From contig CAXXMU010000002.1 in assembly GCA_963667785.2 (NCBI GenBank), forward strand, positions 128,001 to 192,000: a stretch of 64,000 bases of DNA, in the 5' to 3' direction. How positions within the stretch are numbered: the first letter of the stretch is position 1; the number at the start of each line of letters is the position of its first letter. This DNA is from Alphaproteobacteria bacterium (lineage in GTDB: Bacteria; Pseudomonadota; Alphaproteobacteria; UBA828). Made by a program: the position numbers and the translations under genes. The notes beneath the pieces were generated by a model that worked only from the letters and a program-made list of their open reading frames with translations, searched no databases and had not been told where the DNA came from. Shown in pieces: positions 1 through 64,000 of this stretch.

Positions 1-175
1 TGGAATCGTAATGGGTGCCGGACATTTGCATCACCGTTCGTTCGTCGGGCCGGGATTGTCACCGCGCCGCGGCAGCGGCACAAGGCCGCCCACGACCGGT
101 CGCCGCCCGGCATATACCCTGGATTCCTGAGCGCCCGCCTCGGGCTGCCGACTGCCGGGGAGGGGGAAAGCGCCG

Positions 176-1429
176 TTGGCTCGCCGCCGCTACCGCTTTC
201 TGAAGATCGCGCTGCCGCTGCTCACGGTCGTGTGCGCGGTGCTGGCGGTCGGCTATCTGCGGGCGACGAAGCCGGAGATCGAGCGCACCGGGCCGGCGGA
301 GCGGGAGCGCCCGATCGCCGCGGCGACGGTGCAGATCGCCGACATTCAGCCCTTCATCGAGGCCTTCGGCGAGGTGGTCGCGCAGCGCGACGTGGAGCTG
401 CGGGCGCTGGTGGCCGGGCCCGTGGTCGCGGTCGGCGAGAACTTCGTCAACGGCGGCACGGTGCGGGCGGGCGAGCTCCTGGTGGAGATCGATCCGTTCG
501 AGTACCGGGCCCGCGTGACGGAGGCGGAGGCCGCGCTGGCCGAGGCGCGGGCGCTTCTGGCGGAGACGGCGGCGGAGCTCGGCGCGGAGGAGGCGGGGCT
601 CGTCGAGGCGCGGACGCAGCTCTCGCTGGCCGAGCGCGAGCTGGCGCGCCGCGAGGATCTCCTCGCGAAGGGGACGGCCGCGCAGAAGACGGTCGACGAC
701 GCGCTGGTGCGACGGAGCGAGCGGACGCGCGCGGCGACGGCCACGGCGCAGCGCGCGGCGGGCCTTCGCGCCCGCATCGCCCGTCAGGAGGCGGTGATCG
801 CCCGCAGCGAGGTGGCGCTGGAGCGGGCCGGGCGCGACCTCGCGAACGCGCGGCTGGTGGCGCCCTTCGACGGCTATCTGACCGGGGTCACCGCGGCGCT
901 CGGCAAGCGTCTCGGCGTGAACGACCGGGTGGTGCGCCTGCTGGACCAGGCGCGCCTCGACATCCGGATCCACCTGAGCGATGCGGACTATGGCCGGCTG
1001 GTGTCGTCGGCGGCCGGTCTTCGCGGGCGTCCGGTGGAGGTGACCTGGCGTGCGGGCGAGCGGAACTTTCCCTTCCGCGCGGTGATCCAGCGGGCAGACG
1101 GCGAGGCGGATGCGGCGAGCGGGGGCATCCGGGTCTATGCGCGGATCAGCCAGGGCGCGGCCGAGGTGCCGCTGCGTCCCGGCGCGTTCGTGGAGGTGCG
1201 CATCCCCGACCGGGTGTACCGCGCTGCCGCGCGTCTGCCGGAGACCGCGCTCGTGAACGGCGACACGGTCTATGCCGTTGTCCAGGGCCGGCTGGAGCCG
1301 CGTCGGGTCACCCTGCTGGCGCGCGTGGGCAACGATGTGGTGGTCTCGGGCGCCATCGCCGACGGTGAGCCCATCGCCACCACCCGCTTTCCCGAGATCG
1401 GACCGGGCGTCAGGGTCGAGGTGCGATGA
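176..1429 (+). CDS. RND efflux periplasmic adaptor (membrane fusion protein)
   Basis: N-terminal TM anchor, lipoyl-like halves (GGTVRAGELLVEID; LVAPFDG), long coiled coil, LRPGAFV motif; overlaps the start of the RND permease. Confidence 0.9.
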   Translation: MARRRYRFLKIALPLLTVVCAVLAVGYLRATKPEIERTGPAERERPIAAATVQIADIQPFIEAFGEVVAQRDVELRALVAGPVVAVGENFVNGGTVRAGELLVEIDPFEYRARVTEAEAALAEARALLAETAAELGAEEAGLVEARTQLSLAERELARREDLLAKGTAAQKTVDDALVRRSERTRAATATAQRAAGLRARIARQEAVIARSEVALERAGRDLANARLVAPFDGYLTGVTAALGKRLGVNDRVVRLLDQARLDIRIHLSDADYGRLVSSAAGLRGRPVEVTWRAGERNFPFRAVIQRADGEADAASGGIRVYARISQGAAEVPLRPGAFVEVRIPDRVYRAAARLPETALVNGDTVYAVVQGRLEPRRVTLLARVGNDVVVSGAIADGEPIATTRFPEIGPGVRVEVR

Positions 1430-4400
1430 CGCCCACCGGTGGCGGTGTGATCGCGCTGTTCACGCGCCACCGCACGGCCGCCAACCTCGTGATGGTGCTG
1501 ATGATCCTGTTCGGCGTGCTCGGGCTCGCGCGCATGAACACCCAGTTCTTCCCCACCTTCGACGTCGAATGGGTCTCGGTCGGCGTGACCTGGCCCGGCG
1601 CCAGCGCCGAGGACGTGGATACCAACATCGTCGCGGCGATCGAGCCGGAGGTCCGCTTCCTCGACGGGGTCAAGCGCGTCTTCTCGCAGTCCGTGGAGGG
1701 TGTCGGCTCGGTCGTCGTGGAGTTCGAGCCGGGAACGAATCTCGATACGGCGCTGGCCAACGTCGAGAACGCCGTGGACCGGGTCGAGACGCTGCCGGAG
1801 AACGCCGAGAAGCCGGTCGTCAACCGCCTCTACTTCTACGAGAGCATAGGCAATATCGTCGTCTCGGGCCCGTTCTCCGAGGCGGCCCTGCGGGCCCACG
1901 CCAAGGACATCCGCGAGCGTCTCCTTGCCGCCGGCGTCGACAAGGTCGACCTCTTCGGCAGCCGGCGCGAGGAGATCTGGGTCGAGGTCGGCGAAGGGCG
2001 CCTGCGCCAGCTCGACCTCACGCTCGGCGATATCGCGGCGCGGATCGGCACGAGCTCGACCGACCTGCCTTCCGGCATCGTCCCTGCCGGCACCAACAAG
2101 CAGATTCGCAGCCTGGGCCTCGCCAGATCGGCCGAGGAGATCGGCCAGGTCGAGATCGTTGCGCGCGAGGACGGGGCCAAGGTGCACCTCCGCGACATCG
2201 CGTCGGTCAGCGAACAGTTCAACGAGCGGGACGCGATCGCCTTCAGGGCCGGCTACCCCGCCATCGAGCTGCAGGTGCGCCGCGCGAGCACGTCCGATTC
2301 GCTGGAGCAGGCCGGCATACTCGATGCCTTTCTCGAGGAGTTGCGGCCGACGCTGCCGCCGACTCTGGTGGTCGAGCACTACGACGATGCGGCGGAGCTG
2401 ATCGACGACCGCATCGACATGCTGCTCCGCAACGGCGCGAGCGGGCTGGCCCTGGTGGTGCTTGTGCTGTTCATCTTCCTGAGCACGCGGGTCGCCTTTT
2501 GGGTCACGGTCGGCATCCCCGTCTCGCTGCTCGCCACCCTCGGCGTGATGATGCTGACCGGCCAGACCATCAACATGGTGAGCCTGTTCGCGCTCATCAT
2601 GGCGATCGGCATCATCGTGGACGATGCCATCGTGGTCGGCGAGCACGCGGTGACCCAGCGCACCGCGGGCGCCGGACCGGCCGACGCGGCGGAACTCGGC
2701 GCGCGGCGCATGTTCGCGCCGGTGATGGCGGCGACGCTCACCAGCATCGCCGCCTTCCTGCCGCTCTTCATGGTCTCGGGTCAGATCGGCGAGATCATCG
2801 GCGCCATTCCGCTCGTGATCGTGGCCGTCCTCGTCGCGAGCCTGATCGAGTGCTTCCTCGTGCTGCCCGGCCATCTGCGTATCGGTCTCAAGGCCGATCC
2901 GCGCGGGGAGAACCGGTTCGCGCGATGGTTCAACCCGCGCTTCGAGGCCTTCCGCGACGGGCTGTTCGCCCGCATCGTGCGGGGCTGCGTGGCCTGGCGG
3001 TACCTCACGGTGTGTGTCGCGATCGGTCTGCTGCTGGTATTCATCGGCCTGGTCGCCGGCGGGCGCATCTCCTTCGTCTTCTTCCCCTCGCCGGAATCGG
3101 ATTCCGTGCTCGCCAACGTCATCTTCGTCGAGGGCACCAAGCGGGAGACCACGATCGCCATGGTGGACGAGCTCGGGCGGGCGCTGGACGAGGCCGAGCT
3201 CGCGCTCACCGACGGCGCCGGCGGCCTCGTGGCGATGAGCCTCGGCCAGGTGGGCAAGCCGGCGTCCCGTCCCAACACCTTCTTCCTCGGCACCGGCGAC
3301 CACGTGGGTGCCATGCGGGTCGAGCTGCAGCCCTCGGACCGGCGCACCATACGCACCCAGGCGCTGGTCGAGGAATGGCGCAGCCGGATACGACCGCTGC
3401 CGGGGCTGGAGACCATGACGATCCTCGAGCGCCAGGCCGGGCCGCCCGGTCGCGAGATCGACATTCGCATCGCGGGCGACGAGGTGCAGGCGCTCAAGGC
3501 GGCGGCGGGCGAGGTGCGCACGCTGCTCGCCCGCTTCCCCGGCGTGAGCGACATCGAGGACAACACGCCCTACGGCAAGCAGGAGGCGATCCTGACCGTG
3601 AACGCGCGCGGCCGTGCCCTCGGCTTCACCACCGAGAGCGCCGCGGGCCAGGTGCGCGCCGCCTTCGAGGGCGTGATCGCGCGGCGCTTCGCGCGGGGCG
3701 ACGAGGAGGTCGCGATCCGCGTCCGCCTGCCGCACGACGAACTCACCGAAGGCGATCTCCGACGCTTCTACCTGCGCAGCCCCGGCGGAGTCGAAGTGCC
3801 GCTCTCCGAAGTGGTCGACTTCGACGAGGCGACCGGATTCGCGAGCATCCGCCGCGAGGACGGCCAGCGCACGATCGCCGTCACGGCGGAGATCGACGAA
3901 TCGGTCACCAACACCGACGAGGTGATCGGCGCGCTTCAGGCCGAGGGTCTGCCGGAGATCGCGCAGAAGCACGGTGTCGGCGTCCTGCTGCGCGGCAAGG
4001 CCGAGGAGCAGGCGACGACCATGGGCGACATGATGACCGGCGCCACGGTCGCCCTGGTTGCGATCTATCTCATCCTGGCCTGGGTGTTCTCCAGCTACAC
4101 CCGCCCGCTCTTCGTCATGGCGGTGATCCCCTTCGGCGCGGTCGGCGCGGTCTTCGGCCACTACGTGCTCGGCTACGACCTCACCGTGCTGAGCATGATG
4201 GCGCTGCTCGGGCTCAGCGGCATCGTGGTCAACGATTCGATCATCCTGGTGCGCGCCATCCAGGATCGCCTCAATGCCGGCGAGGCGCCGATGGAGGCCT
4301 TGGTGGGCGGTGCGCGGGACCGCCTGCGCGCGGTCATTCTCACCTCGGTGACGACGATCTTCGGCCTCACGCCTCTGCTCTTCGAGACCAGCCTTCAGGC

Positions 4401-4599
4401 GCAGTTCCTGAAGCCCATGGCGGTGACCATCGTCTTCGGCCTGCTCGGCGTGACCCTGATCGTGCTGATCCTGGTGCCGAGCCTGCTCGCCATCCAGGAC
4501 GATCTGGCCGCCCTCTTCGGCCGCAGGACCGCCGCGAGCGAGGGGAGTGCTGCGGACGACGGCCCGCCCCGCCTGCAGCCAAGCGCGGGCGACGGTTGA
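1426..4599 (+). CDS. RND efflux transporter permease (AcrB/AcrD/AcrF family)
   Basis: 1057 aa; AANL N-terminus, GIIVDDAIVVGE, GIVVNDSI and RLRAVILTSVTT motifs; two periplasmic domains. Confidence 0.95.
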   Translation: MTPTGGGVIALFTRHRTAANLVMVLMILFGVLGLARMNTQFFPTFDVEWVSVGVTWPGASAEDVDTNIVAAIEPEVRFLDGVKRVFSQSVEGVGSVVVEFEPGTNLDTALANVENAVDRVETLPENAEKPVVNRLYFYESIGNIVVSGPFSEAALRAHAKDIRERLLAAGVDKVDLFGSRREEIWVEVGEGRLRQLDLTLGDIAARIGTSSTDLPSGIVPAGTNKQIRSLGLARSAEEIGQVEIVAREDGAKVHLRDIASVSEQFNERDAIAFRAGYPAIELQVRRASTSDSLEQAGILDAFLEELRPTLPPTLVVEHYDDAAELIDDRIDMLLRNGASGLALVVLVLFIFLSTRVAFWVTVGIPVSLLATLGVMMLTGQTINMVSLFALIMAIGIIVDDAIVVGEHAVTQRTAGAGPADAAELGARRMFAPVMAATLTSIAAFLPLFMVSGQIGEIIGAIPLVIVAVLVASLIECFLVLPGHLRIGLKADPRGENRFARWFNPRFEAFRDGLFARIVRGCVAWRYLTVCVAIGLLLVFIGLVAGGRISFVFFPSPESDSVLANVIFVEGTKRETTIAMVDELGRALDEAELALTDGAGGLVAMSLGQVGKPASRPNTFFLGTGDHVGAMRVELQPSDRRTIRTQALVEEWRSRIRPLPGLETMTILERQAGPPGREIDIRIAGDEVQALKAAAGEVRTLLARFPGVSDIEDNTPYGKQEAILTVNARGRALGFTTESAAGQVRAAFEGVIARRFARGDEEVAIRVRLPHDELTEGDLRRFYLRSPGGVEVPLSEVVDFDEATGFASIRREDGQRTIAVTAEIDESVTNTDEVIGALQAEGLPEIAQKHGVGVLLRGKAEEQATTMGDMMTGATVALVAIYLILAWVFSSYTRPLFVMAVIPFGAVGAVFGHYVLGYDLTVLSMMALLGLSGIVVNDSIILVRAIQDRLNAGEAPMEALVGGARDRLRAVILTSVTTIFGLTPLLFETSLQAQFLKPMAVTIVFGLLGVTLIVLILVPSLLAIQDDLAALFGRRTAASEGSAADDGPPRLQPSAGDG

Positions 4600-4686
4600 T
4601 CGCCGCTCCGATCGCGACTACACAGCGCGCGCACCGTCGGCGGGTCTTCCCGCCGGGGGGGGCGACAGGAACGGGGAGGAGCGGGC

Positions 4687-5904
4687 GTGAACGGTATCCT
4701 CAAGGGCTTGCGCGTGGTCGAGGGCTCGGCCTTCGTCGCCGCCCCGCTCGGCGGCATGACGCTGGCCCAGATGGGAGCGGACGTGATCCGCTTCGATCCG
4801 CTCGGCGGCGGCCTCGACTACCGGCGCTGGCCGGTCACGCCGGAGAACGAGAGCATCTACTGGGCCGGCATGAACAAGGGCAAGCGCTCCTTCGCGGTCA
4901 ATCTGCGCGAGGCCGAAGGGCGCGAGCTGGTCGCCGCCCTCATCGCGGCGCCGGGGCCCGAGGCCGGCATCTTCCTCACCAACCTCCAGGTCGGCGACTG
5001 GCTCTCCTACGAGACGCTCCGCGCCAGGCGCGCCGATCTCATCATGCTCCGCATCATCGGCAACCCGGACGGCACGGTGGCGGTCGACTACACCGTGAAC
5101 GCCCGTATGGGCTGGCCCTTCGTGACCGGGCCGGCGGAGCTCGACGAGCCGGTCAACAACGTGCTCCCGGGCTGGGACCTGACCTGCGGGCTCACCGCCT
5201 CGATCGGCCTGCTCGCCGCCGAGCGCCACCGCAGCCGCACCGGCGAGGGGCAGGAGATCAGGCTCAGCCTCGCCGATGTCGCCTACCACATCACCGGCTC
5301 CCTCGGTTACATCGGCGACGTCGAGATCAACGGCGCCGAGCGGCCGCGCATCGGCAACGACATGTACGGCACCTTCGGCGGCGACTTCGCCACGCGCGAC
5401 GGCCGCCGGGTCATGCTGGTGGTGGTGACGCCGCGCCACGTCAGGGCGCTGGGGCAGGCGAGCGGGCTGACGGAGACCTTCGCCGCCATCGAGGCGGAGC
5501 ACGGCGTCGACCTCGCCGACGAGGCCGACCGCTGGATCGTGCGCAGGGAGCTCCGCGCGGCGCTCGAGCCCTGGTTCGCCTCGCTCGACCTGGACGAGAT
5601 CGGCACCCGCCTCACCGAGGCCGGCGTGCTCTGGGGGCCGTTCCGCAGTCACCGCCAGATGGTGGCGGAGGACCCCTTCTGCACGACCGAGAACCCCCTG
5701 TTCCAGAGGATCGATCAGCCGGGAATCGGGCCTCTGCTCACGCCGGGCTCGCCGCTGGATTTCGCCGCCGCGCCGCGCAGGGCGGTCAAGCCGGGGCCCC
5801 GGCTCGGCGAGCATACCGACGAGATTCTGGCAGACGTGCTGGGTCTCGGTGACGGCGCCATCGGCGCGCTGCACGAGCGCGGCATCGTCGCCGGGCCGGC
5901 GTAG
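4687..5904 (+). CDS. mct: Mesaconyl-CoA C1:C4 CoA transferase (2-methylfumaryl-CoA isomerase), family III CoA transferase
   Basis: N-terminus GILKGLRVVEGSAFVAAPLGGMTLAQ, DYTVN, catalytic LPxWD and PRLGEHTDEIL closely match Chloroflexus Mct as recalled. Confidence 0.8.
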   Translation: MNGILKGLRVVEGSAFVAAPLGGMTLAQMGADVIRFDPLGGGLDYRRWPVTPENESIYWAGMNKGKRSFAVNLREAEGRELVAALIAAPGPEAGIFLTNLQVGDWLSYETLRARRADLIMLRIIGNPDGTVAVDYTVNARMGWPFVTGPAELDEPVNNVLPGWDLTCGLTASIGLLAAERHRSRTGEGQEIRLSLADVAYHITGSLGYIGDVEINGAERPRIGNDMYGTFGGDFATRDGRRVMLVVVTPRHVRALGQASGLTETFAAIEAEHGVDLADEADRWIVRRELRAALEPWFASLDLDEIGTRLTEAGVLWGPFRSHRQMVAEDPFCTTENPLFQRIDQPGIGPLLTPGSPLDFAAAPRRAVKPGPRLGEHTDEILADVLGLGDGAIGALHERGIVAGPA

Positions 5905-5911
5905 GCGCGGG

Positions 5912-6475
5912 TCAGACGCCCTCGACCAGCACCGCCTCGATCGGGGCTAACCCGATGACCTGCGCCCGCGCCCTCCGGGAGTCGTCCGACCTGATCCACG
6001 CCCGCGCTTTCGCGGCGCTGTCGAACTCCAGAACCGACACGCTGTCGCCGGGCCAGCTTCCCTCCCTGATCTCGAGCGTTCCCCCGGCGACGAGGACCCG
6101 CCCTCCGGCGGCTGCGGCTACGACGAGCTCGAGGTCGACTGCCGCATGGCAGACGACCAGATAGACGCTGCCCTCGCCCCTCGCGTCGCCGTCGCCATCA
6201 AGCAGGACGACGTTCCCGGTGGATGCCTGGTGGCGGATGGCGCGCGCTTCCACGTAGGCGGGCGACTCGTACCAGGCAGCGGCCCGCGCGGGGCTGTCGA
6301 ACTGAAGCAGCACCAGCCGCCCCGGCGTCCACGGGCCCTCGATCACCTCGTGCTCCCCGCCGCGCACGAGGAAGCGCCCGTCGAAGGCCGCGATGGTGTC
6401 CGGCGTCAGCGCCCGGTAGCCGGCATAGGTCTCCGGATCGGTGACGGTGACGTCGGCGATCACATAGCCTGGCAC
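5912..6475 (-). CDS. Tandem DUF1330 domain protein
   Basis: GTG start at 6475; GYVIADVTVTD..Y..Y, GRFLVRGG..EVIEG, F.S...A.AWYESPAY; second degenerate copy in the C-terminal half. Confidence 0.8.
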   Translation of the reverse strand: MPGYVIADVTVTDPETYAGYRALTPDTIAAFDGRFLVRGGEHEVIEGPWTPGRLVLLQFDSPARAAAWYESPAYVEARAIRHQASTGNVVLLDGDGDARGEGSVYLVVCHAAVDLELVVAAAAGGRVLVAGGTLEIREGSWPGDSVSVLEFDSAAKARAWIRSDDSRRARAQVIGLAPIEAVLVEGV

Positions 6476-6486
6476 GGCGGGCACCC

Positions 6487-8736
6487 TCAGAAGGGTTCCG
6501 GGTCGGCGAAGCGGCGGAGCACGTTGGTCGTGAGCTTCGCGATGTTGTTGTCGTAGCCTTTCCACGGCAGGCTCGCGGGGTAGCAGATGGAGCCCACGGA
6601 GAACACAGCGCCGCCGTTCGGCGTCTCGTAGAAGACCATGTCGGCCCGCACCTTCTCGTGCTCGGTGCCGCCCATGCCGGAATGGTTCACCAGCATCTCC
6701 TCGTTCACCACCAGGTAGAGATCGGTGTGGTTCTCTGAGCGCGCGAGGATCAGCGCGTGCGGGGGCGTGCCGAGCCGGGGGTCGGCGGCATCGAGCTCGT
6801 TGCCGGCGGCACCCTCGCCGTGGAAGCCGAAATCGCCGATCACCTCGTCCTCGATCCCCTCGAAGACGAAGCGCGCGCGGGGGTCGCGGCTATCCGGTGT
6901 GCGTCGGTAGTAGGAAGACTTGTCGAAGCCCTCGGCGACGAAGCCGACGCCCGAGAGCCGCTGCGGCGCGGTATCGCCCTGGTGGCGCCAGAGCCCGCCA
7001 TACTCGCCGGTGAAGCTGTGATAGTACTCGCCGGGGTCGGCCTCCCAGGTGCGGATCGCGGCCTCGCAGCGGCGCACCTCGATCACGCCCGGCAGCTCCC
7101 GGTGCATCGCCACCCGCCAGTAGAAGCCGTTGCCGCCGAGATACATGAGCCGCCCGCCCTGCTGGGTGAATCCGTGGACGGCATCGCGCATGGCCTTGGA
7201 GTAGTACTCCGGGTGGCCGCCGGTGATCAGCACGTCGTAGGACCCGAGCAGGTCGATGCCCTCGCGGTGGACGTCCTCGTCGGTGATGACGTCGTGCTCG
7301 AAGCCGAAGTGGGTGAGCCAGTCCACCACGTACATGTCGAGGATGAACTCGCGCGCGTTCGTGGCGTCCTCGCCGGCGCAGGCCCAGGGGGTCTCCACCT
7401 TCGGCCGCATGTTGAGGATCGGCCGCAGCCGCGACGAATAGCAGATGCCGCTGCCGTCCGAATGGGTGTCGTAGAGCGAGGCGCCGTACTCGCGACGCTG
7501 GTTGAGGAAGAGCTGGTTGGGATTGAGCGTCGGCAGCTGGCCGGTGAGAAGCTCGGCGAGCGCGCCGTCGAATGCCATGTGCTCGTTGGCATAGGCCATG
7601 TACTCGACCGTCGGCAGCAGGAAGGCGATGCGCGCCTCCTTGCCAGGCGCCGGTAGCACCACGAAGGGCACGTATTCCTCCGCGTCCCGGGCCCGGAGCC
7701 GCGCGGCGTAGACCCCGCTCGCGGCGCGGGCCGGCACCGTCCATTCGAAGTCGACCTCCCAGCCGGCGTCGTAGAGGTCGTCGTCGTGGAAGTGGATGGC
7801 GCCGTACTCGTGCCGGGCGTGGCGCCAGCACATCTCCTCGCCGGAGAAATTCCAACCGGTCATGCCGCGTGCCGGCAGGTTGACGATCTCGCCGTGACAG
7901 TGGTGGGAGGAGCGGTCCGAGATCTTCACCGACGTGATGTCGCGCGAGAAATCCCAGGCGCAGAGGATGTCGGGCGCGATGGAGGCGGGGACTGCCTCGT
8001 TCCGCACGCGCTCGATCTCGAGCCGCTCCAGAGCGCGGCCGACCAGCCGGGGCGAATCGATCTTGCCGTTGTAGAGACCGTCGACCAGCACGCGCCCCTT
8101 CTGCCGCCGCCTGAAGGTGCCGGCCATGACGACGGGCGCGCCGCATCCGGCTGCGGCCGGCCCGACCTTGCGCGACGCCGTGCCGCTGTCGTCCACGCGC
8201 GCATAGGGCTGGAGCGGCTCCTGATGCACGGTGACCGTGTTGCTGCCTGCGTCGTAGCTGGCGGCGGCGAGATACCAGTGGCGCTCCAGCAGCGGCTTGC
8301 CCACCGAGACCGTTTCGACCGTGCCGTCCGCGAGGCCCAGCCTGAGCGCGACCGAGCCCTCGTCGTCGATCACCAGGGCGAAGCCCGTGCGGCTGCGCGA
8401 GTCCCACTTGGTGACGATGCCCTGTTCGCCCTTGCCGGGCGTGGTCGGCCAGATCATCGCCTGCACGGTGAAGCTCTCGAGGGTCTCGAGCAGCGGCCGG
8501 CTCTCCACCAGCGCGTAGGAGCCCGCGTGAATGGCCTGCCGGCGCCCCTTGTGGCGCTTGCTCACCGGCGTGGGGATCGCCCGTTCCTTGAAGCCGGGGC
8601 CGGAGGGGGAATCGTCGGCGCAGATCAGGCGCACGATGTCCGCCCGGTAGCTCGGGTGCTCGCAGTTGACCATGAACCTGATGGTCTCGCCCGGTCTCGC
8701 GCTGAGCCGGTCGGAATAGCCGGTGATCGTCAACAT
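6487..8736 (-). CDS. dmfA2: N,N-dimethylformamidase large (beta) subunit family protein
   Basis: ATG at 8736 with GGAGG RBS; GYSDRLS.RPGE, YMAYAN, SLYDTHSDG, HPEY, LGGNGFYW, ADMVFYETPNGGAVFS motifs. Confidence 0.88.
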   Translation of the reverse strand: MLTITGYSDRLSARPGETIRFMVNCEHPSYRADIVRLICADDSPSGPGFKERAIPTPVSKRHKGRRQAIHAGSYALVESRPLLETLESFTVQAMIWPTTPGKGEQGIVTKWDSRSRTGFALVIDDEGSVALRLGLADGTVETVSVGKPLLERHWYLAAASYDAGSNTVTVHQEPLQPYARVDDSGTASRKVGPAAAGCGAPVVMAGTFRRRQKGRVLVDGLYNGKIDSPRLVGRALERLEIERVRNEAVPASIAPDILCAWDFSRDITSVKISDRSSHHCHGEIVNLPARGMTGWNFSGEEMCWRHARHEYGAIHFHDDDLYDAGWEVDFEWTVPARAASGVYAARLRARDAEEYVPFVVLPAPGKEARIAFLLPTVEYMAYANEHMAFDGALAELLTGQLPTLNPNQLFLNQRREYGASLYDTHSDGSGICYSSRLRPILNMRPKVETPWACAGEDATNAREFILDMYVVDWLTHFGFEHDVITDEDVHREGIDLLGSYDVLITGGHPEYYSKAMRDAVHGFTQQGGRLMYLGGNGFYWRVAMHRELPGVIEVRRCEAAIRTWEADPGEYYHSFTGEYGGLWRHQGDTAPQRLSGVGFVAEGFDKSSYYRRTPDSRDPRARFVFEGIEDEVIGDFGFHGEGAAGNELDAADPRLGTPPHALILARSENHTDLYLVVNEEMLVNHSGMGGTEHEKVRADMVFYETPNGGAVFSVGSICYPASLPWKGYDNNIAKLTTNVLRRFADPEPF

Positions 8737-8915
8737 GCCGCGCCTCCGCGCTGCGCCACGCTTGCTTGCCGCGAGCATAGTCAGCGCCCGGCAGGCGAAC
8801 AACCGAGGGGCCGGGCTGCCGCCCGTGCGAGGCGGGCGCAGGATGTGCGAGAGTGGCGGACGGCCGGGCAGGGGAGTCGCTGCCGCGGCCGCAGCCGGAA
8901 CGAAGAGAGGGAACG

Positions 8916-9539
8916 ATGGCGACGCTGATACTCCACGGGATACCGCTGAGCACCTACGTCCGGACATGCCGCATGGCGTTCTTGGAGAAGGGCGTGCCCT
9001 ACGAGCTCGATCCGCTCATGCCGCAATCGCCCGAGCAGAAGGAGAAGCAGCCCTGGGGCTCGGTGCCGGCTATGACCCACGGCGACGTGCGCATGTACGA
9101 GACGCTGGCGATCTGCGGCTATGTCGACCGCCTGTTCGACGGCCCGCCCGTGCTGCCGGAAGACCCGCTCGCCAACGCCCGCTGCCTGCAGTGGACGTCG
9201 GTCTTCATCCAGTATCTCTACCGGCCGGCGATCGACATCGTCCTGCAGCGTCTGATCGTGCCCGCACAGGGTGGCGAGCCCGACGAGGCGTTGGTGGCGA
9301 GCAGCGTGCCCAAGTCCGACAAGGCGCTCGGCGCGCTCGATGGCGCGCTGGACGGGCAAGCCTGCTTCGCCGGCGGCGACGCATCGCTCGCCGATTACAT
9401 GGTGCTGCCCGTTCTCCACTATCTGAAGATGACGCCGGAGGGCGAGAACCTGCTCGCGCCGAGGGCCAATCTCGCCCGCTGGCAGGCCGCCATCGACGAG
9501 CGCCCGAGCGCGGTGGAGACGCTGCCCGACCTGGGCTGA
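8916..9539 (+). CDS. Glutathione S-transferase family protein
   Basis: STYVRT, PWGSVPAM, YETLAICGY, SLADY motifs; ATG at 8916 after GAGAGG. Confidence 0.88.
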   Translation: MATLILHGIPLSTYVRTCRMAFLEKGVPYELDPLMPQSPEQKEKQPWGSVPAMTHGDVRMYETLAICGYVDRLFDGPPVLPEDPLANARCLQWTSVFIQYLYRPAIDIVLQRLIVPAQGGEPDEALVASSVPKSDKALGALDGALDGQACFAGGDASLADYMVLPVLHYLKMTPEGENLLAPRANLARWQAAIDERPSAVETLPDLG

Positions 9540-9566
9540 TCCGGCCGCGCCCGCCGGCCCGTGTCG

Positions 9567-10613
9567 CTACATGGCGAGCTGGGCCAGTCCGGTCGCCTGG
9601 GTGCGCATCGAGTCGCGATCCGCATCGGGGAGCGGGATGAGTCCCTTGTCGGCGAGATAGCCGTAGGGTCCCCAAGCGTCCTCGTCGGTGAAGGTCGCAA
9701 TATACTCCTCGATTCCCGGAATCACGCCGACATGCGCCTTCTTTACGTAGAAGTACATTGAGCGGGAGACCGGATAGCTGCCGTCGGCGATGGTGTCGAA
9801 GTCGGGCTCGACGCCGTTGATGAGGCTGCCCTGGACCTTGTCGCGGTTCTGCTCGAGGAAGCTGTAGCCGAAGATCCCGAGCGCGCTGGGGTTGGCTTTC
9901 AGCTTCTGCACGATGAGATTGTCGTTCTCACCCGCCTCGACGAAGGCGCCGTCCTCGCGGATGGAGTGGCAGATGGCCTTGTACCGATTCTTGTCCTGCT
10001 TCTTCAGGGCCTTGATGTCGGGGAAGGTCTTGCAGCCCCCCTCCATGGCCAGCTCGACGAAGGCGTCCCGCGTGCCGGAGGTCGGCGGCGGCCCGAGCAC
10101 CTCGATCTTCTCCGCAGGCAGCGACGCATCGATGTCGCTCCAGCTCTGGTTGGGATTCGGCACCAACGCGCCGTCCTGAGGCACGTCCTTCGCCAGCGCG
10201 AGGAAGAGCTGCTGCAGGGTGATCGAGAACGGGGCGGTCGCCTTCGCGTTGGCGAGGACGATTCCGTCGTAGCCGATCATGACCTCGGTGATGCCGGTCA
10301 CGCCGTTCTCGGCGCAGCGCTCGACTTCCGAGGACTTGATCCGCCGGGAGGCGTTGGTGACGTCGGGATGAGCGACGCCGACTCCGGCGCAGAACAGCTT
10401 GAGACCGCCGCCCGAGCCCGTGCTCTCGACCACCGGGGTCTTGTTGTCCGTGGTCTTGCCGAATTCCTCGGCGACGGCGGTGGCGAAGGGGAACACGGTC
10501 GACGAGCCCACGATCCTGATCTGGTCGCGGGCCTCGGCGGCGTCGGTCAGCGCCACCGACGCGGTCAGCGCGAGAGCTGCCGCTGCGGCGAAGGCGAGGG
10601 GTGTCTTGGTCAC
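9567..10613 (-). CDS. pstS: Phosphate ABC transporter substrate-binding protein
   Basis: Signal peptide, IVGSSTVFPF, ESTGSGGG, NASR, SGTRDAF, YPVSR motifs; GTG start after GGAGG. Confidence 0.92.
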   Translation of the reverse strand: MTKTPLAFAAAAALALTASVALTDAAEARDQIRIVGSSTVFPFATAVAEEFGKTTDNKTPVVESTGSGGGLKLFCAGVGVAHPDVTNASRRIKSSEVERCAENGVTGITEVMIGYDGIVLANAKATAPFSITLQQLFLALAKDVPQDGALVPNPNQSWSDIDASLPAEKIEVLGPPPTSGTRDAFVELAMEGGCKTFPDIKALKKQDKNRYKAICHSIREDGAFVEAGENDNLIVQKLKANPSALGIFGYSFLEQNRDKVQGSLINGVEPDFDTIADGSYPVSRSMYFYVKKAHVGVIPGIEEYIATFTDEDAWGPYGYLADKGLIPLPDADRDSMRTQATGLAQLAM

Positions 10614-10709
10614 GGCGCTTCCTCCGGGTTGCATCGCATCCCGCCGGTCGTGGCCGCGCCGGCGCGGCCACCCGGGATGACGTGCGCAGGCTAGTCGCCG
10701 TGCGACGAT

Positions 10710-10733
10710 GGAAATGAGACGGAAATGTGACCG
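10710..10733 (-). promoter_or_regulatory. PHO-box-like 11-bp direct repeat upstream of pstS
   Basis: Minus strand CGGTCAC-ATTT-CCGTCTC-ATTT resembles the CTGTCAT-N4 repeats bound by PhoB; about 100 bp upstream of pstS. Confidence 0.6.
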
Positions 10734-10755
10734 TTCGTTGACTCGGGGCTCTGCG

Positions 10756-10783
10756 GCACCGCCCGCCCGCCTCGGGGCGGTGC
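10756..10783 (-). terminator. GC-rich hairpin after cupin gene
   Basis: GCACCGCCC/GGGCGGTGC inverted repeat right after the stop codon; no U-tract. Confidence 0.3.
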
Positions 10784-10784
10784 G

Positions 10785-11066
10785 CTACTTCATCTCGACT
10801 TCGATGAAGATCACGTCGTCCGTCTCGCTCGGGTTGATCACGTCGTGCTCGACTCCTTCGCCCCGGAAGTAAGGCGAGCCCGTCACGATCTCGATGGTGC
10901 GCTCGCCGTCGGGCTCCTTGAGGTGGAGCTGGCCCGTAGTCACCGGCACGACCACGTAGTCGTATTCATGCCGGTGCCAGCCGGTGGCCTCGCCGGGCCT
11001 GAAGCGCCACTCGGTGACGCGCACGCGCTCGTTGTCGATCAGCTGGGTTGGCGTCGCTGCGCCCAT
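10785..11066 (-). CDS. Cupin domain protein
   Basis: RVTEWRFRPGEATGWHRHEYDYVVVP and GVEHDVIN cupin motifs. Confidence 0.85.
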   Translation of the reverse strand: MGAATPTQLIDNERVRVTEWRFRPGEATGWHRHEYDYVVVPVTTGQLHLKEPDGERTIEIVTGSPYFRGEGVEHDVINPSETDDVIFIEVEMK

Positions 11067-11173
11067 GACCACCTCCGCCGCAAGGATCGTCCCTTCCCGC
11101 AGCGTCCCAGTTTAGAGGGCGCTCTGCAAGCCCGCGCCCGCGCGGGCCTCACGCTGCGCCGCGAAGAGCCGGC

Positions 11174-12277
11174 TCAGCTGTCGGCCTGTGCGGCCTGTAC
11201 CAGGGATGCCGGATCGACCGCGACGCTCTTGATCAGCGCGTAGACCTCCGCGCCGGGGGCGAGGGCGAGGCTGTCGGCGGAGCGCGCGGTGATCCGCGCC
11301 GTGAGCCGCGTGCCGATGTCCACCGCCACGTCCACCGAGGCGCCCCGTCGCGGTCCGATCTCCACTACCTGGCCGCGAAAGACGTTGAGCACGCTCGTCT
11401 CGCGCGGCTCGGCGGTTGCCAGCGACACGTCGCGTGCCCGCACGCGGACCCTGAGCCGCCGCCCGGGCTCGAGCCTGAGGCGCGGCACGCGCAGGGTGCC
11501 GCCCGGCACCGCGAGCTCCGACAGCCCGTAGGCCGCGTCGTGGCGCGCCACCACCGCGTCCAGCACCGCGCCGGCCGCGTCCGCGCCGGCCAGCGGGTCG
11601 AGATCGAGCCGCGCCATGATGTCGGCGGCGGGGCCCGCGGCGGCGACCCTGCCGTGCGCCATCACCACGATCGTGCCTGCGAGCCGCGCCACCTCGTCCA
11701 CGGCGTGGCTGACGTAGACGATCGGCACGCCGGTCTCGTCGCGCAGCCGCTCGATATGGTCCATGACCTGGGCTTTGCGGGGCAGGTCGAGCGCGGCCAG
11801 CGGCTCGTCCATGAGGAGCAGCTCCGGCTGTGCCATGAGCGCACGGCCCAGCGCCACCCGCTGGCGCTCGCCGCCGGAGAGCGTGCCGGGCCGGCGCTGC
11901 AGCAGCGCCTCCAGCCCGAGCAGCGCCACGACCCGCTCGAGCGTCGCGTGGCGTCGCTCCTTCGGCGCGAAGCGGCGGCCGTAAAGGAGGTTGCGGCGCA
12001 CGCTGAGGTGCGGGAAGAGCCGCCCATCCTGGAATACGTAGCCGATGCGACGGCGCTCCGGCTTGAGGTCGATCCCTGCTTCGGAATCGAAGAGGACGCG
12101 CTCGCCGAGCGCGATCCGCCCGGAGGCCGGCCGGACCAGGCCCGCGATGGCGTCGACCAGCGTCGTCTTGCCGGCGCCAGACGCGCCGAACAGAGCCACG
12201 ATGCCGTCGGTCTCGGCGGCAAAGGCCGCATCCAGCGCGAAGGCGCCCCGGGCGAGCCGTGCGCTGACCGTCAGCAT
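11174..12277 (-). CDS. modC: Molybdate ABC transporter ATP-binding protein
   Basis: Walker A GASGAGKT, LSGGERQR, C-terminal TOBE domains; follows modB. Confidence 0.95.
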   Translation of the reverse strand: MLTVSARLARGAFALDAAFAAETDGIVALFGASGAGKTTLVDAIAGLVRPASGRIALGERVLFDSEAGIDLKPERRRIGYVFQDGRLFPHLSVRRNLLYGRRFAPKERRHATLERVVALLGLEALLQRRPGTLSGGERQRVALGRALMAQPELLLMDEPLAALDLPRKAQVMDHIERLRDETGVPIVYVSHAVDEVARLAGTIVVMAHGRVAAAGPAADIMARLDLDPLAGADAAGAVLDAVVARHDAAYGLSELAVPGGTLRVPRLRLEPGRRLRVRVRARDVSLATAEPRETSVLNVFRGQVVEIGPRRGASVDVAVDIGTRLTARITARSADSLALAPGAEVYALIKSVAVDPASLVQAAQADS

Positions 12278-12966
12278 CACCCCTCCAGCCGGCGCTTCAG
12301 CATACGGGCGAGCAGCTCGGAGCCGAGCAGCGCGGCAAAGGCGATGACGATGGCGATCACCATCAGGCGGAAGGCGCCGTCCAGCCCGCCCGGCACCTGG
12401 GTGTAGGTGTAGAGCGCCAGCGGCAGCGTCCGGGTCTCGCCGGGAATGTTGGAGACGAAGGTGATGGTGGCGCCGAACTCGCCGAGGCAGCGGGCGAAGG
12501 CGAGGATGACGCCGGTCAGCACGCCCGGCAGCATCAGCGGCAGGCTGACGGTCGCGAACACCCAGAGCGGCGGGGCGCCGAGGGTGCGGGCCGCGGTCTC
12601 CAGCCGCCGGTCCGTGCCTTCGATCGAGAGCCGAATGGCGCGCACCATGAGGGGGAAGGAGACCACCGCCGCGGCCACCGCAGCGCCCTGCCAGGTGAAG
12701 GCCAGCGTGATGCCGAACCAGTCGTCGAGCCAGGCGCCGAGCGGCCCCTGCCTGCCGAGCAGCAGCAGCAGCACGAAGCCCACCACCACCGGCGGCAGCA
12801 GCAGCGGCAGGTGGACGATGCCGTTGAGCAGCGAGTGGCCGGGGAAGCGGTGCCGCGCCAGCAGCCAGGCGACGGCGATCCCGAGCGGCAGGCTCACCAG
12901 AACCGCCCAGCCTGCCACCCGCAGGCTGAGCGTGATCGCTTCGACCTCGAGCGGCGTCAGGGCCAT
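12277..12966 (-). CDS. modB: Molybdate ABC transporter permease
   Basis: LPLLLPPVVVG, FARCLGEFGATITF..NIPGET motifs. Confidence 0.95.
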   Translation of the reverse strand: MALTPLEVEAITLSLRVAGWAVLVSLPLGIAVAWLLARHRFPGHSLLNGIVHLPLLLPPVVVGFVLLLLLGRQGPLGAWLDDWFGITLAFTWQGAAVAAAVVSFPLMVRAIRLSIEGTDRRLETAARTLGAPPLWVFATVSLPLMLPGVLTGVILAFARCLGEFGATITFVSNIPGETRTLPLALYTYTQVPGGLDGAFRLMVIAIVIAFAALLGSELLARMLKRRLEG

Positions 12967-12970
12967 CGTC

Positions 12971-13771
12971 TCAGTCCACGATGAAGCCGGCGCGCGCGAA
13001 CGCCGCGCGACCCTCCGGCCCGGTGAGGAAGGCGAAGAAGCGCGCGGCCAGCGGCGAGGGGCGGTCGCTCAGGAGGGCGACGGGATAGACGATGGGCTCG
13101 TGCAACGCCGGCGGCACCGTCGCGACGATGCGCACGCCCTCGATCCGCCCGACGTCCGTGGCGTAGACGATGCCGAGCGGCGCCTCGCCGCGCGCAACCA
13201 GCGCAAGCGCGGCACGCACGTCGGCGGTCGGCGCGAGGCGGTCGCTCACGGCGGGCCAGAGGCCGAGCGCCTCCAGCGCCTGCCTCGCGTAGATCCCGGC
13301 CGGGACGTGGGCGGGGTCGCCGATGGCGAGCCGCCTGCCAGCGAGCAGCGCGGCGATGTCCAGCGACGGTGACGGCGTGAACGGCGCGATGTCTTCGCGG
13401 CCCGAGACGAACACCAGGCGATTGCCGGCGAGCGGCCGTCGGCTGCCGAGCTCGATCAGGCCCTGCGCCTCCACGTGGTCCATCCACGCCGCGTTGGCCG
13501 CGAGGAAGACGTGGGCCGGCGCGCCGCTTTCGATCTGCCGTGCGAGCGCCGAGGTGCCGGCATAGGATGCCACGACCCTGCCCTCCGGCCCGGCATCGAA
13601 GGCGCCGATGACCGCGTCAACCACATGCGCCGTGCTCGCCGCCGCGAGCACCACCACCCGCTCCTCGGCCGCCGCCGGGCCTGCCCAGCAGCAGGCGAGA
13701 AGCGTGGCCAGCGCCAGCGCCCGCAGCGCCCGCCACCGGCGTCGCCGCCGGTGGCGCCCTCGATCCCACAC
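12971..13771 (-). CDS. modA: Molybdate ABC transporter substrate-binding protein
   Basis: Signal peptide, AAAST, LARQIESGAPA, VPAGIYA, GIVYATD; start codon uncertain. Confidence 0.92.
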   Translation of the reverse strand: MWDRGRHRRRRRWRALRALALATLLACCWAGPAAAEERVVVLAAASTAHVVDAVIGAFDAGPEGRVVASYAGTSALARQIESGAPAHVFLAANAAWMDHVEAQGLIELGSRRPLAGNRLVFVSGREDIAPFTPSPSLDIAALLAGRRLAIGDPAHVPAGIYARQALEALGLWPAVSDRLAPTADVRAALALVARGEAPLGIVYATDVGRIEGVRIVATVPPALHEPIVYPVALLSDRPSPLAARFFAFLTGPEGRAAFARAGFIVD

Positions 13772-13998
13772 GTCGCGCGTCGCGACCCCCGCAGGGCTCG
13801 CGCCTCCTCCTCGTCTTCTGCTGCTTGAGGCGGATGCCAGACGTGGAACGAGCGCTCCCGCACCTCCACGGCGCCTCGACCGTTTGCCGACGGGGGCCGA
13901 CCGTTCCGTCGTTCGGGCGGCTGCTCGACCCAGCGGGGCCGCGTCGGCGAGGCGACTGTAGCGCCGGGCCAGGCCGTGCGCAACGCGCGAGCGGGCCG

Positions 13999-14463
13999 TC
14001 AGGCCTGGGGGAAGCCGGTGGGGCGGGTGCCGTGGGCGTCCGCGTCTGCGGCGGTGCCGGGATTGCTGTAGTAGATGGTCATGTCGCGGATCAGCCCGCC
14101 CCGGCAGCGGAAGAAGTTGCAGTTGCGCAGGCGCTGCACGCCGGCGTCGCGATAGGCAGACTCGGGCTTCGGCGTCAGGGTGACGAGAAAGGTCGCGGCG
14201 CAGCGCTCGTTCGCCTCGTCCACATAGTGGACGAACTCGGTGAACCGGGCCTCGTAGTTCGCGAGCAGATGCTGGAAGAAGCGGGGCAGCGGCGTCTCGC
14301 CGGGGCCGGGCGCCGCCTTGAAGACGCGGGGCTCCGCGTCGCCGTGATAGATCGTCACCTGCGCATCGGCGGTGAAGCAGGCCACGACCGCCGGGATGTC
14401 GGCGCGGGTGACATTGCCGAAATAGCGCCGCTCCACCAGGTCGACGTAGTCGTCTCTCGTCAT
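13999..14463 (-). CDS. NTF2/SnoaL-like protein
   Basis: VERRYF..V...DI..V.ACFT.DA and CNFFRCRGGLIRDM pattern typical of the SnoaL fold. Confidence 0.7.
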   Translation of the reverse strand: MTRDDYVDLVERRYFGNVTRADIPAVVACFTADAQVTIYHGDAEPRVFKAAPGPGETPLPRFFQHLLANYEARFTEFVHYVDEANERCAATFLVTLTPKPESAYRDAGVQRLRNCNFFRCRGGLIRDMTIYYSNPGTAADADAHGTRPTGFPQA

Positions 14464-14490
14464 CGCGCGCCGCTCCGGCTTGCCGCCACG

Positions 14491-14820
14491 CTAGAGCAGG
14501 ATTTCGACGAAGCCGAGGGCGATGAACACGGCGATGATCAAGATCGCGCCGACGATGGCGGTGACGCGCACCACGCGGTGCACCGGATTCTGGGTGTTGG
14601 CGAACGGGATGAGGTTGAAGAGCAGCCCCCCGGCCACGACCATGATGCAGCCGGCCGAGAAGAGTGGCCGGTAAACGGGCTGGAAGATGAAGACGAGGGC
14701 GAGCAGGCAGAGCGCGATGATCGCGAGCACGATCAGCCGCGCCGTGCGCCGCGACATGTTGGGCCGCGCAGGCTTCTCCGGCGCCGGCGCTTCCTGGGGC
14801 TCCACCTGTGCGTCACTCAT
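14491..14820 (-). CDS. Small membrane protein (3 predicted TM) of ABC operon
   Basis: Three hydrophobic segments; ATGA overlap with upstream ATPase. Confidence 0.7.
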   Translation of the reverse strand: MSDAQVEPQEAPAPEKPARPNMSRRTARLIVLAIIALCLLALVFIFQPVYRPLFSAGCIMVVAGGLLFNLIPFANTQNPVHRVVRVTAIVGAILIIAVFIALGFVEILL

Positions 14821-15917
14821 GACGCGATCCTCACGCCGTCATGGTCGAAGAGGTGCACCTGGCCCGGGATTGGCGCCGCGTGCAGCGTGTCGCCCACCCG
14901 GACCGGGTGGCCGCGACTCGTCACCACGCGCAGGTCGTTCTCGCCGATTCGGAGGTGGGTCAGCGTCTCGGCGCCCATGGGCTCGATCAGGTCGACCCGG
15001 CCGGAGATCGTGGCCGGGCCCGCCTCGGGCACGGGCGCGAGGCCGCGCGGGCGCACGCCAACGGTGAGCGGGGCGTTGCGCCGTGCGACGACGCTCTGCA
15101 GGGAGACCTCCGCGTGCAGCGGCAGCACCACCTCCTGCCCCAGCATGTTCACGGTCGCGGTGTCCTCGTCGGCGTCGATGACGTTCGCCTCGATCAGGTT
15201 CATCTGCGGCGTGCCGATGAAGCCCGCGACGAAGACGTTGGCGGGCTTCGCGAAGATGTCGTGCGGGCTGGCCACCTGCTCGATGATGCCGTCGCGCATG
15301 ACCGCGATGCGATCGGCGATGGTGAGCGCCTCGATCTGGTCGTGGGTCACGATCACGGTGGCCTTGTGCAGCCCGTTCAGGAGCTGCTTGATCTGCCCGC
15401 GCATCTCCTGGCGCACGGCGATGTCGAGGCGGCTGAGCGGCTCGTCGAAGAGGAAGCACTGCGGGTCGCGGATGATCGCGCGGCCCACGGCGACCCGCTG
15501 CTTCTCGCCCTCGGCCAGCCGGCCGGGAACCCGCCCCAGGGCGTGGGAGAGGTCGAGGAGGCCGGCGATCTCGCGCACCCGGCGGTCGATCTCGTCCGTG
15601 GTGATGCGCTCGGCATGGAGCGGGAAGGCCAGGTTCTCGGCCACCGTCAGGCTCGGATAGAGCGCGTAGAACTGGAACACCATGGCGATGTCGCGCTCGG
15701 CCGGCGCGAGGTCGTTGACCCGCGTGCCGGCGATGTGGATGTCGCCCGCCGTCACGTCCTCGAGGCCGGCGATCATACGCAGCGTCGTGGTCTTGCCGCA
15801 GCCGGACGGGCCCAGCAGGCACACCACCTCGCCGCCCTCCACGTCGAGATCGATGTCGTCGACCGCAGCCAGCGAGCCGAAGCGCTTGGTCAGGTTGCGG
15901 AGCTCGATATCGGCCAT
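14817..15917 (-). CDS. CUT1 (MalK-like) ABC ATP-binding protein with degenerate signature
   Basis: GPSGCGKT, FLFDEP, VTHDQ, signature reads LAEGE; TOBE tail. Confidence 0.93.
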   Translation of the reverse strand: MADIELRNLTKRFGSLAAVDDIDLDVEGGEVVCLLGPSGCGKTTTLRMIAGLEDVTAGDIHIAGTRVNDLAPAERDIAMVFQFYALYPSLTVAENLAFPLHAERITTDEIDRRVREIAGLLDLSHALGRVPGRLAEGEKQRVAVGRAIIRDPQCFLFDEPLSRLDIAVRQEMRGQIKQLLNGLHKATVIVTHDQIEALTIADRIAVMRDGIIEQVASPHDIFAKPANVFVAGFIGTPQMNLIEANVIDADEDTATVNMLGQEVVLPLHAEVSLQSVVARRNAPLTVGVRPRGLAPVPEAGPATISGRVDLIEPMGAETLTHLRIGENDLRVVTSRGHPVRVGDTLHAAPIPGQVHLFDHDGVRIAS

Positions 15918-15924
15918 GGGTCCG

Positions 15925-16794
15925 CTACCGCCTGATCGTGCCGAAGGTGACGCCGCGCAGAAGCTGGTTCTGCAGCAGGAAGGTCACGATCACCACAGGG
16001 ATCAGGAAGAGCGTCTCGATCGCCGCCAGCAGCCCCCAGCGCACGCCGATGTCGCCGCCGATGGTCTGCGCCATGGCGACCGGCACCGTGCGCGTGTCGC
16101 GGCCCGTGAGCAGGAGGGCGAAGAGGAACTCGTTCCAGGTGAGGATGAGGCCGAAGACGGCGGTCGCCGCGATGCCCGCCTTCACCTGCGGCAGGCAGAT
16201 GCGGAAGAAGATCTTCGTCTCCGAGCTGCCGTCCATGCGTGCGGCATCCTCCACCTCGCGCGGTATCTCGTCGAAGAAGCTCTTCATCATCCAGATGGTG
16301 AAGGGCAGGTTGAAGGCGGCATAGAGCAGGATGATGCCGACATAGCTGCCGCTGAGCCCGCTCAGGCGGAACATGATGAAGATCGGGATGATGACGATGA
16401 TCGGCGGCAGCATCCGGGTCGTGAGGATGATGAAGAGGTAGGTCTCGTTGCCCTTGAGCGGCCAGCGCGAGAAGCCGTAGGCCGCGACTGTGCCGATGAT
16501 GAGCGCGACCCCGACCGAAGCGCCGGCGATGAAGATGCTGTTGAAGAAGAAGAGGTCGAAGTGGGTGTCCACCGTCGCGCCGCCGCGCTCGTAGGCGCGG
16601 GCGAAGACGTTGGCGAAGTTCTCCAGCGTCGGCGTGAAGATGAACTTGGGCGGGGTGGACAGCGCGTCGGTGTGGGACTTGAACGCGGTCAGGATGATCC
16701 ACAGCACCGGGAAGAAGTAGATGAAGCTGATGACGGTCGAGAACGCGGTCCGCCGCCAGCCTGCCTTGCCGATCTCGCGCCGTTTGCGGGCCAT
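15925..16794 (-). CDS. Carbohydrate ABC transporter permease (MalG-like)
   Basis: EDAARMDG EAA loop, WNEFLFAL. Confidence 0.93.
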   Translation of the reverse strand: MARKRREIGKAGWRRTAFSTVISFIYFFPVLWIILTAFKSHTDALSTPPKFIFTPTLENFANVFARAYERGGATVDTHFDLFFFNSIFIAGASVGVALIIGTVAAYGFSRWPLKGNETYLFIILTTRMLPPIIVIIPIFIMFRLSGLSGSYVGIILLYAAFNLPFTIWMMKSFFDEIPREVEDAARMDGSSETKIFFRICLPQVKAGIAATAVFGLILTWNEFLFALLLTGRDTRTVPVAMAQTIGGDIGVRWGLLAAIETLFLIPVVIVTFLLQNQLLRGVTFGTIRR

Positions 16795-16797
16795 GGC

Positions 16798-17715
16798 CTA
16801 CTGCTCCTCCACGTCCCGTCGCCTGACGAAGAAGAGATAGAGGTTGGTCAGCACGATCACCACGAAGAGCAGGATATAGCCGAGAGCCGCCGACTGGCTG
16901 GTCTTGAAGTACTGGAAGGCCACCCGATAGACATAGACGGCGATCGTCTCCGTCGAGGTTCCCGGCCCGCCCTCGGTGATCAGGAACACGATGTCGAACA
17001 GCTTGAACGCCTCGATGGTACGGAAGAGGATCGCCAGCAACAACAGGCCCCGGATGTAGGGGAAGGTGATCGTCCAGAAGCGCCGCCACCAGGAGGCGCG
17101 GTCGATCTCGGCGGCCTCGTAGAGGTGCTTCGGCACGCTGACGAGGCCGGCCAGCACCAGCAGCATCACGAAGGGCGACCACATCCAGACGTCGGCGAAG
17201 ATAATGCCGGCGAGCGCGCCCACCTCGGAGCCCAGCAGGATGAAGGGCTCGCCGGTGACCGCCTTCACCGCTTGGCTGAGCAAGCCGAAGGTCGGCTCGT
17301 AGTAGTAGCGGAAGAAGGCGCCGACCGCGACGAAGCTCAGCATCATCGGCGTCAGCACCAGCATGAGCAGCACGCGGCGGCCGGGGAATGTCTTCTCGAA
17401 GAGGAGCGCCAGCAGAAAGCCCACCACGAGCTGCAGCAGCACGTCGACCGTCACCACGATGGCCGTGGTCTGGAAGCGCTCCCAGACCACCGGGTCGGTA
17501 AGCACCTTCTCGTAGTTCTTGAACCAGACGAACTCCGGTTCCTTCACGCGGTTCGCCCGGTAGCGATAGAAGCTCAGGCCGAACGACCAGAGCAGCGGAA
17601 AGATGTTCATGATGACGAGCACGGCGAGCGCGGGCGAGACCAGGAGCGGCCCGCGGTTGCGCTCGAAAAAGCGCTCCAGCAGCGTGCCGTGCTCAGCGTG
17701 ATAGGTGGCGGCCAT
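16798..17715 (-). CDS. Carbohydrate ABC transporter permease (MalF-like)
   Basis: YEAAEIDRA EAA loop, TEGGPG.STET. Confidence 0.93.
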   Translation of the reverse strand: MAATYHAEHGTLLERFFERNRGPLLVSPALAVLVIMNIFPLLWSFGLSFYRYRANRVKEPEFVWFKNYEKVLTDPVVWERFQTTAIVVTVDVLLQLVVGFLLALLFEKTFPGRRVLLMLVLTPMMLSFVAVGAFFRYYYEPTFGLLSQAVKAVTGEPFILLGSEVGALAGIIFADVWMWSPFVMLLVLAGLVSVPKHLYEAAEIDRASWWRRFWTITFPYIRGLLLLAILFRTIEAFKLFDIVFLITEGGPGTSTETIAVYVYRVAFQYFKTSQSAALGYILLFVVIVLTNLYLFFVRRRDVEEQ

Positions 17716-17762
17716 GCTTCAGGGGCCGGTCAAGCTCTGTGTCCGGGGAACCGGCGGGACGG

Positions 17763-17794
17763 AAAGGGGGCGGCGCCGGCGCGGCGCCGCCCCC
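17763..17794 (-). terminator. Perfect 13-bp stem-loop after solute-binding gene (terminator or mRNA stabiliser)
   Basis: GGGGGCGGCGCCG-gcg-CGGCGCCGCCCCC, followed by TTT on the minus strand. Confidence 0.6.
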
Positions 17795-17810
17795 GATACC
17801 GCCTCGATCG

Positions 17811-19241
17811 CTACTCGATGCGTCCTACGTCGCGCAGGAGCTCATCCTGGAAGACGGCGATGCTGTCGAGCGCCTCCTTGGCGGAGATCTGCCCGGTAAT
17901 CGCCTTGTCGAACTCCTCCTGCTGCTGCACCAGCAGCTCGAAGAACTCGGGGATGTGCCAGACGTCCCTCTGCCAGTCGAGGCTGGGGCCGAAGGCGTGG
18001 TTCCACGGCCGGTACTCCATGTACTCGGGCGTCGAATAAACGCTCTTCAGGCCGCTCTGGCCGCCGCGCGAGGCGAACTCGTGCTGCACCGGAGTCGACA
18101 GCCACCACTTGCAGAAGTCCAGCGCCTCCTGGACGACCGTGTCGCTGTTCCAGGTGGTCAGCACGAAGGGCTGCCCGCCGATGTTGGACCAGCGCACGAT
18201 CTCGTCACCCACCAGCAGGCCCGGCATCTTCGCGAAGTTGACCCTGTCATGGACCTTCGAGAATTCCGGCGAGATCGCCGATTCGCCGAAGCCGATCCAC
18301 TGGATGATCCAGGCGACCTTGCCCTCGCGGAACAGCTCGTCGACCTTGAAGATGTCCATGGTGCCGGTCTGGACCACCGGCGGCATGTGCTCGGTCAGCG
18401 AGAGATAGTGCTCGAACGCCTCGACGGCGACGTCGGAGTTCACGACGCCAAGCGCCTGGCCCTCGGGCTCCATGGTCTCGTCCCAGATGCTGCCGCCGTG
18501 CTGCCAGATGAAGCCGTTGATCTGCATGCTGGAGAAGTCGTAGCCCTTGCCGGCCTGGTAGGCGATTCCGTAGAAATCGTCGTTCAGGGTCTCGCCGCCC
18601 AGCGAGTCGCCGGAACTGCGGCGGAAGAACTCGCCGAAGTCGGCCACCTGGCCCCAATGGACTTCGTTCTGCGCCTCGGGCGAGCACGGCAGGTCGTAGC
18701 CGTACTTCTCCTTGAACGCCGCCATCTCGCCTTCATGGCAGAACAGATCCTCGCGGTAGTAGACCACCAGCACGTCCGGCATCTGCGGGAAGCCGTAGTA
18801 GTTCTCCGTGCGATGCGGATAGGTGGAATAGGACGCGACGAGGTTGGGATGCAGGTCCTCGAAGACCGCCTGCAGGCCCGGGTCGGCATCGATGAAGTCG
18901 TTGATCTTCATGTAGTAGCCGCCCTCGATGTTGGCGCCCAGCCACTGGCTGTCGCTGACCGCCATCTGGTACTTCTCCTCGCCCGAGGTCAGCGAGGCCG
19001 CGAGCCGCGTGTAGTAGTCCGGCCACGGGATGAAGTCGATCACGAGCTTCACGTTGTTGCCGCTCGGCGCCTTGTAGCTCGCGTTCGCCATGTCCTGCAT
19101 GATGCGCGTCGGCGGCCAGTCGGGCGCTGCCATGTTGATGGTGATGTCCTCGGCCTGGGCGGGGCCGCCCCACATGGCCGAGCCGACCAGCGCCATCGCA
19201 CCGGCAAGCAGGGCCGCCTTGCCCTTCGTCATGAGTCTCAT
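17811..19241 (-). CDS. Extracellular solute-binding protein (family 1)
   Basis: Signal peptide (AQA), YYREDLF, in CUT1 operon. Confidence 0.9.
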   Translation of the reverse strand: MRLMTKGKAALLAGAMALVGSAMWGGPAQAEDITINMAAPDWPPTRIMQDMANASYKAPSGNNVKLVIDFIPWPDYYTRLAASLTSGEEKYQMAVSDSQWLGANIEGGYYMKINDFIDADPGLQAVFEDLHPNLVASYSTYPHRTENYYGFPQMPDVLVVYYREDLFCHEGEMAAFKEKYGYDLPCSPEAQNEVHWGQVADFGEFFRRSSGDSLGGETLNDDFYGIAYQAGKGYDFSSMQINGFIWQHGGSIWDETMEPEGQALGVVNSDVAVEAFEHYLSLTEHMPPVVQTGTMDIFKVDELFREGKVAWIIQWIGFGESAISPEFSKVHDRVNFAKMPGLLVGDEIVRWSNIGGQPFVLTTWNSDTVVQEALDFCKWWLSTPVQHEFASRGGQSGLKSVYSTPEYMEYRPWNHAFGPSLDWQRDVWHIPEFFELLVQQQEEFDKAITGQISAKEALDSIAVFQDELLRDVGRIE

Positions 19242-19330
19242 GCTCGTCTCCCTTTTCGGTCTCCTCGCGAACCGCGGCGTTGCCTGCCGTCGATCATGTC
19301 GGCCGGCCGCTCCGGCGTGCGCGCCGCATC

Positions 19331-20425
19331 CTACGCCACCATGGTGCCGGAGTCGCTCAAGAATAGTCGTGTGTCGGCGCCGGCGAGCGAGATGTGCACG
19401 CTGTCGCCGGCCGTGTAGCGGGCGCCGGTCGCTTCCGCCACCACCATGCGGAGCGGCACGCCGGCCGCCTTCAGGTCGAGAATCGTGATGTCGCCCTGCG
19501 GCTCCGTGATCTCGATCGTCGCGGGCACGCCCCCTGCCCCGTCGTCGACGAGCGCGAGGTCGTGCGGCCTGATGCCGACCAATAGCTCGGTCCCGCTTTC
19601 GAGCGCCTGCAGTCCCTCGCGCCAGCGGTCGCCGTCAAGCTCCATGAACGGCAGCTCGATGGCGGGCGCGCCGGCGGAAGACGGCTTCAGCGTGCCCCTG
19701 ACCAGATTGATGGGCGGATCGCCGATCAGCGACGCGACGTGCCGGTCGACCGGCCGGGCATAGAGGCGGTCCGGCGTGTCGACCTGGGTGATGCGTCCGT
19801 GCTGGATCACCGCGACGCGCTCGCCGATGCTGAGCGCCTCGAGCTGGTCGGGCGTCGCGTAGAGCGTGGTCGTGCCGATCTCCCGATGGAGGCGCTTGAA
19901 CTCCGCACGCATGTCGTGGCGGAGCTTCGCGTCGAGGTTCGTCAGCGGCTCGTCGAAGAGGAAGAGCCGCGGGCGGCGGATGATGGCGCGCCCGATGGCG
20001 AGACGCTGCTGCTCGCCGCCGCTGAGCGAGGCCGGGCGGCGGTCCAGCGTATGGGTGATGCGAAGGAGCTCGGCCGTCTCGCGCACGCGGCCGTCGATCT
20101 CGGCGCGGCGCAGCTTCATCTCGCGCAGCGGGTAGGCGAGGTTCTGGAAGGTGGTGAGGTGGGGGTAGAGCGCGAAGCTCTGGAAGACCATCGCCATGTC
20201 GCGGCGCTTGACCGGGACGCCCGAGAGATCGTGCCCGTCCACCGTGAGCGTGCCGCCGTCCGGCTTCTCGAGGCCGGCGATGACGCGCAGCGTCGTCGTC
20301 TTTCCGGCCGCGCTCGGCCCGAACAGCACGAAGAATTCACCGTCCTCCACCTCCAGGTCGATGCCGCGAAGCGCGTGCACCGACCCGTAGCTCTTCGTCA
20401 ATCCGGAGAGGCGAAGCTGCGCCAT
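19331..20425 (-). CDS. CUT1 (MalK-like) ABC ATP-binding protein with altered H-switch
   Basis: GPSAAGKT, LSGGEQQR, FLFDEP; H-loop reads ATPDQ. Confidence 0.93.
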   Translation of the reverse strand: MAQLRLSGLTKSYGSVHALRGIDLEVEDGEFFVLFGPSAAGKTTTLRVIAGLEKPDGGTLTVDGHDLSGVPVKRRDMAMVFQSFALYPHLTTFQNLAYPLREMKLRRAEIDGRVRETAELLRITHTLDRRPASLSGGEQQRLAIGRAIIRRPRLFLFDEPLTNLDAKLRHDMRAEFKRLHREIGTTTLYATPDQLEALSIGERVAVIQHGRITQVDTPDRLYARPVDRHVASLIGDPPINLVRGTLKPSSAGAPAIELPFMELDGDRWREGLQALESGTELLVGIRPHDLALVDDGAGGVPATIEITEPQGDITILDLKAAGVPLRMVVAEATGARYTAGDSVHISLAGADTRLFLSDSGTMVA

Positions 20426-20703
20426 TCAACTCGTCCGTTGCGGCCGTCGGGCGACAGGTGCCGAACGCGATCCCGTCCGGCCGGGCCACCCTTCTCCCGT
20501 CGCCAACATAGCATCCCGGCCGCGCCCGCCAAACGCCGACGCGCGGGCCTGCTTGCCGATCGCGCCCCTATGCCGCGCCCGATACGCACTTAACAATCGG
20601 GCCGCGCTGTGCGAAAACCCGGCCCCGGCGGCCGCTTGCGCTCTTCGCGCATCCGGTAATTCCCTTTGTCGCCTTCTGGAGAAACGACGCAGCACCTTCG
20701 CCC

Positions 20704-20922
20704 ATGGCCAAAGAAGACCTGCTCGAGTTTTCCGGCACGGTTCGCGAAAAGCTGCCGGACACGATGTTCCGCGTGGCGCTCGACAACGGCCACGAGATCA
20801 TCGCGCGCCCGGCGGGCAAGATGCGGAAGTTCCGCATCCGCGTGCTGGTGGGCGATCGGGTCGATGTCGAGATGACTCCCTACGACCTTTCGAAGGGTCG
20901 GATCATCTTCCGCCACAAGTAG
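20704..20922 (+). CDS. infA: Translation initiation factor IF-1
   Basis: [38 protein letters not shown]; 72 aa. Confidence 0.97.
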
Positions 20923-21022
20923 GCCGCAAGCGGAGGGCGCGGGTGCGGGCGAGGCCGGCGCTGCCGGCCGGCAGCCGTCTCGCTGCTGCGGCGAGACCGA
21001 ACCGCCTCGGGGGAGAGCACGG

Positions 21023-21712
21023 ATGGCCCATCCGCGATTCGGCGATATCGGAGCGTGCGTCTTCGACGCCTACGGTACGCTGTTCGACTACAACTCGGCT
21101 GCCGCGCGTCATGCCGCGACGCTCGGCGACAAGGCCCCGGCGCTGGCCGAGCTCTGGCGGCTCAAGCAGCTTCAGTACACCTGGCTCAGGAGCCTGATGG
21201 GCCGCCATGCGGGGTTCTGGCAGGTCACCGGAGAGGCGCTCGACTACTCGATGGCGGCGCTCGACGTCGAGGACCCGGTGCTCCGCGACGGCCTGATGGA
21301 CGCCTACCGCACCCTGGATGCGTACCCGGAAGTGCCGGAGACGCTGGCGACGCTCCGGGCGCACGGGCTCAAGTGCGCGATCCTCTCGAACGGCGAGCCG
21401 GGGATGCTCGAGGCCGCGGTCGAGGCGGCGGGGATCGCCGGCAGCCTCGATGCCGTTCTCTCGGTGGAGGACGTCGGCATCTTCAAGCCGCACCCCTCGG
21501 TCTACCAGCTGGCGGTCGATCGGCTCGGCGTCCCGGCGGCGCGGGTGAGCTTCCAGTCGTCGAACGCCTGGGACGCCAACGGTGCCGCCGCCTTCGGCTT
21601 CCGCGTCGCCTGGTGCAACCGCTTCGGCCAGGGGCCGGAGCGCGTGCCCGAGGCGCCCGATGCCGAAATCGCCACGCTCGCCGAGCTTCCGGCGCTGCTG
21701 GATATCGGCTGA
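21023..21712 (+). CDS. Haloacid dehalogenase type II ((S)-2-haloacid dehalogenase)
   Basis: FDAYGTLFD, WR.KQLQYTW, LSNG, FKPHP, SSNAWD motifs. Confidence 0.92.
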   Translation: MAHPRFGDIGACVFDAYGTLFDYNSAAARHAATLGDKAPALAELWRLKQLQYTWLRSLMGRHAGFWQVTGEALDYSMAALDVEDPVLRDGLMDAYRTLDAYPEVPETLATLRAHGLKCAILSNGEPGMLEAAVEAAGIAGSLDAVLSVEDVGIFKPHPSVYQLAVDRLGVPAARVSFQSSNAWDANGAAAFGFRVAWCNRFGQGPERVPEAPDAEIATLAELPALLDIG

Positions 21713-21721
21713 GGCGGGCCG

Positions 21722-22333
21722 GTGCGCGCGCTGCGGGCGCTCGGCCTGATCGCGGCACTCGCCCTGGGCGGCGCTCTGGCGGGCGCCGCTCAGGCCGCTT
21801 CGCTCGGCGGCATGGTGCTGGTCGCGAACGAGGGCATGCCCGACCCGCGCTTCCAGGAGACGGTGATCTACATGATCGATCACGACGAAGGCGGCGCCTT
21901 CGGTCTCGTCGTCAACAAGCCCATCAGTACCGGGCCCATCGCCGCGCTCCTGGACCGGCTGCAGATCGATCCGGGCGAGGGGGATGGCGACGAGGTGCAG
22001 GGCTCCATCACCGTGCACTATGGCGGCCCCGTCGAGCCCGAGCGCGGGCTCATCCTCCACTCCGACGACTACGCGATCGAGGGCACCCAGCCCGTCTCCG
22101 CCGGGATCGCGCTGACCGGCCGCACCGACGTGCTGCGCGACATCGCCCACGGCCGGGGTCCGGGCCGCAGCCTGCTCCTCTTCGGCTATTGCGGCTGGGG
22201 GCCGGCGCAGCTTGAGGGCGAGCTCGCGCGCGGCGACTGGACCATCGTCGATGCCGACCCCGACCTCGTGCTGGGCACCGACCACGAGGACAAGTGGCGC
22301 CGCCTGCAACGCGGCGACGGCATCTTCATCTGA
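21722..22333 (+). CDS. YqgE/AlgH family protein with signal-peptide-like N-terminus
   Basis: DPRF..TVIY..DHDE.GAFGLVVNKP, YGGPVE..RG, GYCGWGPAQLEGE motifs. Confidence 0.88.
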   Translation: MRALRALGLIAALALGGALAGAAQAASLGGMVLVANEGMPDPRFQETVIYMIDHDEGGAFGLVVNKPISTGPIAALLDRLQIDPGEGDGDEVQGSITVHYGGPVEPERGLILHSDDYAIEGTQPVSAGIALTGRTDVLRDIAHGRGPGRSLLLFGYCGWGPAQLEGELARGDWTIVDADPDLVLGTDHEDKWRRLQRGDGIFI

Positions 22334-22477
22334 GGCGGTGCGGTCCGCGGCCTCCGGGCACGCATTCGCCAAGGCGGCCCGGCCACGGGCACGGGCGGCG
22401 CGAGAGGAAGATTCTTTTTCGTGCCAGTCAGTTACGCCAAATTGGGTTCGTTTTGCAAAAAAGCCGTTCGACGGCCG

Positions 22478-22660
22478 TCAGCGCGCGCACAACGCGAACC
22501 GCCCCCCGCCCGTGGTCGGCACCACCTGGCAAGAAAATCCATCGCTCCGGCACTCGTTCAACGCGTCCACCTCCGCTGCCGATAGCGAGTTTCCTGTGCC
22601 TCCCGCGACCGAGCCGGGGCGACGCGCAGGTGAAGGCTTAATAACACTCATCGTTCCCAT
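22478..22660 (-). pseudogene. Orphan C-terminal fragment homologous to the tip of the upstream lipoprotein
   Basis: GTGNSLSAAEVDALNECRSDGFSCQVVPTTGGGRFALCAR* aligns with GLGNTRAEAERAALNACRSGGATNCRLHRDSGGGRWARCTD*. Confidence 0.55.
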
Positions 22661-22701
22661 CCCATGTTATTTATTGTGCGTAGCGAAATGCGGACACATT
22701 G

Positions 22702-24452
22702 TCAGTCCGTGCACCTAGCCCAGCGTCCCCCCCCACTATCTCGATGAAGTCGGCAGTTGGTAGCTCCGCCACTACGACAAGCGTTTAGGGCAGCCCTTTC
22801 TGCTTCTGCTCTTGTGTTTCCCAATCCCGTTTCATAGAAGCAAGAGTTTCTGGTATCACCATACGCCGAGGCCGCGCATAGGGAGCGGCCTGAATAAGCA
22901 CTCCCAAAGTCTTGCCGAAAGACACAATTTACTCCACCAATGCTACGGCATAAATTTATGGCCGCAGCACGAGCATCGCTTCGGCTGGAGTGATTGGAAC
23001 TGATTCCGGCACTATACGCGCAAGTGCGGCCCGGCGCATTCCAGGATTGCGCTATTGCGCCAAAGTAACGGAGCGCGGTCGCACCTCTGACGTCGAAGCT
23101 GAGCTGGGCCGTCAGGCCGCCCGGGTCGCGCGCCGTCACCGTGATCCTCGCCGCGCCGGTCGTGTGAACGCCTGCACCGCGGTGATCGTGAGCGTGCTGC
23201 CCGAGATCGACGCCCGCACAAAGCTCGGCGCGTTCGAACTCGCGCTGTAAGTCAGCCTGTCACGGTCGGGGTCGGAGAAGCGGCTCGAGACGTCGATGGT
23301 CCTGGATTGCCCCACGGTCATATTCGACACGTCGCTGATCCCGCCCTGCACGACGGGAGGGCGGTTGCCGCTAGCCGCACCTCTGACGTCGAAGCTGAGC
23401 TGGGCCGTCAGGCCGCCCGGGTCGCGCGCCGTCACCGTGATCCTCGCCGCGCCGGTCGTGAACGCCTGCACCGCGGTGATCGTGAGCGTGCTGCCCGAGA
23501 TCGACGCCCGCACAAAGCTCGGCGCGTTCGAACTCGCGCTGTAAGTCAGCCTGTCACGGTCGGGGTCGGAGAAGCGGCTCGAGACGTCGATGGTCCTGGA
23601 TTGCCCCACGGTCATATTCGACACGTCGCTGATCCCGCCCTGCACGACGGGAGGGCGGTTGCCGCTAGCCGCACCTGTGACGTCGAAGCTGAGCTGGGCC
23701 GTCAGGCCGCCCGGGTCGCGCGCCGTCACCGTGATCCTCGCCGCGCCGGTCGTGAACGCCTGCACCGCGGTGATCGTGAGCGTGCTGCCCGAGATCGACG
23801 CCCGCACAAAGCTCGGCGCGCTCGAACTCGCGCTGTAGGTCAGCCTGTCACGGTCGGGGTCGGAGAAGCGGCTCGAGACGTCGATGGTCCTGGATTGCCC
23901 CACGGTCATATTCGACACGTCGCTGATCCCGCCCTGCACGACGGGAGGGCGGTTGATGCCCGAGGGTCTCCAAGTGCCTGAGTCGGGCCCGCCGGAAGCA
24001 CAGCCCGAGACCAACACGACGCAATCGGCGCTGGATCCCAAAACGCTTTGGCAATTGCGGATCGCAGCCGAGCGCGCCTCGGCGAGTGAATTTCTTCCGT
24101 GCGGGCTTGCGTGGCAGTTGCCTGAGGAGTTTTGGCCAACACCGACCGCCACACATTGTTCAAATGACCTTGATCTACACCGGGGGAAGGTACCACCTGC
24201 TGCCGCACTTTGTGCCAGTAATGTGCAGCCCTGTCGCGCACCATTCTCTGCACTCGATGCCGACGAGGCGAGGGTTACGATATTGGCCACTGCAAACGAA
24301 CAATCCGACGATAAGGTGTGTGAGACTCCGCCATATCTGGACGAGGGCTGCCCGCCATTACCATTGCCATTGCCACCGCCACCGCAAGCAGAGAGAGTAG
24401 CCGCGAGAACCCCTGCGCAGGCGAGCGCCAGAGACCACCTCATAGACTTCAC
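22702..24452 (-). pseudogene. Lipoprotein with two Cys-rich DUF4189-like domains flanking three Ig/cadherin-like repeats; 2-bp frameshift near 23162
   Basis: Lipobox LSAC; ORFs 23136..24452 and 22702..23139 join if the extra GT in GTCGTGTGAAC (other copies GTCGTGAAC) is removed; repeat motifs N.PP, FSDPD.D.LTY, VTARDPGG. Start may be ATG 24443. Confidence 0.75.
23080..23955. repeat. Three near-identical 294-bp tandem repeats (98-aa Ig-like domain)
   Basis: Equivalent positions at 23367, 23661, 23955 (period 294); a few SNPs and one 2-bp insertion. Confidence 0.95.
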
Positions 24453-25606
24453 TCCCCGTTCTCCAAGAGCCGCTTAGGCAACTGAGCGGACATGTTCTCG
24501 CCGTCAAAGTCTCCGGAGTCGTCGACCTTCAGCTCAGGCGTTTCGCGTTCTACGACCTCGATCTCGCCCACATGATCCGCTGAGCGCCACAGCATCCCCG
24601 CCTCGGCCTCGCGGGACGCCGGGTCGCGGCGGCCGAGGCCCTCCCAGCGCAGGTCCGAGCGGTCGAGGACACCCAGCGGGATCGAGACCGACGCGTGCAG
24701 CGCAACCGAATCGTCGCCCGCCCCCACGTCGTCCCAGCCGCCCTGCACCTCGAACCACGGATGCGGCTGCCAGCCGAGGCCGAGGCGCGCCCGCTCCGCC
24801 CACGCGCCCGAGCCGTCCTGGCTCTCCCAGCGCCCGGCAGCGGCGCGCAGGTGGACGGTCGTGGTCAGGTCCGCGCTGTAGGCGAGCTCCGCGCCCGCGA
24901 TCGCCCGCTCCTCGTAGCCATGGTGCCCGGGCCGCCAGTCGGTCGTCGGCATGTAGTTAGGTGAGCGAGCCCTGGCCCCAGCGATCCAGGTACTCGAGCC
25001 CGGTCACCAGCCGCGCGTGCCCCCGCTCGACGTTCTCCTGCACGAACATCGAGGCGCCGATGACCCCGTCGCCCGGCTCCTCGAAGAGCGCATGGCGGTG
25101 CACCGCGCCAAGGCGGACGTCGCTGCGCTGGAAGCCGCGCGCATCGCGCCACCGCGTCACCCCGTTCTGGACGAAGAAGGAGCGCGTCACCGCATCGCCC
25201 TCGACCGAGGAGAGCGCGCTCAGGGCAGGATCACGTCCAGGTCGGCGCTCAGTGTGCCGGTCGACGCGGTGAGCCCGAGCCGGCGGTCGATGTGGAAGTG
25301 CTCGCCGAAGCGCGCCTTGCCGTGGCGCTCGACGAGCTGCAGCGCGCTGTCGGCGAGCCTGGAGAACACCTGCTCGATGGCGCAGTCGGTGGCCGGGGTG
25401 ACGTCGTCCTGCACGTACTGGAGGGTGCCGACGCAGTTCTCGACCCCGAACATGCCGACGCCCCAGTCCCTGGGCACGGCGGCGTGCTCGTCGGCCTGGG
25501 CCGGAAGCGACCCGAGCGCGAGCGCCAGCGCCAGTGCGACAGCCAGCATGGGCAGGGGGCGGGGGAGCCGGTCTCGCAAGCGGCGGTTAGAAATCCGATC
25601 GCGCAT
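24449..25606 (-). pseudogene. Inverse autotransporter (intimin/invasin-type) beta-barrel protein without passenger; two frameshifts
   Basis: AGGAG RBS + ATG 25606, signal peptide AQA; motifs GH.RL..GLEY, YYMPTTDWR, GYEERAIAG; 1-nt loss near 25222 and 1-nt gain near 24957 split it into three ORFs. Confidence 0.65.
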
Positions 25607-25795
25607 CGCACATCTCCTATGCCTACCCGCGATCAACGGTATGCACTTTCGGCGAGCAGATCAATAAGCTTGTCGAATACCGCCCCTGCCTTACCGCCCT
25701 GATTTGGCTGACTTATCCGACTCTTCGATCGGCCGTATCGGAGAATCGACGCGCAGATCGTCGAATTCGGCGCGGGCTGCGGCGCGCGATCGGGC

Positions 25796-28666
<2,871 letters not shown>

Positions 28667-28721
28667 GGCGAGATCCCGACAGCCACCGTCTGCCGCCGCC
28701 TGCTGCGACGCCAATGACCGA

Positions 28722-28750
28722 GAGATAGGGATGTGCCCCAGCCCTGTCAA
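28722..28750 (-). promoter_or_regulatory. Putative sigma70 promoter of secA
   Basis: TTGACA-N17-TATCTC on the minus strand, about 55 bp upstream of the ATG. Confidence 0.55.
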
Positions 28751-28822
28751 CGCGGCTTGCGGCCTTCTTCCCGGTCCGGGTGAGCGGTTATGGTGGGCGC
28801 CGTCTGCCATCAGGAGAGGTCG

Positions 28823-30055
28823 ATGACCGCCCTATCGCCGCTTGCGCCCGCTCGCTTTCCCGACCTGCCGCCGGTCCCCGGCGTCCGCCTCGCCGCCGTC
28901 GAGGCGCAGCTCCGCTATCGGGGGCGCCCCGACCTGCTGCTGGCGTCGCTCGCCCCGGAGACGGCCGCGGCGGGCGTGCTTACCCGATCCCGCACCGCAG
29001 CGCCCCCGGTCGCGTGGTGCCGGGCGTTGCTGGGCGAGGGACGCGGCGCCCGGGCGCTGGTGGTCAATGCCGGCAACGCCAATGCCGCGACCGGGGAGCC
29101 GGGCCACGCCGCCGTGCGCCGGACGGCGGACGCGGCTGCCGCGCTCGTCGGCTGCGAGGCGCGGGAGGTCTACGTCTGCTCGACCGGGGTGATCGGCGAG
29201 CAGCTTCCGGCCGAGCGGCTCGCCGCGGCGCTGCCGGCGCTCCACTCCGGCCTCGCGGACGGTGTCTGGGCCGAGGCCGCGGCGGCGATCATGACCACCG
29301 ACACCTTCCCCAAGGGCGCCCACGCCCGCGCCGAGATCGACGGCGTGCCGGTCACGATCGCCGGCATCGCCAAAGGCTCCGGCATGATCGCGCCCGACAT
29401 GGCCACCATGCTGGCTTTCGTCTTCACCGACGCGAACCTGCCGGCGGCGGCGCTCGGGCCCGCGCTCCGGCGCGGCGTCGGCCGCTCCTTCAACGCCATC
29501 ACGGTGGACGGCGACACCTCGACCAACGACAGTTGCCTCCTCTTCGCCACCGGGGCCGCCCGCCACCGGCGCATCGAGCGGGCGAGCGACCGGCGCCTGC
29601 GCGGATTCCGCGAGGCGCTGGAGGCGGTGCTGACCGATCTCGCGCTGCAGATCGTGCGGGACGGGGAGGGTGCCCAAAAGCTCGTCTCGATCACCGTGCG
29701 GGGTGCGGCGACGGAAGCGGCGGCGCGCCGCCTCGGGCTCACCATCGCCAACTCGCCGCTGGTCAAGACGGCGATCGCCGGCGAGGACCCCAATTGGGGG
29801 CGGATCGTCGCGGCGGCGGGCAGGGCCGGGGTCTCCTTCGACCAGGGGAAGCTCGCGATCTGGATCGGCGACGCGCGCGCGGCGCTGAGCGGCGCGGCCG
29901 ACCCCGCCTTCGACGAGCCGGCGGCGGCGCGTCACATGAAGGGGCAGGAGGTGAAGATCGCTGTCGAGATCGGCTCAGGGCCCGGCAGCGCCACCGTCTG
30001 GACCTGCGACCTCACCCACGCCTATATCGACATCAATGCCGATTACCGCTCCTGA
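28823..30055 (+). CDS. argJ: Glutamate N-acetyltransferase / amino-acid acetyltransferase
   Basis: [55 protein letters not shown]. Confidence 0.97.
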
Positions 30056-30473
30056 GGGGGCTCCCGAAGGAGTGCAGCCGCTGGTCCTCGTGGCCGCGGC
30101 GGCGCTGGTCGATGCGGACGGCCGGGTGCTGCTGGCGCGCCGGCCCGCGGGCAAAACCATGGCCGGGCTCTGGGAGTTCCCCGGCGGCAAGGTCGCGGCG
30201 GACGAGACGCCGGAGCGCGCGCTCATCCGCGAACTTCGCGAGGAGCTTGGCATCGACGTCGAGCAGAGCTGCCTCGCACCCTTGGCCTTTGCCTCCCACG
30301 GCTACGACGATTTCCACCTCCTCATGCCGCTCTACGTCTGCCGAATCTGGCACGGCACAGTCGCGCCGAGGGAGGGGCAGGAGCTTCGCTGGGTGCGCCC
30401 GGCGCGGCTCGGCGACTATCCCATGCCGCCGGCGGATGCGCCGCTGATCCCGGTGCTGCGGGACCTCCTTTAG
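30036..30473 (+). CDS. mutT: 8-oxo-dGTP diphosphatase (NUDIX)
   Basis: WEFPGGKV...ETPE.ALIREL.EELG NUDIX box, FHLLMPLY, MPPAD; follows argJ. Confidence 0.9.
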   Translation: MPITAPEGAPEGVQPLVLVAAAALVDADGRVLLARRPAGKTMAGLWEFPGGKVAADETPERALIRELREELGIDVEQSCLAPLAFASHGYDDFHLLMPLYVCRIWHGTVAPREGQELRWVRPARLGDYPMPPADAPLIPVLRDLL

Positions 30474-30494
30474 TCCTGATCCGGCCATGTGCCC

Positions 30495-31604
30495 ATGAAG
30501 ATCGCCGCGATCGACATCACCCGCCACCGCATCGCGCTCGACCCGCCGGTGCCGGTCTCGTGGGACAGCCGGCCGCGCGCGAGCTTCTCCGTCAGCATCG
30601 TTCGCGTCCGCACCGACGAGGGGCTGGAGGGCGTGGCCGCCGGCGACACCATGGGGGGCTTCGCCGAGCACGCGGACTTGTTTATCGGCCGCGATCCGCG
30701 CGAGATCGAGCGGCTCCACGCCGTGCTCGACAATCTCTGCTTCCACCACGGTCGCTGGTGGCCGCTCGACATCGCGCTCTGGGACCTGCGCGGCAAGATC
30801 GAGGGCCGGCCGGTGTTCCGCCTGCTCGGCGGCGACGGCAACCGGGTGCGGGCCTACGCCTCGACCGCGCTCAGGCGGGACGAGGCCGCGAGCCGCGCGC
30901 TCGCGCAGGCGCTCGTTGCGCGCGGCTTCCGCGCCATCAAGCTGCGGCTCTCCACTGACGACTGGCGGCGGGACCTGGGCCGCGTCGCCGCGGTGCGTGA
31001 CGCCGTGGGGCCCGGCATCGAGCTGATGGTCGACTGCAACCAGGGCTGGCGCATGCCTTGGGACACCGCGCCCTCCTGGGAGCTCGCGACCGCCCGCGAG
31101 GTGGCGCTCGCGCTCGCCGAGCTCGACGTCTACTGGATGGAGGAGCCGCTGCATCGCGGCGACTACGCCGGCATGGCGGCGCTGCGCTGGGAGGCGGATA
31201 TCAGGATCGCCGGCGGCGAGGTGACCCGCGAGGCCCACGAGTTCCGCACGCTGATCGAGCGCCGCTGCCTCGACGTGCTGCAGCCGGACTGCGTCTTCGT
31301 CGGCGGCATCACCGGGCTCGCGCGCATTGCTGAGGCGGCGCACCGGGCGGGTCTCATGTTCACGCCGCACACCTGGGGCAGCGGCCTGATCATGCTGGCC
31401 AACGCGCACCTCACGGTGGGCGTCGGCGGCGGGCCCTGGCTCGAGTTCCCGTTCGACCCGCCGGACTGGGTGCCGGCACGGCGCGACTTCTACTTGGCAG
31501 GGCCCATCGAGACCGACGAGGAGGGCTGGCTGGTACTGCCGGATCGACCCGGCCTCGGTGCGGTGCTCGACGAGGACGTGCTGCGCGAGACCCTGGTGCG
31601 CTGA
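30495..31604 (+). CDS. Mandelate racemase/muconate lactonizing enzyme family protein
   Basis: DIALWDLRGK, IKLR, MVDCNQ, WMEEP, GGE, LQPD, TPH motifs. Confidence 0.9.
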   Translation: MKIAAIDITRHRIALDPPVPVSWDSRPRASFSVSIVRVRTDEGLEGVAAGDTMGGFAEHADLFIGRDPREIERLHAVLDNLCFHHGRWWPLDIALWDLRGKIEGRPVFRLLGGDGNRVRAYASTALRRDEAASRALAQALVARGFRAIKLRLSTDDWRRDLGRVAAVRDAVGPGIELMVDCNQGWRMPWDTAPSWELATAREVALALAELDVYWMEEPLHRGDYAGMAALRWEADIRIAGGEVTREAHEFRTLIERRCLDVLQPDCVFVGGITGLARIAEAAHRAGLMFTPHTWGSGLIMLANAHLTVGVGGGPWLEFPFDPPDWVPARRDFYLAGPIETDEEGWLVLPDRPGLGAVLDEDVLRETLVR

Positions 31605-31684
31605 GCTGGTTGGTCCCCGCCGCCGCCGTCGCGAGGGCGGGATGACAGACGGGCGCGCGCCGGCCATGATCCGCCACCCCGTCC

Positions 31685-33109
31685 ATGACCGCCGAGGAGC
31701 CCACGGTGACCGATGATCTCTGCTTCACGCCCGCCACTGAGCTAGCGCCGCTGATCCGCAGCAAGGCGCTCTCCCCGGTGGAGCTGATGGATGCCGTGCT
31801 CGCCCGCATCGAGGCCTGCGAGCCCCGCATCAATGCCTTCGCCACGCTGACCGCCGAGCGGGCGCGGGAGGCCGCCGGCCGTGCCGAGGAGGCGCTCATG
31901 CGGGGCGCCGCCGAGGGCGCCCTCTTCGGCCTGCCGGTCACCATCAAGGACCTGACCGAGACCGCAGGGATTCCCACCGAGCGCGGCTCGCACTCGCTGA
32001 AGGGCCATGTGCCGGAGGTGGACGCGCCCGTCATCGGCCGGCTGGAGGGTGCCGGCGCCATCGTCCTCGGCAAGACCACCACGTCGGAGTTCGGCTGGTC
32101 GGGGGTGAGCCACAGCCCGCTCACCGGCATCACGTCGAACCCGTGGAAGGAGGGCTACAACACGGGCGCCTCCTCGGCCGGCGCCGGCGCGGCAGCCGCC
32201 GCCGGCTACGGGCCGCTGCACCAGGGCTCGGACGGCGCCGGCTCGATCCGCATGCCGTCGCACTTCAGCGGCATCTTCGGCCTCAAGCCGACCTACGGGC
32301 GGGTGCCGAACTGGCCGGTGCCGAACAACGACCAGGTCTCCCACGTCGGGCCGATGACCCGCACCGTGGGCGATTCCGCGCTGATGCTGCAGGCGATGGC
32401 AGGCCCGCATGCGTGGGATCACACCAGCCTGGAGGCCCCGCCCGCCGACTACCCAGCGCGGCTGGATGAGGGCATCGCCGGCCTCAGGGTCGCCTACAGC
32501 CCCGACCTCGGCCACGCCAGGGTCGACGATGAGGTCGCGGCCCTGGTCAAGAACGCCGCCAAGGCGTTCGAGGGCCTGGGGTGTACGGTGGAGAGCCCCG
32601 CTCTCCCCTTCGGCCCCGAGGGGCCGGAGATCATCCGCCTGCTCTGGCCGATCCACCTCCACGCCTACCGCCCGCTGCTTGCCGAGTTCGAGGACCGCAT
32701 GGACCCCGGCCTGGTCGCTTGCATCCGCGCGGCCGACGGGATCAGCGGCGCGACTTACCTGGAGACGCGGGCGCGCAAGCTCGCCTACGTGGAATCGGTG
32801 CACCGCTTCTTCGAGGATTGGGACCTGCTGCTCACGCCCGCCGTCTCTGTGCCGGCGTTCCCGGCCGAGCGGCTGCAGCCCGCGCACTGGCCCTCCCATC
32901 CCTGGGACTGGATCATGTGGGCCGAGTTCTCCTACCCCTTCAACTTCAGCCAGAATCCCGCCGCTTCCGTGCCCTGCGGCTTTACCGACGCGGGCCTCCC
33001 GGTGGGGCTGCAGATCGTGGGCAGGCGCTTCGCCGACCTGACCGTGCTGCAGGCGGCGCGGGCCTTCGAGCAGGCACGCCCCTGGGCGGATCGTCGCCCG
33101 GCGCTCTGA
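31685..33109 (+). CDS. Amidase-signature family enzyme
   Basis: IKDL, GASSAG, GSDGAGSIRMP, GLKPT, GLPVGLQIVG. Confidence 0.93.
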   Translation: MTAEEPTVTDDLCFTPATELAPLIRSKALSPVELMDAVLARIEACEPRINAFATLTAERAREAAGRAEEALMRGAAEGALFGLPVTIKDLTETAGIPTERGSHSLKGHVPEVDAPVIGRLEGAGAIVLGKTTTSEFGWSGVSHSPLTGITSNPWKEGYNTGASSAGAGAAAAAGYGPLHQGSDGAGSIRMPSHFSGIFGLKPTYGRVPNWPVPNNDQVSHVGPMTRTVGDSALMLQAMAGPHAWDHTSLEAPPADYPARLDEGIAGLRVAYSPDLGHARVDDEVAALVKNAAKAFEGLGCTVESPALPFGPEGPEIIRLLWPIHLHAYRPLLAEFEDRMDPGLVACIRAADGISGATYLETRARKLAYVESVHRFFEDWDLLLTPAVSVPAFPAERLQPAHWPSHPWDWIMWAEFSYPFNFSQNPAASVPCGFTDAGLPVGLQIVGRRFADLTVLQAARAFEQARPWADRRPAL

Positions 33110-33180
33110 TCCGAGGAGACGGCATCCGGACGCCTATCGGACTTGCGATGCCGCTGCGCCGGCGGCACGACAATTTCCTG

Positions 33181-33244
33181 TTGACAGCCGGCGATGCACC
33201 GGCCACGTTTATCAACTAACAAAAAGAGATTGCGTAAATCGCAA
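33181..33244 (+). promoter_or_regulatory. Putative promoter (TTGACA) and 15-bp operator palindrome TTGCG-N5-CGCAA
   Basis: TTGACA at 33181; AT-rich stretch; perfect 5-bp arms at 33230-33244 upstream of a cluster encoding an IclR regulator. Confidence 0.5.
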
Positions 33245-33330
33245 GTTCGATGCCGCGTGCGGCACGCGAGGAGGATGGCTGCGAGGGCCGGCGGACGGCA
33301 GCCTGACTCCCGGCATCCGGAGGCAGCGTC

Positions 33331-35346
33331 ATGCCGAAGGGTTGGCAGGTCGGGATCGATGTCGGTGGCACGTTCACCGACGTGATCGCCGTGAGCCGGG
33401 CGCATGGCGAGGTCCGCGTTGCCAAGGTCCCCTCCCGCAGCGACGACCGCATCGCCGGTCTGATGGCGGCGCTCGCAGCCGTCGATCTCGACTGGTCGGC
33501 GGTGGACGATCTGATCCACGGCACGACCATCGTCACCAACGCCATCGTCCAGGGCCAGCACGCCAGGGTCGCGCTGATCGCCACCAAGGGGTTCTCGGAC
33601 ACGCTGGCGATCGGGCGCCAGAACCGGCGCCACCTCTACCGGCTCGACCTGCCGCCCAAGCTCCCGCCCCAGGTCCCCGCCGAGCGCCGCTTCGAGGTGA
33701 CCGAGCGGCTCGACCATGAGGGCCGGGTGCTGGTCGCGCTGAACCCGGACTCGGTAGACGACGCCGTCGATAGCATCGCGGCGTGCGGCGCCGAGGCCGT
33801 CGCCGTCTCGCTCCTCCATGCTTACGCGAACCCCGCGCACGAGGAGGCGCTGGGTGCGCGGCTGCGGGCGCGGGTTCCTTACGTGGCGCTCTCGCACCGG
33901 GTGAACCCCGAGGCGCGGGAGTACGAGCGCACGGCGACGACGGCGCTCAGCGCCGGCGTGATGCCGCTGGCCGCGTCCTATCTCGACGAGCTGGAGGAGG
34001 CGAAGCCGGCGGGCTCCGGCCTGCATCTCTTCCATTCCGCGGGCGGCATGGCATCGCCCGCGGCGCTCCGCGACTTGCCGCTCGGCCTCGCCGCCTCTGG
34101 CCCCGCCGCCGGTGTCGCTGCCGCAGGCCGCATGGCCCGCGCGCTCGGGCTGGAACGCGCCATCAGCTTCGACATGGGCGGAACCACTACCGACGTCTGC
34201 CTGATTCTCGACGGCGAGGCGCAGATTTCGAGCGACCGCTCCCTCGGCGGGCGGCCCCTGCGCCAGCCCATGGTGGCGGTGGAGTCCATCGGCGCGGGCG
34301 GCGGCTCCATCGCCCGGCTCGATCACGGCTCTCTCGCGGTCGGGCCGGAAAGCGCCGGCGCGGACCCGGGCCCGGCCTGCTACGCCAGGGGCGGCGACCG
34401 CCCCACGGTGACCGACGCCAATCTGGTGCTCGGCTATATGGACAAGGAGCGTGTTCTCGGCGGCGGCCTCAGCCTCGATGCCGCCGCCGCCCGCGACGCG
34501 CTGGCGCCGCTTGCCGCGGGCATGGAGATGGCCGTGGAGGGTGCCGCTCTGGGCGTCGTCAGGGTGGCCAACGCGGCCATGCTGCGCGCGCTGCGCCGGG
34601 TTACGGTGGAGCGCGGCGTGGATGGCCGCGGCTGCACGCTGCTCGCCTTCGGCGGCGCAGGCCCGATGCATGCGGTGGCGCTGGCGCGCGCCTTCTCCAT
34701 CGCCGACGTCGTGGTTCCCGCCCACTCCAGCATCTTCTCTGCGCTCGGCTGCGTCGGCGCGGAGATGAGCTACGCGCAGCAGCGCACGCTGCGCATGGCG
34801 TCGGACGCCTGGGACGGAACGCGCGTCGACCGGGTGCGGCGGGAGCTGCGCGCCGATCTCGCCGCGCCGCTCGCAGCCGCCGGCCATGACGAGGGCGAGC
34901 TTTCGGTGGAGGAGGTGGCATCGGTCCGCTACCGCAGCCAGAGCTACGCCATCGAGGTGGCGGATGCGTCGTTCGACGACCCGGCCCGCCTGGGCCGCGC
35001 CTTCAGGGAGCGGCATCGGGCGCTCTACGGCTTCGCGACCGAGGAGCCGTGGGAGCTGGAATCGATCCGCATGCGCCTCGCTGCGCCCCGCAACGGCCTC
35101 GCCCATCCGCCCGCCGCCGCGGCCAACGAGGCGCCCGAGCCGGTCGAGACGCTGCCGTGCACGTTCGGGCCCGGCGCGCCGCTGCTGACGCCCCGCTACG
35201 ACCGCGCCGGCCTCGGCCCCGACGTGCCGCTGGCGGGGCCCGTCATCGTCGACGACGCGTGGTCGACCGTCGTGGTGCCGCCCGGTGCGACGCTCACCGC
35301 CGATGCCGCCGGCCATCTCCACATCGCCACGGGGGCGGGCCGGTGA
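33331..35346 (+). CDS. Hydantoinase/oxoprolinase subunit A (ATP-dependent cyclic amide hydrolase)
   Basis: GIDVGGTFTD, HGTT, SGPAAG, DMGGTTTDV, GAGGGSIA, GPESAGADPGPACY, FGGAGPMH. Confidence 0.95.
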   Translation: MPKGWQVGIDVGGTFTDVIAVSRAHGEVRVAKVPSRSDDRIAGLMAALAAVDLDWSAVDDLIHGTTIVTNAIVQGQHARVALIATKGFSDTLAIGRQNRRHLYRLDLPPKLPPQVPAERRFEVTERLDHEGRVLVALNPDSVDDAVDSIAACGAEAVAVSLLHAYANPAHEEALGARLRARVPYVALSHRVNPEAREYERTATTALSAGVMPLAASYLDELEEAKPAGSGLHLFHSAGGMASPAALRDLPLGLAASGPAAGVAAAGRMARALGLERAISFDMGGTTTDVCLILDGEAQISSDRSLGGRPLRQPMVAVESIGAGGGSIARLDHGSLAVGPESAGADPGPACYARGGDRPTVTDANLVLGYMDKERVLGGGLSLDAAAARDALAPLAAGMEMAVEGAALGVVRVANAAMLRALRRVTVERGVDGRGCTLLAFGGAGPMHAVALARAFSIADVVVPAHSSIFSALGCVGAEMSYAQQRTLRMASDAWDGTRVDRVRRELRADLAAPLAAAGHDEGELSVEEVASVRYRSQSYAIEVADASFDDPARLGRAFRERHRALYGFATEEPWELESIRMRLAAPRNGLAHPPAAAANEAPEPVETLPCTFGPGAPLLTPRYDRAGLGPDVPLAGPVIVDDAWSTVVVPPGATLTADAAGHLHIATGAGR

Positions 35347-36938
35347 GCGGCGCCGTCGATCCCGTGACCCTCGAGGTGATCCGCCACGCGCTGACGGCGA
35401 CGGCGGAGGAGATGTCGCTCGTGGTCATGCGCTCGGCGCGCTCGCCGCTGCTGCGCGAGGCCGGCGACCTCTCGTCGGCGCTGACCGATGCCGACGGCCA
35501 CCTCATCGCCCAGGGCCGCGACATTCCCATGCACATGGGGGTGATGAGCTTCACCGTCCGCGAGTTCCTGAAGCGGGTGCCGCGCGAGCGGCTGGAGCCC
35601 GGCGACGTCTGGTTCCTCAACCTGCCGGAGGTCGGCGGCAACCACCTGCCGGACGTGAAGGCGATCCGGCCGATCTTCGTGGACGACGCGATCGTGGCCT
35701 TCGCGGCGAGCCTCGCCCACTGGGCGGATATCGGCGGCGCCGTGCCCGGCAGCTACGTCGCCGGCGCCACCGACGCCTGGCAGGAGGGCCTGCGCATCCC
35801 GCCCTTCCGTCTCTTCACCGCCGCCGGGCCCGACCGCGAGAAGCTCGACATGATCTGCGCCAACGTGCGCGGCGCGGACGAGCGCGAAGGCGACATCCTG
35901 GCCCAGGTCGCGGCCAGCCGGGCGGCCGAGGAGCGCGTGCACCAGATCTGCGCCGAGCACGGCACCGAGACGGTGACCGCCGCCATCGCCGCCATCCACG
36001 ACCGGGCCGAGGCGCAGATGCGCACAGCACTCGCGGCGATCCCCGACGGCGACTACGCGGGCGAGGACTGGCTCGACGACGATGCCGGCGGCGGCGGCCC
36101 CGTCGCCGTCCGCGTGCGCGCGACCATCGCGGGCGATCATGCGCGCTTCGACTTCTCGGAGACCGACGACGCGGCGCGGGGGCCGGTGAACACCACGCCC
36201 TTCATCGCCGCGGCCTCTGTCTTCTACGTGGTGAAGGCGCTGTTCGGTCCCGACATCCAGCCGAGCGGCGGCTGCTACCGGCCGCTGGAGATCGTGACCC
36301 GGCCCGGCTCGCTGCTCGATCCCGGCCCGGAAAGCCCCGTGGTGGGCGGCAATCACGAGACCTCGCAGCGGATCGCCGACGCCGTGTTCCGGGCGCTGGA
36401 GCCGACCGGGCCGGAGCGGCTCACGGCCGGCGGGCCGACCACGTCCGGCCTGGTGCTGTTCGGCGGCAGGCGGAGCGACGGTGCCTGGACCACGCTCTAC
36501 GAGGTCCACGGCGGCGGTGAGGGCGCGCGGCACGACCGCGACGGGGCGCCGGTGATCCGGGTCCACATGTCCAACGTGATGAACACGCCGGCCGAGGTGG
36601 TCGAGGCCGAGTATCCCATCCGCATCGAGTGCCAGCGCCTGCGCCGCGACTCCGGCGGTGCCGGCCGCCACCGCGGCGGCGAGGGGCTGCATCGCGAATA
36701 CAGGGTTCTGGGCGACGACATGTCGGTGACCTCGATGTTCGAGCGCCGCGTGGTGCCGCCCTACGGCCTGCAGGGCGGCGAGGAAGGCGCGCCCTTCCGC
36801 GTGACCGTCGTCCGTGCGGAAGGCCGCAGCTACGACATGCCGGGAAAGGCGAACCTCCGGCTCGGCGAGAACGACCTGGTCGTCGTCGAGAGCTGCGGCG
36901 GCGGCGGATACGGGCAGCCAGAAAGCGAAGGCCGATGA
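35343..36938 (+). CDS. Hydantoinase B/oxoprolinase family subunit
   Basis: GTG overlapping upstream stop; DPVTLEV, GGNHLPD, HWADIGG, QEGLRIPP, NTPAE, SGGAG..RGG, GGGGYG. Confidence 0.95.
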   Translation: MSGAVDPVTLEVIRHALTATAEEMSLVVMRSARSPLLREAGDLSSALTDADGHLIAQGRDIPMHMGVMSFTVREFLKRVPRERLEPGDVWFLNLPEVGGNHLPDVKAIRPIFVDDAIVAFAASLAHWADIGGAVPGSYVAGATDAWQEGLRIPPFRLFTAAGPDREKLDMICANVRGADEREGDILAQVAASRAAEERVHQICAEHGTETVTAAIAAIHDRAEAQMRTALAAIPDGDYAGEDWLDDDAGGGGPVAVRVRATIAGDHARFDFSETDDAARGPVNTTPFIAAASVFYVVKALFGPDIQPSGGCYRPLEIVTRPGSLLDPGPESPVVGGNHETSQRIADAVFRALEPTGPERLTAGGPTTSGLVLFGGRRSDGAWTTLYEVHGGGEGARHDRDGAPVIRVHMSNVMNTPAEVVEAEYPIRIECQRLRRDSGGAGRHRGGEGLHREYRVLGDDMSVTSMFERRVVPPYGLQGGEEGAPFRVTVVRAEGRSYDMPGKANLRLGENDLVVVESCGGGGYGQPESEGR

Positions 36939-37750
36939 ACGCACGAACGAAGCAGGGGAACGGTGCAGTGAAGCTGGATGGCAGGAAGGCAATCGTCACG
37001 GGCGCGGCGAAGGGCATGGGCGCCGCCATCACGACGACGCTGGCGCGCGAGGGCGCCGACGTCGTGCTGACCGCCCGCGACACCGAGCCGCTCGAACGGG
37101 TGGCGGAGGATGTCCGGGCGCTGGGGCGCACGGCCCACGTGATCGGCTGCGACGTGACCGAGGATGCCGAGGTCAAGGCCATGGTCGATGCGGCGCTCGG
37201 CGCCTTCGACGGGCGCATCGACATCCTGGTCAACATCGCCGGCGTCACCGGGCCGATCGAGACGCCGGTGCAGGACATCGACGTGGCCGACTTCGACTAC
37301 GTCATCACCGCCAACGAGCGCGGCACCTTCCTGCCCATCAAGTATGTGGTGCCGACCATGATCGCCCAGCGAAGCGGCAAGATCGTCAATATCGGCGGCA
37401 CCTCGGGCCTGCGCGGCTACGCCATGCGGACCGCCTACAGCGCGTCCAAGTGGGCGGTGCGCGGGATCACGCGCACCGTCGCGCTCGAGGTCGGCAAGTA
37501 CAACGTCAACGTCAACGCCGTCTGCCCCGGCATCGTCGAGACGCCGCGCATGCAGAAGCTCTGCGAGGAGAAGGCCCGCGTGCGCGGCTGGACGGTGGAC
37601 GAGGTGTACGACGAGTACGTGCAGGAGATGTGCCTCAAGCGCGTCACCACCTGCCAGGACGTGGCCAACGCCGTGCTCTTCATGGCGAGCGAGGACAGCC
37701 GCCAGATCACCGGCCAGGCCATCACGGTCGACGGTGGCTGGGACGTGTGA
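36935..37750 (+). CDS. Short-chain dehydrogenase/reductase
   Basis: TGAAKGMG, LVNIAG, YSASK catalytic motif, VDGG. Confidence 0.93.
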   Translation: MNARTKQGNGAVKLDGRKAIVTGAAKGMGAAITTTLAREGADVVLTARDTEPLERVAEDVRALGRTAHVIGCDVTEDAEVKAMVDAALGAFDGRIDILVNIAGVTGPIETPVQDIDVADFDYVITANERGTFLPIKYVVPTMIAQRSGKIVNIGGTSGLRGYAMRTAYSASKWAVRGITRTVALEVGKYNVNVNAVCPGIVETPRMQKLCEEKARVRGWTVDEVYDEYVQEMCLKRVTTCQDVANAVLFMASEDSRQITGQAITVDGGWDV

Positions 37751-37784
37751 GGCGGCAGCGCAGGCGATAGCGGGAGGCGTCACG

Positions 37785-38651
37785 ATGTACGCGCCGTTCG
37801 AACTGGACATTCCGAACGATCTGGCGGGCGCCTTGGCGGCGCTCGCGAACGGGGCCGGCGAGGCGGTTCTCCCCCTCGCCGGCGGCACCAACCTCATCGT
37901 CGACATCCGCGCCGGGCGCGAGCGGCCCGACCGGATGGTGGGCCTCGACGGGGTCGACGAGCTCAAGGGCATGGAGTTCGGGCCGGAGCGCGTCACCATC
38001 GGCGGCCGCACCACGGTGAGTGACCTGCTGCGCTCGCCCGAGATCGCCCGGGAGGCGCCCTCGCTGGTCGAAGCCGCGCGCCTCTTCGGCGGCCTGATGG
38101 TGCGCAACACAGGCACCGTCGCCGGCAACATCGCCAGCGGCTCGCCGGCGGCCGACCTGGTGCCGCCGCTGCTCACGCTCGACGCCGAGTTGGTGCTTCA
38201 GAGCGCCGCGTCCACGCGCACGCTGGCGCTGGACGACTACTACCTCGGCTACAAGCAGGACGCGCGGCGGCCGGACGAGCTGATCACCCGGATCTCGTGG
38301 CCGCGCCTGCCGGAGAACGCCGTCAACACCTTCTACAAGCTCGCCCGGCGCAAGGGCGACGCGATCACGGTGACCGGCGTGGCGGTGACGCTGGCGGCGG
38401 CGGGCGGCACCTGCACCAGGGCGCGGATCGCCCTCGCCTCCGTCGCGCCGGTGGTGCGCCGCGTCAAGGAGGCCGAGGCGCTGCTGGAGGGCCGGGCGCT
38501 GACGCCGTCGCTGATCGACGAGGCGGCGGAGGCGGCGGCGGAGGCGTGCACGCCCATCGACGATATCCGGGCCTCCGCCGATTACCGCCGACACACAGTC
38601 CGGGCGCTGACCCGCCGCCTCGTTGCCGGGGCGTGGGACCGGCTGGCCTAG
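37785..38651 (+). CDS. Xanthine dehydrogenase-family FAD-binding subunit
   Basis: AGGTNL, RNTGTVAGNIA..SP.AD, PIDDIRASADYR. Confidence 0.92.
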   Translation: MYAPFELDIPNDLAGALAALANGAGEAVLPLAGGTNLIVDIRAGRERPDRMVGLDGVDELKGMEFGPERVTIGGRTTVSDLLRSPEIAREAPSLVEAARLFGGLMVRNTGTVAGNIASGSPAADLVPPLLTLDAELVLQSAASTRTLALDDYYLGYKQDARRPDELITRISWPRLPENAVNTFYKLARRKGDAITVTGVAVTLAAAGGTCTRARIALASVAPVVRRVKEAEALLEGRALTPSLIDEAAEAAAEACTPIDDIRASADYRRHTVRALTRRLVAGAWDRLA

Positions 38652-38664
38652 GGGAGTGACGCGC

Positions 38665-39153
38665 ATGTCCGAGACAAGAAACATCACGCTCCGCATCAAC
38701 GGCCGCGAGGAGGAGGGGCGCTTCCCCGCCCATCGCACCCTGCTGGAGGCGCTGCGCCAGCTCGGCCACATGGAGGTGAAGTGCGGCTGCGAGAAGGGCG
38801 ACTGCGGCGCCTGCGCCGTGCTGCTGGACGGCATGGCCGTGGACAGTTGCCTGACGCTGGCCTGGATGGCGGCCGGCAAGGAGGTCACCACCGTCTCCGG
38901 CCTCGGCGATCTCGATGCGCCCCATCCCTTGCAGGAGGCGTTCGCCGACAGCGGCGCCGCGCAGTGCGGCTACTGCATTCCGGGGATCATCATCGCGGCC
39001 CAGGCGATTATCGGCGAGAACCCGGAGCCGACGGAGGACGACATCCGCCTCGGCCTCAGCGGCAATCTCTGCCGCTGCACCGGCTACACCAAGATCTTCG
39101 AGGCCATCGCCGACGCGGCCAGAGAGATGCGCGCCGAGGGAGGTGAGCAATGA
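38665..39153 (+). CDS. Xanthine dehydrogenase-family 2x[2Fe-2S] subunit
   Basis: [22 protein letters not shown]. Confidence 0.95.
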   Translation: MSETRNITLRINGREEEGRFPAHRTLLEALRQLGHMEVKCGCEKGDCGACAVLLDGMAVDSCLTLAWMAAGKEVTTVSGLGDLDAPHPLQEAFADSGAAQCGYCIPGIIIAAQAIIGENPEPTEDDIRLGLSGNLCRCTGYTKIFEAIADAAREMRAEGGEQ

Positions 39154-41492
39154 CCTACACCGACATCGATCCGGGGGCGCTGGCCAACGTCCAGTTCCGG
39201 CAGGTCGGCAAGCCGCTGACCCGCACCGACGCGCCGGGCAAGGTCACCGGGCGGACGCCCTACGCCGGCGACTACGTGATGCCGGGCATGCTGCACATGC
39301 GGGTGGTGCGCGCCGACATCGCGAGCGCCCGCCTCGTCCAGCTCGATGTCTCCCGCGCCAGGGCGCTCAAGGGTGTCGCCTGCGTGCTGACCGCCGCCGA
39401 CATGCCCGACCGCACGTCGGCCACCGACATCCCCGGCCAGACCGGCCAGAAGAGGCTGGATACCGACCAGCCGGTTCTGGTGAAGGATCGGGTCCGCTAC
39501 TTCGGCGAACCGCTCGCCCTGATCGCGGCGGAGACCCGTGACATCGCCGACCACGCGGCGGCGCTCGTCGAGTTCGAGCTTGAGCCGATCCCCGGCGTCT
39601 ACGATCCGCTGGAGGCGCTGAAGCCCGGCGCGCCGCAGGTCTATGGCGCCGACAACATCGTCGCCACGCGCAGGATCAGGAAGGGCGATGTCGAGGCGGG
39701 ATTCGCCCGGGCCGATCTCATCGTCGAGAACACCTACAAGACGCCGTTTCAGGAGCACGCCTTCCTGGAGCCCGAGGTGGGCCTCGCCTGGGTGGACGAG
39801 AACGACGTGGTCAACATCCGCGTCTCGACCCAGGTGATCGAGCACTTCCGGCCCATCGCCGACGCCATCGGCGTGCCGCACAACAAGGTCCGCGTGCGGG
39901 GCGCGCTGGTGGGCGGTGGCTTCGGCGGCAAGGAGGACATGACCGTCGAGGTCTATCTCGCGCTGCTCGCGAAGCACACGGGTAGGCCGGTGCGGCTCGA
40001 ATACTCGCGCGAGGATTCCTTCGTCGGCCACGGCAAGCGCCACCCCTTCATCCTCACCTACCGCACCGGGGTGACGAAGGAGGGCAAGATCACCGCCCTC
40101 GAGGTGACGATGATCGCGGACGCCGGCGCCTACGTCTTCCTCAGCCCCTACGTCATCCTCTACGCGCTGGTCGCAGCCCCCGGCCCCTACCGGGTCGACA
40201 ATCTCAACGTCTTCGCGCAGGCGGTCGCCACCAACAACATGTACACGAGCGCCTTCCGCGGCTTCGGCGCGCTGCAGGCCTGCGCGGCCTACGAGCAGCA
40301 GATGGACGAGATCGCGGACGCGCTCGGCATCGACCGCCTGGAGCTCCGCCGGCGCAACTTCCTGAAGACCGGCGAGCCCATGTCCACCGGCTTCGTCCCG
40401 CCGAGCGCCATCTGGACCGAGCAGTGCGCGGAGAAGGCCTGGGCCGGGCTGGGCGAGCCCACGCCGGCGCAAGGCCCGATACGGACCGGGCGCGGCCTCG
40501 CCTGCTACCAGCAGAGCTACGGCCGCCTCACCTTCCTGCACGACACCTCGGAAGCGTGGGTCGGCGTCGAGATGGACGGCACCGTCGTGGTGCGCTCCGG
40601 CGTCACCGACATCGGTGCCGGCCAGATTTCGGCGCTCGGCCAGATCGCGGTGGAGGTGCTGGGCGTCACGCTGGACAACGTCGTCATCTACAACAGCGAT
40701 TCCGCCGTGACCCCGCTCGCCGGCACCACGACCGCGACGCGCGCGCTCTACATGACCGGCAACGCCGCCAAGCAGGCGGCCGAAGGGCTTCGCGCCCGGC
40801 TGGTCGAACGCGCGGCGCAGGAATTCGGCGTGGCGCCCGACGAGATCGACTTGGGCTTCAACGAGGTCTTCGTCATCGACAGGCCGGAGAAGACCATGCC
40901 GCTGGTCGAGCTGGTGCGGATCTGCGCGGCTGAAGGCATCCACCGCTCGGAACTGGCCATCTTCCGTGCCCCGTTCGGCGATTTCCTCGATCCCGAGACC
41001 GGCCAGGGGCAGGCCCATCCCGACTATGCCTACGGCGCCCACGCGGTGGAGGTTTCCGTCGACGTGGAGACCGGCGAGGTCGAGGTGCTGAAGAGCGTGG
41101 CCGCGCACGATGTCGGCCAGTGCATCAACCCGGCGGCCGTTGAGGGCCAGATTCAGGGAGGCGCGCAGAACGGGCAGGGCTACGCGCTCAGCGAGGAGAT
41201 GCTCTACGAGGAGGGCCGCCTGGTCACGCCGTCGTTCAGCGAGTACCTGATGCCGACGGCCATGGACATGCCGAAGGTCGAGTGCATCATCCTCGAATCC
41301 CGCAGCGGCGTCGGGCCCTTTGGCGCCAAGGGCATCGGCGAGCCGGCCATGACTGCCGTGGCGCCCGCCATCGCCAACGCCGTCGCCGACGCCATCGGCG
41401 TGCGCGTCTTCGAGATGCCGATCACGCCGGAGCGCGTGGTCCGGGCGTTGCACGGGAAGAGCGCTGCGGAACAGGGCCGGGATCCGGCGTGA
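39150..41492 (+). CDS. Xanthine dehydrogenase-family molybdopterin-binding subunit
   Basis: GGGFGGK, AFRGFG, QIQGG, KGIGEP (catalytic Glu). Confidence 0.95.
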   Translation: MTYTDIDPGALANVQFRQVGKPLTRTDAPGKVTGRTPYAGDYVMPGMLHMRVVRADIASARLVQLDVSRARALKGVACVLTAADMPDRTSATDIPGQTGQKRLDTDQPVLVKDRVRYFGEPLALIAAETRDIADHAAALVEFELEPIPGVYDPLEALKPGAPQVYGADNIVATRRIRKGDVEAGFARADLIVENTYKTPFQEHAFLEPEVGLAWVDENDVVNIRVSTQVIEHFRPIADAIGVPHNKVRVRGALVGGGFGGKEDMTVEVYLALLAKHTGRPVRLEYSREDSFVGHGKRHPFILTYRTGVTKEGKITALEVTMIADAGAYVFLSPYVILYALVAAPGPYRVDNLNVFAQAVATNNMYTSAFRGFGALQACAAYEQQMDEIADALGIDRLELRRRNFLKTGEPMSTGFVPPSAIWTEQCAEKAWAGLGEPTPAQGPIRTGRGLACYQQSYGRLTFLHDTSEAWVGVEMDGTVVVRSGVTDIGAGQISALGQIAVEVLGVTLDNVVIYNSDSAVTPLAGTTTATRALYMTGNAAKQAAEGLRARLVERAAQEFGVAPDEIDLGFNEVFVIDRPEKTMPLVELVRICAAEGIHRSELAIFRAPFGDFLDPETGQGQAHPDYAYGAHAVEVSVDVETGEVEVLKSVAAHDVGQCINPAAVEGQIQGGAQNGQGYALSEEMLYEEGRLVTPSFSEYLMPTAMDMPKVECIILESRSGVGPFGAKGIGEPAMTAVAPAIANAVADAIGVRVFEMPITPERVVRALHGKSAAEQGRDPA

Positions 41493-41517
41493 GCGCCGGC
41501 CTGCGGCGAGCCGAGGC

Positions 41518-42279
41518 ATGTCCGAGACCAACGACAAGCCGCTGAGCCGGTACATCCGGGTGCTGGAGACGGTCGCCCACGCCAGGACGGGCGTGACGCT
41601 CACGGACATCGCCAGGGAGCTGGAGCTGCATCCGGGGACGGCGCATCGCCTGATCCGCGGTCTCGTCGCTCTCGACCTGCTGCACAGTCCGGCCGGAACC
41701 AAGAGCTACGTGGCCGGTGCCAGGCTTCAGTCTCTCCTCCACGCGACCATGGACCGCGCGGGCTATGCGGCGTTCGCGAAGTCCGTCCTCGACGGGCTCG
41801 TGGCGGAGTTCGGCGAGACCGCCCATCTGGCGCGGCTGAGCGGCGACTTCGCCGAGTCCGTGCTGATGGAGCAGCCGTCGGGCTCCGACCGCGCCTTCGT
41901 GCAGCCGGGGCGCCAGCTTCCGTTGCACGCGGCGGCGTCGGGCAAGGCGATCCTCGCCTTTCAGGACGAGGACTTCGTGGCGCGCTATCTCACGCGGCCG
42001 CGCGAGCAGTTCACGGAAAGGACCAAGGTCGGCGAGACCGCCATCCGCAACGAGATCGACCGCATTCGCGCCGACGGGATGGCGGTCTGCGACAACGAGC
42101 TCGACAGCGGCGTGCTCAGCTACGGGCACCCGGTGCGGATCGGCGGCGGTCAGGTCCTCTATTCGGTCGGCATCACCGGGCTCGCCGACCGCTTCCGCCC
42201 CATCGATCGCTCCAGGATCAAGCTGAGGCTCTCGGAGGCGGCGGCCGATCTCGGCAGGAGGCTCGGGTTCACAGGCTAA
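41518..42279 (+). CDS. IclR family transcriptional regulator
   Basis: N-terminal HTH (LTDIARELELHPGTAHRL), GETAHL, LPLHAAASGKAILAF. Confidence 0.93.
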   Translation: MSETNDKPLSRYIRVLETVAHARTGVTLTDIARELELHPGTAHRLIRGLVALDLLHSPAGTKSYVAGARLQSLLHATMDRAGYAAFAKSVLDGLVAEFGETAHLARLSGDFAESVLMEQPSGSDRAFVQPGRQLPLHAAASGKAILAFQDEDFVARYLTRPREQFTERTKVGETAIRNEIDRIRADGMAVCDNELDSGVLSYGHPVRIGGGQVLYSVGITGLADRFRPIDRSRIKLRLSEAAADLGRRLGFTG

Positions 42280-42291
42280 GGGAATGTGTCG

Positions 42292-43233
42292 ATGGTCGAC
42301 TCACGCTTGGCGGACATCGTTCGAAACTGCCGGAACACGACGGCCAGCAGCTGCGGCGGCTATCTGGAGCCGACGGCCACGGGTCAGCCGGGAGCCTACG
42401 TCTCGACGATTCTGCTTTCGACCGGCAGCGTCAATCTCGAGCAGTTTCCGGGCTACCCGTTCGAGGAGGATCTGGACCAGGGCATGGCCGAGATCGTGTC
42501 CTACGACCGCGCCGAGTGTAACGATTCCTATATCGGCCAGGTCAACATGCTGCAGGCGTCGTCGTTCAGCGGCGTCAACGGCGCCATCTGGGGCTACGAC
42601 CTGGCGATCGAACCCCGCATCGGCAAGACCTATCCCGTCGGCCGCATCGAGAACATTCCCATCTACTCGCTCATTCCCCTGCGCGACGCCACCCGGCAGC
42701 TCTTCGGCGTCGCCGAGAGCCGGCACTTTCCGCCGCAGGAAGGGGCGATGGTCGTCTGTGCCGAGAAGTACCGGACGAGCACGGTCTCCGACGGCAATCT
42801 CTGGATCTGGTGCGCGCTCGGCTTCGCGATTGCGGAGGATCGCGAGAACCATGCCTGCCTGTTCATGGAAGATACGGGCTCGCTGGCGCTGGGGCCGGAC
42901 GGGGGACAGGCGGTGCGGGAGAGGCTCGACGACAGGCTCAACAGGATCGCCTACGCGGCGTACCTCTGCGGCGTGAACCAAGGCGCGACCTACGAGAAGA
43001 TCTATATCGGCTGGAAGGCGTCCCACATTCCCGAGAACCATGTGGGCTGCGCGCTCGCCTGCGCGCCGTACGTGACGCTGCCGACGGGCGCGTTCAGGAA
43101 CATCACGCCGGAGACGGGCATCCTGGAGCTTTCGACGGACGAGTGGCTGTCCCGGGTCGGCCACTCCAGGGTGGACGAGCCCGACTACGAGCTCGAGACC
43201 CTGACCGGGCCGAACATCCCGGCCGTGCAGTAG
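42292..43233 (+). CDS. hdcA: Pyruvoyl-dependent histidine decarboxylase proenzyme
   Basis: IVSYDRAE, YIGQVNM..ASSF (Ser-Ser self-cleavage site), CAEK, FMED, APYV correspond to the conserved motifs of Lactobacillus-type HdcA. Confidence 0.88.
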   Translation: MVDSRLADIVRNCRNTTASSCGGYLEPTATGQPGAYVSTILLSTGSVNLEQFPGYPFEEDLDQGMAEIVSYDRAECNDSYIGQVNMLQASSFSGVNGAIWGYDLAIEPRIGKTYPVGRIENIPIYSLIPLRDATRQLFGVAESRHFPPQEGAMVVCAEKYRTSTVSDGNLWIWCALGFAIAEDRENHACLFMEDTGSLALGPDGGQAVRERLDDRLNRIAYAAYLCGVNQGATYEKIYIGWKASHIPENHVGCALACAPYVTLPTGAFRNITPETGILELSTDEWLSRVGHSRVDEPDYELETLTGPNIPAVQ

Positions 43234-43279
43234 GCAACGGCTGCCACTCCCGATGGGCCGCTGACCGGAGAGTCGTGCG

Positions 43280-44365
43280 TTGACCGAGACGAGCATAGCG
43301 ATCGACGTGCGTAACGCGGTGAAGCGCTTCGGCGCGGTCACGGCGCTCGCCGGCGCGTCGCTGACGATCCGGGACAACGAGTTTTTCACGCTGCTCGGCC
43401 CTTCGGGCTGCGGCAAGACCACCCTGCTCCGCCTCATCGCCGGCTTCGAGGAGATCACCGAGGGCGAGATCCTCCTCTACGGCGAGGACCTCGGGGCGCT
43501 GCCGCCCAACCGGCGCCCGATCAACACCGTCTTCCAGCACTACGCGCTCTTCCCGCACATGACGGTGGCGGAGAACGTGGCCTTCGGCATGCGGAGGCTC
43601 GGCTGGAGCAAGGCCGACATCGAGGACCGGACGCTGCGCATCCTCGATCTGGTGAAGCTCGGCGACCTCGCGGCGCGGAGGCCCGCCCAGCTTTCGGGCG
43701 GGCAGCAGCAGCGGGTGGCACTCGCCCGCGCCATGGCGCCCCGGCCGAAGGTGCTCCTGCTCGACGAGCCGCTGTCCGCGCTCGACCTCAAGCTGCGTCA
43801 GGCCATGCGGATCGAGCTGAAGCAGATCCAGAAGGATACCGGCATCACCTTCGTCTTCGTCACCCACGACCAGGAAGAGGCGCTGACCATGTCAGACCGC
43901 ATCGCCGTGATGTCGGCGGGCGAGATCCGGCAGGTGGGCACGCCACGCGAGATCTACGAGGCGCCCCTCGACCGCTTCGTGGCCGACTTCATCGGCGAGA
44001 CCAACGTGCTGGACGCGACCGTGCGGCGGGGGCCGGACGATGCACTGACCTGCCACCTTGCCAACGGGGCCGCGTTCCCGTGCCACGCGAGCGTGCCGCC
44101 AGGAGACGGGGCCTTCGCACACGTGCTGATTCGGCCGGAGCGCCTCTCCCTCGTGCCCGAGGCGGTGTGCGACACCGGCCTCACGGGCGTGGTCGACCAG
44201 GCCGTCTACCTCGGCACCGACATCCAGTACGGCGTGCGGCTGGATGGGGGGCCGGACGTCCTGGTCCGCGCGCAGAATGTCGGCGCCGACGCGGTGACCT
44301 ATCGCACCGGTGATCGCGTCGGGCTCGCCATCGCCCCCGGCGCTGCGCGACTGCTGGTGGACTGA
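43280..44365 (+). CDS. potA: Polyamine-type ABC transporter ATP-binding protein
   Basis: GPSGCGKT, INTVFQ.YALFPH, LSGGQQQR, VTHDQEEAL. Confidence 0.88.
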   Translation: MTETSIAIDVRNAVKRFGAVTALAGASLTIRDNEFFTLLGPSGCGKTTLLRLIAGFEEITEGEILLYGEDLGALPPNRRPINTVFQHYALFPHMTVAENVAFGMRRLGWSKADIEDRTLRILDLVKLGDLAARRPAQLSGGQQQRVALARAMAPRPKVLLLDEPLSALDLKLRQAMRIELKQIQKDTGITFVFVTHDQEEALTMSDRIAVMSAGEIRQVGTPREIYEAPLDRFVADFIGETNVLDATVRRGPDDALTCHLANGAAFPCHASVPPGDGAFAHVLIRPERLSLVPEAVCDTGLTGVVDQAVYLGTDIQYGVRLDGGPDVLVRAQNVGADAVTYRTGDRVGLAIAPGAARLLVD

Positions 44366-45291
44366 TGGCCGGCGAGCTCGCCAGCACGCGCGCGGTCTCC
44401 CGCACCTTCGCGCCGGTGCGCACCCACTTGCTGATCCCGACCTGGGTGATCATCGGCTTCTTCCTCGTGGCGCCGGTGCTGATGATGCTCGTCTACTCCT
44501 TCCTGACGAAGGAGTTTCGGGGCGGCGTGATCTGGGACTTCTCGCTCGCGGCCTACGACCAGTTCATCTTCGACCGCGGCCTCTTCGGCGACGATCCGCC
44601 GCAGATCGAGTGGACCTACATCGTCATCTTCGCGCGCTCGATCGTGCAGGCCGCCGTCGCCACCGTGCTCTGCCTCATCATCGGCTTCCCGACCGCCTAC
44701 TTCATCGCGACCCGCTCGCCCGCGACGCGCTCGATGTGGCTCTTCCTGGTGACGGTTCCCTACTGGGTGAACCTGCTCATCCGCACGGTCTCGATGAAGT
44801 TCCTCATCCGCGACAACGGGCCGCTCAACGAGGCGCTGCTCGGTCTCGGGGTCATCAGCGAGCCGATCGCGCTCATCAACACCGATTTCGCCGTGCAGCT
44901 CGGCCTCTTCTACTCGTATCTGCCCTTCATGGTGCTGCCGATCTACGCCTCGGTGGAGCGCTACGACTTCGCCCTTTCGGAGGCGGCGGCCGACCTCTAC
45001 GCCAACCGCTGGACGATCCTGCGCAGGGTGATCCTGCCGATCGTGCGGCCAGGCATCGTGGCGGGCTGCATCCTGGTCTTCGTGCCAAGCCTCGGCGCCT
45101 TCCTCGCGCCCGACCTTCTCGGCGGCGCGAAGAACTTCCTGATCGGCTCGCTGATCGAGGAGCAGTTCAAGGGCAACGCCGGCAACTGGCCCTTCGGCGC
45201 TGCCGCCTCGATGATCCTGCTCTCCCTCGTGCTGATCGCGCTCTTCATCTACGCGCGCCGGCAGGCGCTGCGCAGCGCGAAGGCCGCCTGA
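44365..45291 (+). CDS. potB: Polyamine-type ABC transporter permease
   Basis: [33 protein letters not shown]. Confidence 0.85.
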
Positions 45292-45292
45292 G

Positions 45293-46114
45293 ATGCGGCG
45301 CAGGCTCGACATCCGCCGCTATCCCGGCTTCCTGCCGGTGACGATCCTCTGCCTCGTGGTGCTCTACGCGCCGCTGCTGGTGGTGATGGTCTACAGCTTC
45401 AACGACTCGCTCTCGATCACCCGCTGGGGCGGGTTCAGCTTCCGCTGGTACATGGACATCTTCACCGGGCCGGAATCGGCCAAGTTCAAGGATGCGGCGT
45501 GGAACTCGCTCACCATCGCGCTCTGCGCGGCGACGGCCAGTACGACCATCGCCACCGCCGCGGCGGTCGCGATGGTGCGGGGCGGCGCCTTCCGCGGCAA
45601 GGCGCTCAACCTCGCGCTCATCAGCATGCCGATCATGGTGCCGGAGATCGTCACCGCGGTGGCGACGCTGGTCTTCTTCAGCGCCATCGGTTTCACGCTC
45701 GGCTATCTCTCCATTCTCGTCGCCCACATCGTCTTCTGCATTCCGTTCGCGTACCTGCCGATCGCGGCACGCCTGCAGGGGATCGACGGCAGCTACGAGG
45801 AGGCCGCGCAGGATCTTTACGCGAGCCGCTTCCAGGCGTTCCTGCGCGTTCTCATGCCGTTGATGGCGCCCGGCATTCTCGCGGGCTTTCTGCTGGCATT
45901 CATCATCTCGCTGGACGATTTCATCATCACCAACTTCATCAAGGGCGCCGGTATCGAGACCCTGCCCACGGCGATATTCGGGGCCGTGAAGCAGGGCATC
46001 AAACCCAACATCATGGCGCTCAGCACCATCATGCTCTCCGTCTCGATCCTGATCGTCACGCTCTCCTATTTCATCAGCCGGTACGGTCGTCAGGGAACGA
46101 AGGCGGAGGCGTGA
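45293..46114 (+). CDS. potC: Polyamine-type ABC transporter permease
   Basis: [28 protein letters not shown]. Confidence 0.85.
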
Positions 46115-46152
46115 GTTTTTTGCGGCAATCAAACTCAACCAAGGAGGCCACA

Positions 46153-47190
46153 ATGCGCTACTTGCTCAAAGCCGGAATGGCGGCGTTGGCCCTGACCCTT
46201 GTCGCAGGCGCGGCACAGGCGCAGGAGAAGCTCTCGATCTACCACTGGTTCGAGTACATCCCGCAGGAGCTGCTGGACAAGTTCTCCGCGGAAACGGGAA
46301 TCGAGGTGACCATGGACACCTTCGATTCCAACGAGGCCATGCTGGCATCGCTCAAGGCCGGCAAGCTCGGCTCCTACGACGTGGCGGTGCCGGGCGATTA
46401 CATGGTCGAGATCATGATCGGCGAAGGCATGCTCGACACCGTCGCGGACGGCGAGCTCGCCAACTTCGCGAACATCGAGCAGCAGTGGCTGGACGTGCCC
46501 TTCGACATGGGCCGCAAGCACTCGATCCCCTACCAGTGGGGCTCGACCAGCTTTTCGGTCAACCGGGACGTCTATCAGGGCGACATCAACGACACCGCCA
46601 TCGTCTACGACCCGCCGGACGAGCTTAAGGGCAGGATCAACGTGCTCGACTCCCAGGGCGAGGTCATGCTGCTGGCTGCCCTCCACCTCGGCATTCCGCA
46701 GTGCTCGACCGACCGCGAGCAGCTCAAGCAGCTCGACGCGCTGCTGCAGGCGGCGAAGCCGCACTGGGCCTCGTTCAACTCCGACGGCGCCAAGGACGTG
46801 CTGGTCTCCGGCGACGCCGCGGTGGGGATGATCTGGAACGGCTTCGGCGCCAAGGCACGCGCCGAGGGCGCCAACATCGAGTACGCCTACCCGCGCCAGG
46901 GTTATGTCGTCTGGATGGACAATGTCGTGCTGCTGAAGGACGCCCCCAACCGGGCCAGCGCGATCAAGTTCATGGACTTCCTGCTGGAGCCGGAGAACAT
47001 CGCCGCGGTCACCAACTACGCGCGCTATGCCGCCGGCGTGACGGGCGTGACTCCGCATCTCGATCCGGAGCTCGCCAGCCAGCCCGAATCGGTGCCGCCG
47101 GCCGACGCGCCTGCCGGCACCTTCGTCGCCGTGTGCGATCAGGCGACGCAGGAGGTCTACGACACCATGTGGACCCGCCTGAAGAAGTAG
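46153..47190 (+). CDS. potD: PotD/PotF-type substrate-binding protein (candidate histamine binder)
   Basis: AAGGAGG RBS, signal peptide, WFEYI, FDSNE, PGDY, PYQWG, WMDN. Confidence 0.85.
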   Translation: MRYLLKAGMAALALTLVAGAAQAQEKLSIYHWFEYIPQELLDKFSAETGIEVTMDTFDSNEAMLASLKAGKLGSYDVAVPGDYMVEIMIGEGMLDTVADGELANFANIEQQWLDVPFDMGRKHSIPYQWGSTSFSVNRDVYQGDINDTAIVYDPPDELKGRINVLDSQGEVMLLAALHLGIPQCSTDREQLKQLDALLQAAKPHWASFNSDGAKDVLVSGDAAVGMIWNGFGAKARAEGANIEYAYPRQGYVVWMDNVVLLKDAPNRASAIKFMDFLLEPENIAAVTNYARYAAGVTGVTPHLDPELASQPESVPPADAPAGTFVAVCDQATQEVYDTMWTRLKK

Positions 47191-47207
47191 ACGTCCGTTA
47201 CCCGTTG

Positions 47208-47243
47208 CCGGGCGGCGCGCTCCAGCGGGGCGCGTCGCGCCGG
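47208..47243 (+). terminator. Imperfect GC-rich stem-loop between binding-protein gene and dehydrogenase
   Basis: CCGGGCGGCGCGC..GCGCGTCGCGCCGG after the stop at 47190; no U-tract. Confidence 0.3.
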
Positions 47244-47274
47244 CCACCCCTGTCTCGGCCGATCGGGTGATCCC

Positions 47275-49347
47275 ATGAGCGTTGATTCGCGTTTCGACAT
47301 TCTGCTTCAGCCCATCGAGATCGGGCCCGTCACCGCCCGCAACCGCTTCTACCAGGTGCCGCATTGCACCGGCATGGGCTACCGCGACCCGACGGCGCTC
47401 GCCCACATGCGCGGCGTCAAGGCCGAAGGGGGCTGGGCCGTGGTCTGCACCGAGCAGGTCGAGTTCCACTGGACCTCGGAGATCACGCCCTTCATCGAGC
47501 TCCGGCTCTGGGACGACCGCGACATTCCGATGCTCGCCAGGATGGCGGAGCACGTCCACGCGCACGGCGCGCTCGCCGGGCTGGAGCTTTGCTACAACGG
47601 CGCGCACGCGCCCAACTTCTATTCGCGCGAAGTGCCGCTGGCGCCGACGGGCCTGCCGGTCGCGAGCTTCAGTTACGAGCCCGTCCAGGCGCGCAGCATG
47701 GACAAGCAGGACATCCGCAACGTCCGCCGCTGGCACAGGGCGGCGGCGCTTCGCGCCCGGCAGGCGGGCTACGACCTGATCTACGTGTACGCCGGCCACG
47801 GGCTGAGCTTCCTCCATCACTTCCTCTCCAGGGAGTTCAATCACCGCACGGACGAATACGGCGGCTCGCTGGAGAACCGCGTCCGGCTCCTCAAGGAGCT
47901 CCTGACCGACACCAGGGAGGCGGTGGGCGACACCTGCGCCGTTCCCTGTCGCCTCTCGATGGACGAGCTGCGCGGGGGCGTCGGGCTGGAGAAGGCCGAG
48001 ACCGAGGACATGATCGGACTCGTGGCCGAGATTCCGGACCTCTGGGACGTCTGCCTCGCCTCCTGGGAGAACGACAGCATGCCGTCCCGCTTCGGCGAGG
48101 AGGGCGGGCAGGAGCCCTACATCGACGGCGTGAAGAAGCTCACCACCAAGCCCGTGGTGGGCGTCGGCCGCTACACCTCGCCCGACCGCATGGCGTCCAT
48201 CATCCGCAAGGGCATCGTCGACCTGATCGGCTGCGCGCGGCCCTCCATCGCCGATCCCTTCCTGCCGCGAAAGGTGGAGGAGGGGCGCATCGAGGACATC
48301 CGCGAGTGCATCGGCTGCAACATCTGCGTCTCCGGCGACTTCACCATGTCGCCCATCCGCTGCACCCAGAACCCGACCATGGGGGAGGAGTGGCGCCGGG
48401 GCTGGCATCCGGAGCGCATCCGGCCGAAGGAGAGCGACAAGCCCGTCCTCGTCGTCGGCGCCGGCCCCGCCGGACTGGAGGCGGCACAGGCGCTCGGCAA
48501 GCGGGGCTACGAGGTGACCCTGGCGGAGCAGGCCACGGAGCTCGGCGGCCGCGTGGCAAAGGAGTGCCGCCTGCCGGGGCTCGCCGCCTGGGGCCGGGTT
48601 CGCGACTGGCGCGTCGAGCAGCTTCACAAGCTGCCGAACGTGAGCGTCTACCTGGATTCACGCCTCGATGCGGAGGCCGTCCTTGAGTTCGGCTGCCCCC
48701 GCGTCGTCATCGCCACCGGGTCGCGCTGGCGCGGCGACGGGGTGGGCCGCCACTGGACGACGCCGGTGCCGACCGGGGACGGCGCGCAGGTGCTGACGCC
48801 CGACGACATCATGGAGGATCGTCTGCCGCAGGGCCGGCGCGTCCTCGTCTGGGACGACGATCACTACTACATGGCCAGCGTGATGGCCGAGCTCCTGGCG
48901 GAGAAGGGCTTCGACACCACCTACGTTACGCCCGCGTCGGAGGCCTCGACCTGGTCGCGCAACACCATGGAGCAGCACTTCGCGCAGGCGCGCATGCTGG
49001 AGAAGGGAATTCGCATCCAGCCGTTCCGGACGCTAAACCGCATCGCGCCGGGCGCGGTCGCGCTCTCGTGCGTTCACACGGGCCGGGAGGAGGAGCTGGA
49101 GGCCGATGCCGTGCTCCTCGTCACCTCCCGCACGCCGTCGGACGAGCTCGCGACCGCGCTCGCGCGCCTGCACGAGAGGTGGTCGGACGCCGGTCTCGAA
49201 GCCGTCGACGCCATCGGCGACGCGCTCGCGCCGGCGACCATCGCGCATGCCGTCTACGCCGGCCGGCGCTACGCGGAGGAGCTCGACGGCCCGGGGGTCA
49301 CGGGCGATGCGGTGCCCTTCAAGCGCGAGCTTGCCGAATTGATCTAG
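47275..49347 (+). CDS. Histamine dehydrogenase (trimethylamine dehydrogenase family; 6-S-cysteinyl-FMN, [4Fe-4S])
   Basis: NRFYQVPHC.GMGYRDP, CTEQVE.H.TS.I.PFIELR.WDD, SWE.DS, CIGCNIC...C motifs match histamine dehydrogenase (Nocardioides type) better than TMADH, as recalled. Confidence 0.85.
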   Translation: MSVDSRFDILLQPIEIGPVTARNRFYQVPHCTGMGYRDPTALAHMRGVKAEGGWAVVCTEQVEFHWTSEITPFIELRLWDDRDIPMLARMAEHVHAHGALAGLELCYNGAHAPNFYSREVPLAPTGLPVASFSYEPVQARSMDKQDIRNVRRWHRAAALRARQAGYDLIYVYAGHGLSFLHHFLSREFNHRTDEYGGSLENRVRLLKELLTDTREAVGDTCAVPCRLSMDELRGGVGLEKAETEDMIGLVAEIPDLWDVCLASWENDSMPSRFGEEGGQEPYIDGVKKLTTKPVVGVGRYTSPDRMASIIRKGIVDLIGCARPSIADPFLPRKVEEGRIEDIRECIGCNICVSGDFTMSPIRCTQNPTMGEEWRRGWHPERIRPKESDKPVLVVGAGPAGLEAAQALGKRGYEVTLAEQATELGGRVAKECRLPGLAAWGRVRDWRVEQLHKLPNVSVYLDSRLDAEAVLEFGCPRVVIATGSRWRGDGVGRHWTTPVPTGDGAQVLTPDDIMEDRLPQGRRVLVWDDDHYYMASVMAELLAEKGFDTTYVTPASEASTWSRNTMEQHFAQARMLEKGIRIQPFRTLNRIAPGAVALSCVHTGREEELEADAVLLVTSRTPSDELATALARLHERWSDAGLEAVDAIGDALAPATIAHAVYAGRRYAEELDGPGVTGDAVPFKRELAELI

Positions 49348-49366
49348 GGAAGCTCGCGGCTTCTCC

Positions 49367-50887
49367 TCAGCGCAGGAACAGGCGGTACGCGGGATTGTCG
49401 CTCTCGTCGCGATAGTCGTAGCCCACCTCGTCGAGAAACGACTGGAAGTCCGCGCGGTCCTCCTGCGGCACCTGCAGACCGATCAGCACCCGGCCGAAAT
49501 CGGAGCCGTGGTTGCGATAGTGGAACATGCTGATGTTCCAGGGCTTGCTCCCCATGCGCGTGAGGAAGTGCATCAGCGCCCCCGGGCGCTCGGGAAAGTC
49601 GAAGCGATAGAGCACCTCGTCGAGCGCACCGGGCGCCCGCCCGCCGACCATGTAGCGCACGTGGAGCTTGGCCATCTCGTTGTCGGTCAGATCGAGCACC
49701 GGGTAGCCGTCGCGCTCCAGCGCATCGATGAGCGAACGCCTGTCGGCGCCGGCACCGCTGATCTCCACGCCCACGAAGATGTGCGCGTCCGCGTCGTCGG
49801 CGAAGCGGTAGTTGAACTCGGTGATCGAGCGGTTGCCGATAAGCTCGCAGAACCGGAGCAGGCTGCCGGGGCGCTCCGGGATGGTCACCGCGAGCAGGAT
49901 CTCCCGCTGCTCGCCGAGCTGGGCCCGCTGGGCGATGTGGCGGAGGCGGTCGAAGTTGACGTTGGCGCCGCTCACCACCGCCGCGAAGCGCCCGCCGCCC
50001 TCCGCGCCCTCCCGCTCGACGTAGCGCTTGAGGCCTGCGACAGCGAGCGCGCCCGCCGGCTCGGCGATCGAGCGCGTGTCCTCGAAGATGTCCTTGATGG
50101 CGGCGCAGATCTCGTCGGTGGAGACCAGCACCACCTCGTCGACGCAGTGCCGTGCGATGCGGAAGGGCTCGGCGCCGATCTGCTTCACCGCCACGCCGTC
50201 GGCGAAGGTGCCGACCTGTTCCAGCACCACCCGCTCGCCCGCCGCGAGCGCCGCATGCAGCGTCGGCGTGTCGCGGGGCTCGACGCCGACGATCCGCGTC
50301 TCGGGCCACAGTGCCTTGATATAGGCGGCGATTCCGGCGATGAGGCCGCCGCCGCCGACGCTCACGAAGATTGCGTCGAAGGGCTCGCCCTGCTGGCGCA
50401 CGATCTCCATCCCCACGGTGCCCTGCCCGGCGATGATCTGCTCGTCGTCATAGGGCGGAATGAGGACCATCCCGCGCTCGGCGGCCAGCGCTTCCGCCCG
50501 CTCCTTCGCACCGTCGTAGGAATCGCCCGCGAGCAGCACCTCGGCGCCGAGCCTCTCGACCGCGTCCACCTTGATACGCGGCGCCGTCTCCGGCATGACG
50601 ATGAGCGCACGGGCGCCGAGCGTGCGCGCAGCCAGCGCCACGCCTTGGGCGTGATTGCCGGCGGACGATGCGACGACCCCCCGCGCCCGCTCCTCGGCGC
50701 TGAGCGACGAGAGCTTGTTGTAGGCGCCGCGCAGCTTGAACGAGAAGACCGGCTGCAGGTCCTCGCGCTTGAGCCATATCCCGGTTCCGAGCCGGGAGGA
50801 GAGCTTCGGCGCGTGCTCGAGGGGGGTCTCGCGCGCCACGTCGTAGACGCGCGCCTTCAGGATCTTCGCGACATAGTCTCGGGACAT
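49367..50887 (-). CDS. ilvA: Threonine ammonia-lyase, biosynthetic
   Basis: KREDLQPVFSFKLRGAYN, SAGNHAQG, two C-terminal regulatory domains (PERPG, FHYRNHG). Confidence 0.96.
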   Translation of the reverse strand: MSRDYVAKILKARVYDVARETPLEHAPKLSSRLGTGIWLKREDLQPVFSFKLRGAYNKLSSLSAEERARGVVASSAGNHAQGVALAARTLGARALIVMPETAPRIKVDAVERLGAEVLLAGDSYDGAKERAEALAAERGMVLIPPYDDEQIIAGQGTVGMEIVRQQGEPFDAIFVSVGGGGLIAGIAAYIKALWPETRIVGVEPRDTPTLHAALAAGERVVLEQVGTFADGVAVKQIGAEPFRIARHCVDEVVLVSTDEICAAIKDIFEDTRSIAEPAGALAVAGLKRYVEREGAEGGGRFAAVVSGANVNFDRLRHIAQRAQLGEQREILLAVTIPERPGSLLRFCELIGNRSITEFNYRFADDADAHIFVGVEISGAGADRRSLIDALERDGYPVLDLTDNEMAKLHVRYMVGGRAPGALDEVLYRFDFPERPGALMHFLTRMGSKPWNISMFHYRNHGSDFGRVLIGLQVPQEDRADFQSFLDEVGYDYRDESDNPAYRLFLR

Positions 50888-51012
50888 GGGGCGGGGCTCG
50901 TTCGTAGGGCGGCGCGCGGGCGCCGGCGCGTCCGCGTCGTGGAGCATGCACATGGGGGCGCGGCGCGGGCGAGTCAACACGCCGGGGCGGCTTGGCAATG
51001 GCGCCGCCTCGC

Positions 51013-51041
51013 TTGCCGGCTGCCTCTGCCTGGCGCTATAA
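51013..51041 (+). promoter_or_regulatory. Putative sigma70 promoter of tRNA-Pro
   Basis: TTGCCG-N17-CTATAA, 50 bp upstream of the tRNA. Confidence 0.5.
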
Positions 51042-51090
51042 GGAGCGCGCGCTCAGGCGGGGCTCCTCCCGCCCGGACGCACCCTTCGGC

Positions 51091-51167
51091 CGGAGTGTAG
51101 CTCAGCCTGGTAGAGCACCGTCTTCGGGAGGCGGGGGTCGGTGGTTCAAATCCACTCACTCCGACCA
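51091..51167 (+). tRNA. tRNA-Pro (anticodon CGG)
   Basis: 77 nt; acceptor CGGAGTG/CACTCCG, anticodon arm CCGTC-TTCGGGA-GGCGG, GGTTCAAATCC T-arm, encoded CCA. Confidence 0.97.
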
Positions 51168-51310
51168 GATTTCGGGACAGTTGACCCGTGCCGCGGGCGG
51201 TCCGCGCCGTACGGCTGCGACGGACACGGGCAATCGACAGCCATGATCCTTGCAGGGAGGCATCGCGCGGGAGCCTGCCTCCGGCCTTCTCCACGACCGG
51301 GGGCGGTATC

Positions 51311-52504
51311 GTGAACGTGAGCGGGACGGCGGATCACGCCGGGGAGCGCGACGCGGTCCTGCAGCGGGCCGAGGCCCTGCTGCCGAGCCTGCGCGAGCGG
51401 GCCGCGGCGACGGAAACGCTACGGCGCCTGCCGGCCGAGACCGAGGCCGCGTTCCACGAGAACGGGCTCTTCCGCGTGCTGCAGCCGGCCCGCGTCGGCG
51501 GCGCCGAGCTGGATTACGGAATCATGATCGATCTCGGCGCCATCGTCGCCCGCGCCTGCCCGTCCAGCTCCTGGAACCTGACCAATCTGCTCGCCCATCA
51601 CTGGATGCTCGCGCTCTTCGAGCCGGAGGTGCAGGACGAGGTCTGGGGGCCGGACCCGGACGTGCTGATCGCGGCCTCGATGATCTTCCCGGCAGGCAAG
51701 GCGCGCGCGGTCGACGGCGGCTACGTGATCTCCGGCCGCTGGCCTTTCGCCAGCGGCATCGATCCCAGCGCCTGGTGCATGCTGGGCGCGATCGTGGCCG
51801 ATACCGATCCGCCCGAGCATCGCATGTTCGTCCTGCCGCAGGCCGATTACGAGATCATCGACACCTGGCACGCGACGGCCCTGCGTGGCACCGGCAGCAA
51901 CGACGTGACGGCCGCCGACGTCTTCGTGCCCGCGCACCGCACGCTCGCGGTCGACGAGACCAAGGGGTGCCGGGGGCCCGGGCTGGCGGTCAACGACGGG
52001 CCGCTCTACCGAATCCCCGTCTTCGCGATGTTCCCCTACGTGCTGGCCGGCTGCGCCCTAGGGGCGGCGGAAGGCGCGCTCGAGGGCTATGTCGCCGCGA
52101 CCCGGAAGCGCGTCGGCTCCTACAGCGGCGTGCGCGTCGCCGAGCATGCGCCGGTCCAGATCAAGATCGCCGAGGCGGCGGTCAGGATCGAGGCGGCAGG
52201 CTCGCTCATGCGCGCGGCCTGCGACGAGGCGATGGGTTACGCGAGGGCAGGGACGGTCCCGGACTTCACGGCCAAGACGCGCTTCCGCCGCAACGGCGCC
52301 TACGCCGCCAACGAGTGTCGGCGGGCGGTCGACATCCTGTTCGAATCCGCCGGCGGTGCCGCTCTCTACGAGCGCAACCCTTTGCAGCGCTACTTCCGGG
52401 ACGTCCACGCGATCAACGCGCACATCTCGTTCAACTTCGACATCGCGGGCGCGCAATACGGCCGCGCCGTCCTCGGCTTGGAAGAGGGCGCGGGCTTGCT
52501 CTAG
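51311..52504 (+). CDS. Acyl-CoA dehydrogenase-fold flavin-dependent monooxygenase (HsaA/HpaH-like oxygenase component)
   Basis: LQPARVGG, SGRWPFASG, DTW...LRGTGSND, LQRYFRDVHAI.AH. Confidence 0.85.
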   Translation: MNVSGTADHAGERDAVLQRAEALLPSLRERAAATETLRRLPAETEAAFHENGLFRVLQPARVGGAELDYGIMIDLGAIVARACPSSSWNLTNLLAHHWMLALFEPEVQDEVWGPDPDVLIAASMIFPAGKARAVDGGYVISGRWPFASGIDPSAWCMLGAIVADTDPPEHRMFVLPQADYEIIDTWHATALRGTGSNDVTAADVFVPAHRTLAVDETKGCRGPGLAVNDGPLYRIPVFAMFPYVLAGCALGAAEGALEGYVAATRKRVGSYSGVRVAEHAPVQIKIAEAAVRIEAAGSLMRAACDEAMGYARAGTVPDFTAKTRFRRNGAYAANECRRAVDILFESAGGAALYERNPLQRYFRDVHAINAHISFNFDIAGAQYGRAVLGLEEGAGLL

Positions 52505-52570
52505 ACTGGCCTGCACAGGAACTCGGGCGGCCCGCCATCCGGCGGCGGGGCGGAACAGGGGAGAGACCGG

Positions 52571-53434
52571 ATGAAACCGCCACCGTTCGACTATCACTGT
52601 CCGGAGACGCTGGACGAGGCGCTCGCGCTGCTCGCGGAGCACGGCGAGGCGGCCAAGGTGCTCGCCGGCGGCCAGAGCCTGGTGCCGATGCTCAACCTGC
52701 GGGCGGTGCACCCGGAAGTGCTGATCGACATCAACCGCCTGCCGGGCCTCGACCATGTGCGGATCGAGGACGGCGAGCTCAGGATCGGCGCGCTGGCGCG
52801 GCACCGGGCGGTGCTGGAGTCGCCTGCGGTGCGCGAGGCATCGCCCCTGATGGCCGCCGCCTATCCCTACGTCTCCCACGGGCCGATCCGCAATCGCGGC
52901 ACGCTGTGCGGCAATCTCTGTCACAACGACCCGGCCTCGGAGATGCCGGCGGTGGCGCTGGCGAGTGACGCGGAGATGATGCTGCAGAGCGCGTCGGGCG
53001 CGCGCACCGTCGGCGCGGAAGAATTCTTCACCGGCACGCTTTCCACCGCCGCCAGGGCGGACGAGCTCCTGGTCGAGGTCCGCGTGCCGCAGGCGCCGGC
53101 GGGGCAGGGCGCGGCCTTTCACGAGGTGAGCCCGCGCAAGGGCGACTTCGCCTACGTGGCGGTGGGCGCCGTAGTCTCGCTCTCGGGCGGCGCCTGCAGC
53201 GGCGCGCGGATCGTCTGCGCCGGCGTGGGCGACGGGCCGCACCGGGCGCGCGCAGCCGAGGACGCACTCGAGGGCGCGGCGCCGGGCGAAGACGCCTTCC
53301 GGCAGGCGGCAGCGGCTGCGGCCGACAGCATCGACCCCGGCGAGGACTTTCACGCGGACGCGGACTATCGGCGCGATCTGGTGCGCAGCCTGACCCGGCG
53401 CGCGCTCGCCGATGCCGCCTCCCGCTGTCACTGA
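52571..53434 (+). CDS. Molybdenum hydroxylase FAD subunit (CoxM/CutM-like), triplet 1
   Basis: MKPPPFDY, AGGQSL, IRNRGTLCGN, DPASE. Confidence 0.93.
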   Translation: MKPPPFDYHCPETLDEALALLAEHGEAAKVLAGGQSLVPMLNLRAVHPEVLIDINRLPGLDHVRIEDGELRIGALARHRAVLESPAVREASPLMAAAYPYVSHGPIRNRGTLCGNLCHNDPASEMPAVALASDAEMMLQSASGARTVGAEEFFTGTLSTAARADELLVEVRVPQAPAGQGAAFHEVSPRKGDFAYVAVGAVVSLSGGACSGARIVCAGVGDGPHRARAAEDALEGAAPGEDAFRQAAAAAADSIDPGEDFHADADYRRDLVRSLTRRALADAASRCH

Positions 53435-53446
53435 AGGGAGGTGGAG

Positions 53447-53932
53447 ATGACGACACCACGCACGGTCGAGCTTGTCGTCAACGGCGAGCGTCGCGCCGCC
53501 GACGCCGAGCCGCGCACCCTGCTGAGCGACTTCCTGCGCGAAGGGCTCGGGCTCACCGGCACCCATGTCGGCTGCGAGCACGGAGTCTGCGGCGCCTGCA
53601 CCGTGATGGTCGACGGCGAGAGCGTGCGCTCCTGCCTGATGCTCGCGGTTCAGGCCGAGGGCTCTGAAGTCCGCACCATCGAGGGGCTAGGCGTCGCCGA
53701 CGACATGCACCCGCTGCAGGAGGCATTCTGGGAGAAGCACGGCCTGCAATGTGGCTTCTGTACGCCCGGCATGCTGATGACGGCGGTCGAGCTGCTGGAG
53801 AGCACGCCCGATGCCGGCATGGACGAGATCCGCGAGGCGATCTCGAGCAACCTCTGCCGCTGCACCGGCTACCAGACCATCGTCGAGGCGGTGCAGGCCG
53901 CGGCCGAACGGATGCAGGGAGAGGGGCAATGA
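53447..53932 (+). CDS. Molybdenum hydroxylase [2Fe-2S] subunit, triplet 1
   Basis: [22 protein letters not shown]. Confidence 0.95.
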
Positions 53933-56403
53933 CCCGCGAACGCCATTACATCCCCGAATCGCGGCAACGCGAGAAGCCCAAGTCCAAGTATTTCGCCATC
54001 GGGCACAGCATGAAGCGGGTGGAGGACACCCGCCTGCTCACCGGCTCCGGCACCTATGCGGACGACGTGTCGCTGCCCAACATGGCGCATGCCGCCGTGC
54101 TGCGCAGCCCGCACGCGCATGCCCGCATCGTGAGCATCGACAAGTCGAAGGCGGAGGCGCTGCCCGGCGTGCTCTGCGTGATGACCGGCGCCGAGGCGGC
54201 GGAGGTCACGGGACCGTGCGCCGACTTCTCCAGCCCGCCGACGACGCAGCACTGCATCGCCGTCGACAAGGTGCGCCACGTGGGCGAGGCGGTGGCCGCC
54301 GTGGTGGCTGAGAGCCGCTACATCGCCGAGGACGCCTGCGAGCTGATCGAGGTTGAGTACGACCCGCTGCCGGTCGTGGTCGATCTGGAGGAGGCGGTGA
54401 CGTCCACGGGCGATGCCGTGCTCCATCCCGAGCGCGGCGATACCAACGTGGCGCTCCAGCGCACCATCACCTTCGGCACGGTGGACGAGGACTTCGCCGC
54501 CGCCGATCTGGTGATCGAGCGCAGGCTGCGCTGGCCGCGCTCCGGCGGCACGCCGATCGAGACCGTCGGCGCCACCGCGCACTACGACCGCGGCACCGGC
54601 AAGTTCACGATCCACGCCAACACGTCGATGTACAACTATGTCGGCTGGCTGATCGCGGTCTCCCTCAAGGTCGACCCGCACCGGCTCAACATCGTGCCCA
54701 CCGACGCGGGCGGCAGCTTCGGCAGCAAGCTCTTCTGCCACAAGGTCTGCACGCTCGCCGGCACGCTCGCGCGCGCCGCGGGCCGGCCGGTCAAGTATCT
54801 GGAAGACCGCATCGACAACATGACGAGCGGCGACGCCCACGGCTCCGACCGCCTCTACGACGCCCAGCTCGCGCTGAAGCGCGACGGCACGATGCTGAGC
54901 ATGCGGCTCAAGGTGATCGACGATTACGGCGCCTACTTCCAGTACGGCGTCGGCCAGCACGGCAACGCCATGGCGCAGGTGACCGGCCCCTACGGCATCA
55001 CCAGCGTCGAGGTCGATCTCACCGCCGTTCTCACCAACAAGTGCCAGCAGGGGGCCTATCGCGGCTTCGGCTCCGAGGTCGGCAACTTCGTGATCGAGCG
55101 CCTGGTCGACGCCGCCTGCGAGGAGCTCGGCCTCGATCCGGTCGAGATGCGCCGGAAGAACCTCATTCCCAAGGACGCGTTCCCCTACATCATGCCCACC
55201 GGCAACATGTACGACAGCGGCGACTACCACGCCGTGCTCGACGAGGCGCTCGGCATGATCGACCTCGAGGGCTGGCGCAAGAAGCAGGCCGAGGCGCGCA
55301 AGGAGGGCCGCTACATCGGCATCGGCATCTCCACCTGCCAGGAGCGGAGCGTCTTCAGCGCCACCGAGTTCTGGATGTGGAACCCGAACGAGACCCCCGG
55401 CTTCACGCTCTCCAGCTCGCCGGAGAGCGTCTCCGTCAACATCGACCCCACCGGCAAGGCCTTCATCACGCTGAACGCGCCCTTCTGGGGCAACAGCCCG
55501 GAGACGATGGCCGTCCAGGTTCTGGCCGAGAAGCTGGAGATGGATCCGGCGGACATCTCGGTCGGCTACGCCGATTCCGACAAGGGGTTCAACTCGTCGG
55601 GCCCCGGCGGCAGCCGCTTCACGGTGATGATCGCGGGCGCGGTCAGCGGTGCTGCCGACGTGATCCGCGAAAAGATGCTGCGGGTCGCCAGCCACATGCT
55701 GGAGGCGGACCCGAGCGATCTCGAGTTCCGCGCCGGCAAGATCGGCGTGCAGGGCGTGCCCGGCAAGGAGAAGACGCTCGCCGAGGTGGCGCTCCACGCC
55801 CACTACTTCCGGCTGGACCTGCCGGAGGACCACGACCTCACCAGCGGCATCGACGCGGCCTACGTCTACGACCATCCGGTCACGACCATGCCGTCGGAGG
55901 ACCGCTCCGACCTCGGCATCTTCTATCCCATCGTCGGCCACATGTGTCACATCCCGGTGGTCGAGGTCGATGTCGAGACCGGCAAGGTCGATTTTCTGGA
56001 CTACGTGGCGGTGCACGACTGCGGCACCATGGTCAACCCGATGACGCTGGCCGGCCACGTGCGGGGCGGCACCGTGAACGGCATCGGCAGCGCGCTCTAC
56101 GAGCACTTCCACTATGACGAGAGCGGCCAGCTCCAGAACGCGCTTTTGAGCGACTACCTGCACCCGACCCTGATGGAGACGCCGGTGGATATCCGCGTCG
56201 GCCACGTCGAGACGCCGTCGCCCTTCACCGAGTACGGCATCAAGGGCGGGGGCGAGGGCGGGCGCATGGGCGCGCCGCCGGCGATTGCCGCGGCCATCGA
56301 GGACGCGCTGAAGCCGCTCGGCGTCAAGGTGGATTCGCTGCCGCTCACGCCCAAGGTGCTGCGCGGCATGATCCGCGAAGCGGAAGCGAACGGCGGGGGC
56401 TGA
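53929..56403 (+). CDS. Molybdenum hydroxylase large subunit, triplet 1
   Basis: ATGA overlap; [28 protein letters not shown]. Confidence 0.95.
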
Positions 56404-56462
56404 AAGACGCCCAGCCGCCGGGAGGGGCGGCGCGCACGCGGGCAGAGCAGGGAGGGGGTCCC

Positions 56463-58832
56463 ATGTATGTCGGTCAGGCGATCCTGCGCCGGGAGGACGA
56501 GCGCTTCCTCCGGGGCCGCGGGCACTACGTCGAGGACATCACCCTCGACGAGCCCATCGCGCATGCCGCCTTCGTCCGCAGCCCCCATGCCCATGCCGCG
56601 GTAACGCGCATCGATACCGCGAAGGCCCAGGGGATGCCGGGCGTGCTGGCGGTGCTCACCGGCGCGGACTGGACCGCCGCCGGCTACGGCGAGGCCGAGG
56701 GCGTCTGGCCGGTCAAGGACATGAGCGGCGCCGCCGCCCGCACCGTCAACCGGCCCTTCATCTGCACCGACGGCGTCGTGCGTTGCGTCGGCGAGATCGT
56801 CGCCATGGTCGTCGCCGAGGACCGCCACCAGGCGCAGGACGCCGCCGAGGCCATCGCGGTCGATTACGAGGAGAAGCCGGCCAACACGATCACCGCCCGG
56901 GCGCTCGACCCCGACACGCCGCTGGTGCATCCCGCGCACGGCACCAACGAGGTGTTGGTCACCGAGCACGGCCTCAAGGAGGAGACCGAGGCGGCGCTGG
57001 CCAAGGCGCATCACGTTACCGAGGTCGTGGTCCCCACCAACCGCGTCACCGCCGCCTCCATCGAGCCGCGCTGCTACATGGGTCACCACGACACGGTCAA
57101 CGACCGCTACACGGTGTGGACCACCAACCAGGCGCCGCACATCGTGCGCCGCTACTTCACCAAGTCGCTGGGGATCCCCGAGCACAAGCTCCGGGTGATC
57201 GCGCCCGACGTCGGCGGCGGCTTCGGCATGAAGCTCTACCACTATCCCGAGGAGCCGCTGGTGCTGTGGGGCGCCATCGTCTCGCGCCGGCCGGTGCGCT
57301 GGGTGGGCACGCGCTCGGAGTGCCTGCTGGGGGACACGCATGCCAGGGACCACCACACGGTGGGCCGCATGGCCTTCGACGAGGACGGCAAAATCCTCGG
57401 TGTGAAGTTCGAGACCCTCGGCGCCTTCGGCGCCTACGAGAGCCAGTGGAACGCCAGCATCACCAACGCCTACCACTTCACCATGCTCTCGCTCGCCTAC
57501 GACATCCCGGCGATCCACACCACGGTGCGCGGCGTCTATACCAATGCCACGCCGGTGGACGCCTATCGCGGCGCGGGCCGGCCCGAGACCATCTATCAGG
57601 TCGAGCGCCTGATCGAGAACGGGGCCCACGAGATGGGCATCGACCCGCTGGAGCTGCGCGCCCGCAACCTGATTCCGGCGGAGAAGTTCCCCTACCAGAC
57701 CGCCATCGGCATCACCTACGATTCCGGTGACCCGCCGGCGCTCGTGGAGAAGGCCCGGGCGCTCTGCGACTACGACGCGCTCCGCGCCGAGCAGGCCGCA
57801 CTCCGGGCCGAGGGCCAGTGGATGGGCATCGGCATCGTGGCCTTCTTCGACATGGCCGGCGCCGGACCGGTCAAGATGATGAACGACCTCGGCGCCAAGA
57901 TCGGTTGCTACGACGTGGCCAGTGTGCGCGTGCATCCCGATGGCCGGATCACCGTCTTCGCCGGCAGCCACAGCCACGGCCAGGGCCACGAGACGACCTG
58001 GAGCCAGATCGCCGCCGATCGCCTCGGCTGCGACATCGACCATATCGACCTGGTCGAGGGCGATACCGACCGGGTGCCCATGGGCATCGGCACCTGGGGC
58101 TCGCGCTCGCTGTCGACCGCCGGCATGGCGGTCTACACCGCCGCTGACCGGGTGGTGGCCAAGGCCAAGCGGATGGCGGCGCACATGCTGGAATGCGCGG
58201 CCGAGGATCTGGACCTGGCCGACGGCGAGTTCACCGTCAAGGGTACGGACAGGAGACTCTCGTTCGCGGAAGTGGCGAACGCGTCCTACCACTCCGGCGA
58301 CCGCCCGGCCGATCTCGAGATCGGCCTGGAGGAGACCTCGTTCTTCGATCCGGCCGACTGCACCTATCCCTCGGCGGTGCATGTCTGCGTCGTGCTGGTC
58401 GATCCCGAGACCTGCGCCGTGACCCTCCGCGACTACTGGGCGGTGGACGACGTCGGCACCGTCATCAACCCGATGGTGCTGCACGGGCAGGTTCATGGCG
58501 GACTGGTCCAGGGTATCGGCCAGGCGCTGATGGAGGAGTGCGCCTACGACCCCGAGTCCGGCCAGTACCTCGCCGGCACCTTCATGGACTACGCCATACC
58601 CCATGCCGAGGACGTGCCGTCCTTCGGCCTCGATTCGCACTTCACCAGGGCGCTGGGCAACCCGCTGGGCGCCAAGGGTGCAGGCGAGAGCGGCACCATC
58701 GGCGCGCCCGGCTGCGTCGCCAACGGGGTGATCGATGCGCTCTGGCATCTGGGCGTGCGCCAGATCACGCAGCCGATGACGCCGAAGAAGATCTGGCGCG
58801 CCGTCGAAGACGCAAGACGGGCGCAGCAGTAG
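56463..58832 (+). CDS. Molybdenum hydroxylase large subunit, form II CoxL-like, triplet 2
   Basis: [31 protein letters not shown]. Confidence 0.92.
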
Positions 58833-58869
58833 CGCCCGCGGCAACCGGAACGATCGCGGGAGAAAGGCG

Positions 58870-59343
<474 letters not shown>

Positions 59344-59356
59344 GGGGGAGGGGCCG

Positions 59357-60157
59357 ATGTATCCGTTCACCTACCACCGCCCGGCCTCGCTCGACGATGC
59401 CGAGGCGCGCCTCGCCGCGAGCGAGGACGGCCGGCCGCTCGCCGGCGGCATGAGCCTGATCCCGACGATGCGCTTTCGCCTCGCCTCGTGCTCGGACCTC
59501 GTCGACCTCAACGGCATCGACGGGCTGGCCGGGATCGAGCGGCACGAGGGCGGCATCCGGATCGGCGCGATGACGCGGCACGCGGCCGTCGAGGCCTCGG
59601 CGGAGGTGCAGGGCGCGATCCCCGCGCTTGCGACGCTCGCCGGCTCCATCGGCGACGTGCAGGTGCGCAACCGCGGCACCATCGGCGGCTCGATCTGCTT
59701 CGCCGACCCGGCGGCGGACTACCCGGCGGGCATCCTCGGCCTAGGCGCCTCGGTCAACACCGACCGGCGCTCGATCGCCGCGGACGGCTTCTTCACCGGG
59801 CTCTACGAGACCGCGCTGGACGACGGCGAGCTCGTGGTCTCGGTCGATTTCCCGGTGCCCGAGCGGGCGGGCTGGGCCAAGTTCGGCAACCAGGCCTCGC
59901 GCTTCGCCGTGGTCGCGGTGATGGTCTCGCTTGCCGGCGGCGCGGTGCGCCTCGCCGTCACCGGCGCGAAGTCCCACGTCTTCCGCGTGCCGGAGATGGA
60001 GGCGGCGCTTGCCGCCGATTTCTCGGCCGAGGCGCTGGAGGGCATCGCGGTCGCGAGCGAGGGGCTCAACGAGGACCTTCACGCCGACGCAGCTTACCGC
60101 GCGCACCTGATCGGCGTCATGGCGAAGCGCGCGGTCCGCGCCGCCCTCGGGCAATGA
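59357..60157 (+). CDS. FAD subunit, CoxM-like, triplet 2
   Basis: MYPFTYHRP, AGGMSL, QVRNRGTIGGS, DPAADYP, ASRFAVV. Confidence 0.93.
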   Translation: MYPFTYHRPASLDDAEARLAASEDGRPLAGGMSLIPTMRFRLASCSDLVDLNGIDGLAGIERHEGGIRIGAMTRHAAVEASAEVQGAIPALATLAGSIGDVQVRNRGTIGGSICFADPAADYPAGILGLGASVNTDRRSIAADGFFTGLYETALDDGELVVSVDFPVPERAGWAKFGNQASRFAVVAVMVSLAGGAVRLAVTGAKSHVFRVPEMEAALAADFSAEALEGIAVASEGLNEDLHADAAYRAHLIGVMAKRAVRAALGQ

Positions 60158-61011
60158 AGCCGCCGCGCTTCCGCTACCTGCGCGCGGAGAGTGTCGACGG
60201 CGCGCTCCAGGCGCTCGCCGACAACCCCGATGCCCGTCCGCTTGCGGGCGGCCAGAGCCTGATCGCCATGATGAACCTCAGGCTGGTCAGGCCGGCCTGC
60301 CTCGTTGACATCAACCGGGTCGCGGGCCTTGCCTACGTGAGGGAGGATGGCGACGGTGTCGCCATCGGCGCGCTGGCGCGGCACAACGACGTCAAGCACT
60401 CGGACCTCGTCCGCGCGCGCTGCCCGCTGCTGACCGAGGCCTACGAGTCCATCGCGCACCACACCGTGCGGAACCGCGGCACTCTCGGCGGCAATCTCTG
60501 TCACGCCGATCCCTCGTCGGAGACGCCGGCGGTCATAGTCGCGATCGGCGCCACGCTGGTGCTCCAGAGCGTGGGCGGGCGCCGCGAGGTCGCGGCGGAG
60601 GACTTCTTCCACGGGCCCTACGAGACCGCGGCGCGGCAGGACGAACTGCTGGTCGAGATACGCCTTCCCGGCCGCGGCGCCGACGGCTGGGCCTTCGCCG
60701 AGGTCAGCAACCGCCACGGCGACTTCGCCATCGCCGTCGTCGCGACCACGCTGCGGCTCGCGGACGGGCGATGCGAGGCGGCGCGCGTGGTGGCGAGCGC
60801 GGTCGGCGAACACGCGGCCCGGCTCAGGCCGGCGGAAGACGCGCTGGCGGATGGCGCAATCGACAATGCTGCCATCGAGCGCGCGGCGGAAGCGGCGGCG
60901 GGCGCGATCGACCCGCACAGCGACAGCCACGCGGACACGGCCTACCGGCGGGACGCGGTCGCCGCGCTCACCCGGCGCACGCTGCGCTGCGCCGCCGAGC
61001 GCTGCGGCTGA
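60154..61011 (+). CDS. Molybdenum hydroxylase FAD subunit, triplet 3
   Basis: ATGA overlap; MKPPRFRY, AGGQSL, RNRGTLGGN, DPSSE. Confidence 0.92.
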   Translation: MKPPRFRYLRAESVDGALQALADNPDARPLAGGQSLIAMMNLRLVRPACLVDINRVAGLAYVREDGDGVAIGALARHNDVKHSDLVRARCPLLTEAYESIAHHTVRNRGTLGGNLCHADPSSETPAVIVAIGATLVLQSVGGRREVAAEDFFHGPYETAARQDELLVEIRLPGRGADGWAFAEVSNRHGDFAIAVVATTLRLADGRCEAARVVASAVGEHAARLRPAEDALADGAIDNAAIERAAEAAAGAIDPHSDSHADTAYRRDAVAALTRRTLRCAAERCG

Positions 61012-61022
61012 GGGAGGGGGCG

Positions 61023-61505
61023 ATGGAGCGCGAGACGATCAGCGTGACCGTCAACGGCAGGGCCTACGAGCGCGTGGTCGAGCCGCGCCGGCTGCTCAGC
61101 GACTTCCTGCGCGACGACCTGCGCCTCACCGGCACCCATGTCGGCTGCGAGCACGGGGTCTGCGGCGCCTGCACCGTGATGATGGACGGCGTCACAGCCC
61201 GCTCCTGCCTCACCTTCGCGGTGATGGCGGACGGCGCCGAGATCGAGACCATCGAGGGCCTCGGTTCGGTCGACGCCATGCACCCGGTGCAGCGGGCCTT
61301 CTGGGAGAAGCACGGGCTCCAGTGCGGCTTCTGCACGCCGGGGATACTGATGACCGCCGTCGAGCTTCTGGAACGGAACCCCGACCCCTCCGTGGACGAC
61401 ATCCGCGACGCCATATCCGGAAACCTCTGCCGCTGCACCGGCTATCAGACCATCGTCGACTCGATCCGGCACGCGGCACGCCTGATGCGGGAGGACGGCG
61501 CATGA
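61023..61505 (+). CDS. Molybdenum hydroxylase [2Fe-2S] subunit, triplet 3
   Basis: [22 protein letters not shown]. Confidence 0.94.
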   Translation: MERETISVTVNGRAYERVVEPRRLLSDFLRDDLRLTGTHVGCEHGVCGACTVMMDGVTARSCLTFAVMADGAEIETIEGLGSVDAMHPVQRAFWEKHGLQCGFCTPGILMTAVELLERNPDPSVDDIRDAISGNLCRCTGYQTIVDSIRHAARLMREDGA

Positions 61506-63964
61506 GCGAGCGCGGCCACATCCCCGAGAGCCGGCAGCGCGAGAAGCCGCGCGCCGATCTGAAGTGGATCGGCAGGAGCATGAAGCGGGTGGAGGACCCG
61601 CGCCTCCTCGTCGGCAAGGGGCTCTACACGGACGACGTGAACCTGCCGGAGATGGCCCATGCGGCGGTGCTGCGCAGCCCCCACGCGCATGCCAGGATCG
61701 TCTCCATCGACGTGAGCAAGGCGGCGGCGCTGCCTGGCGTGCTCTGCGTGATGACCGGCGCCGATGCGGCGGCGGTCTGCGACCCGCTCCCCACCTGGGC
61801 GAGCCCGCCGGTGCTCCAGCCGGCCATCGCCCACGAGCGGGTGCGCCACGTCGGCGAGGCGGTGGCGGCGGTGGCCGCGGAGGACCGCTACATCGCCGAG
61901 GACGCCTGCGAGCTGATCGAGGTGGAGTACGCGCCGCTGCCGCCCGTGGTCGATCCCGAGGAGGCGCTGGCGTCCACGGGCGATGCCGTCCTGCACCCGG
62001 ACCGGGGCGACACCAACATAGCCCTCGAGCGCAAACTCACCTTCGGGCCGGTGGAGGAGGACTTCGCCGCCGCCGACCTGGTCATCGAGCGCCGCTTCCG
62101 CTGGCCGCGCTCCGGCGGCCAGCCGCTGGAAACGGTGGGCGCGGTGGCGAGCTACGACGAGGGCTCGGGTCGCTTCACCATCCAGTGCAACACCTCAATG
62201 TACAACTATTGCGGCTGGATGATCGCCGACACGCTCCGCGTGGCTCCCCACAAGCTCAACATCGTGCCGACGCTCGCCGGCGGCAGCTTCGGCAGCAAGA
62301 TGTTCGTCCACAAGGTGCCGATCATCGCCGCGGCGCTCGCGCGCGCGGCCGGCCAGCCGGTCAAGTTCATGGAGGACCGGATCGACAACACCACGAGCTG
62401 CGACAATCACGCCTCGGACCGCGTCTACTACGCGAAGCTCGCGCTCAAGCGCGACGGCACGCTGCTCAGCCTCAAGACCCGGATCATCGACGATTACGGC
62501 GCATACTTTCAGTTCGGCGTCGGCCAGCACGGCAACGCGCTCTCGCAATGCGTCGGCCCCTATCGCATCAACAGCGTCGAGGTCGACCTCGCCGCCGTGC
62601 TCACCAACAAGTGTCAGCAGGGCGCCTATCGCGGCTTCGGCTCCGAGGTCGCGAACTTCGTGATCGAGCGCCTGGTGGATGCCGCCGCCGGCGAGCTCGG
62701 CATGGACCGCATCGCGCTCCGGAGGCAGAACTTCATCCAGCCGGACCAGTTCCCCTATCTGATCCCGACCGGGAACATGTACGACAGCGGCAACTACCAG
62801 GCGGTTCTCGACGAGACGCTGAAGCTCGCCGACATCGAGCACTGGCGGGCGAAGCAGGCGGAGGCCCGGGCGGAGGGGCGCCATATCGGCATCGGCGTCG
62901 CCACCTGCCAGGAGCGGAGCGTCTTCAGCGCCACCGAGTTCTGGATGTGGAACCTGGAGCCCGGCGTCGAGTGGACCAGTTCGCCGGACGGGGTCTCGGT
63001 CAAGATCGACCCGACCGGCAAGGCCTTCGTCACGCTGCATTCGCCCTTCTGGGGCAACAGCCCGGAGACCGTGGCCGCCCAGGTGCTGGCCGAGCAGCTC
63101 ACCATCGACCCGGCGGATATCGAGATCACCTATTCGGACACCGACCAGGGCCTCAACTCGACCGGGCCGGGCGGCAGCCGCTTCACGGTGATGGTCACCG
63201 GCGCCATCGTCGGCGCCGCCGGCAAGATCCGCGAGAAGCTGCTGCGCATCGCCGCCCATCTGATGGAGGCCGACGTGCGCGACCTCGCGCTCGAGGACGG
63301 CGCGGTGCACGTCAAGGGCGTGCCCGACATGAAGATGAGCATCGCCGAGCTCGCCGACAAGGCGCACTACTACCGGCTCAGCATGCCCGACGATCTCGAT
63401 CTCACCAGCGGGCTCGACGCGACCTACGTCTACGACCATCCGGTGACGACCCTGCCGGACGCCGACGAGCGGCACATGGGAATCTTCTATCCGATCATGG
63501 GCCACAGCTGCCACATCCCCGTGGTCGAGGTCGATATCGAGACCGGGCAGGTGCACTTCCTCCACTACGCCGCCGTCCACGACTGCGGCACCATGGTGAA
63601 CCCCATGACGCTCGAGGGGCACATCAGGGGCGGCACGGTGAACGGCATCGGCACCGCGCTCTTCGAGGAGTTCCGCTACGACGAGGCCGGCCAGCTCACG
63701 ACCGCGCTCTGGACCGACTACCTGATCCCCACCATCAAGGAATCGCCGGCGGATATCGTCGTCGGCCATGTCGAGACGCCGTCTCCCTTCACCGAGTACG
63801 GCGTCAAGGGCGGCGGCGAGGGCGGGCGCATGGGCGGCCCGCCGGCGATCGCGGCCGCCATCGAGGATGCGCTGAAGCCTCTCGGCGTTACCATCGACAG
63901 CCTGCCGCTGCCGCCGAGCCGGCTGCGCGCCCTCATCCGCGAGGCCCAGGCGAAGCAGGCCTGA
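61502..63964 (+). CDS. Molybdenum hydroxylase large subunit, triplet 3 (paralog of 53929..56403)
   Basis: ATGA overlap; GGSFGSK, AYRGFG, KGGGEGG; colinear with the triplet 1 large subunit. Confidence 0.95.
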   Translation: MSERGHIPESRQREKPRADLKWIGRSMKRVEDPRLLVGKGLYTDDVNLPEMAHAAVLRSPHAHARIVSIDVSKAAALPGVLCVMTGADAAAVCDPLPTWASPPVLQPAIAHERVRHVGEAVAAVAAEDRYIAEDACELIEVEYAPLPPVVDPEEALASTGDAVLHPDRGDTNIALERKLTFGPVEEDFAAADLVIERRFRWPRSGGQPLETVGAVASYDEGSGRFTIQCNTSMYNYCGWMIADTLRVAPHKLNIVPTLAGGSFGSKMFVHKVPIIAAALARAAGQPVKFMEDRIDNTTSCDNHASDRVYYAKLALKRDGTLLSLKTRIIDDYGAYFQFGVGQHGNALSQCVGPYRINSVEVDLAAVLTNKCQQGAYRGFGSEVANFVIERLVDAAAGELGMDRIALRRQNFIQPDQFPYLIPTGNMYDSGNYQAVLDETLKLADIEHWRAKQAEARAEGRHIGIGVATCQERSVFSATEFWMWNLEPGVEWTSSPDGVSVKIDPTGKAFVTLHSPFWGNSPETVAAQVLAEQLTIDPADIEITYSDTDQGLNSTGPGGSRFTVMVTGAIVGAAGKIREKLLRIAAHLMEADVRDLALEDGAVHVKGVPDMKMSIAELADKAHYYRLSMPDDLDLTSGLDATYVYDHPVTTLPDADERHMGIFYPIMGHSCHIPVVEVDIETGQVHFLHYAAVHDCGTMVNPMTLEGHIRGGTVNGIGTALFEEFRYDEAGQLTTALWTDYLIPTIKESPADIVVGHVETPSPFTEYGVKGGGEGGRMGGPPAIAAAIEDALKPLGVTIDSLPLPPSRLRALIREAQAKQA

Positions 63965-64000
63965 GCGTCTCGCACTGCGCCTGCACCTATGTCAGATGTC

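Follow-up and report, generated by a model that had tools for sequence, protein, structure and literature searches.

A row of 13 genes at positions 33331-49347 of the window, the 64,000-nt stretch of alphaproteobacterial DNA analysed here, is tentatively read as a histamine/histidine catabolic locus assembled from two modules, in which a hyuAB-SDR-Mo module forms the back end; we put this reading at slightly below even confidence. The predicted conversion of histidine via histamine to imidazole acetaldehyde by the front end is well founded, and for the back end we infer a passage from imidazole acetate through hydantoin-5-acetate to N-carbamoyl-aspartate. In the literature, no description was found of a route joining histamine formation, import and oxidation with a Mo hydroxylase and an ATP-dependent ring-opening module.

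Gene Organization of the Locus

A Pfam search of the open reading frames placed all 13 genes on the plus strand at the coordinates of the first-pass annotation (Table 1), in the order hyuA, hyuB, SDR, FAD, 2Fe-2S and Mo subunits, IclR, histidine decarboxylase (HDC), PotABCD-type importer and histamine dehydrogenase (HADH). The identities assigned there were borne out for every gene by Pfam and homology results, and the description of the row as co-oriented and mostly tightly spaced agrees with the intergenic gaps of −4 to 84 nt obtained from the coordinates. The IclR stop and the HDC start are 6-12 nt apart. No oxygenase family was found by Pfam among the 13 genes. On the left, a gap of 221 nt separates the row from an amidase gene (31685-33109), which is not kept in relatives, one of them (L011) having a Zn-ADH fragment there; on the right, a threonine dehydratase gene on the minus strand (49367-50998) converges on it. 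Scanning within the row returned two promoter-like sites by consensus, with 0.9 expected, and two terminator-like sites, with 4.4 expected, none of them convincing.

The host is a sponge-associated alphaproteobacterium. In one library of a sponge metatranscriptome, contigs of ~93% identity span the IclR/HDC (42087-42344) and potC/potD (45914-46760) junctions, a weak hint in favour of the reading as one locus.

Table 1. Genes of the row with their positions and principal family matches.
Feature	Position	Strand	Match
hyuA, ATP-dependent hydantoinase/oxoprolinase family A subunit	33331-35346	+	Pfam Hydantoinase_A 272 bits, Hydant_A_N 174 bits
hyuB, hydantoinase B subunit	35343-36938 (longest ORF from 35049)	+	Pfam Hydantoinase_B 597 bits
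SDR	36968-37750 (ORF from 36629, likely start GTG 36968)	+	Pfam adh_short_C2 198 bits, adh_short 186 bits
XDH-family FAD-binding subunit	37734-38651 (alternative start ATG 37782)	+	Pfam FAD_binding_5 140 bits, CO_deh_flav_C 88 bits
XDH-family 2x[2Fe-2S] subunit	38623-39153 (likely start ATG 38665)	+	Pfam Fer2_2 99 bits, Fer2 38 bits
XDH-family molybdopterin subunit, predicted hydroxylase	39150-41492	+	Pfam MoCoBD_1, MoCoBD_2, Ald_Xan_dh_C
IclR-family regulator	41518-42279	+	Pfam IclR_C, HTH_IclR
Pyruvoyl-dependent histidine decarboxylase (HDC) proenzyme	42286-43233 (start GTG 42286 or ATG 42292)	+	PF02329 148 bits
ABC importer ATPase, PotA-like	43280-44365	+	Pfam ABC_tran, TOBE_2
ABC importer permease, PotB-like	44365-45291	+	Pfam BPD_transp_1
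ABC importer permease, PotC-like	45293-46114	+	Pfam BPD_transp_1
Periplasmic binding protein, PotD-like	~46153-47190	+	Pfam SBP_bac_8
Histamine dehydrogenase (FMN + 4Fe-4S, trimethylamine dehydrogenase family)	47275-49347	+	894 bits to 6DE6, 890 bits to 3K30

Predicted Formation, Uptake and Oxidation of Histamine

The first-pass annotation had drawn the sequence histidine, histamine, imidazole acetaldehyde from the decarboxylase and dehydrogenase genes, and the residues of both proteins uphold it. In the case of HDC, the self-cleavage site is kept, Ser92-Ser93-Phe94 aligning with Ser81/Ser82, and seven residues of the active site match the solved Lactobacillus 30a enzyme exactly, including Ile59, Tyr62, Asp63, Glu66, Phe195 and Glu197 (Lactobacillus numbering); the score with TIGR00541 is 149 bits, below the cut-off of 347. 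In the case of HADH, the match to trimethylamine dehydrogenase is 537 bits, against roughly 890 for the solved histamine dehydrogenases 6DE6 (Rhizobium sp. 4-9) and 3K30 (Nocardioides simplex), with which it shares domain order and catalytic and substrate residues. Cys30, Gln60, Ile69, Phe72, Glu74, Tyr171, His174, Arg225, Trp263 and Asp354 are kept, while Asn110 is replaced by His and Phe176 by Leu (Rhizobium numbering, PMC10180351). The Trp-x-x-Asp register resembles that of the N. simplex enzyme. According to PMC10180351, agmatine is likewise a substrate of histamine dehydrogenases, and putrescine is accepted by the one from N. simplex.

The importer genes run PotA-B-C-D, ATPase first and binding protein last. 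The PotD-like protein, which scores 212 bits with NCBIfam PotD (cut-off 582), probably binds histamine, as judged from homology and gene neighbourhood.

Comparison with hin-Type Loci

Hin-type companions were found in 6 of 18 HADH loci (L080, L083, L084, L090, L091 and L092), and the module in none of these six. Their PotABCD proteins (54-73% identity; adjoining HADH in L080, L084 and L092) and HADHs (55-62%) are orthologous to those of the window, and the HADHs carry the same substrate-site signature. They differ in what surrounds this unit: aldehyde dehydrogenase, Pyr_redox_3 flavin monooxygenase, RidA, LysR, M20 hydrolase, CN-hydrolase and aspartase, all missing from the window row, accompany them, whereas hyuAB, the Mo genes and HDC, all present in the window row, are lacking. 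The six-gene module with its IclR would replace the hin-type genes, deformylase genes among them, found beside HADH in other Alphaproteobacteria. The hin pathway itself, as given in the part of PMC6467879 available for Pseudomonas putida U (de la Torre et al. 2018), converts histamine to aspartate, with imidazole acetaldehyde and imidazole acetate as intermediates. Its enzymes are the aminotransferase HinC, the aldehyde dehydrogenases HinD/E and the O2-dependent FAD monooxygenase HinF, together with amidases, an enamine deaminase and an aspartase. On that description, both systems gather uptake, amine oxidation and ring degradation in one locus, but the row has a Mo hydroxylase, an SDR and HyuAB in place of the hin enzymes, with HDC added.

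The source genome was also checked for the known routes, as the first-pass annotation had proposed. It contains no urocanase and no close homologue of the hin-type genes: the top matches are 37% identical for the monooxygenase, with none at E ≤ 1e-90, 44% for the M20 hydrolase and 34-37% for aldehyde dehydrogenase.

The hyuAB-SDR-Mo Module

N-methylhydantoinase, caprolactamase and 5-oxoprolinase share both Pfam domains and the two-subunit form with the window HyuAB, whose top solved relative is N-methylhydantoinase (7HK5, 369 bits with HyuA, followed by 6YRA, 323 bits); no equivalog cut-off is reached. We know of no linkage of HyuAB to a Mo hydroxylase and an SDR in the creatinine and caprolactam pathways. 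HyuB likely starts at GTG 35343, overlapping the hyuA stop, and in the long reading frame the Hydantoinase_B match covers residue 104 onwards. The Pfam matches of the SDR cover residues 120-371 of its long frame; an alternative frame over it (36814-37770) has no Pfam family, and no NCBIfam model scores at or above its cut-off with the SDR. SDR orthologues of 62-94% identity are found at the corresponding place in further module loci. IclR orthologues (41-47% identity) adjoin hyuA or the Mo gene there, so that the regulator travels with the module.

The Mo enzyme has the three-subunit make-up (FAD, 2x[2Fe-2S], Mo) of xanthine dehydrogenase (XDH) and nicotinate dehydrogenase. With its Mo subunit no NCBIfam XDH model reaches the cut-off, pucD scoring 530 bits against 784. 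Among solved relatives, 4-hydroxybenzoyl-CoA reductase scores 362 bits and the two parts of the split nicotinate dehydrogenase from E. barkeri 295 + 213 bits (508 in sum, for the whole protein); in the core region the E. barkeri enzyme is the top match, with 213 bits against 127 for XDH. Residues aligned with XDH Gln767, Glu802 and Phe914 are kept, and Tyr stands where XDH has Arg880. Since the Glu802 position is kept and Arg880 is replaced, the subunit fits a heterocycle hydroxylase other than xanthine dehydrogenase, given the roles commonly ascribed to these residues.

A comparable order of steps is offered by the fungal hxn nicotinate pathway, in which the ring is first hydroxylated by a Mo enzyme, then oxidised by an SDR-type enzyme to a cyclic imide and finally opened by hydrolysis; unlike the window row, it acts on pyridines and is not known to have an ATP-dependent HyuAB step or a histidine decarboxylase. 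Along with it, nicotine breakdown by the VPP pathway in Agrobacterium tumefaciens S33 is a precedent for bringing together a Mo hydroxylase, an aldehyde dehydrogenase and an amine dehydrogenase resembling HADH (Pno, 46-48% identity to HADHs); for the VPP pathway, the portion of PMC5500553 at hand likewise gives a pyridine substrate and mentions no ATP-dependent HyuAB step or histidine decarboxylase.

Linkage of the Module to Histamine Dehydrogenase

Linkage was counted in the 22 dereplicated lineages of the module whose loci extend 3 kb or more beyond its six genes, an HADH of at least 60% identity beside the module being taken as a neighbour; metagenome loci count as independent by sequence divergence only. 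HADH adjoins the module in 3 of the 22, arranged differently each time: in the window clade, in L096 (module-IclR-HADH, HADH 75% identical) and in L125/L126 (module ending in the Mo gene, an agmatinase-like gene, then HADH, 66% identical). Both HADHs outside the window clade are signature-positive. The first-pass annotation had made its proposal hang in part on the two halves co-occurring elsewhere; because they do so here in rearranged form, and front-end-type genes recur near the module, the proposal survives this check. Among close relatives, hyuA through HDC is kept in all six loci reaching far enough upstream; HDC has moved behind HADH in L015, the row still being together, and HADH is missing from the row of three (L011, L013, L016), where only a copy of 73-74% lies elsewhere.

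Nevertheless, hyuAB-SDR-Mo with IclR is a self-contained, independent module. The Mo genes are linked to hyuAB-SDR in all 27 lineages, HADH does not adjoin the module in 19 of the 22 lineages, nor do any of the tallied neighbours in nine, and all five genome loci with the complete module are without HADH, HDC and Pot genes. Within or next to it, an aldehyde dehydrogenase is encoded in 2 of 22 lineages (L101, which also has an omega-aminotransferase and a Pot-type importer, and L121/124) and, outside that count, in L103 (between SDR and FAD gene), L115 and L145; in L145 an AruI-like (2-oxoacid) decarboxylase is present, and the aldehyde dehydrogenase is 81% identical to that of the G093 hin-type cluster. 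Liv-type transporter, UbiD decarboxylase and dimethylglycine-dehydrogenase-like plus MttB genes (two lineages each) indicate other or broader substrates. Genome-wide co-occurrence of module and HADH (5/6) was rejected as evidence, because the substrate signature is missing from the HADH-like genes of two module-bearing genomes, G164 and G104.

Consequently, the single-pathway reading of the first-pass annotation stands only in part: the module is mostly alone, yet HADH and related genes recur beside it, and PotABCD-HADH joins hin-type genes elsewhere. Two unrelated units may simply lie side by side, the module degrading another N-heterocycle (a pyridine carboxylate or an N-methylated one) and hdc-pot-hadh yielding imidazole acetaldehyde or acetate that is excreted or handled elsewhere. 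The solitary modules, the nicotinate dehydrogenase match of the Mo core, the MttB and dimethylglycine-dehydrogenase-like neighbours (G097, G164 C40, L154-158) and the occurrence of PotABCD-HADH away from the module speak for this, but we consider it unlikely in view of the three differently arranged HADH adjacencies, the orthologous aldehyde dehydrogenase genes embedded in the module and the close IclR-HDC spacing. Moreover, HADH-like genes occur in just 41 of 401 sampled genomes, so that a rough estimate of chance adjacency falls far below 3/22, and no other downstream route was found in the source genome when hin-type genes and urocanase were looked for.

A lactam route for aliphatic amines is quite improbable. 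Here an amino-aldehyde, made by amine dehydrogenase or aminotransferase, would form a cyclic imine, be oxidised by the Mo enzyme to a lactam and be opened by HyuAB with ATP, as by caprolactamase, to an omega-amino acid. Caprolactamase subunits are indeed the top NCBIfam matches (HyuA 425 bits with the alpha model, HyuB 260), but the cut-offs of 1000 bits are far off. The polyamine family of the importer, the agmatinase-subfamily gene in L125/L126 and the amines accepted by HADHs would suit such a route, as would the dimethylglycine-dehydrogenase-like neighbours in demethylating N-methyl amino acids, for which N-methylpyrrolidone degradation is a parallel. Against it, the window HDC is histidine-specific and its imidazole-binding site is intact, imidazole acetaldehyde lacks an amine that could cyclise, the module-internal aldehyde dehydrogenase (L101, L103) would bypass the lactam, and the UbiD and AruI-like neighbours better suit aromatic or 2-oxo acids.

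That the Mo enzyme of this lineage is only an aldehyde oxidoreductase making imidazole acetate, with HyuAB and SDR serving an unrelated lactam or hydantoin, is very doubtful: aldehyde oxidation is common among XDH-family enzymes, and the window lacks an aldehyde dehydrogenase gene while the best matches in the genome reach 31-37% identity, but Mo genes share an operon with aldehyde dehydrogenase in L101, L103, L115 and L121, which makes this an unlikely conserved role, their linkage to hyuAB-SDR is invariable across the 27 lineages, and the Glu802 equivalent kept here is not known from aldehyde oxidases.

Proposed Route

In the favoured two-module reading, the pyruvoyl decarboxylase would convert histidine to histamine, the Pot-type ABC system would take up external histamine, and the FMN/4Fe-4S dehydrogenase would oxidise it to imidazole acetaldehyde. 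The window has no dedicated gene for the step from aldehyde to acid, and imidazole-4-acetate may be formed by the Mo enzyme itself or by an unlinked aldehyde dehydrogenase. The Mo hydroxylase would then place water-derived oxygen on a ring carbon adjoining nitrogen, and the hydantoin level (hydantoin-5-acetate) would be reached through the SDR or a second hydroxylation. HyuAB would open the ring with ATP to N-carbamoyl-aspartate, from which aspartate would follow, no window gene being assigned to the last hydrolysis. The Mo-hydroxylase and ATP-dependent ring-opening module thus probably completes histamine breakdown without oxygenases and, if the proposed route is true, O2 would be needed as a substrate at no step.

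Gene Content and Setting of the Row

The identities that the first-pass annotation had given to the 13 co-oriented genes were borne out by Pfam and NCBIfam, and none of the products (0/13) belongs to any oxygenase family in these databases, as had been claimed for the row. The intergenic spacing ranges from a 4-nt overlap up to 84 nt, the distance between the genes of IclR and histidine decarboxylase (HDC) being 6–12 nt. The row is delimited by a 221-nt gap before hyuA and a convergent threonine dehydratase gene after the histamine dehydrogenase (HADH) gene. An SDR frame at 36814–37770 gave no family match and was replaced by the correct frame, 36629–37750. Upstream are the genes of SecA, ArgJ, a NUDIX hydrolase, an enolase-superfamily protein and an amidase. 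The amidase was considered as a hydrolase of N-carbamoyl-aspartate; it is absent upstream of hyuA in the relatives and was left out of the parts.

Coordinates of the genes of the row and of the molybdenum hydroxylase genes downstream of it
Feature	Position	Setting	Basis
hyuA	33331-35346	co-oriented row	Pfam/NCBIfam
hyuB	35343-36938	co-oriented row	Pfam/NCBIfam
SDR	36968-37750	co-oriented row	Pfam/NCBIfam
FAD, 2Fe-2S and Mo subunits of xanthine dehydrogenase (XDH)-family hydroxylase	37734-41492	co-oriented row	Pfam/NCBIfam
IclR	41518-42279	co-oriented row	Pfam/NCBIfam
Pyruvoyl histidine decarboxylase	42286-43233	co-oriented row	Pfam/NCBIfam
ABC importer (ATPase, two permeases, binding protein, in this order)	43280-47190	co-oriented row	Pfam/NCBIfam
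Histamine dehydrogenase	47275-49347	co-oriented row	Pfam/NCBIfam
Further FAD subunit, predicted	52571-53434	downstream	
Further XDH-family large subunit, predicted	53749-56403	downstream	
Further XDH-family large subunit, predicted	56463-58832	downstream	
Further 2Fe-2S subunit, predicted	58870-59343	downstream	
Further FAD subunit, predicted	59357-60157	downstream	
Further XDH-family large subunit, predicted	60851-63964	downstream	

The stretch 52571–63964, downstream of the row, holds unusually many molybdenum (Mo) hydroxylases, predicted from sequence only (three large, two FAD and one 2Fe-2S subunit). The source genome (G000) comprises 4.09 Mb in 14 contigs with a G+C content of ~70%, and is 98% complete with 6.6% contamination; the nearest public loci are, by title, from MAGs of Alphaproteobacteria or Rhodospirillales. 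Outside the window, contig C7 (14,963 bases) of this genome carries a second syntenic copy with 82–97% protein identity in the order FeS(partial)-Mo-IclR-HDC-potABCD-HADH-...-threonine dehydratase, in which HADH is split over two frames (C7:4500-6215, 6202-6570) and the match to the Mo gene contains two TGA codons. Given the contamination of 6.6%, this copy is probably a co-binned related strain and not a duplication.

Scanning the row for promoters and terminators was uninformative, and no riboswitch was found in the window with Rfam, the sole match being a tRNA at 51091–51164. Pieces ~88–98% identical across the region were present in one sponge metatranscriptome library, where contigs bridge IclR/HDC (42087–42344) and potC/potD (45914–46760). 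These contigs give a weak hint of expression, as they carry no information on level, strand or single transcripts, their uncovered parts are meaningless and the library possibly contains DNA.

Histidine Decarboxylase, Histamine Dehydrogenase and the Importer

HDC matches PF02329 over the whole proenzyme (residues 21–292) with 147.7 bits (cut-off, 25), scores 149.1 bits with TIGR00541, under the equivalog cut-off of 346.65, and is ~40% identical to named homologues; by its sequence, it is a divergent member of the family. Its self-cleavage site is intact (...QASS|FSG), with Ser92-Ser93 aligned on Ser81/Ser82 of the Lactobacillus 30a enzyme. Ser92 corresponds to Ser81, the final residue of the β-chain in the solved enzyme, and Phe94 to position 2 of the α-chain. 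Alignment to 1HQ6/1PYA chains A and B revealed that Ile59, Tyr62, Asp63, Glu66, Phe195 and Glu197, which we take to be the substrate and catalytic residues (Glu197 and Glu66 are named in the title of a reference), are all identical. PF02329 was found in none of 380 other sampled alphaproteobacterial genomes, and the family is therefore rare in the class.

HADH has the domain order Oxidored_FMN followed by ADP-binding domains in Pfam, and scores 894 and 890 bits with the solved HADHs 6DE6 and 3K30, 729 bits with 6L6J and 537 bits with trimethylamine dehydrogenase. Ten active-site residues of the Rhizobium enzyme, namely Cys30, Gln60, Ile69, Phe72, Glu74, Tyr171, His174, Arg225, Trp263 and Asp354, are kept, with Asn110 replaced by His and Phe176 by Leu. 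These residues, including the Cys for 6-S-cysteinyl FMN, are described in PMC10180351, where the HADHs are also stated to oxidize agmatine. The catalytic Asp of the window enzyme lies at Trp+3, as reported for the N. simplex enzyme.

In three further families of Alphaproteobacteria (L080, L084, L092), HADH is adjoined by orthologues of potABCD with 54–73% identity; the importer and dehydrogenase therefore form a conserved unit. The importer has an architecture like that of the spermidine/putrescine system PotABCD, although its PotD-like binding protein reaches only 211.8 bits with the PotD equivalog, under the cut-off of 582, and its ligand is probably a different one.

HyuAB and the Molybdenum Hydroxylase

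HyuA and HyuB domains are encoded by adjoining genes (Hydantoinase_A, 272 bits; Hydant_A_N, 174 bits; Hydantoinase_B, 597 bits). HyuA and HyuB score 425 and 260 bits with the caprolactamase subunits, under the cut-offs of 1000, and are equivalogs of neither caprolactamase nor acetophenone carboxylase; the nearest solved relative is an N-methylhydantoinase. The Mo hydroxylase is complete by Pfam, with FAD, 2x[2Fe-2S] and molybdopterin subunits. Its Mo subunit stays under the XDH equivalog cut-offs (pucD, 530 vs 784; XdhA, 501 vs 780), and its core is closest to a nicotinate dehydrogenase. In alignment to XDH, Gln767, Glu802 and Phe914 are kept while Arg880, which is presumably a substrate residue of XDH, is Tyr. 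Given the roles of these residues in XDH, the pattern fits a heterocycle hydroxylase other than xanthine dehydrogenase. In chemical terms, the purine C8 that XDH hydroxylates is the C2 of an imidazole.

Conservation among Close Relatives

Eight loci were identified as close relatives, with HDC identities of 82–89%. The genes from hyuA through HDC are kept in all six that extend upstream, potABCD is kept in all six that extend downstream, and HADH follows potD in three of the latter. At one of the eight, L015, HDC is relocated behind HADH. In a 93%-identical metagenome locus (L095), HDC is represented between IclR and potA by a fragment of 151 residues only (10923–11378), owing perhaps to decay of the copy or to an error in sequencing, and no HADH comes after potD. 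The three close relatives without HADH in the row (genomes G773, G775 and G774) hold a 73–74% identical HADH elsewhere (L177-L179), beside an aldehyde-dehydrogenase-like gene (32–33%) and two amidases. At two of these loci hyuAB paralogues (34–37%) are present too, so that HADH is again paired with hydantoinase-type genes.

Known Routes: hin and hut

Around HADH-like genes, 18 regions were taken from 17 genomes. Six of these contain an aldehyde dehydrogenase, a Pyr_redox_3 flavin monooxygenase, RidA, LysR, an M20 hydrolase, a CN-hydrolase and/or aspartase, a composition that matches the hin pathway of P. putida in the table of PMC6467879, and hyuAB or Mo genes occur in none of the 18. The monooxygenase falls in NCBIfam family MSMEG_0569, under its cut-off. 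These six clusters (L084 from genome G093, L080, L083, L090, L091 and L092) have histamine dehydrogenase in place of the HinC aminotransferase, along with PotABCD, two aldehyde dehydrogenases, the Pyr_redox_3 monooxygenase, RidA, M20, CN-hydrolase and aspartase.

The first-pass annotation had called for a check of the source genome for hin and hut. With the hin-type proteins of L084 as queries, not the P. putida proteins themselves, no close homologue was found (aldehyde dehydrogenase, 34–37%; monooxygenase, 37%; M20, 44%), and the best matches for the monooxygenase and aldehyde dehydrogenase are not near the cluster. At E ≤ 1e-90, the genome has no monooxygenase. For hut, the search covered urocanase and the aromatic-lyase family: this 98%-complete genome gave no match to urocanase (PF01175), and one ORF of the aromatic-lyase family had weak scores of 94 and 92 bits. 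Complementarity of the monooxygenase with the six genes hyuA-hyuB-SDR-FAD-FeS-Mo, the left half of the row, was rejected as evidence: both occur in one of seven genomes bearing these genes (G097), and exclusivity is expected by chance because the monooxygenase is present in only 17/401 genomes.

Distribution of the Six-Gene Module

HyuA orthologues (54–75% identity; next best ≤44%) were found in 12 of the 400 other sampled Alphaproteobacteria. Eleven of their regions were compared: five contain the complete hyuA-hyuB-SDR-FAD-FeS-Mo set, one is cut at a contig end, one has distant Mo genes and four have hyuAB only. An IclR orthologue (43–44%) is beside the module in three of the five complete regions, and also at the partial locus L050 (41%). 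HDC, HADH and Pot genes are in none of the 11 regions; the left half stands as an independent module. A Liv-type ABC system neighbours it in G104 and G267. At L051 (G097), L053 (G164 C40) and L154-L158, a variant of the module has as flanking genes those of a DAO+GCV_T protein of 815 aa, which is of the dimethylglycine or sarcosine dehydrogenase type, and of a methyltransferase of the MttB family; this suggests an N-methylated substrate in those lineages. In a phylum-level sample, no Mo subunit orthologue was found at E ≤ 1e-180 in 400 other genomes, which indicates no more than rarity of the module among the genomes sampled.

Scanning metagenomes with six aligned Mo subunits yielded 80 loci of 60–93% identity, corresponding to 66 lineages after dereplication at 90% Mo-subunit identity. 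Hyu or SDR genes adjoin the Mo genes in 27 of them, and 22 of the 27 extend 3 kb or more beyond the six genes.

Neighbours of the module in the 22 lineages
Neighbour	Lineages	Loci
HADH, ≥60% identity	3/22	window clade; L096 (IclR, then HADH, 75%); L125/L126 (HADH, 66%, after the Mo gene and then an agmatinase-subfamily gene, with gaps of 66 and 15 nt)
Pot-type importer	3/22	
Aldehyde dehydrogenase	2/22	L101, L121/124
Liv-type binding protein	2/22	
UbiD decarboxylase	2/22	
Dimethylglycine-dehydrogenase-like protein and MttB	2/22	
Omega-aminotransferase	1/22	L101
AruI-like decarboxylase	1/22	L132
None of these	9/22	

Outside the 22, an aldehyde dehydrogenase gene lies between the SDR and FAD genes at L103 and before the FAD gene at L115, while at L145 the Mo gene is followed by an AruI-like decarboxylase and then by an aldehyde dehydrogenase that shares 81% identity with that of the hin-type cluster of G093. 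The HADHs of L096 and L125 have a substrate signature identical to that of the window enzyme and the hin-linked HADHs. The UbiD-family decarboxylase (460 aa) is a few kb from the module at L137, L148 and L122, in two lineages. Mo subunits of 60–63% identity without hyuAB (L159-L174), often with a second, distant XDH-family set upstream and an amidohydrolase downstream, probably constitute a sister subfamily with another function.

Genome-wide co-occurrence was also considered as evidence. An HADH-like gene (E ≤ 1e-200) is present in five of six module genomes (module complete in five and truncated by the contig end in G028) against 41/401 overall. This was rejected because the substrate signature is missing from the copies of G164 and G104 and only partly kept in the G097 copy; the module-bearing genomes hold dozens of HADH-family members. 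The module and two HADH-like genes 26–45 kb apart on one contig of G164 were left uncounted, as the signature is lacking.

Proposed Pathway and Alternatives

The reading that we tentatively favour, with confidence a little short of even, is an integrated pathway in which the module degrades the product of an hdc-pot-HADH front. Histidine would be decarboxylated to histamine, which would be oxidized to imidazole acetate. The dedicated Mo enzyme would hydroxylate the imidazole ring with oxygen from water, and a second hydroxylation, or oxidation of the carbinolamide by the SDR, would give hydantoin-5-acetate, which HyuAB may open with ATP to N-carbamoyl-aspartate. No gene in the window is assigned to aldehyde oxidation or the final hydrolysis. 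The module recurs beside genes whose products convert an amine or a 2-oxo acid to an aldehyde or oxidize such an aldehyde, and in the window lineage these genes are predicted to be specific for histidine and histamine. On the simplest reading, the module would degrade the acid formed in this way, imidazole-4-acetate, in place of the monooxygenase branch.

The linkage of the two halves, on which the first-pass annotation relied, stands in part: HADH adjoins the module in three of the 22 lineages, in arrangements that are all different, but most module lineages lack histamine genes. The latter point, together with the nicotinate-dehydrogenase-like core of the Mo subunit, favours the two halves being unrelated neighbours, and the Liv, UbiD, MttB and demethylase neighbours suggest a broader or different substrate range of the module. 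Nevertheless, three adjacencies in 22 are far above a rough chance expectation because HADH-like genes occur in only 41/401 genomes, a comparison that is an estimate rather than a formal test and in which the independence of the metagenome contigs rests on their divergence; we consider unrelated neighbours unlikely. A lactam route for aliphatic amines, for which the agmatinase-like gene of L125/L126 and the caprolactamase-like scores of HyuAB leave room, appears improbable. That the Mo enzyme acts here as an aldehyde oxidoreductase only is slightly more improbable still.

Overall, we regard the row as a histamine catabolic locus whose non-orthologous back end is probably free of oxygenases. 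A wider version, which we find rather doubtful, is that sponge-associated Rhodospirillales replaced Hut by this route, independent of O2 as a substrate, and that hyuAB-SDR-Mo-IclR is a widespread undescribed imidazole-acetate module fed, depending on the lineage, via a dehydrogenase, an aminotransferase or a 2-oxoacid decarboxylase.

Significance

To our knowledge, bacterial histamine breakdown proceeds through one route only, the oxygenase-dependent hin, and histidine breakdown almost only via Hut. The view of the first-pass annotation that no pathway with this gene set had been described agrees with our literature search, which covered openly available main texts and found none joining histamine dehydrogenase and hydantoinase. 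Within the same scope, nothing was found linking imidazole-4-acetate with a Mo hydroxylase or hydantoin, and no such route was among the matches listed for carboxymethylhydantoin and imidazole acetate. With few genes and simple compounds as predicted intermediates, the idea lends itself to direct testing. Should imidazole acetate be the substrate of the module, there would be a second means of breaking the imidazole ring, one in which O2 is not a substrate. A role would then be assigned to six genes conserved together in at least 27 sequence lineages of environmental bacteria, and XDH-family hydroxylases and ATP-dependent hydantoinases alike would gain a new substrate class. Such activity would also be relevant to the ways in which symbionts of sponges and other animals dispose of, or exploit, a signalling amine of the host where oxygen is scarce.

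Follow-up and report, generated by a model that had tools for sequence, protein, structure and literature searches.

A pyruvoyl-type histidine decarboxylase homologue in a putative histamine catabolic operon of an uncultured alphaproteobacterium

Described systems and the layout of the locus

Pyruvoyl histidine decarboxylases (HDCs; EC 4.1.1.22) have been studied almost solely as exporter-coupled histamine producers of food spoilage and gut bacteria. The Firmicute cassette (hdcC/hdcP, hdcA, hdcB, and hisS; e.g., Tetragenococcus halophilus pHDC, and HdcA of Lactobacillus 30a, PDB 1PYA) serves acid resistance and histamine secretion, whereas the locus described here combines an importer with a putative histamine-oxidizing enzyme and has a predicted catabolic role. 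Its decarboxylase has the Pfam family, the Ser-Ser site, the catalytic and substrate-contact residues, and the predicted fold in common with HdcA, but is only ~31% identical to the characterized Firmicute enzymes, which counts against the reading we favor, and its locus lacks the antiporter, HdcB, and hisS.

Decarboxylase-initiated catabolism is familiar from pseudomonads, where arginine is converted to agmatine and lysine to cadaverine by PLP decarboxylases, followed by oxidation. The strategy is the same in that an amino acid is decarboxylated and the amine oxidized or transaminated as a nutrient, but the enzyme of the present locus is of the pyruvoyl type. No histidine equivalent of these routes with a pyruvoyl enzyme was found in the literature searched, and a full-text search of non-subscription journals found no operon pairing a histamine dehydrogenase with a histidine decarboxylase gene.

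The published Hin pathway (PMC8231116, PMC6467879) has the same predicted first product, imidazole acetaldehyde, and the same logic of uptake and oxidation, but relies on the aminotransferase HinC and the permease HinA instead of a flavoprotein dehydrogenase and an ABC importer, and it has no decarboxylase by which histidine could enter. Homologues of its aldehyde dehydrogenase, monooxygenase, and hydrolase are missing from the cluster described here but occur in a related operon of another alphaproteobacterium (see below).

Members of the same family (PF02329) occur in Proteobacteria according to a published survey (PMC8465708), and genes that PGAP labels as pyruvoyl-type HDC are on record for Salipiger, Methylocystis, Rhizobium, Roseibium, Yoonia, and others. 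The initial annotation had set a Gram-positive pyruvoyl type against a proteobacterial PLP type; this contrast goes too far, since other Proteobacteria already have annotated homologues without an antiporter. The alphaproteobacterial genes (Salipiger, Methylocystis, and Rhizobium leguminosarum plasmids; Roseibium, Yoonia, and Thalassococcus) likewise have no antiporter nearby, but they share 35-43% identity with the present decarboxylase, form a separate clade, and lie in varied, often insertion-sequence-rich loci that lack both a histamine dehydrogenase and a Pot-type transporter.

The features below lie within the 64,000-nucleotide stretch that was analyzed as a whole (the window).

30489..37750, + strand: enolase-superfamily enzyme, amidase, hydantoinase A and B, and short-chain dehydrogenase (Pfam)
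37782..41492, + strand: three-subunit enzyme (FAD, 2Fe-2S, Mo) of the molybdenum hydroxylase/aldehyde oxidase family (Pfam)
41518..42279, + strand: IclR-family transcriptional regulator (PF09339 and PF01614), 12-bp spacer 5' of the decarboxylase
42292 (ATG)..43233 (TAG), + strand: pyruvoyl-type histidine decarboxylase proenzyme homologue, 313 aa (PF02329, TIGR00541, 1pya/1hq6)
42493..42516, + strand: IVSYDRAE motif of the decarboxylase, aa 68-75
42556..42567, + strand: ASSF, aa 89-92, predicted self-cleavage and pyruvoyl-forming site, aligned to the PDB chains
43280..44365, + strand: PotA-like ABC ATPase (PF00005 and TOBE_2)
44365..45291, + strand: PotB-like permease (ORF and GC3 pattern; the twin on contig C7 matches PF00528)
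45293..46114, + strand: PotC-like permease (ORF and GC3 pattern; the twin on contig C7 matches PF00528)
46147..47190, + strand: PotD-type periplasmic amine-binding protein (SBP_bac_8; NCBIfam PotD; PDB PotD)
47275..49347, + strand: histamine dehydrogenase-like iron-sulfur flavoprotein, 690 aa (6de6 and 3k30 matches)

From the IclR gene to the dehydrogenase gene, the string runs on one strand with spacers of 12 to 84 bp, and no terminator-like site was found between these genes, the single match of the scan there (45657) being inside potC. We infer that the IclR, decarboxylase, PotABCD, and dehydrogenase genes are co-transcribed. The promoter and terminator scan itself was rejected as evidence; its sites were no commoner than in shuffled sequence and are therefore uninformative. 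A library on record as metatranscriptomic yielded contigs at least 90% alike that span 28 of 30 bins and take in the IclR/decarboxylase junction; being assembled contigs from relatives, they are unable to demonstrate transcription, its strand, or a single shared transcript.

The decarboxylase homologue

An AGGGA Shine-Dalgarno-like stretch lies ~10 nt 5' of the decarboxylase ATG. The alternative GTG at 42286 falls within the spacer past the IclR stop codon, and homologues start MVD or MAD; the ATG at 42292 was therefore taken as the right start.

The proposal of a pyruvoyl HDC held up against the PF02329 profile (147.7 bits, E 5e-43, profile positions 18-290 of 294; Pfam cut-off 25 bits), and the alpha chain of PDB 1pya/1hq6 was matched with an E value of 8e-22. 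The TIGR00541 score of 149.1 bits, however, lies under the NCBIfam equivalog cut-off of 346.65 bits, above which a protein is assigned the same function as the characterized members, and this counts against the favored reading. NCBI annotates relatives that are 90% identical as "hypothetical protein."

The sequence elements that the initial annotation had picked out (SYDRAE, ASSF, a conserved Lys, the Glu of FMED, and the Tyr of APYV) are all present, with APYV at aa 258-261. On alignment with 1hq6/1pya, Ser90|Ser91 corresponds to Ser81|Ser82 of Lactobacillus 30a HDC, where the beta chain ends and the alpha chain begins, and Ser90, Ser91, and Phe92 are unvarying across 32 aligned family members. 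Cleavage at this site would be predicted to give a beta chain of aa 1-90, ~10 kDa in size, and an alpha chain of aa 91-313, ~24.6 kDa in size. Lys159 corresponds to Lys155 of the Lactobacillus enzyme, and FMED (aa 191-194) to its Phe195-Glu197-Asp198. All 11 of the active-site and cleavage positions checked (Ile59, Tyr62, Asp63, Glu66, Ser81, Ser82, Phe83, Lys155, Phe195, Glu197, and Asp198 in Lactobacillus 30a numbering, mapped by hand) are identical; following the 1PYA literature, we take these residues to have substrate-contact and catalytic roles.

An AF2 model of the decarboxylase (pLDDT 81, pTM 0.83) gave 1pya_B as its top Foldseek match (E 1.4e-12, TM 0.78 on the target), with pyruvoyl arginine decarboxylase next, in keeping with the alpha/beta sandwich of HDC. 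Among orthologues, dN/dS is 0.03-0.23, and the gene is under purifying selection. Judged from its sequence, 42292-43233 is an intact member of the pyruvoyl histidine decarboxylase family.

Partner genes, absent genes, and distribution

The initial annotation had imagined a histamine-destroying partner, and there is a good candidate in the same tight string, on the same strand. The product of 47275-49347 scores 894 bits against 6de6 (Rhizobium sp. 4-9) and 890 bits against 3k30 (Nocardioides simplex), versus 537 bits against TMADH (1djn), and is ~60% identical, end to end, to both solved histamine dehydrogenases. Of the features of the 6-S-cysteinyl-FMN/4Fe-4S amine dehydrogenases, it retains the Cys31 FMN link, the Fe-S Cys motif, and the Tyr172/His175/Asp267 triad. 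The N. simplex enzyme also oxidizes agmatine. Its proposed histamine-binding residues are Gln65, Ile74, Phe77, Glu79, Asn115, Tyr181, Trp267, and Asp358 (PMC10180351); six of these eight are retained in the window enzyme, which differs from the described enzymes in having His for Asn115 and Leu for Tyr181, and this counts against the favored reading. Asn110/115 is reported to modulate the preference between histamine and agmatine (PMC10180351). In 12 paralogue alignments from this genome, the histamine-type residue set was matched only by the window copy and by a twin on contig C7, the latter aligning over the last 6 of 12 positions only.

The PotD-type protein scores 211.6 bits against the NCBIfam PotD model (below cut-off) and matches PDB PotD with an E value of 2e-58. 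Because the binding protein is of the PotD type, its ligand should be an amine rather than an amino acid, and we infer that this amine is histamine. The protein is 71% identical to an orthologue in an alphaproteobacterium of an unrelated family (G024), whose operon reads RidA-DUF1028-aldehyde dehydrogenase-histamine dehydrogenase-M20-potABCD-flavin monooxygenase and resembles the Hin pathway (PMC8231116, PMC6467879). No Hin-like downstream genes were found near the cluster of the window; the genome's closest counterparts of the aldehyde dehydrogenase, M20 protein, and monooxygenase of G024 map elsewhere and share 36-37% identity with them. Nor was any enzyme for imidazole acetaldehyde or imidazole acetate identified with confidence, which counts against the favored reading.

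The molybdenum enzyme sits directly 5' of the IclR gene, a place kept in all related loci; hydA, hydB, and the short-chain dehydrogenase gene are kept upstream in related loci, and the IclR gene keeps its place beside the transporter genes in all those examined. Searches of NCBIfam and PDB gave the molybdenum enzyme no specific function: every match fell below its cut-off, and the matches included xanthine dehydrogenase and 4-hydroxybenzoyl-CoA reductase as well as nicotinate dehydrogenase and aldehyde oxidoreductase. It may oxidize imidazole acetaldehyde or hydroxylate the ring.

In agreement with the initial annotation, no antiporter, hdcB, or hisS gene lies beside the decarboxylase (no antiporter within a few genes of it in the window), and for the antiporter and HdcB the absence extends to the whole genome bin, which is 98% complete with 6.6% contamination. 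No match to the HdcC antiporter was found there, nor to PF13520 (APC permease), for which the control was positive in 10 of 14 genomes; the best genome match to Tetragenococcus HdcB had an E value of 0.34 (a single-sequence query, which a very distant homologue could escape). For comparison, tblastn located an antiporter at 17 of 79 metagenomic HDC loci. The picture of a well-conserved pyruvoyl HDC homologue without the acid-resistance cassette stands. The genome also lacks a recognizable urocanase, a gene present in only 3 of 20 congeners, so the decarboxylase would be the sole recognizable entry to histidine breakdown. Complementarity of urocanase and decarboxylase within the genus was considered and rejected: two congeners (G405 and G406) have both, and other genera of the family have neither, which counts against the favored reading.

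The distribution of the decarboxylase is narrow. It was found in one uncultured genus only, with the ORF intact in 15 of 20 other species, and in none of 28 other genomes of the order or 400 sampled Alphaproteobacteria. Two placements were observed in the genus, either between the IclR and potA genes or straight past the dehydrogenase gene (L007/G418), always within the operon. The operon of one 100% complete congener (G402) is the same except that it has no decarboxylase; a deletion scar was sought there, but the 88-bp spacer between its IclR and potA genes has no more than the last ~15 bases in common with the decarboxylase-potA spacer of the window, a comparison that does not separate loss from never-gained. 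In 7 of the 15 decarboxylase-bearing congeners (G410, G414, G405, G417, G404, G408, and G407), the dehydrogenase homologue that matches best (73-75% identity) is encoded elsewhere in the genome rather than in the operon. This counts against the favored reading and means that the constant partners of the decarboxylase are the IclR regulator, PotABCD, and the molybdenum cluster rather than the dehydrogenase.

A catabolic reading and its alternatives

Given that one operon holds the decarboxylase, an amine importer, and a histamine dehydrogenase homologue, the organism probably burns histidine via histamine instead of secreting histamine. We lean, if only somewhat, toward a decarboxylase-initiated catabolism in which histidine is decarboxylated to histamine, which is then oxidized to imidazole acetaldehyde, in a lineage mostly without urocanase. 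One argument is that the decarboxylase and the dehydrogenase, two unrelated enzymes of one string, have only histamine as a common metabolite. Also in favor are the family traits of the decarboxylase, the type of the transporter, the selection-maintained linkage of the genes, the failure to find an exporter or a urocanase, and the contigs from the library on record as metatranscriptomic.

The substrates, the direction of flux, and the physiological role in the following scheme are predictions. The cytoplasmic pyruvoyl-dependent decarboxylase would mature autocatalytically at Ser90|Ser91 with no HdcB helper. Histamine in the cytoplasm would come either from uptake through the PotABCD-type importer or from decarboxylated intracellular histidine, and the dehydrogenase would convert it to imidazole-4-acetaldehyde and ammonium, with electrons passing to the respiratory chain; oxidation of the aldehyde may be the task of the molybdenum enzyme encoded alongside. 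The decarboxylase would thus be a genus-specific add-on, by which a pre-existing histamine-utilization operon also consumes histidine in a lineage mostly lacking the urocanase (Hut) route.

If this is true, a nutrient pathway has taken over a pyruvoyl HDC for its opening step and is the histidine counterpart of the arginine-agmatine and lysine-cadaverine routes; histamine can be assigned as substrate to a PotABCD transporter subtype; maturation proceeds without HdcB in a Gram-negative host; and histidine and histamine may serve as a currency linking sponges with a symbiont genus that is abundant and uncultured. Practical benefits are modest: the enzyme could be used to probe substrate range in the large uncharacterized part of PF02329, a family of ~280 clusters at 50% identity, and the locus is a possible source of histamine-specific enzymes for biosensing.

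A bolder version, which we hold to be quite improbable, would treat the string from ~30.5 to 49.3 kb as one undescribed pathway from histidine or histamine to aspartate that dispenses with the oxygen-dependent imidazole-acetate monooxygenase of the Hin pathway, the pyruvoyl decarboxylase having been recruited as entry enzyme in sponge symbionts without urocanase. The order would be decarboxylase, histamine dehydrogenase, molybdenum enzyme, hydantoinase A/B, and amidase: the molybdenum enzyme would act on the aldehyde by oxidation, on the imidazole ring by hydroxylation with water-derived oxygen, or on both, yielding a cyclic amide; ring opening would fall to the ATP-dependent hydantoinase A/B, and release of aspartate to the amidase.

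The same chemistry might act on another substrate, either a histidine analogue (e.g., a ring-methylated one) or a basic amino acid, with the importer and dehydrogenase handling the matching amine. We regard this as unlikely, although several observations point to it besides the TIGR00541 score and the two altered dehydrogenase positions. The clade is far from all characterized enzymes, with a long branch to Tetragenococcus HdcA, and it groups with Theionarchaea-type sequences, not near the Firmicute enzymes as the initial annotation would have led one to expect; the genes of these sisters adjoin genes for pyruvoyl arginine decarboxylase or for tyrosine decarboxylase (L051, L060, and L050). These genomes also hold many paralogous amine dehydrogenases, and the N. 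simplex histamine dehydrogenase is described as less histamine-specific than the Rhizobium one (PMC10180351). Against another substrate, all imidazole- and carboxylate-contact residues of Lactobacillus 30a HDC are unchanged, and the dehydrogenase has Gln, Glu, and Asp where histamine dehydrogenase differs from the aromatic-bowl trimethylamine type. To our knowledge, moreover, no substrate besides histidine has been established for any PF02329 member. Histamine might instead be a signal or effector toward the sponge host or neighboring microbes, with the dehydrogenase and importer setting or resetting its level. The animal association suggested by the initial annotation did gain some support, since near-identical DNA occurs in runs labeled "sponge metagenome" from several studies (the evidence being run labels, with the small-share runs X14-X19 left out); histamine is a known inter-kingdom signal for bacteria (PMC8231116); and the seven congeners with an off-operon dehydrogenase carry the decarboxylase apart from a degrading partner in the operon. 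The companion suggestion that histamine levels are tuned found no specific support, however: the operon's sole transporter is a binding-protein-dependent importer, an exporter was neither linked nor detected with the queries used, and a degrading enzyme alongside fits consumption better than release. A signaling role is a rather poor prospect.

Decarboxylation consumes a proton, and the reaction might buffer cytoplasmic pH as in lactic acid bacteria, the amine being oxidized instead of exported; acid resistance is the characterized role of the family (PMC8465708). This is very improbable: there is no antiporter for substrate supply and gradient, the IclR regulator and the neighboring enzymes are of catabolic type, and the apparent marine sponge habitat (a habitat label only) is not acidic. 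The idea of a decaying or non-functional passenger gene, or of an artefact of binning, is scarcely credible. The contamination of the bin would allow it, as would a second, ~85% identical version of the entire cluster on a 15-kb contig (C7), which takes in the flanking threonine dehydratase gene too. The window copy, however, is on a 974-kb contig, and its GC3 of 0.90 is like that of its neighbors; together with the intact ORFs of the congeners, the retained catalytic residues, and the low dN/dS, this largely refutes the idea.

Recent transfer was likewise rejected on composition, as there is no GC dip at the decarboxylase. A true duplication was considered for the C7 cluster and also set aside, given the contamination of the bin and a C7 decarboxylase that is near-identical (branch length 0 vs 0.031) to P0017, the representative of a congener protein from a different cluster; we tentatively read the C7 copy as that of a co-binned relative, not a paralogue. 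The closest outgroup protein (P0021) shares 65% identity, and its host lies outside the 49 genomes of the order.

The decarboxylase and its family

The open reading frame that the initial annotation had proposed as a pyruvoyl histidine decarboxylase is genuine. It is intact, running on the plus strand from an ATG at 42292 to a TAG at 43231–43233, it starts 12 bp past the IclR stop codon with a ribosome-binding-like AGGGA upstream, and its 313-aa product contains every motif that had been listed for it. Profile comparison bore out the proposed family: the product scores 147.7 bits on Pfam PF02329, "Histidine carboxylase PI chain", for which the cut-off is 25. GC by codon position (0.60/0.47/0.90) is the same as in the neighboring genes, and no compositional anomaly was seen across the region.

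By sequence, the product matches both chains of the Lactobacillus 30a enzyme (1pya/1hq6; alpha chain E 8e-22). When the Lactobacillus numbering is placed on it by hand from the 1pya/1hq6 sequence alignment, 11 positions are identical (Ile59, Tyr62, Asp63, Glu66, Ser81, Ser82, Phe83, Lys155, Phe195, Glu197, and Asp198), most of which are invariant among 32 diverse homologues; in the 1PYA enzyme these are active-site and cleavage positions. An AlphaFold2 model built on the homologue alignment (pLDDT 81, pTM 0.83) is nearest to 1pya_B (E 1.4e-12, TM 0.78 on target), followed by pyruvoyl arginine decarboxylases.

PF02329 is a small family; in a set of 1.84 billion representatives it forms 279 clusters at 50% identity. 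The window protein scores 149 bits against the NCBIfam equivalog TIGR00541, below its cut-off of 346.65, and is ~31% identical to the functionally characterized Firmicute enzymes; proteins 90% identical to it carry the NCBI label "hypothetical protein". Archaeal-type sequences, at ~50% identity, are its nearest relatives. A maximum-likelihood tree (30 sequences) places the window genus and one 65%-identical protein as sister to a clade with Theionarchaea sequences (support 100/99), apart from the Rhodobacterales genes, with Tetragenococcus HdcA on a very long branch. Given the sub-cut-off score, the low identity, and the tree, sequence comparison makes this a superfamily member whose histidine-type active site is fully conserved but which is not closely related to any tested enzyme.

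The gene string, its importer, and its flavoprotein

The decarboxylase gene lies in a closely spaced, same-strand string (30489–49347). A terminator scan gave a single match in it (45657), which falls inside potC, and none between genes. Its other members are:

from 30489, plus strand, enolase-superfamily enzyme
from 31685, plus strand, amidase
from 33331, plus strand, hydantoinase A
from about 35400, plus strand, hydantoinase B
from 36950, plus strand, short-chain dehydrogenase
37782–41492, plus strand, three-subunit molybdenum hydroxylase
from 41518, plus strand, IclR
43280–47190, plus strand, PotA, PotB, PotC, and PotD-like ABC importer, downstream of the decarboxylase
47275–49347, plus strand, 690-aa flavoprotein (histamine dehydrogenase-like)

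The molybdenum enzyme beside IclR could be assigned to the aldehyde-oxidase/xanthine-dehydrogenase family, the most specific level that NCBIfam and PDB matches reached. At least three more sets of this family are present in the window (52571–56403, 56463–60157, and 60851–63964).

Two histamine dehydrogenases, from Rhizobium sp. 4-9 (6de6, 894 bits) and Nocardioides simplex (3k30, 890 bits), match the flavoprotein better than trimethylamine dehydrogenase does (537 bits). In the flavoprotein, Cys31 is retained as the FMN-linking cysteine, and so are the Tyr-His-Asp triad, the Fe-S cysteine motif, and six of the eight residues proposed for histamine binding in the N. simplex enzyme, as listed in an excerpt of PMC10180351, the exceptions being Asn115 to His and Tyr181 to Leu. 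Among 12 paralogue alignments, its residue set is matched only by the window copy itself and by its twin on contig C7 of the same genome, which aligns only from position 172 and was compared at 6 of 12 positions; other paralogues have aromatic residues in the manner of the trimethylamine type. Members of the trimethylamine/histamine dehydrogenase family are strongly expanded in number, with seven matches at E<=1e-100 in the window genome (G000) and up to 14 per sister-family genome, and since active-site residue sets differ among the copies, a broad amine-oxidation repertoire is suggested. Example paralogues are:

G000:C6:770352–772412, dehydrogenase paralogue
G000:C6:542804–544900, dehydrogenase paralogue
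G000:C6:786117–788207, dehydrogenase paralogue

The importer has a binding protein of the PotD type (E 2e-58 against E. coli PotD), suggesting that its ligand is an amine, not an amino acid. G024, a genome from a different alphaproteobacterial family, encodes a binding protein 71% identical to this one and PotABC at 57–72%, within the following operon:

L130 (G024:C6:550000–569999), 6030–17458, RidA-like protein, DUF1028, aldehyde dehydrogenase, histamine dehydrogenase, M20 hydrolase, PotABCD, flavin monooxygenase

Its histamine dehydrogenase is 55% identical to the window flavoprotein, and no PF02329 gene was found in the G024 genome. This string is apparently a complete histamine-utilization operon, with the same enzyme logic as the Hin pathway as excerpts of PMC8231116 and PMC6467879 describe it. 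Because both operons pair the two, this transporter subtype accompanies histamine dehydrogenase in two unrelated lineages.

Distribution in the genus and a histamine-catabolic reading

PF02329 was found in 15 of the 20 other species of the genus, in none of the 23 genomes of the family's other genera or the five of the sister family (the order comprises 49 genomes altogether), and in none of 400 other Alphaproteobacteria sampled evenly across the class. Hydantoinase, short-chain dehydrogenase, molybdenum enzyme, IclR, and PotABCD form a constant core in the genus; the decarboxylase and dehydrogenase genes vary. The order IclR-decarboxylase-PotABCD-dehydrogenase is shared by the window and congener loci L001, L004, and L049, and, judged from separate match coordinates, by five further genomes (G419, G403, G413, G420, and G411). 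In L007/G418, the decarboxylase gene is immediately 3′ of the dehydrogenase gene, and the 100% complete G402 has IclR-PotABCD-dehydrogenase without a decarboxylase gene. In seven species (G410, G414, G405, G417, G404, G408, and G407), the best dehydrogenase homologue lies elsewhere, at 73–75% identity. The operon continues past potD into other genes in L003 (that is, G410) and in L005 and L008 (other MAG records); L003 has four other ORFs after potD (15461–20670), where other congeners have the dehydrogenase gene, which they may have replaced.

A second cluster copy, at ~85% protein identity, occupies contig C7 (L011, 14,963 bp) in the order molybdenum subunits-IclR-decarboxylase-PotABCD-dehydrogenase, with threonine dehydratase further on. 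Its dehydrogenase gene is broken into two frames near residue 121–123, and its decarboxylase is nearly identical to P0017, the representative of another congener cluster; it probably comes from a co-binned related strain and is not a paralogue.

One gene string combines an importer with two enzymes of unrelated families, one whose characterized relatives make histamine and one whose relatives oxidize it, so the simplest reading, to which we give somewhat better than even credence, is a histamine-catabolic module; the importer's orthologue elsewhere also accompanies histamine catabolism. Histamine would enter a cytoplasmic pool by import or by decarboxylation of histidine, and the dehydrogenase would oxidize it, yielding ammonium and imidazole acetaldehyde. 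On this reading, the genus acquired the decarboxylase once, as an accessory entry point; the gene has stayed inside the operon even where its position there has changed. Urocanase is absent from the window genome and was found in 3 of 20 congeners (family-wide, in 4 of 44 genomes); as most of the genus is without it, the decarboxylase would be their only recognizable route into histidine breakdown. The sole PF00221 (aromatic ammonia-lyase) match in the genome is weak (~93 bits; G000:C1:278141–279436), being two pieces of one 521-aa frame with no urocanase beside it.

Several points weaken the catabolic reading: half of the decarboxylase carriers have no in-operon dehydrogenase, the dehydrogenase pocket has its two differences, the molybdenum enzyme that might act on the aldehyde is placed no further than its family, and the expression data are assembled contigs only, from a library registered as RNA. 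That the decarboxylase acts on another substrate is unlikely. A role for histamine as a signal, or as a level controlled towards a host, appears more doubtful still. Parts of the 7.9-kb stretch occur in "sponge metagenome" runs of six studies, and four runs from four of these hold contigs >=90% alike in 28–30 of 30 bins each.

We regard pH buffering by decarboxylation as very improbable. The antiporter, hdcB, and hisS, which the initial annotation had reported as absent beside the gene, are indeed nowhere in the 64-kb window, and searches of the whole genome (98% complete, 6.6% contamination) gave no match to the HdcC antiporter, none to the APC permease PF13520 (10 of 14 control genomes were positive), and only E 0.34 as the best match to Tetragenococcus HdcB. 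It is scarcely credible that the gene is an artefact or decaying; pairwise dN/dS among orthologues is 0.03–0.23, indicating purifying selection. Extending the catabolic module to the whole 19-kb string, as an oxygenase-free histidine/histamine-to-aspartate pathway using molybdenum hydroxylase, hydantoinase, and amidase, is speculative and we think it improbable.

Neither the enzyme family nor the dehydrogenase nor the transporter type is new, and antiporter-free proteobacterial homologues are already in databases; our literature search found no description of a histamine-oxidizing uptake operon that includes a pyruvoyl histidine decarboxylase.

PF02329 genes in other contexts

PF02329 genes had already been found in Proteobacteria by a survey that, as excerpts of it indicate, counted only antiporter-bearing ones (PMC8465708). 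Plasmid homologues (Salipiger, Methylocystis, and Rhizobium leguminosarum) are without antiporters and sit in unrelated contexts. Across 79 metagenomic loci with decarboxylase relatives, tblastn found an HdcC-like antiporter in 17. Two, L048 and L049, which at 86–87% identity belong to the same genus, have the IclR/PotABCD arrangement. From 48 loci without an antiporter match, 146 neighboring ORFs were extracted and 77 scanned against Pfam, which added AA_permease_2 in four further loci, as well as the kinase, arginine decarboxylase, and binding-protein pairings described below; other neighbors were DUF885 or S10 peptidases and sensor kinases (DUF885 and GAF-kinase contexts in L066, L122, and L111). 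No locus outside the window genus, among those examined, had a histamine dehydrogenase beside the decarboxylase.

A Ser/Thr protein kinase with TPR repeats (~800 aa) adjoins the PF02329 gene on the opposite strand in 13 loci (L052, L053, L055, L056, L058, L062, L065, L067, L071, L072, L075, L080, and L105), a recurring pairing in which the PF02329 proteins are ~41–45% identical to the window decarboxylase; in L058, the kinase is flanked by two decarboxylase paralogues. A pyruvoyl arginine decarboxylase is encoded in three loci, of which two belong to the Theionarchaea-type sister clade. The Theionarchaea-type relatives concerned are 48–50% identical to the window protein, and their loci appear to group several decarboxylases that form amines:

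L051, 1154–1726, pyruvoyl arginine decarboxylase after the PF02329 gene
L060, 785–1357, pyruvoyl arginine decarboxylase after the PF02329 gene
L092, 8903–9529, pyruvoyl arginine decarboxylase after the PF02329 gene
L050, 4177–6039, PLP tyrosine decarboxylase near a Theionarchaea-type relative

Two loci outside the genus, L100 (1256–2389) and L114 (1122–2249), have a polyamine-type binding protein (SBP_bac_8), 28–29% identical to the window PotD, directly 3′ of the PF02329 gene, and may represent an independent decarboxylase-importer pairing.
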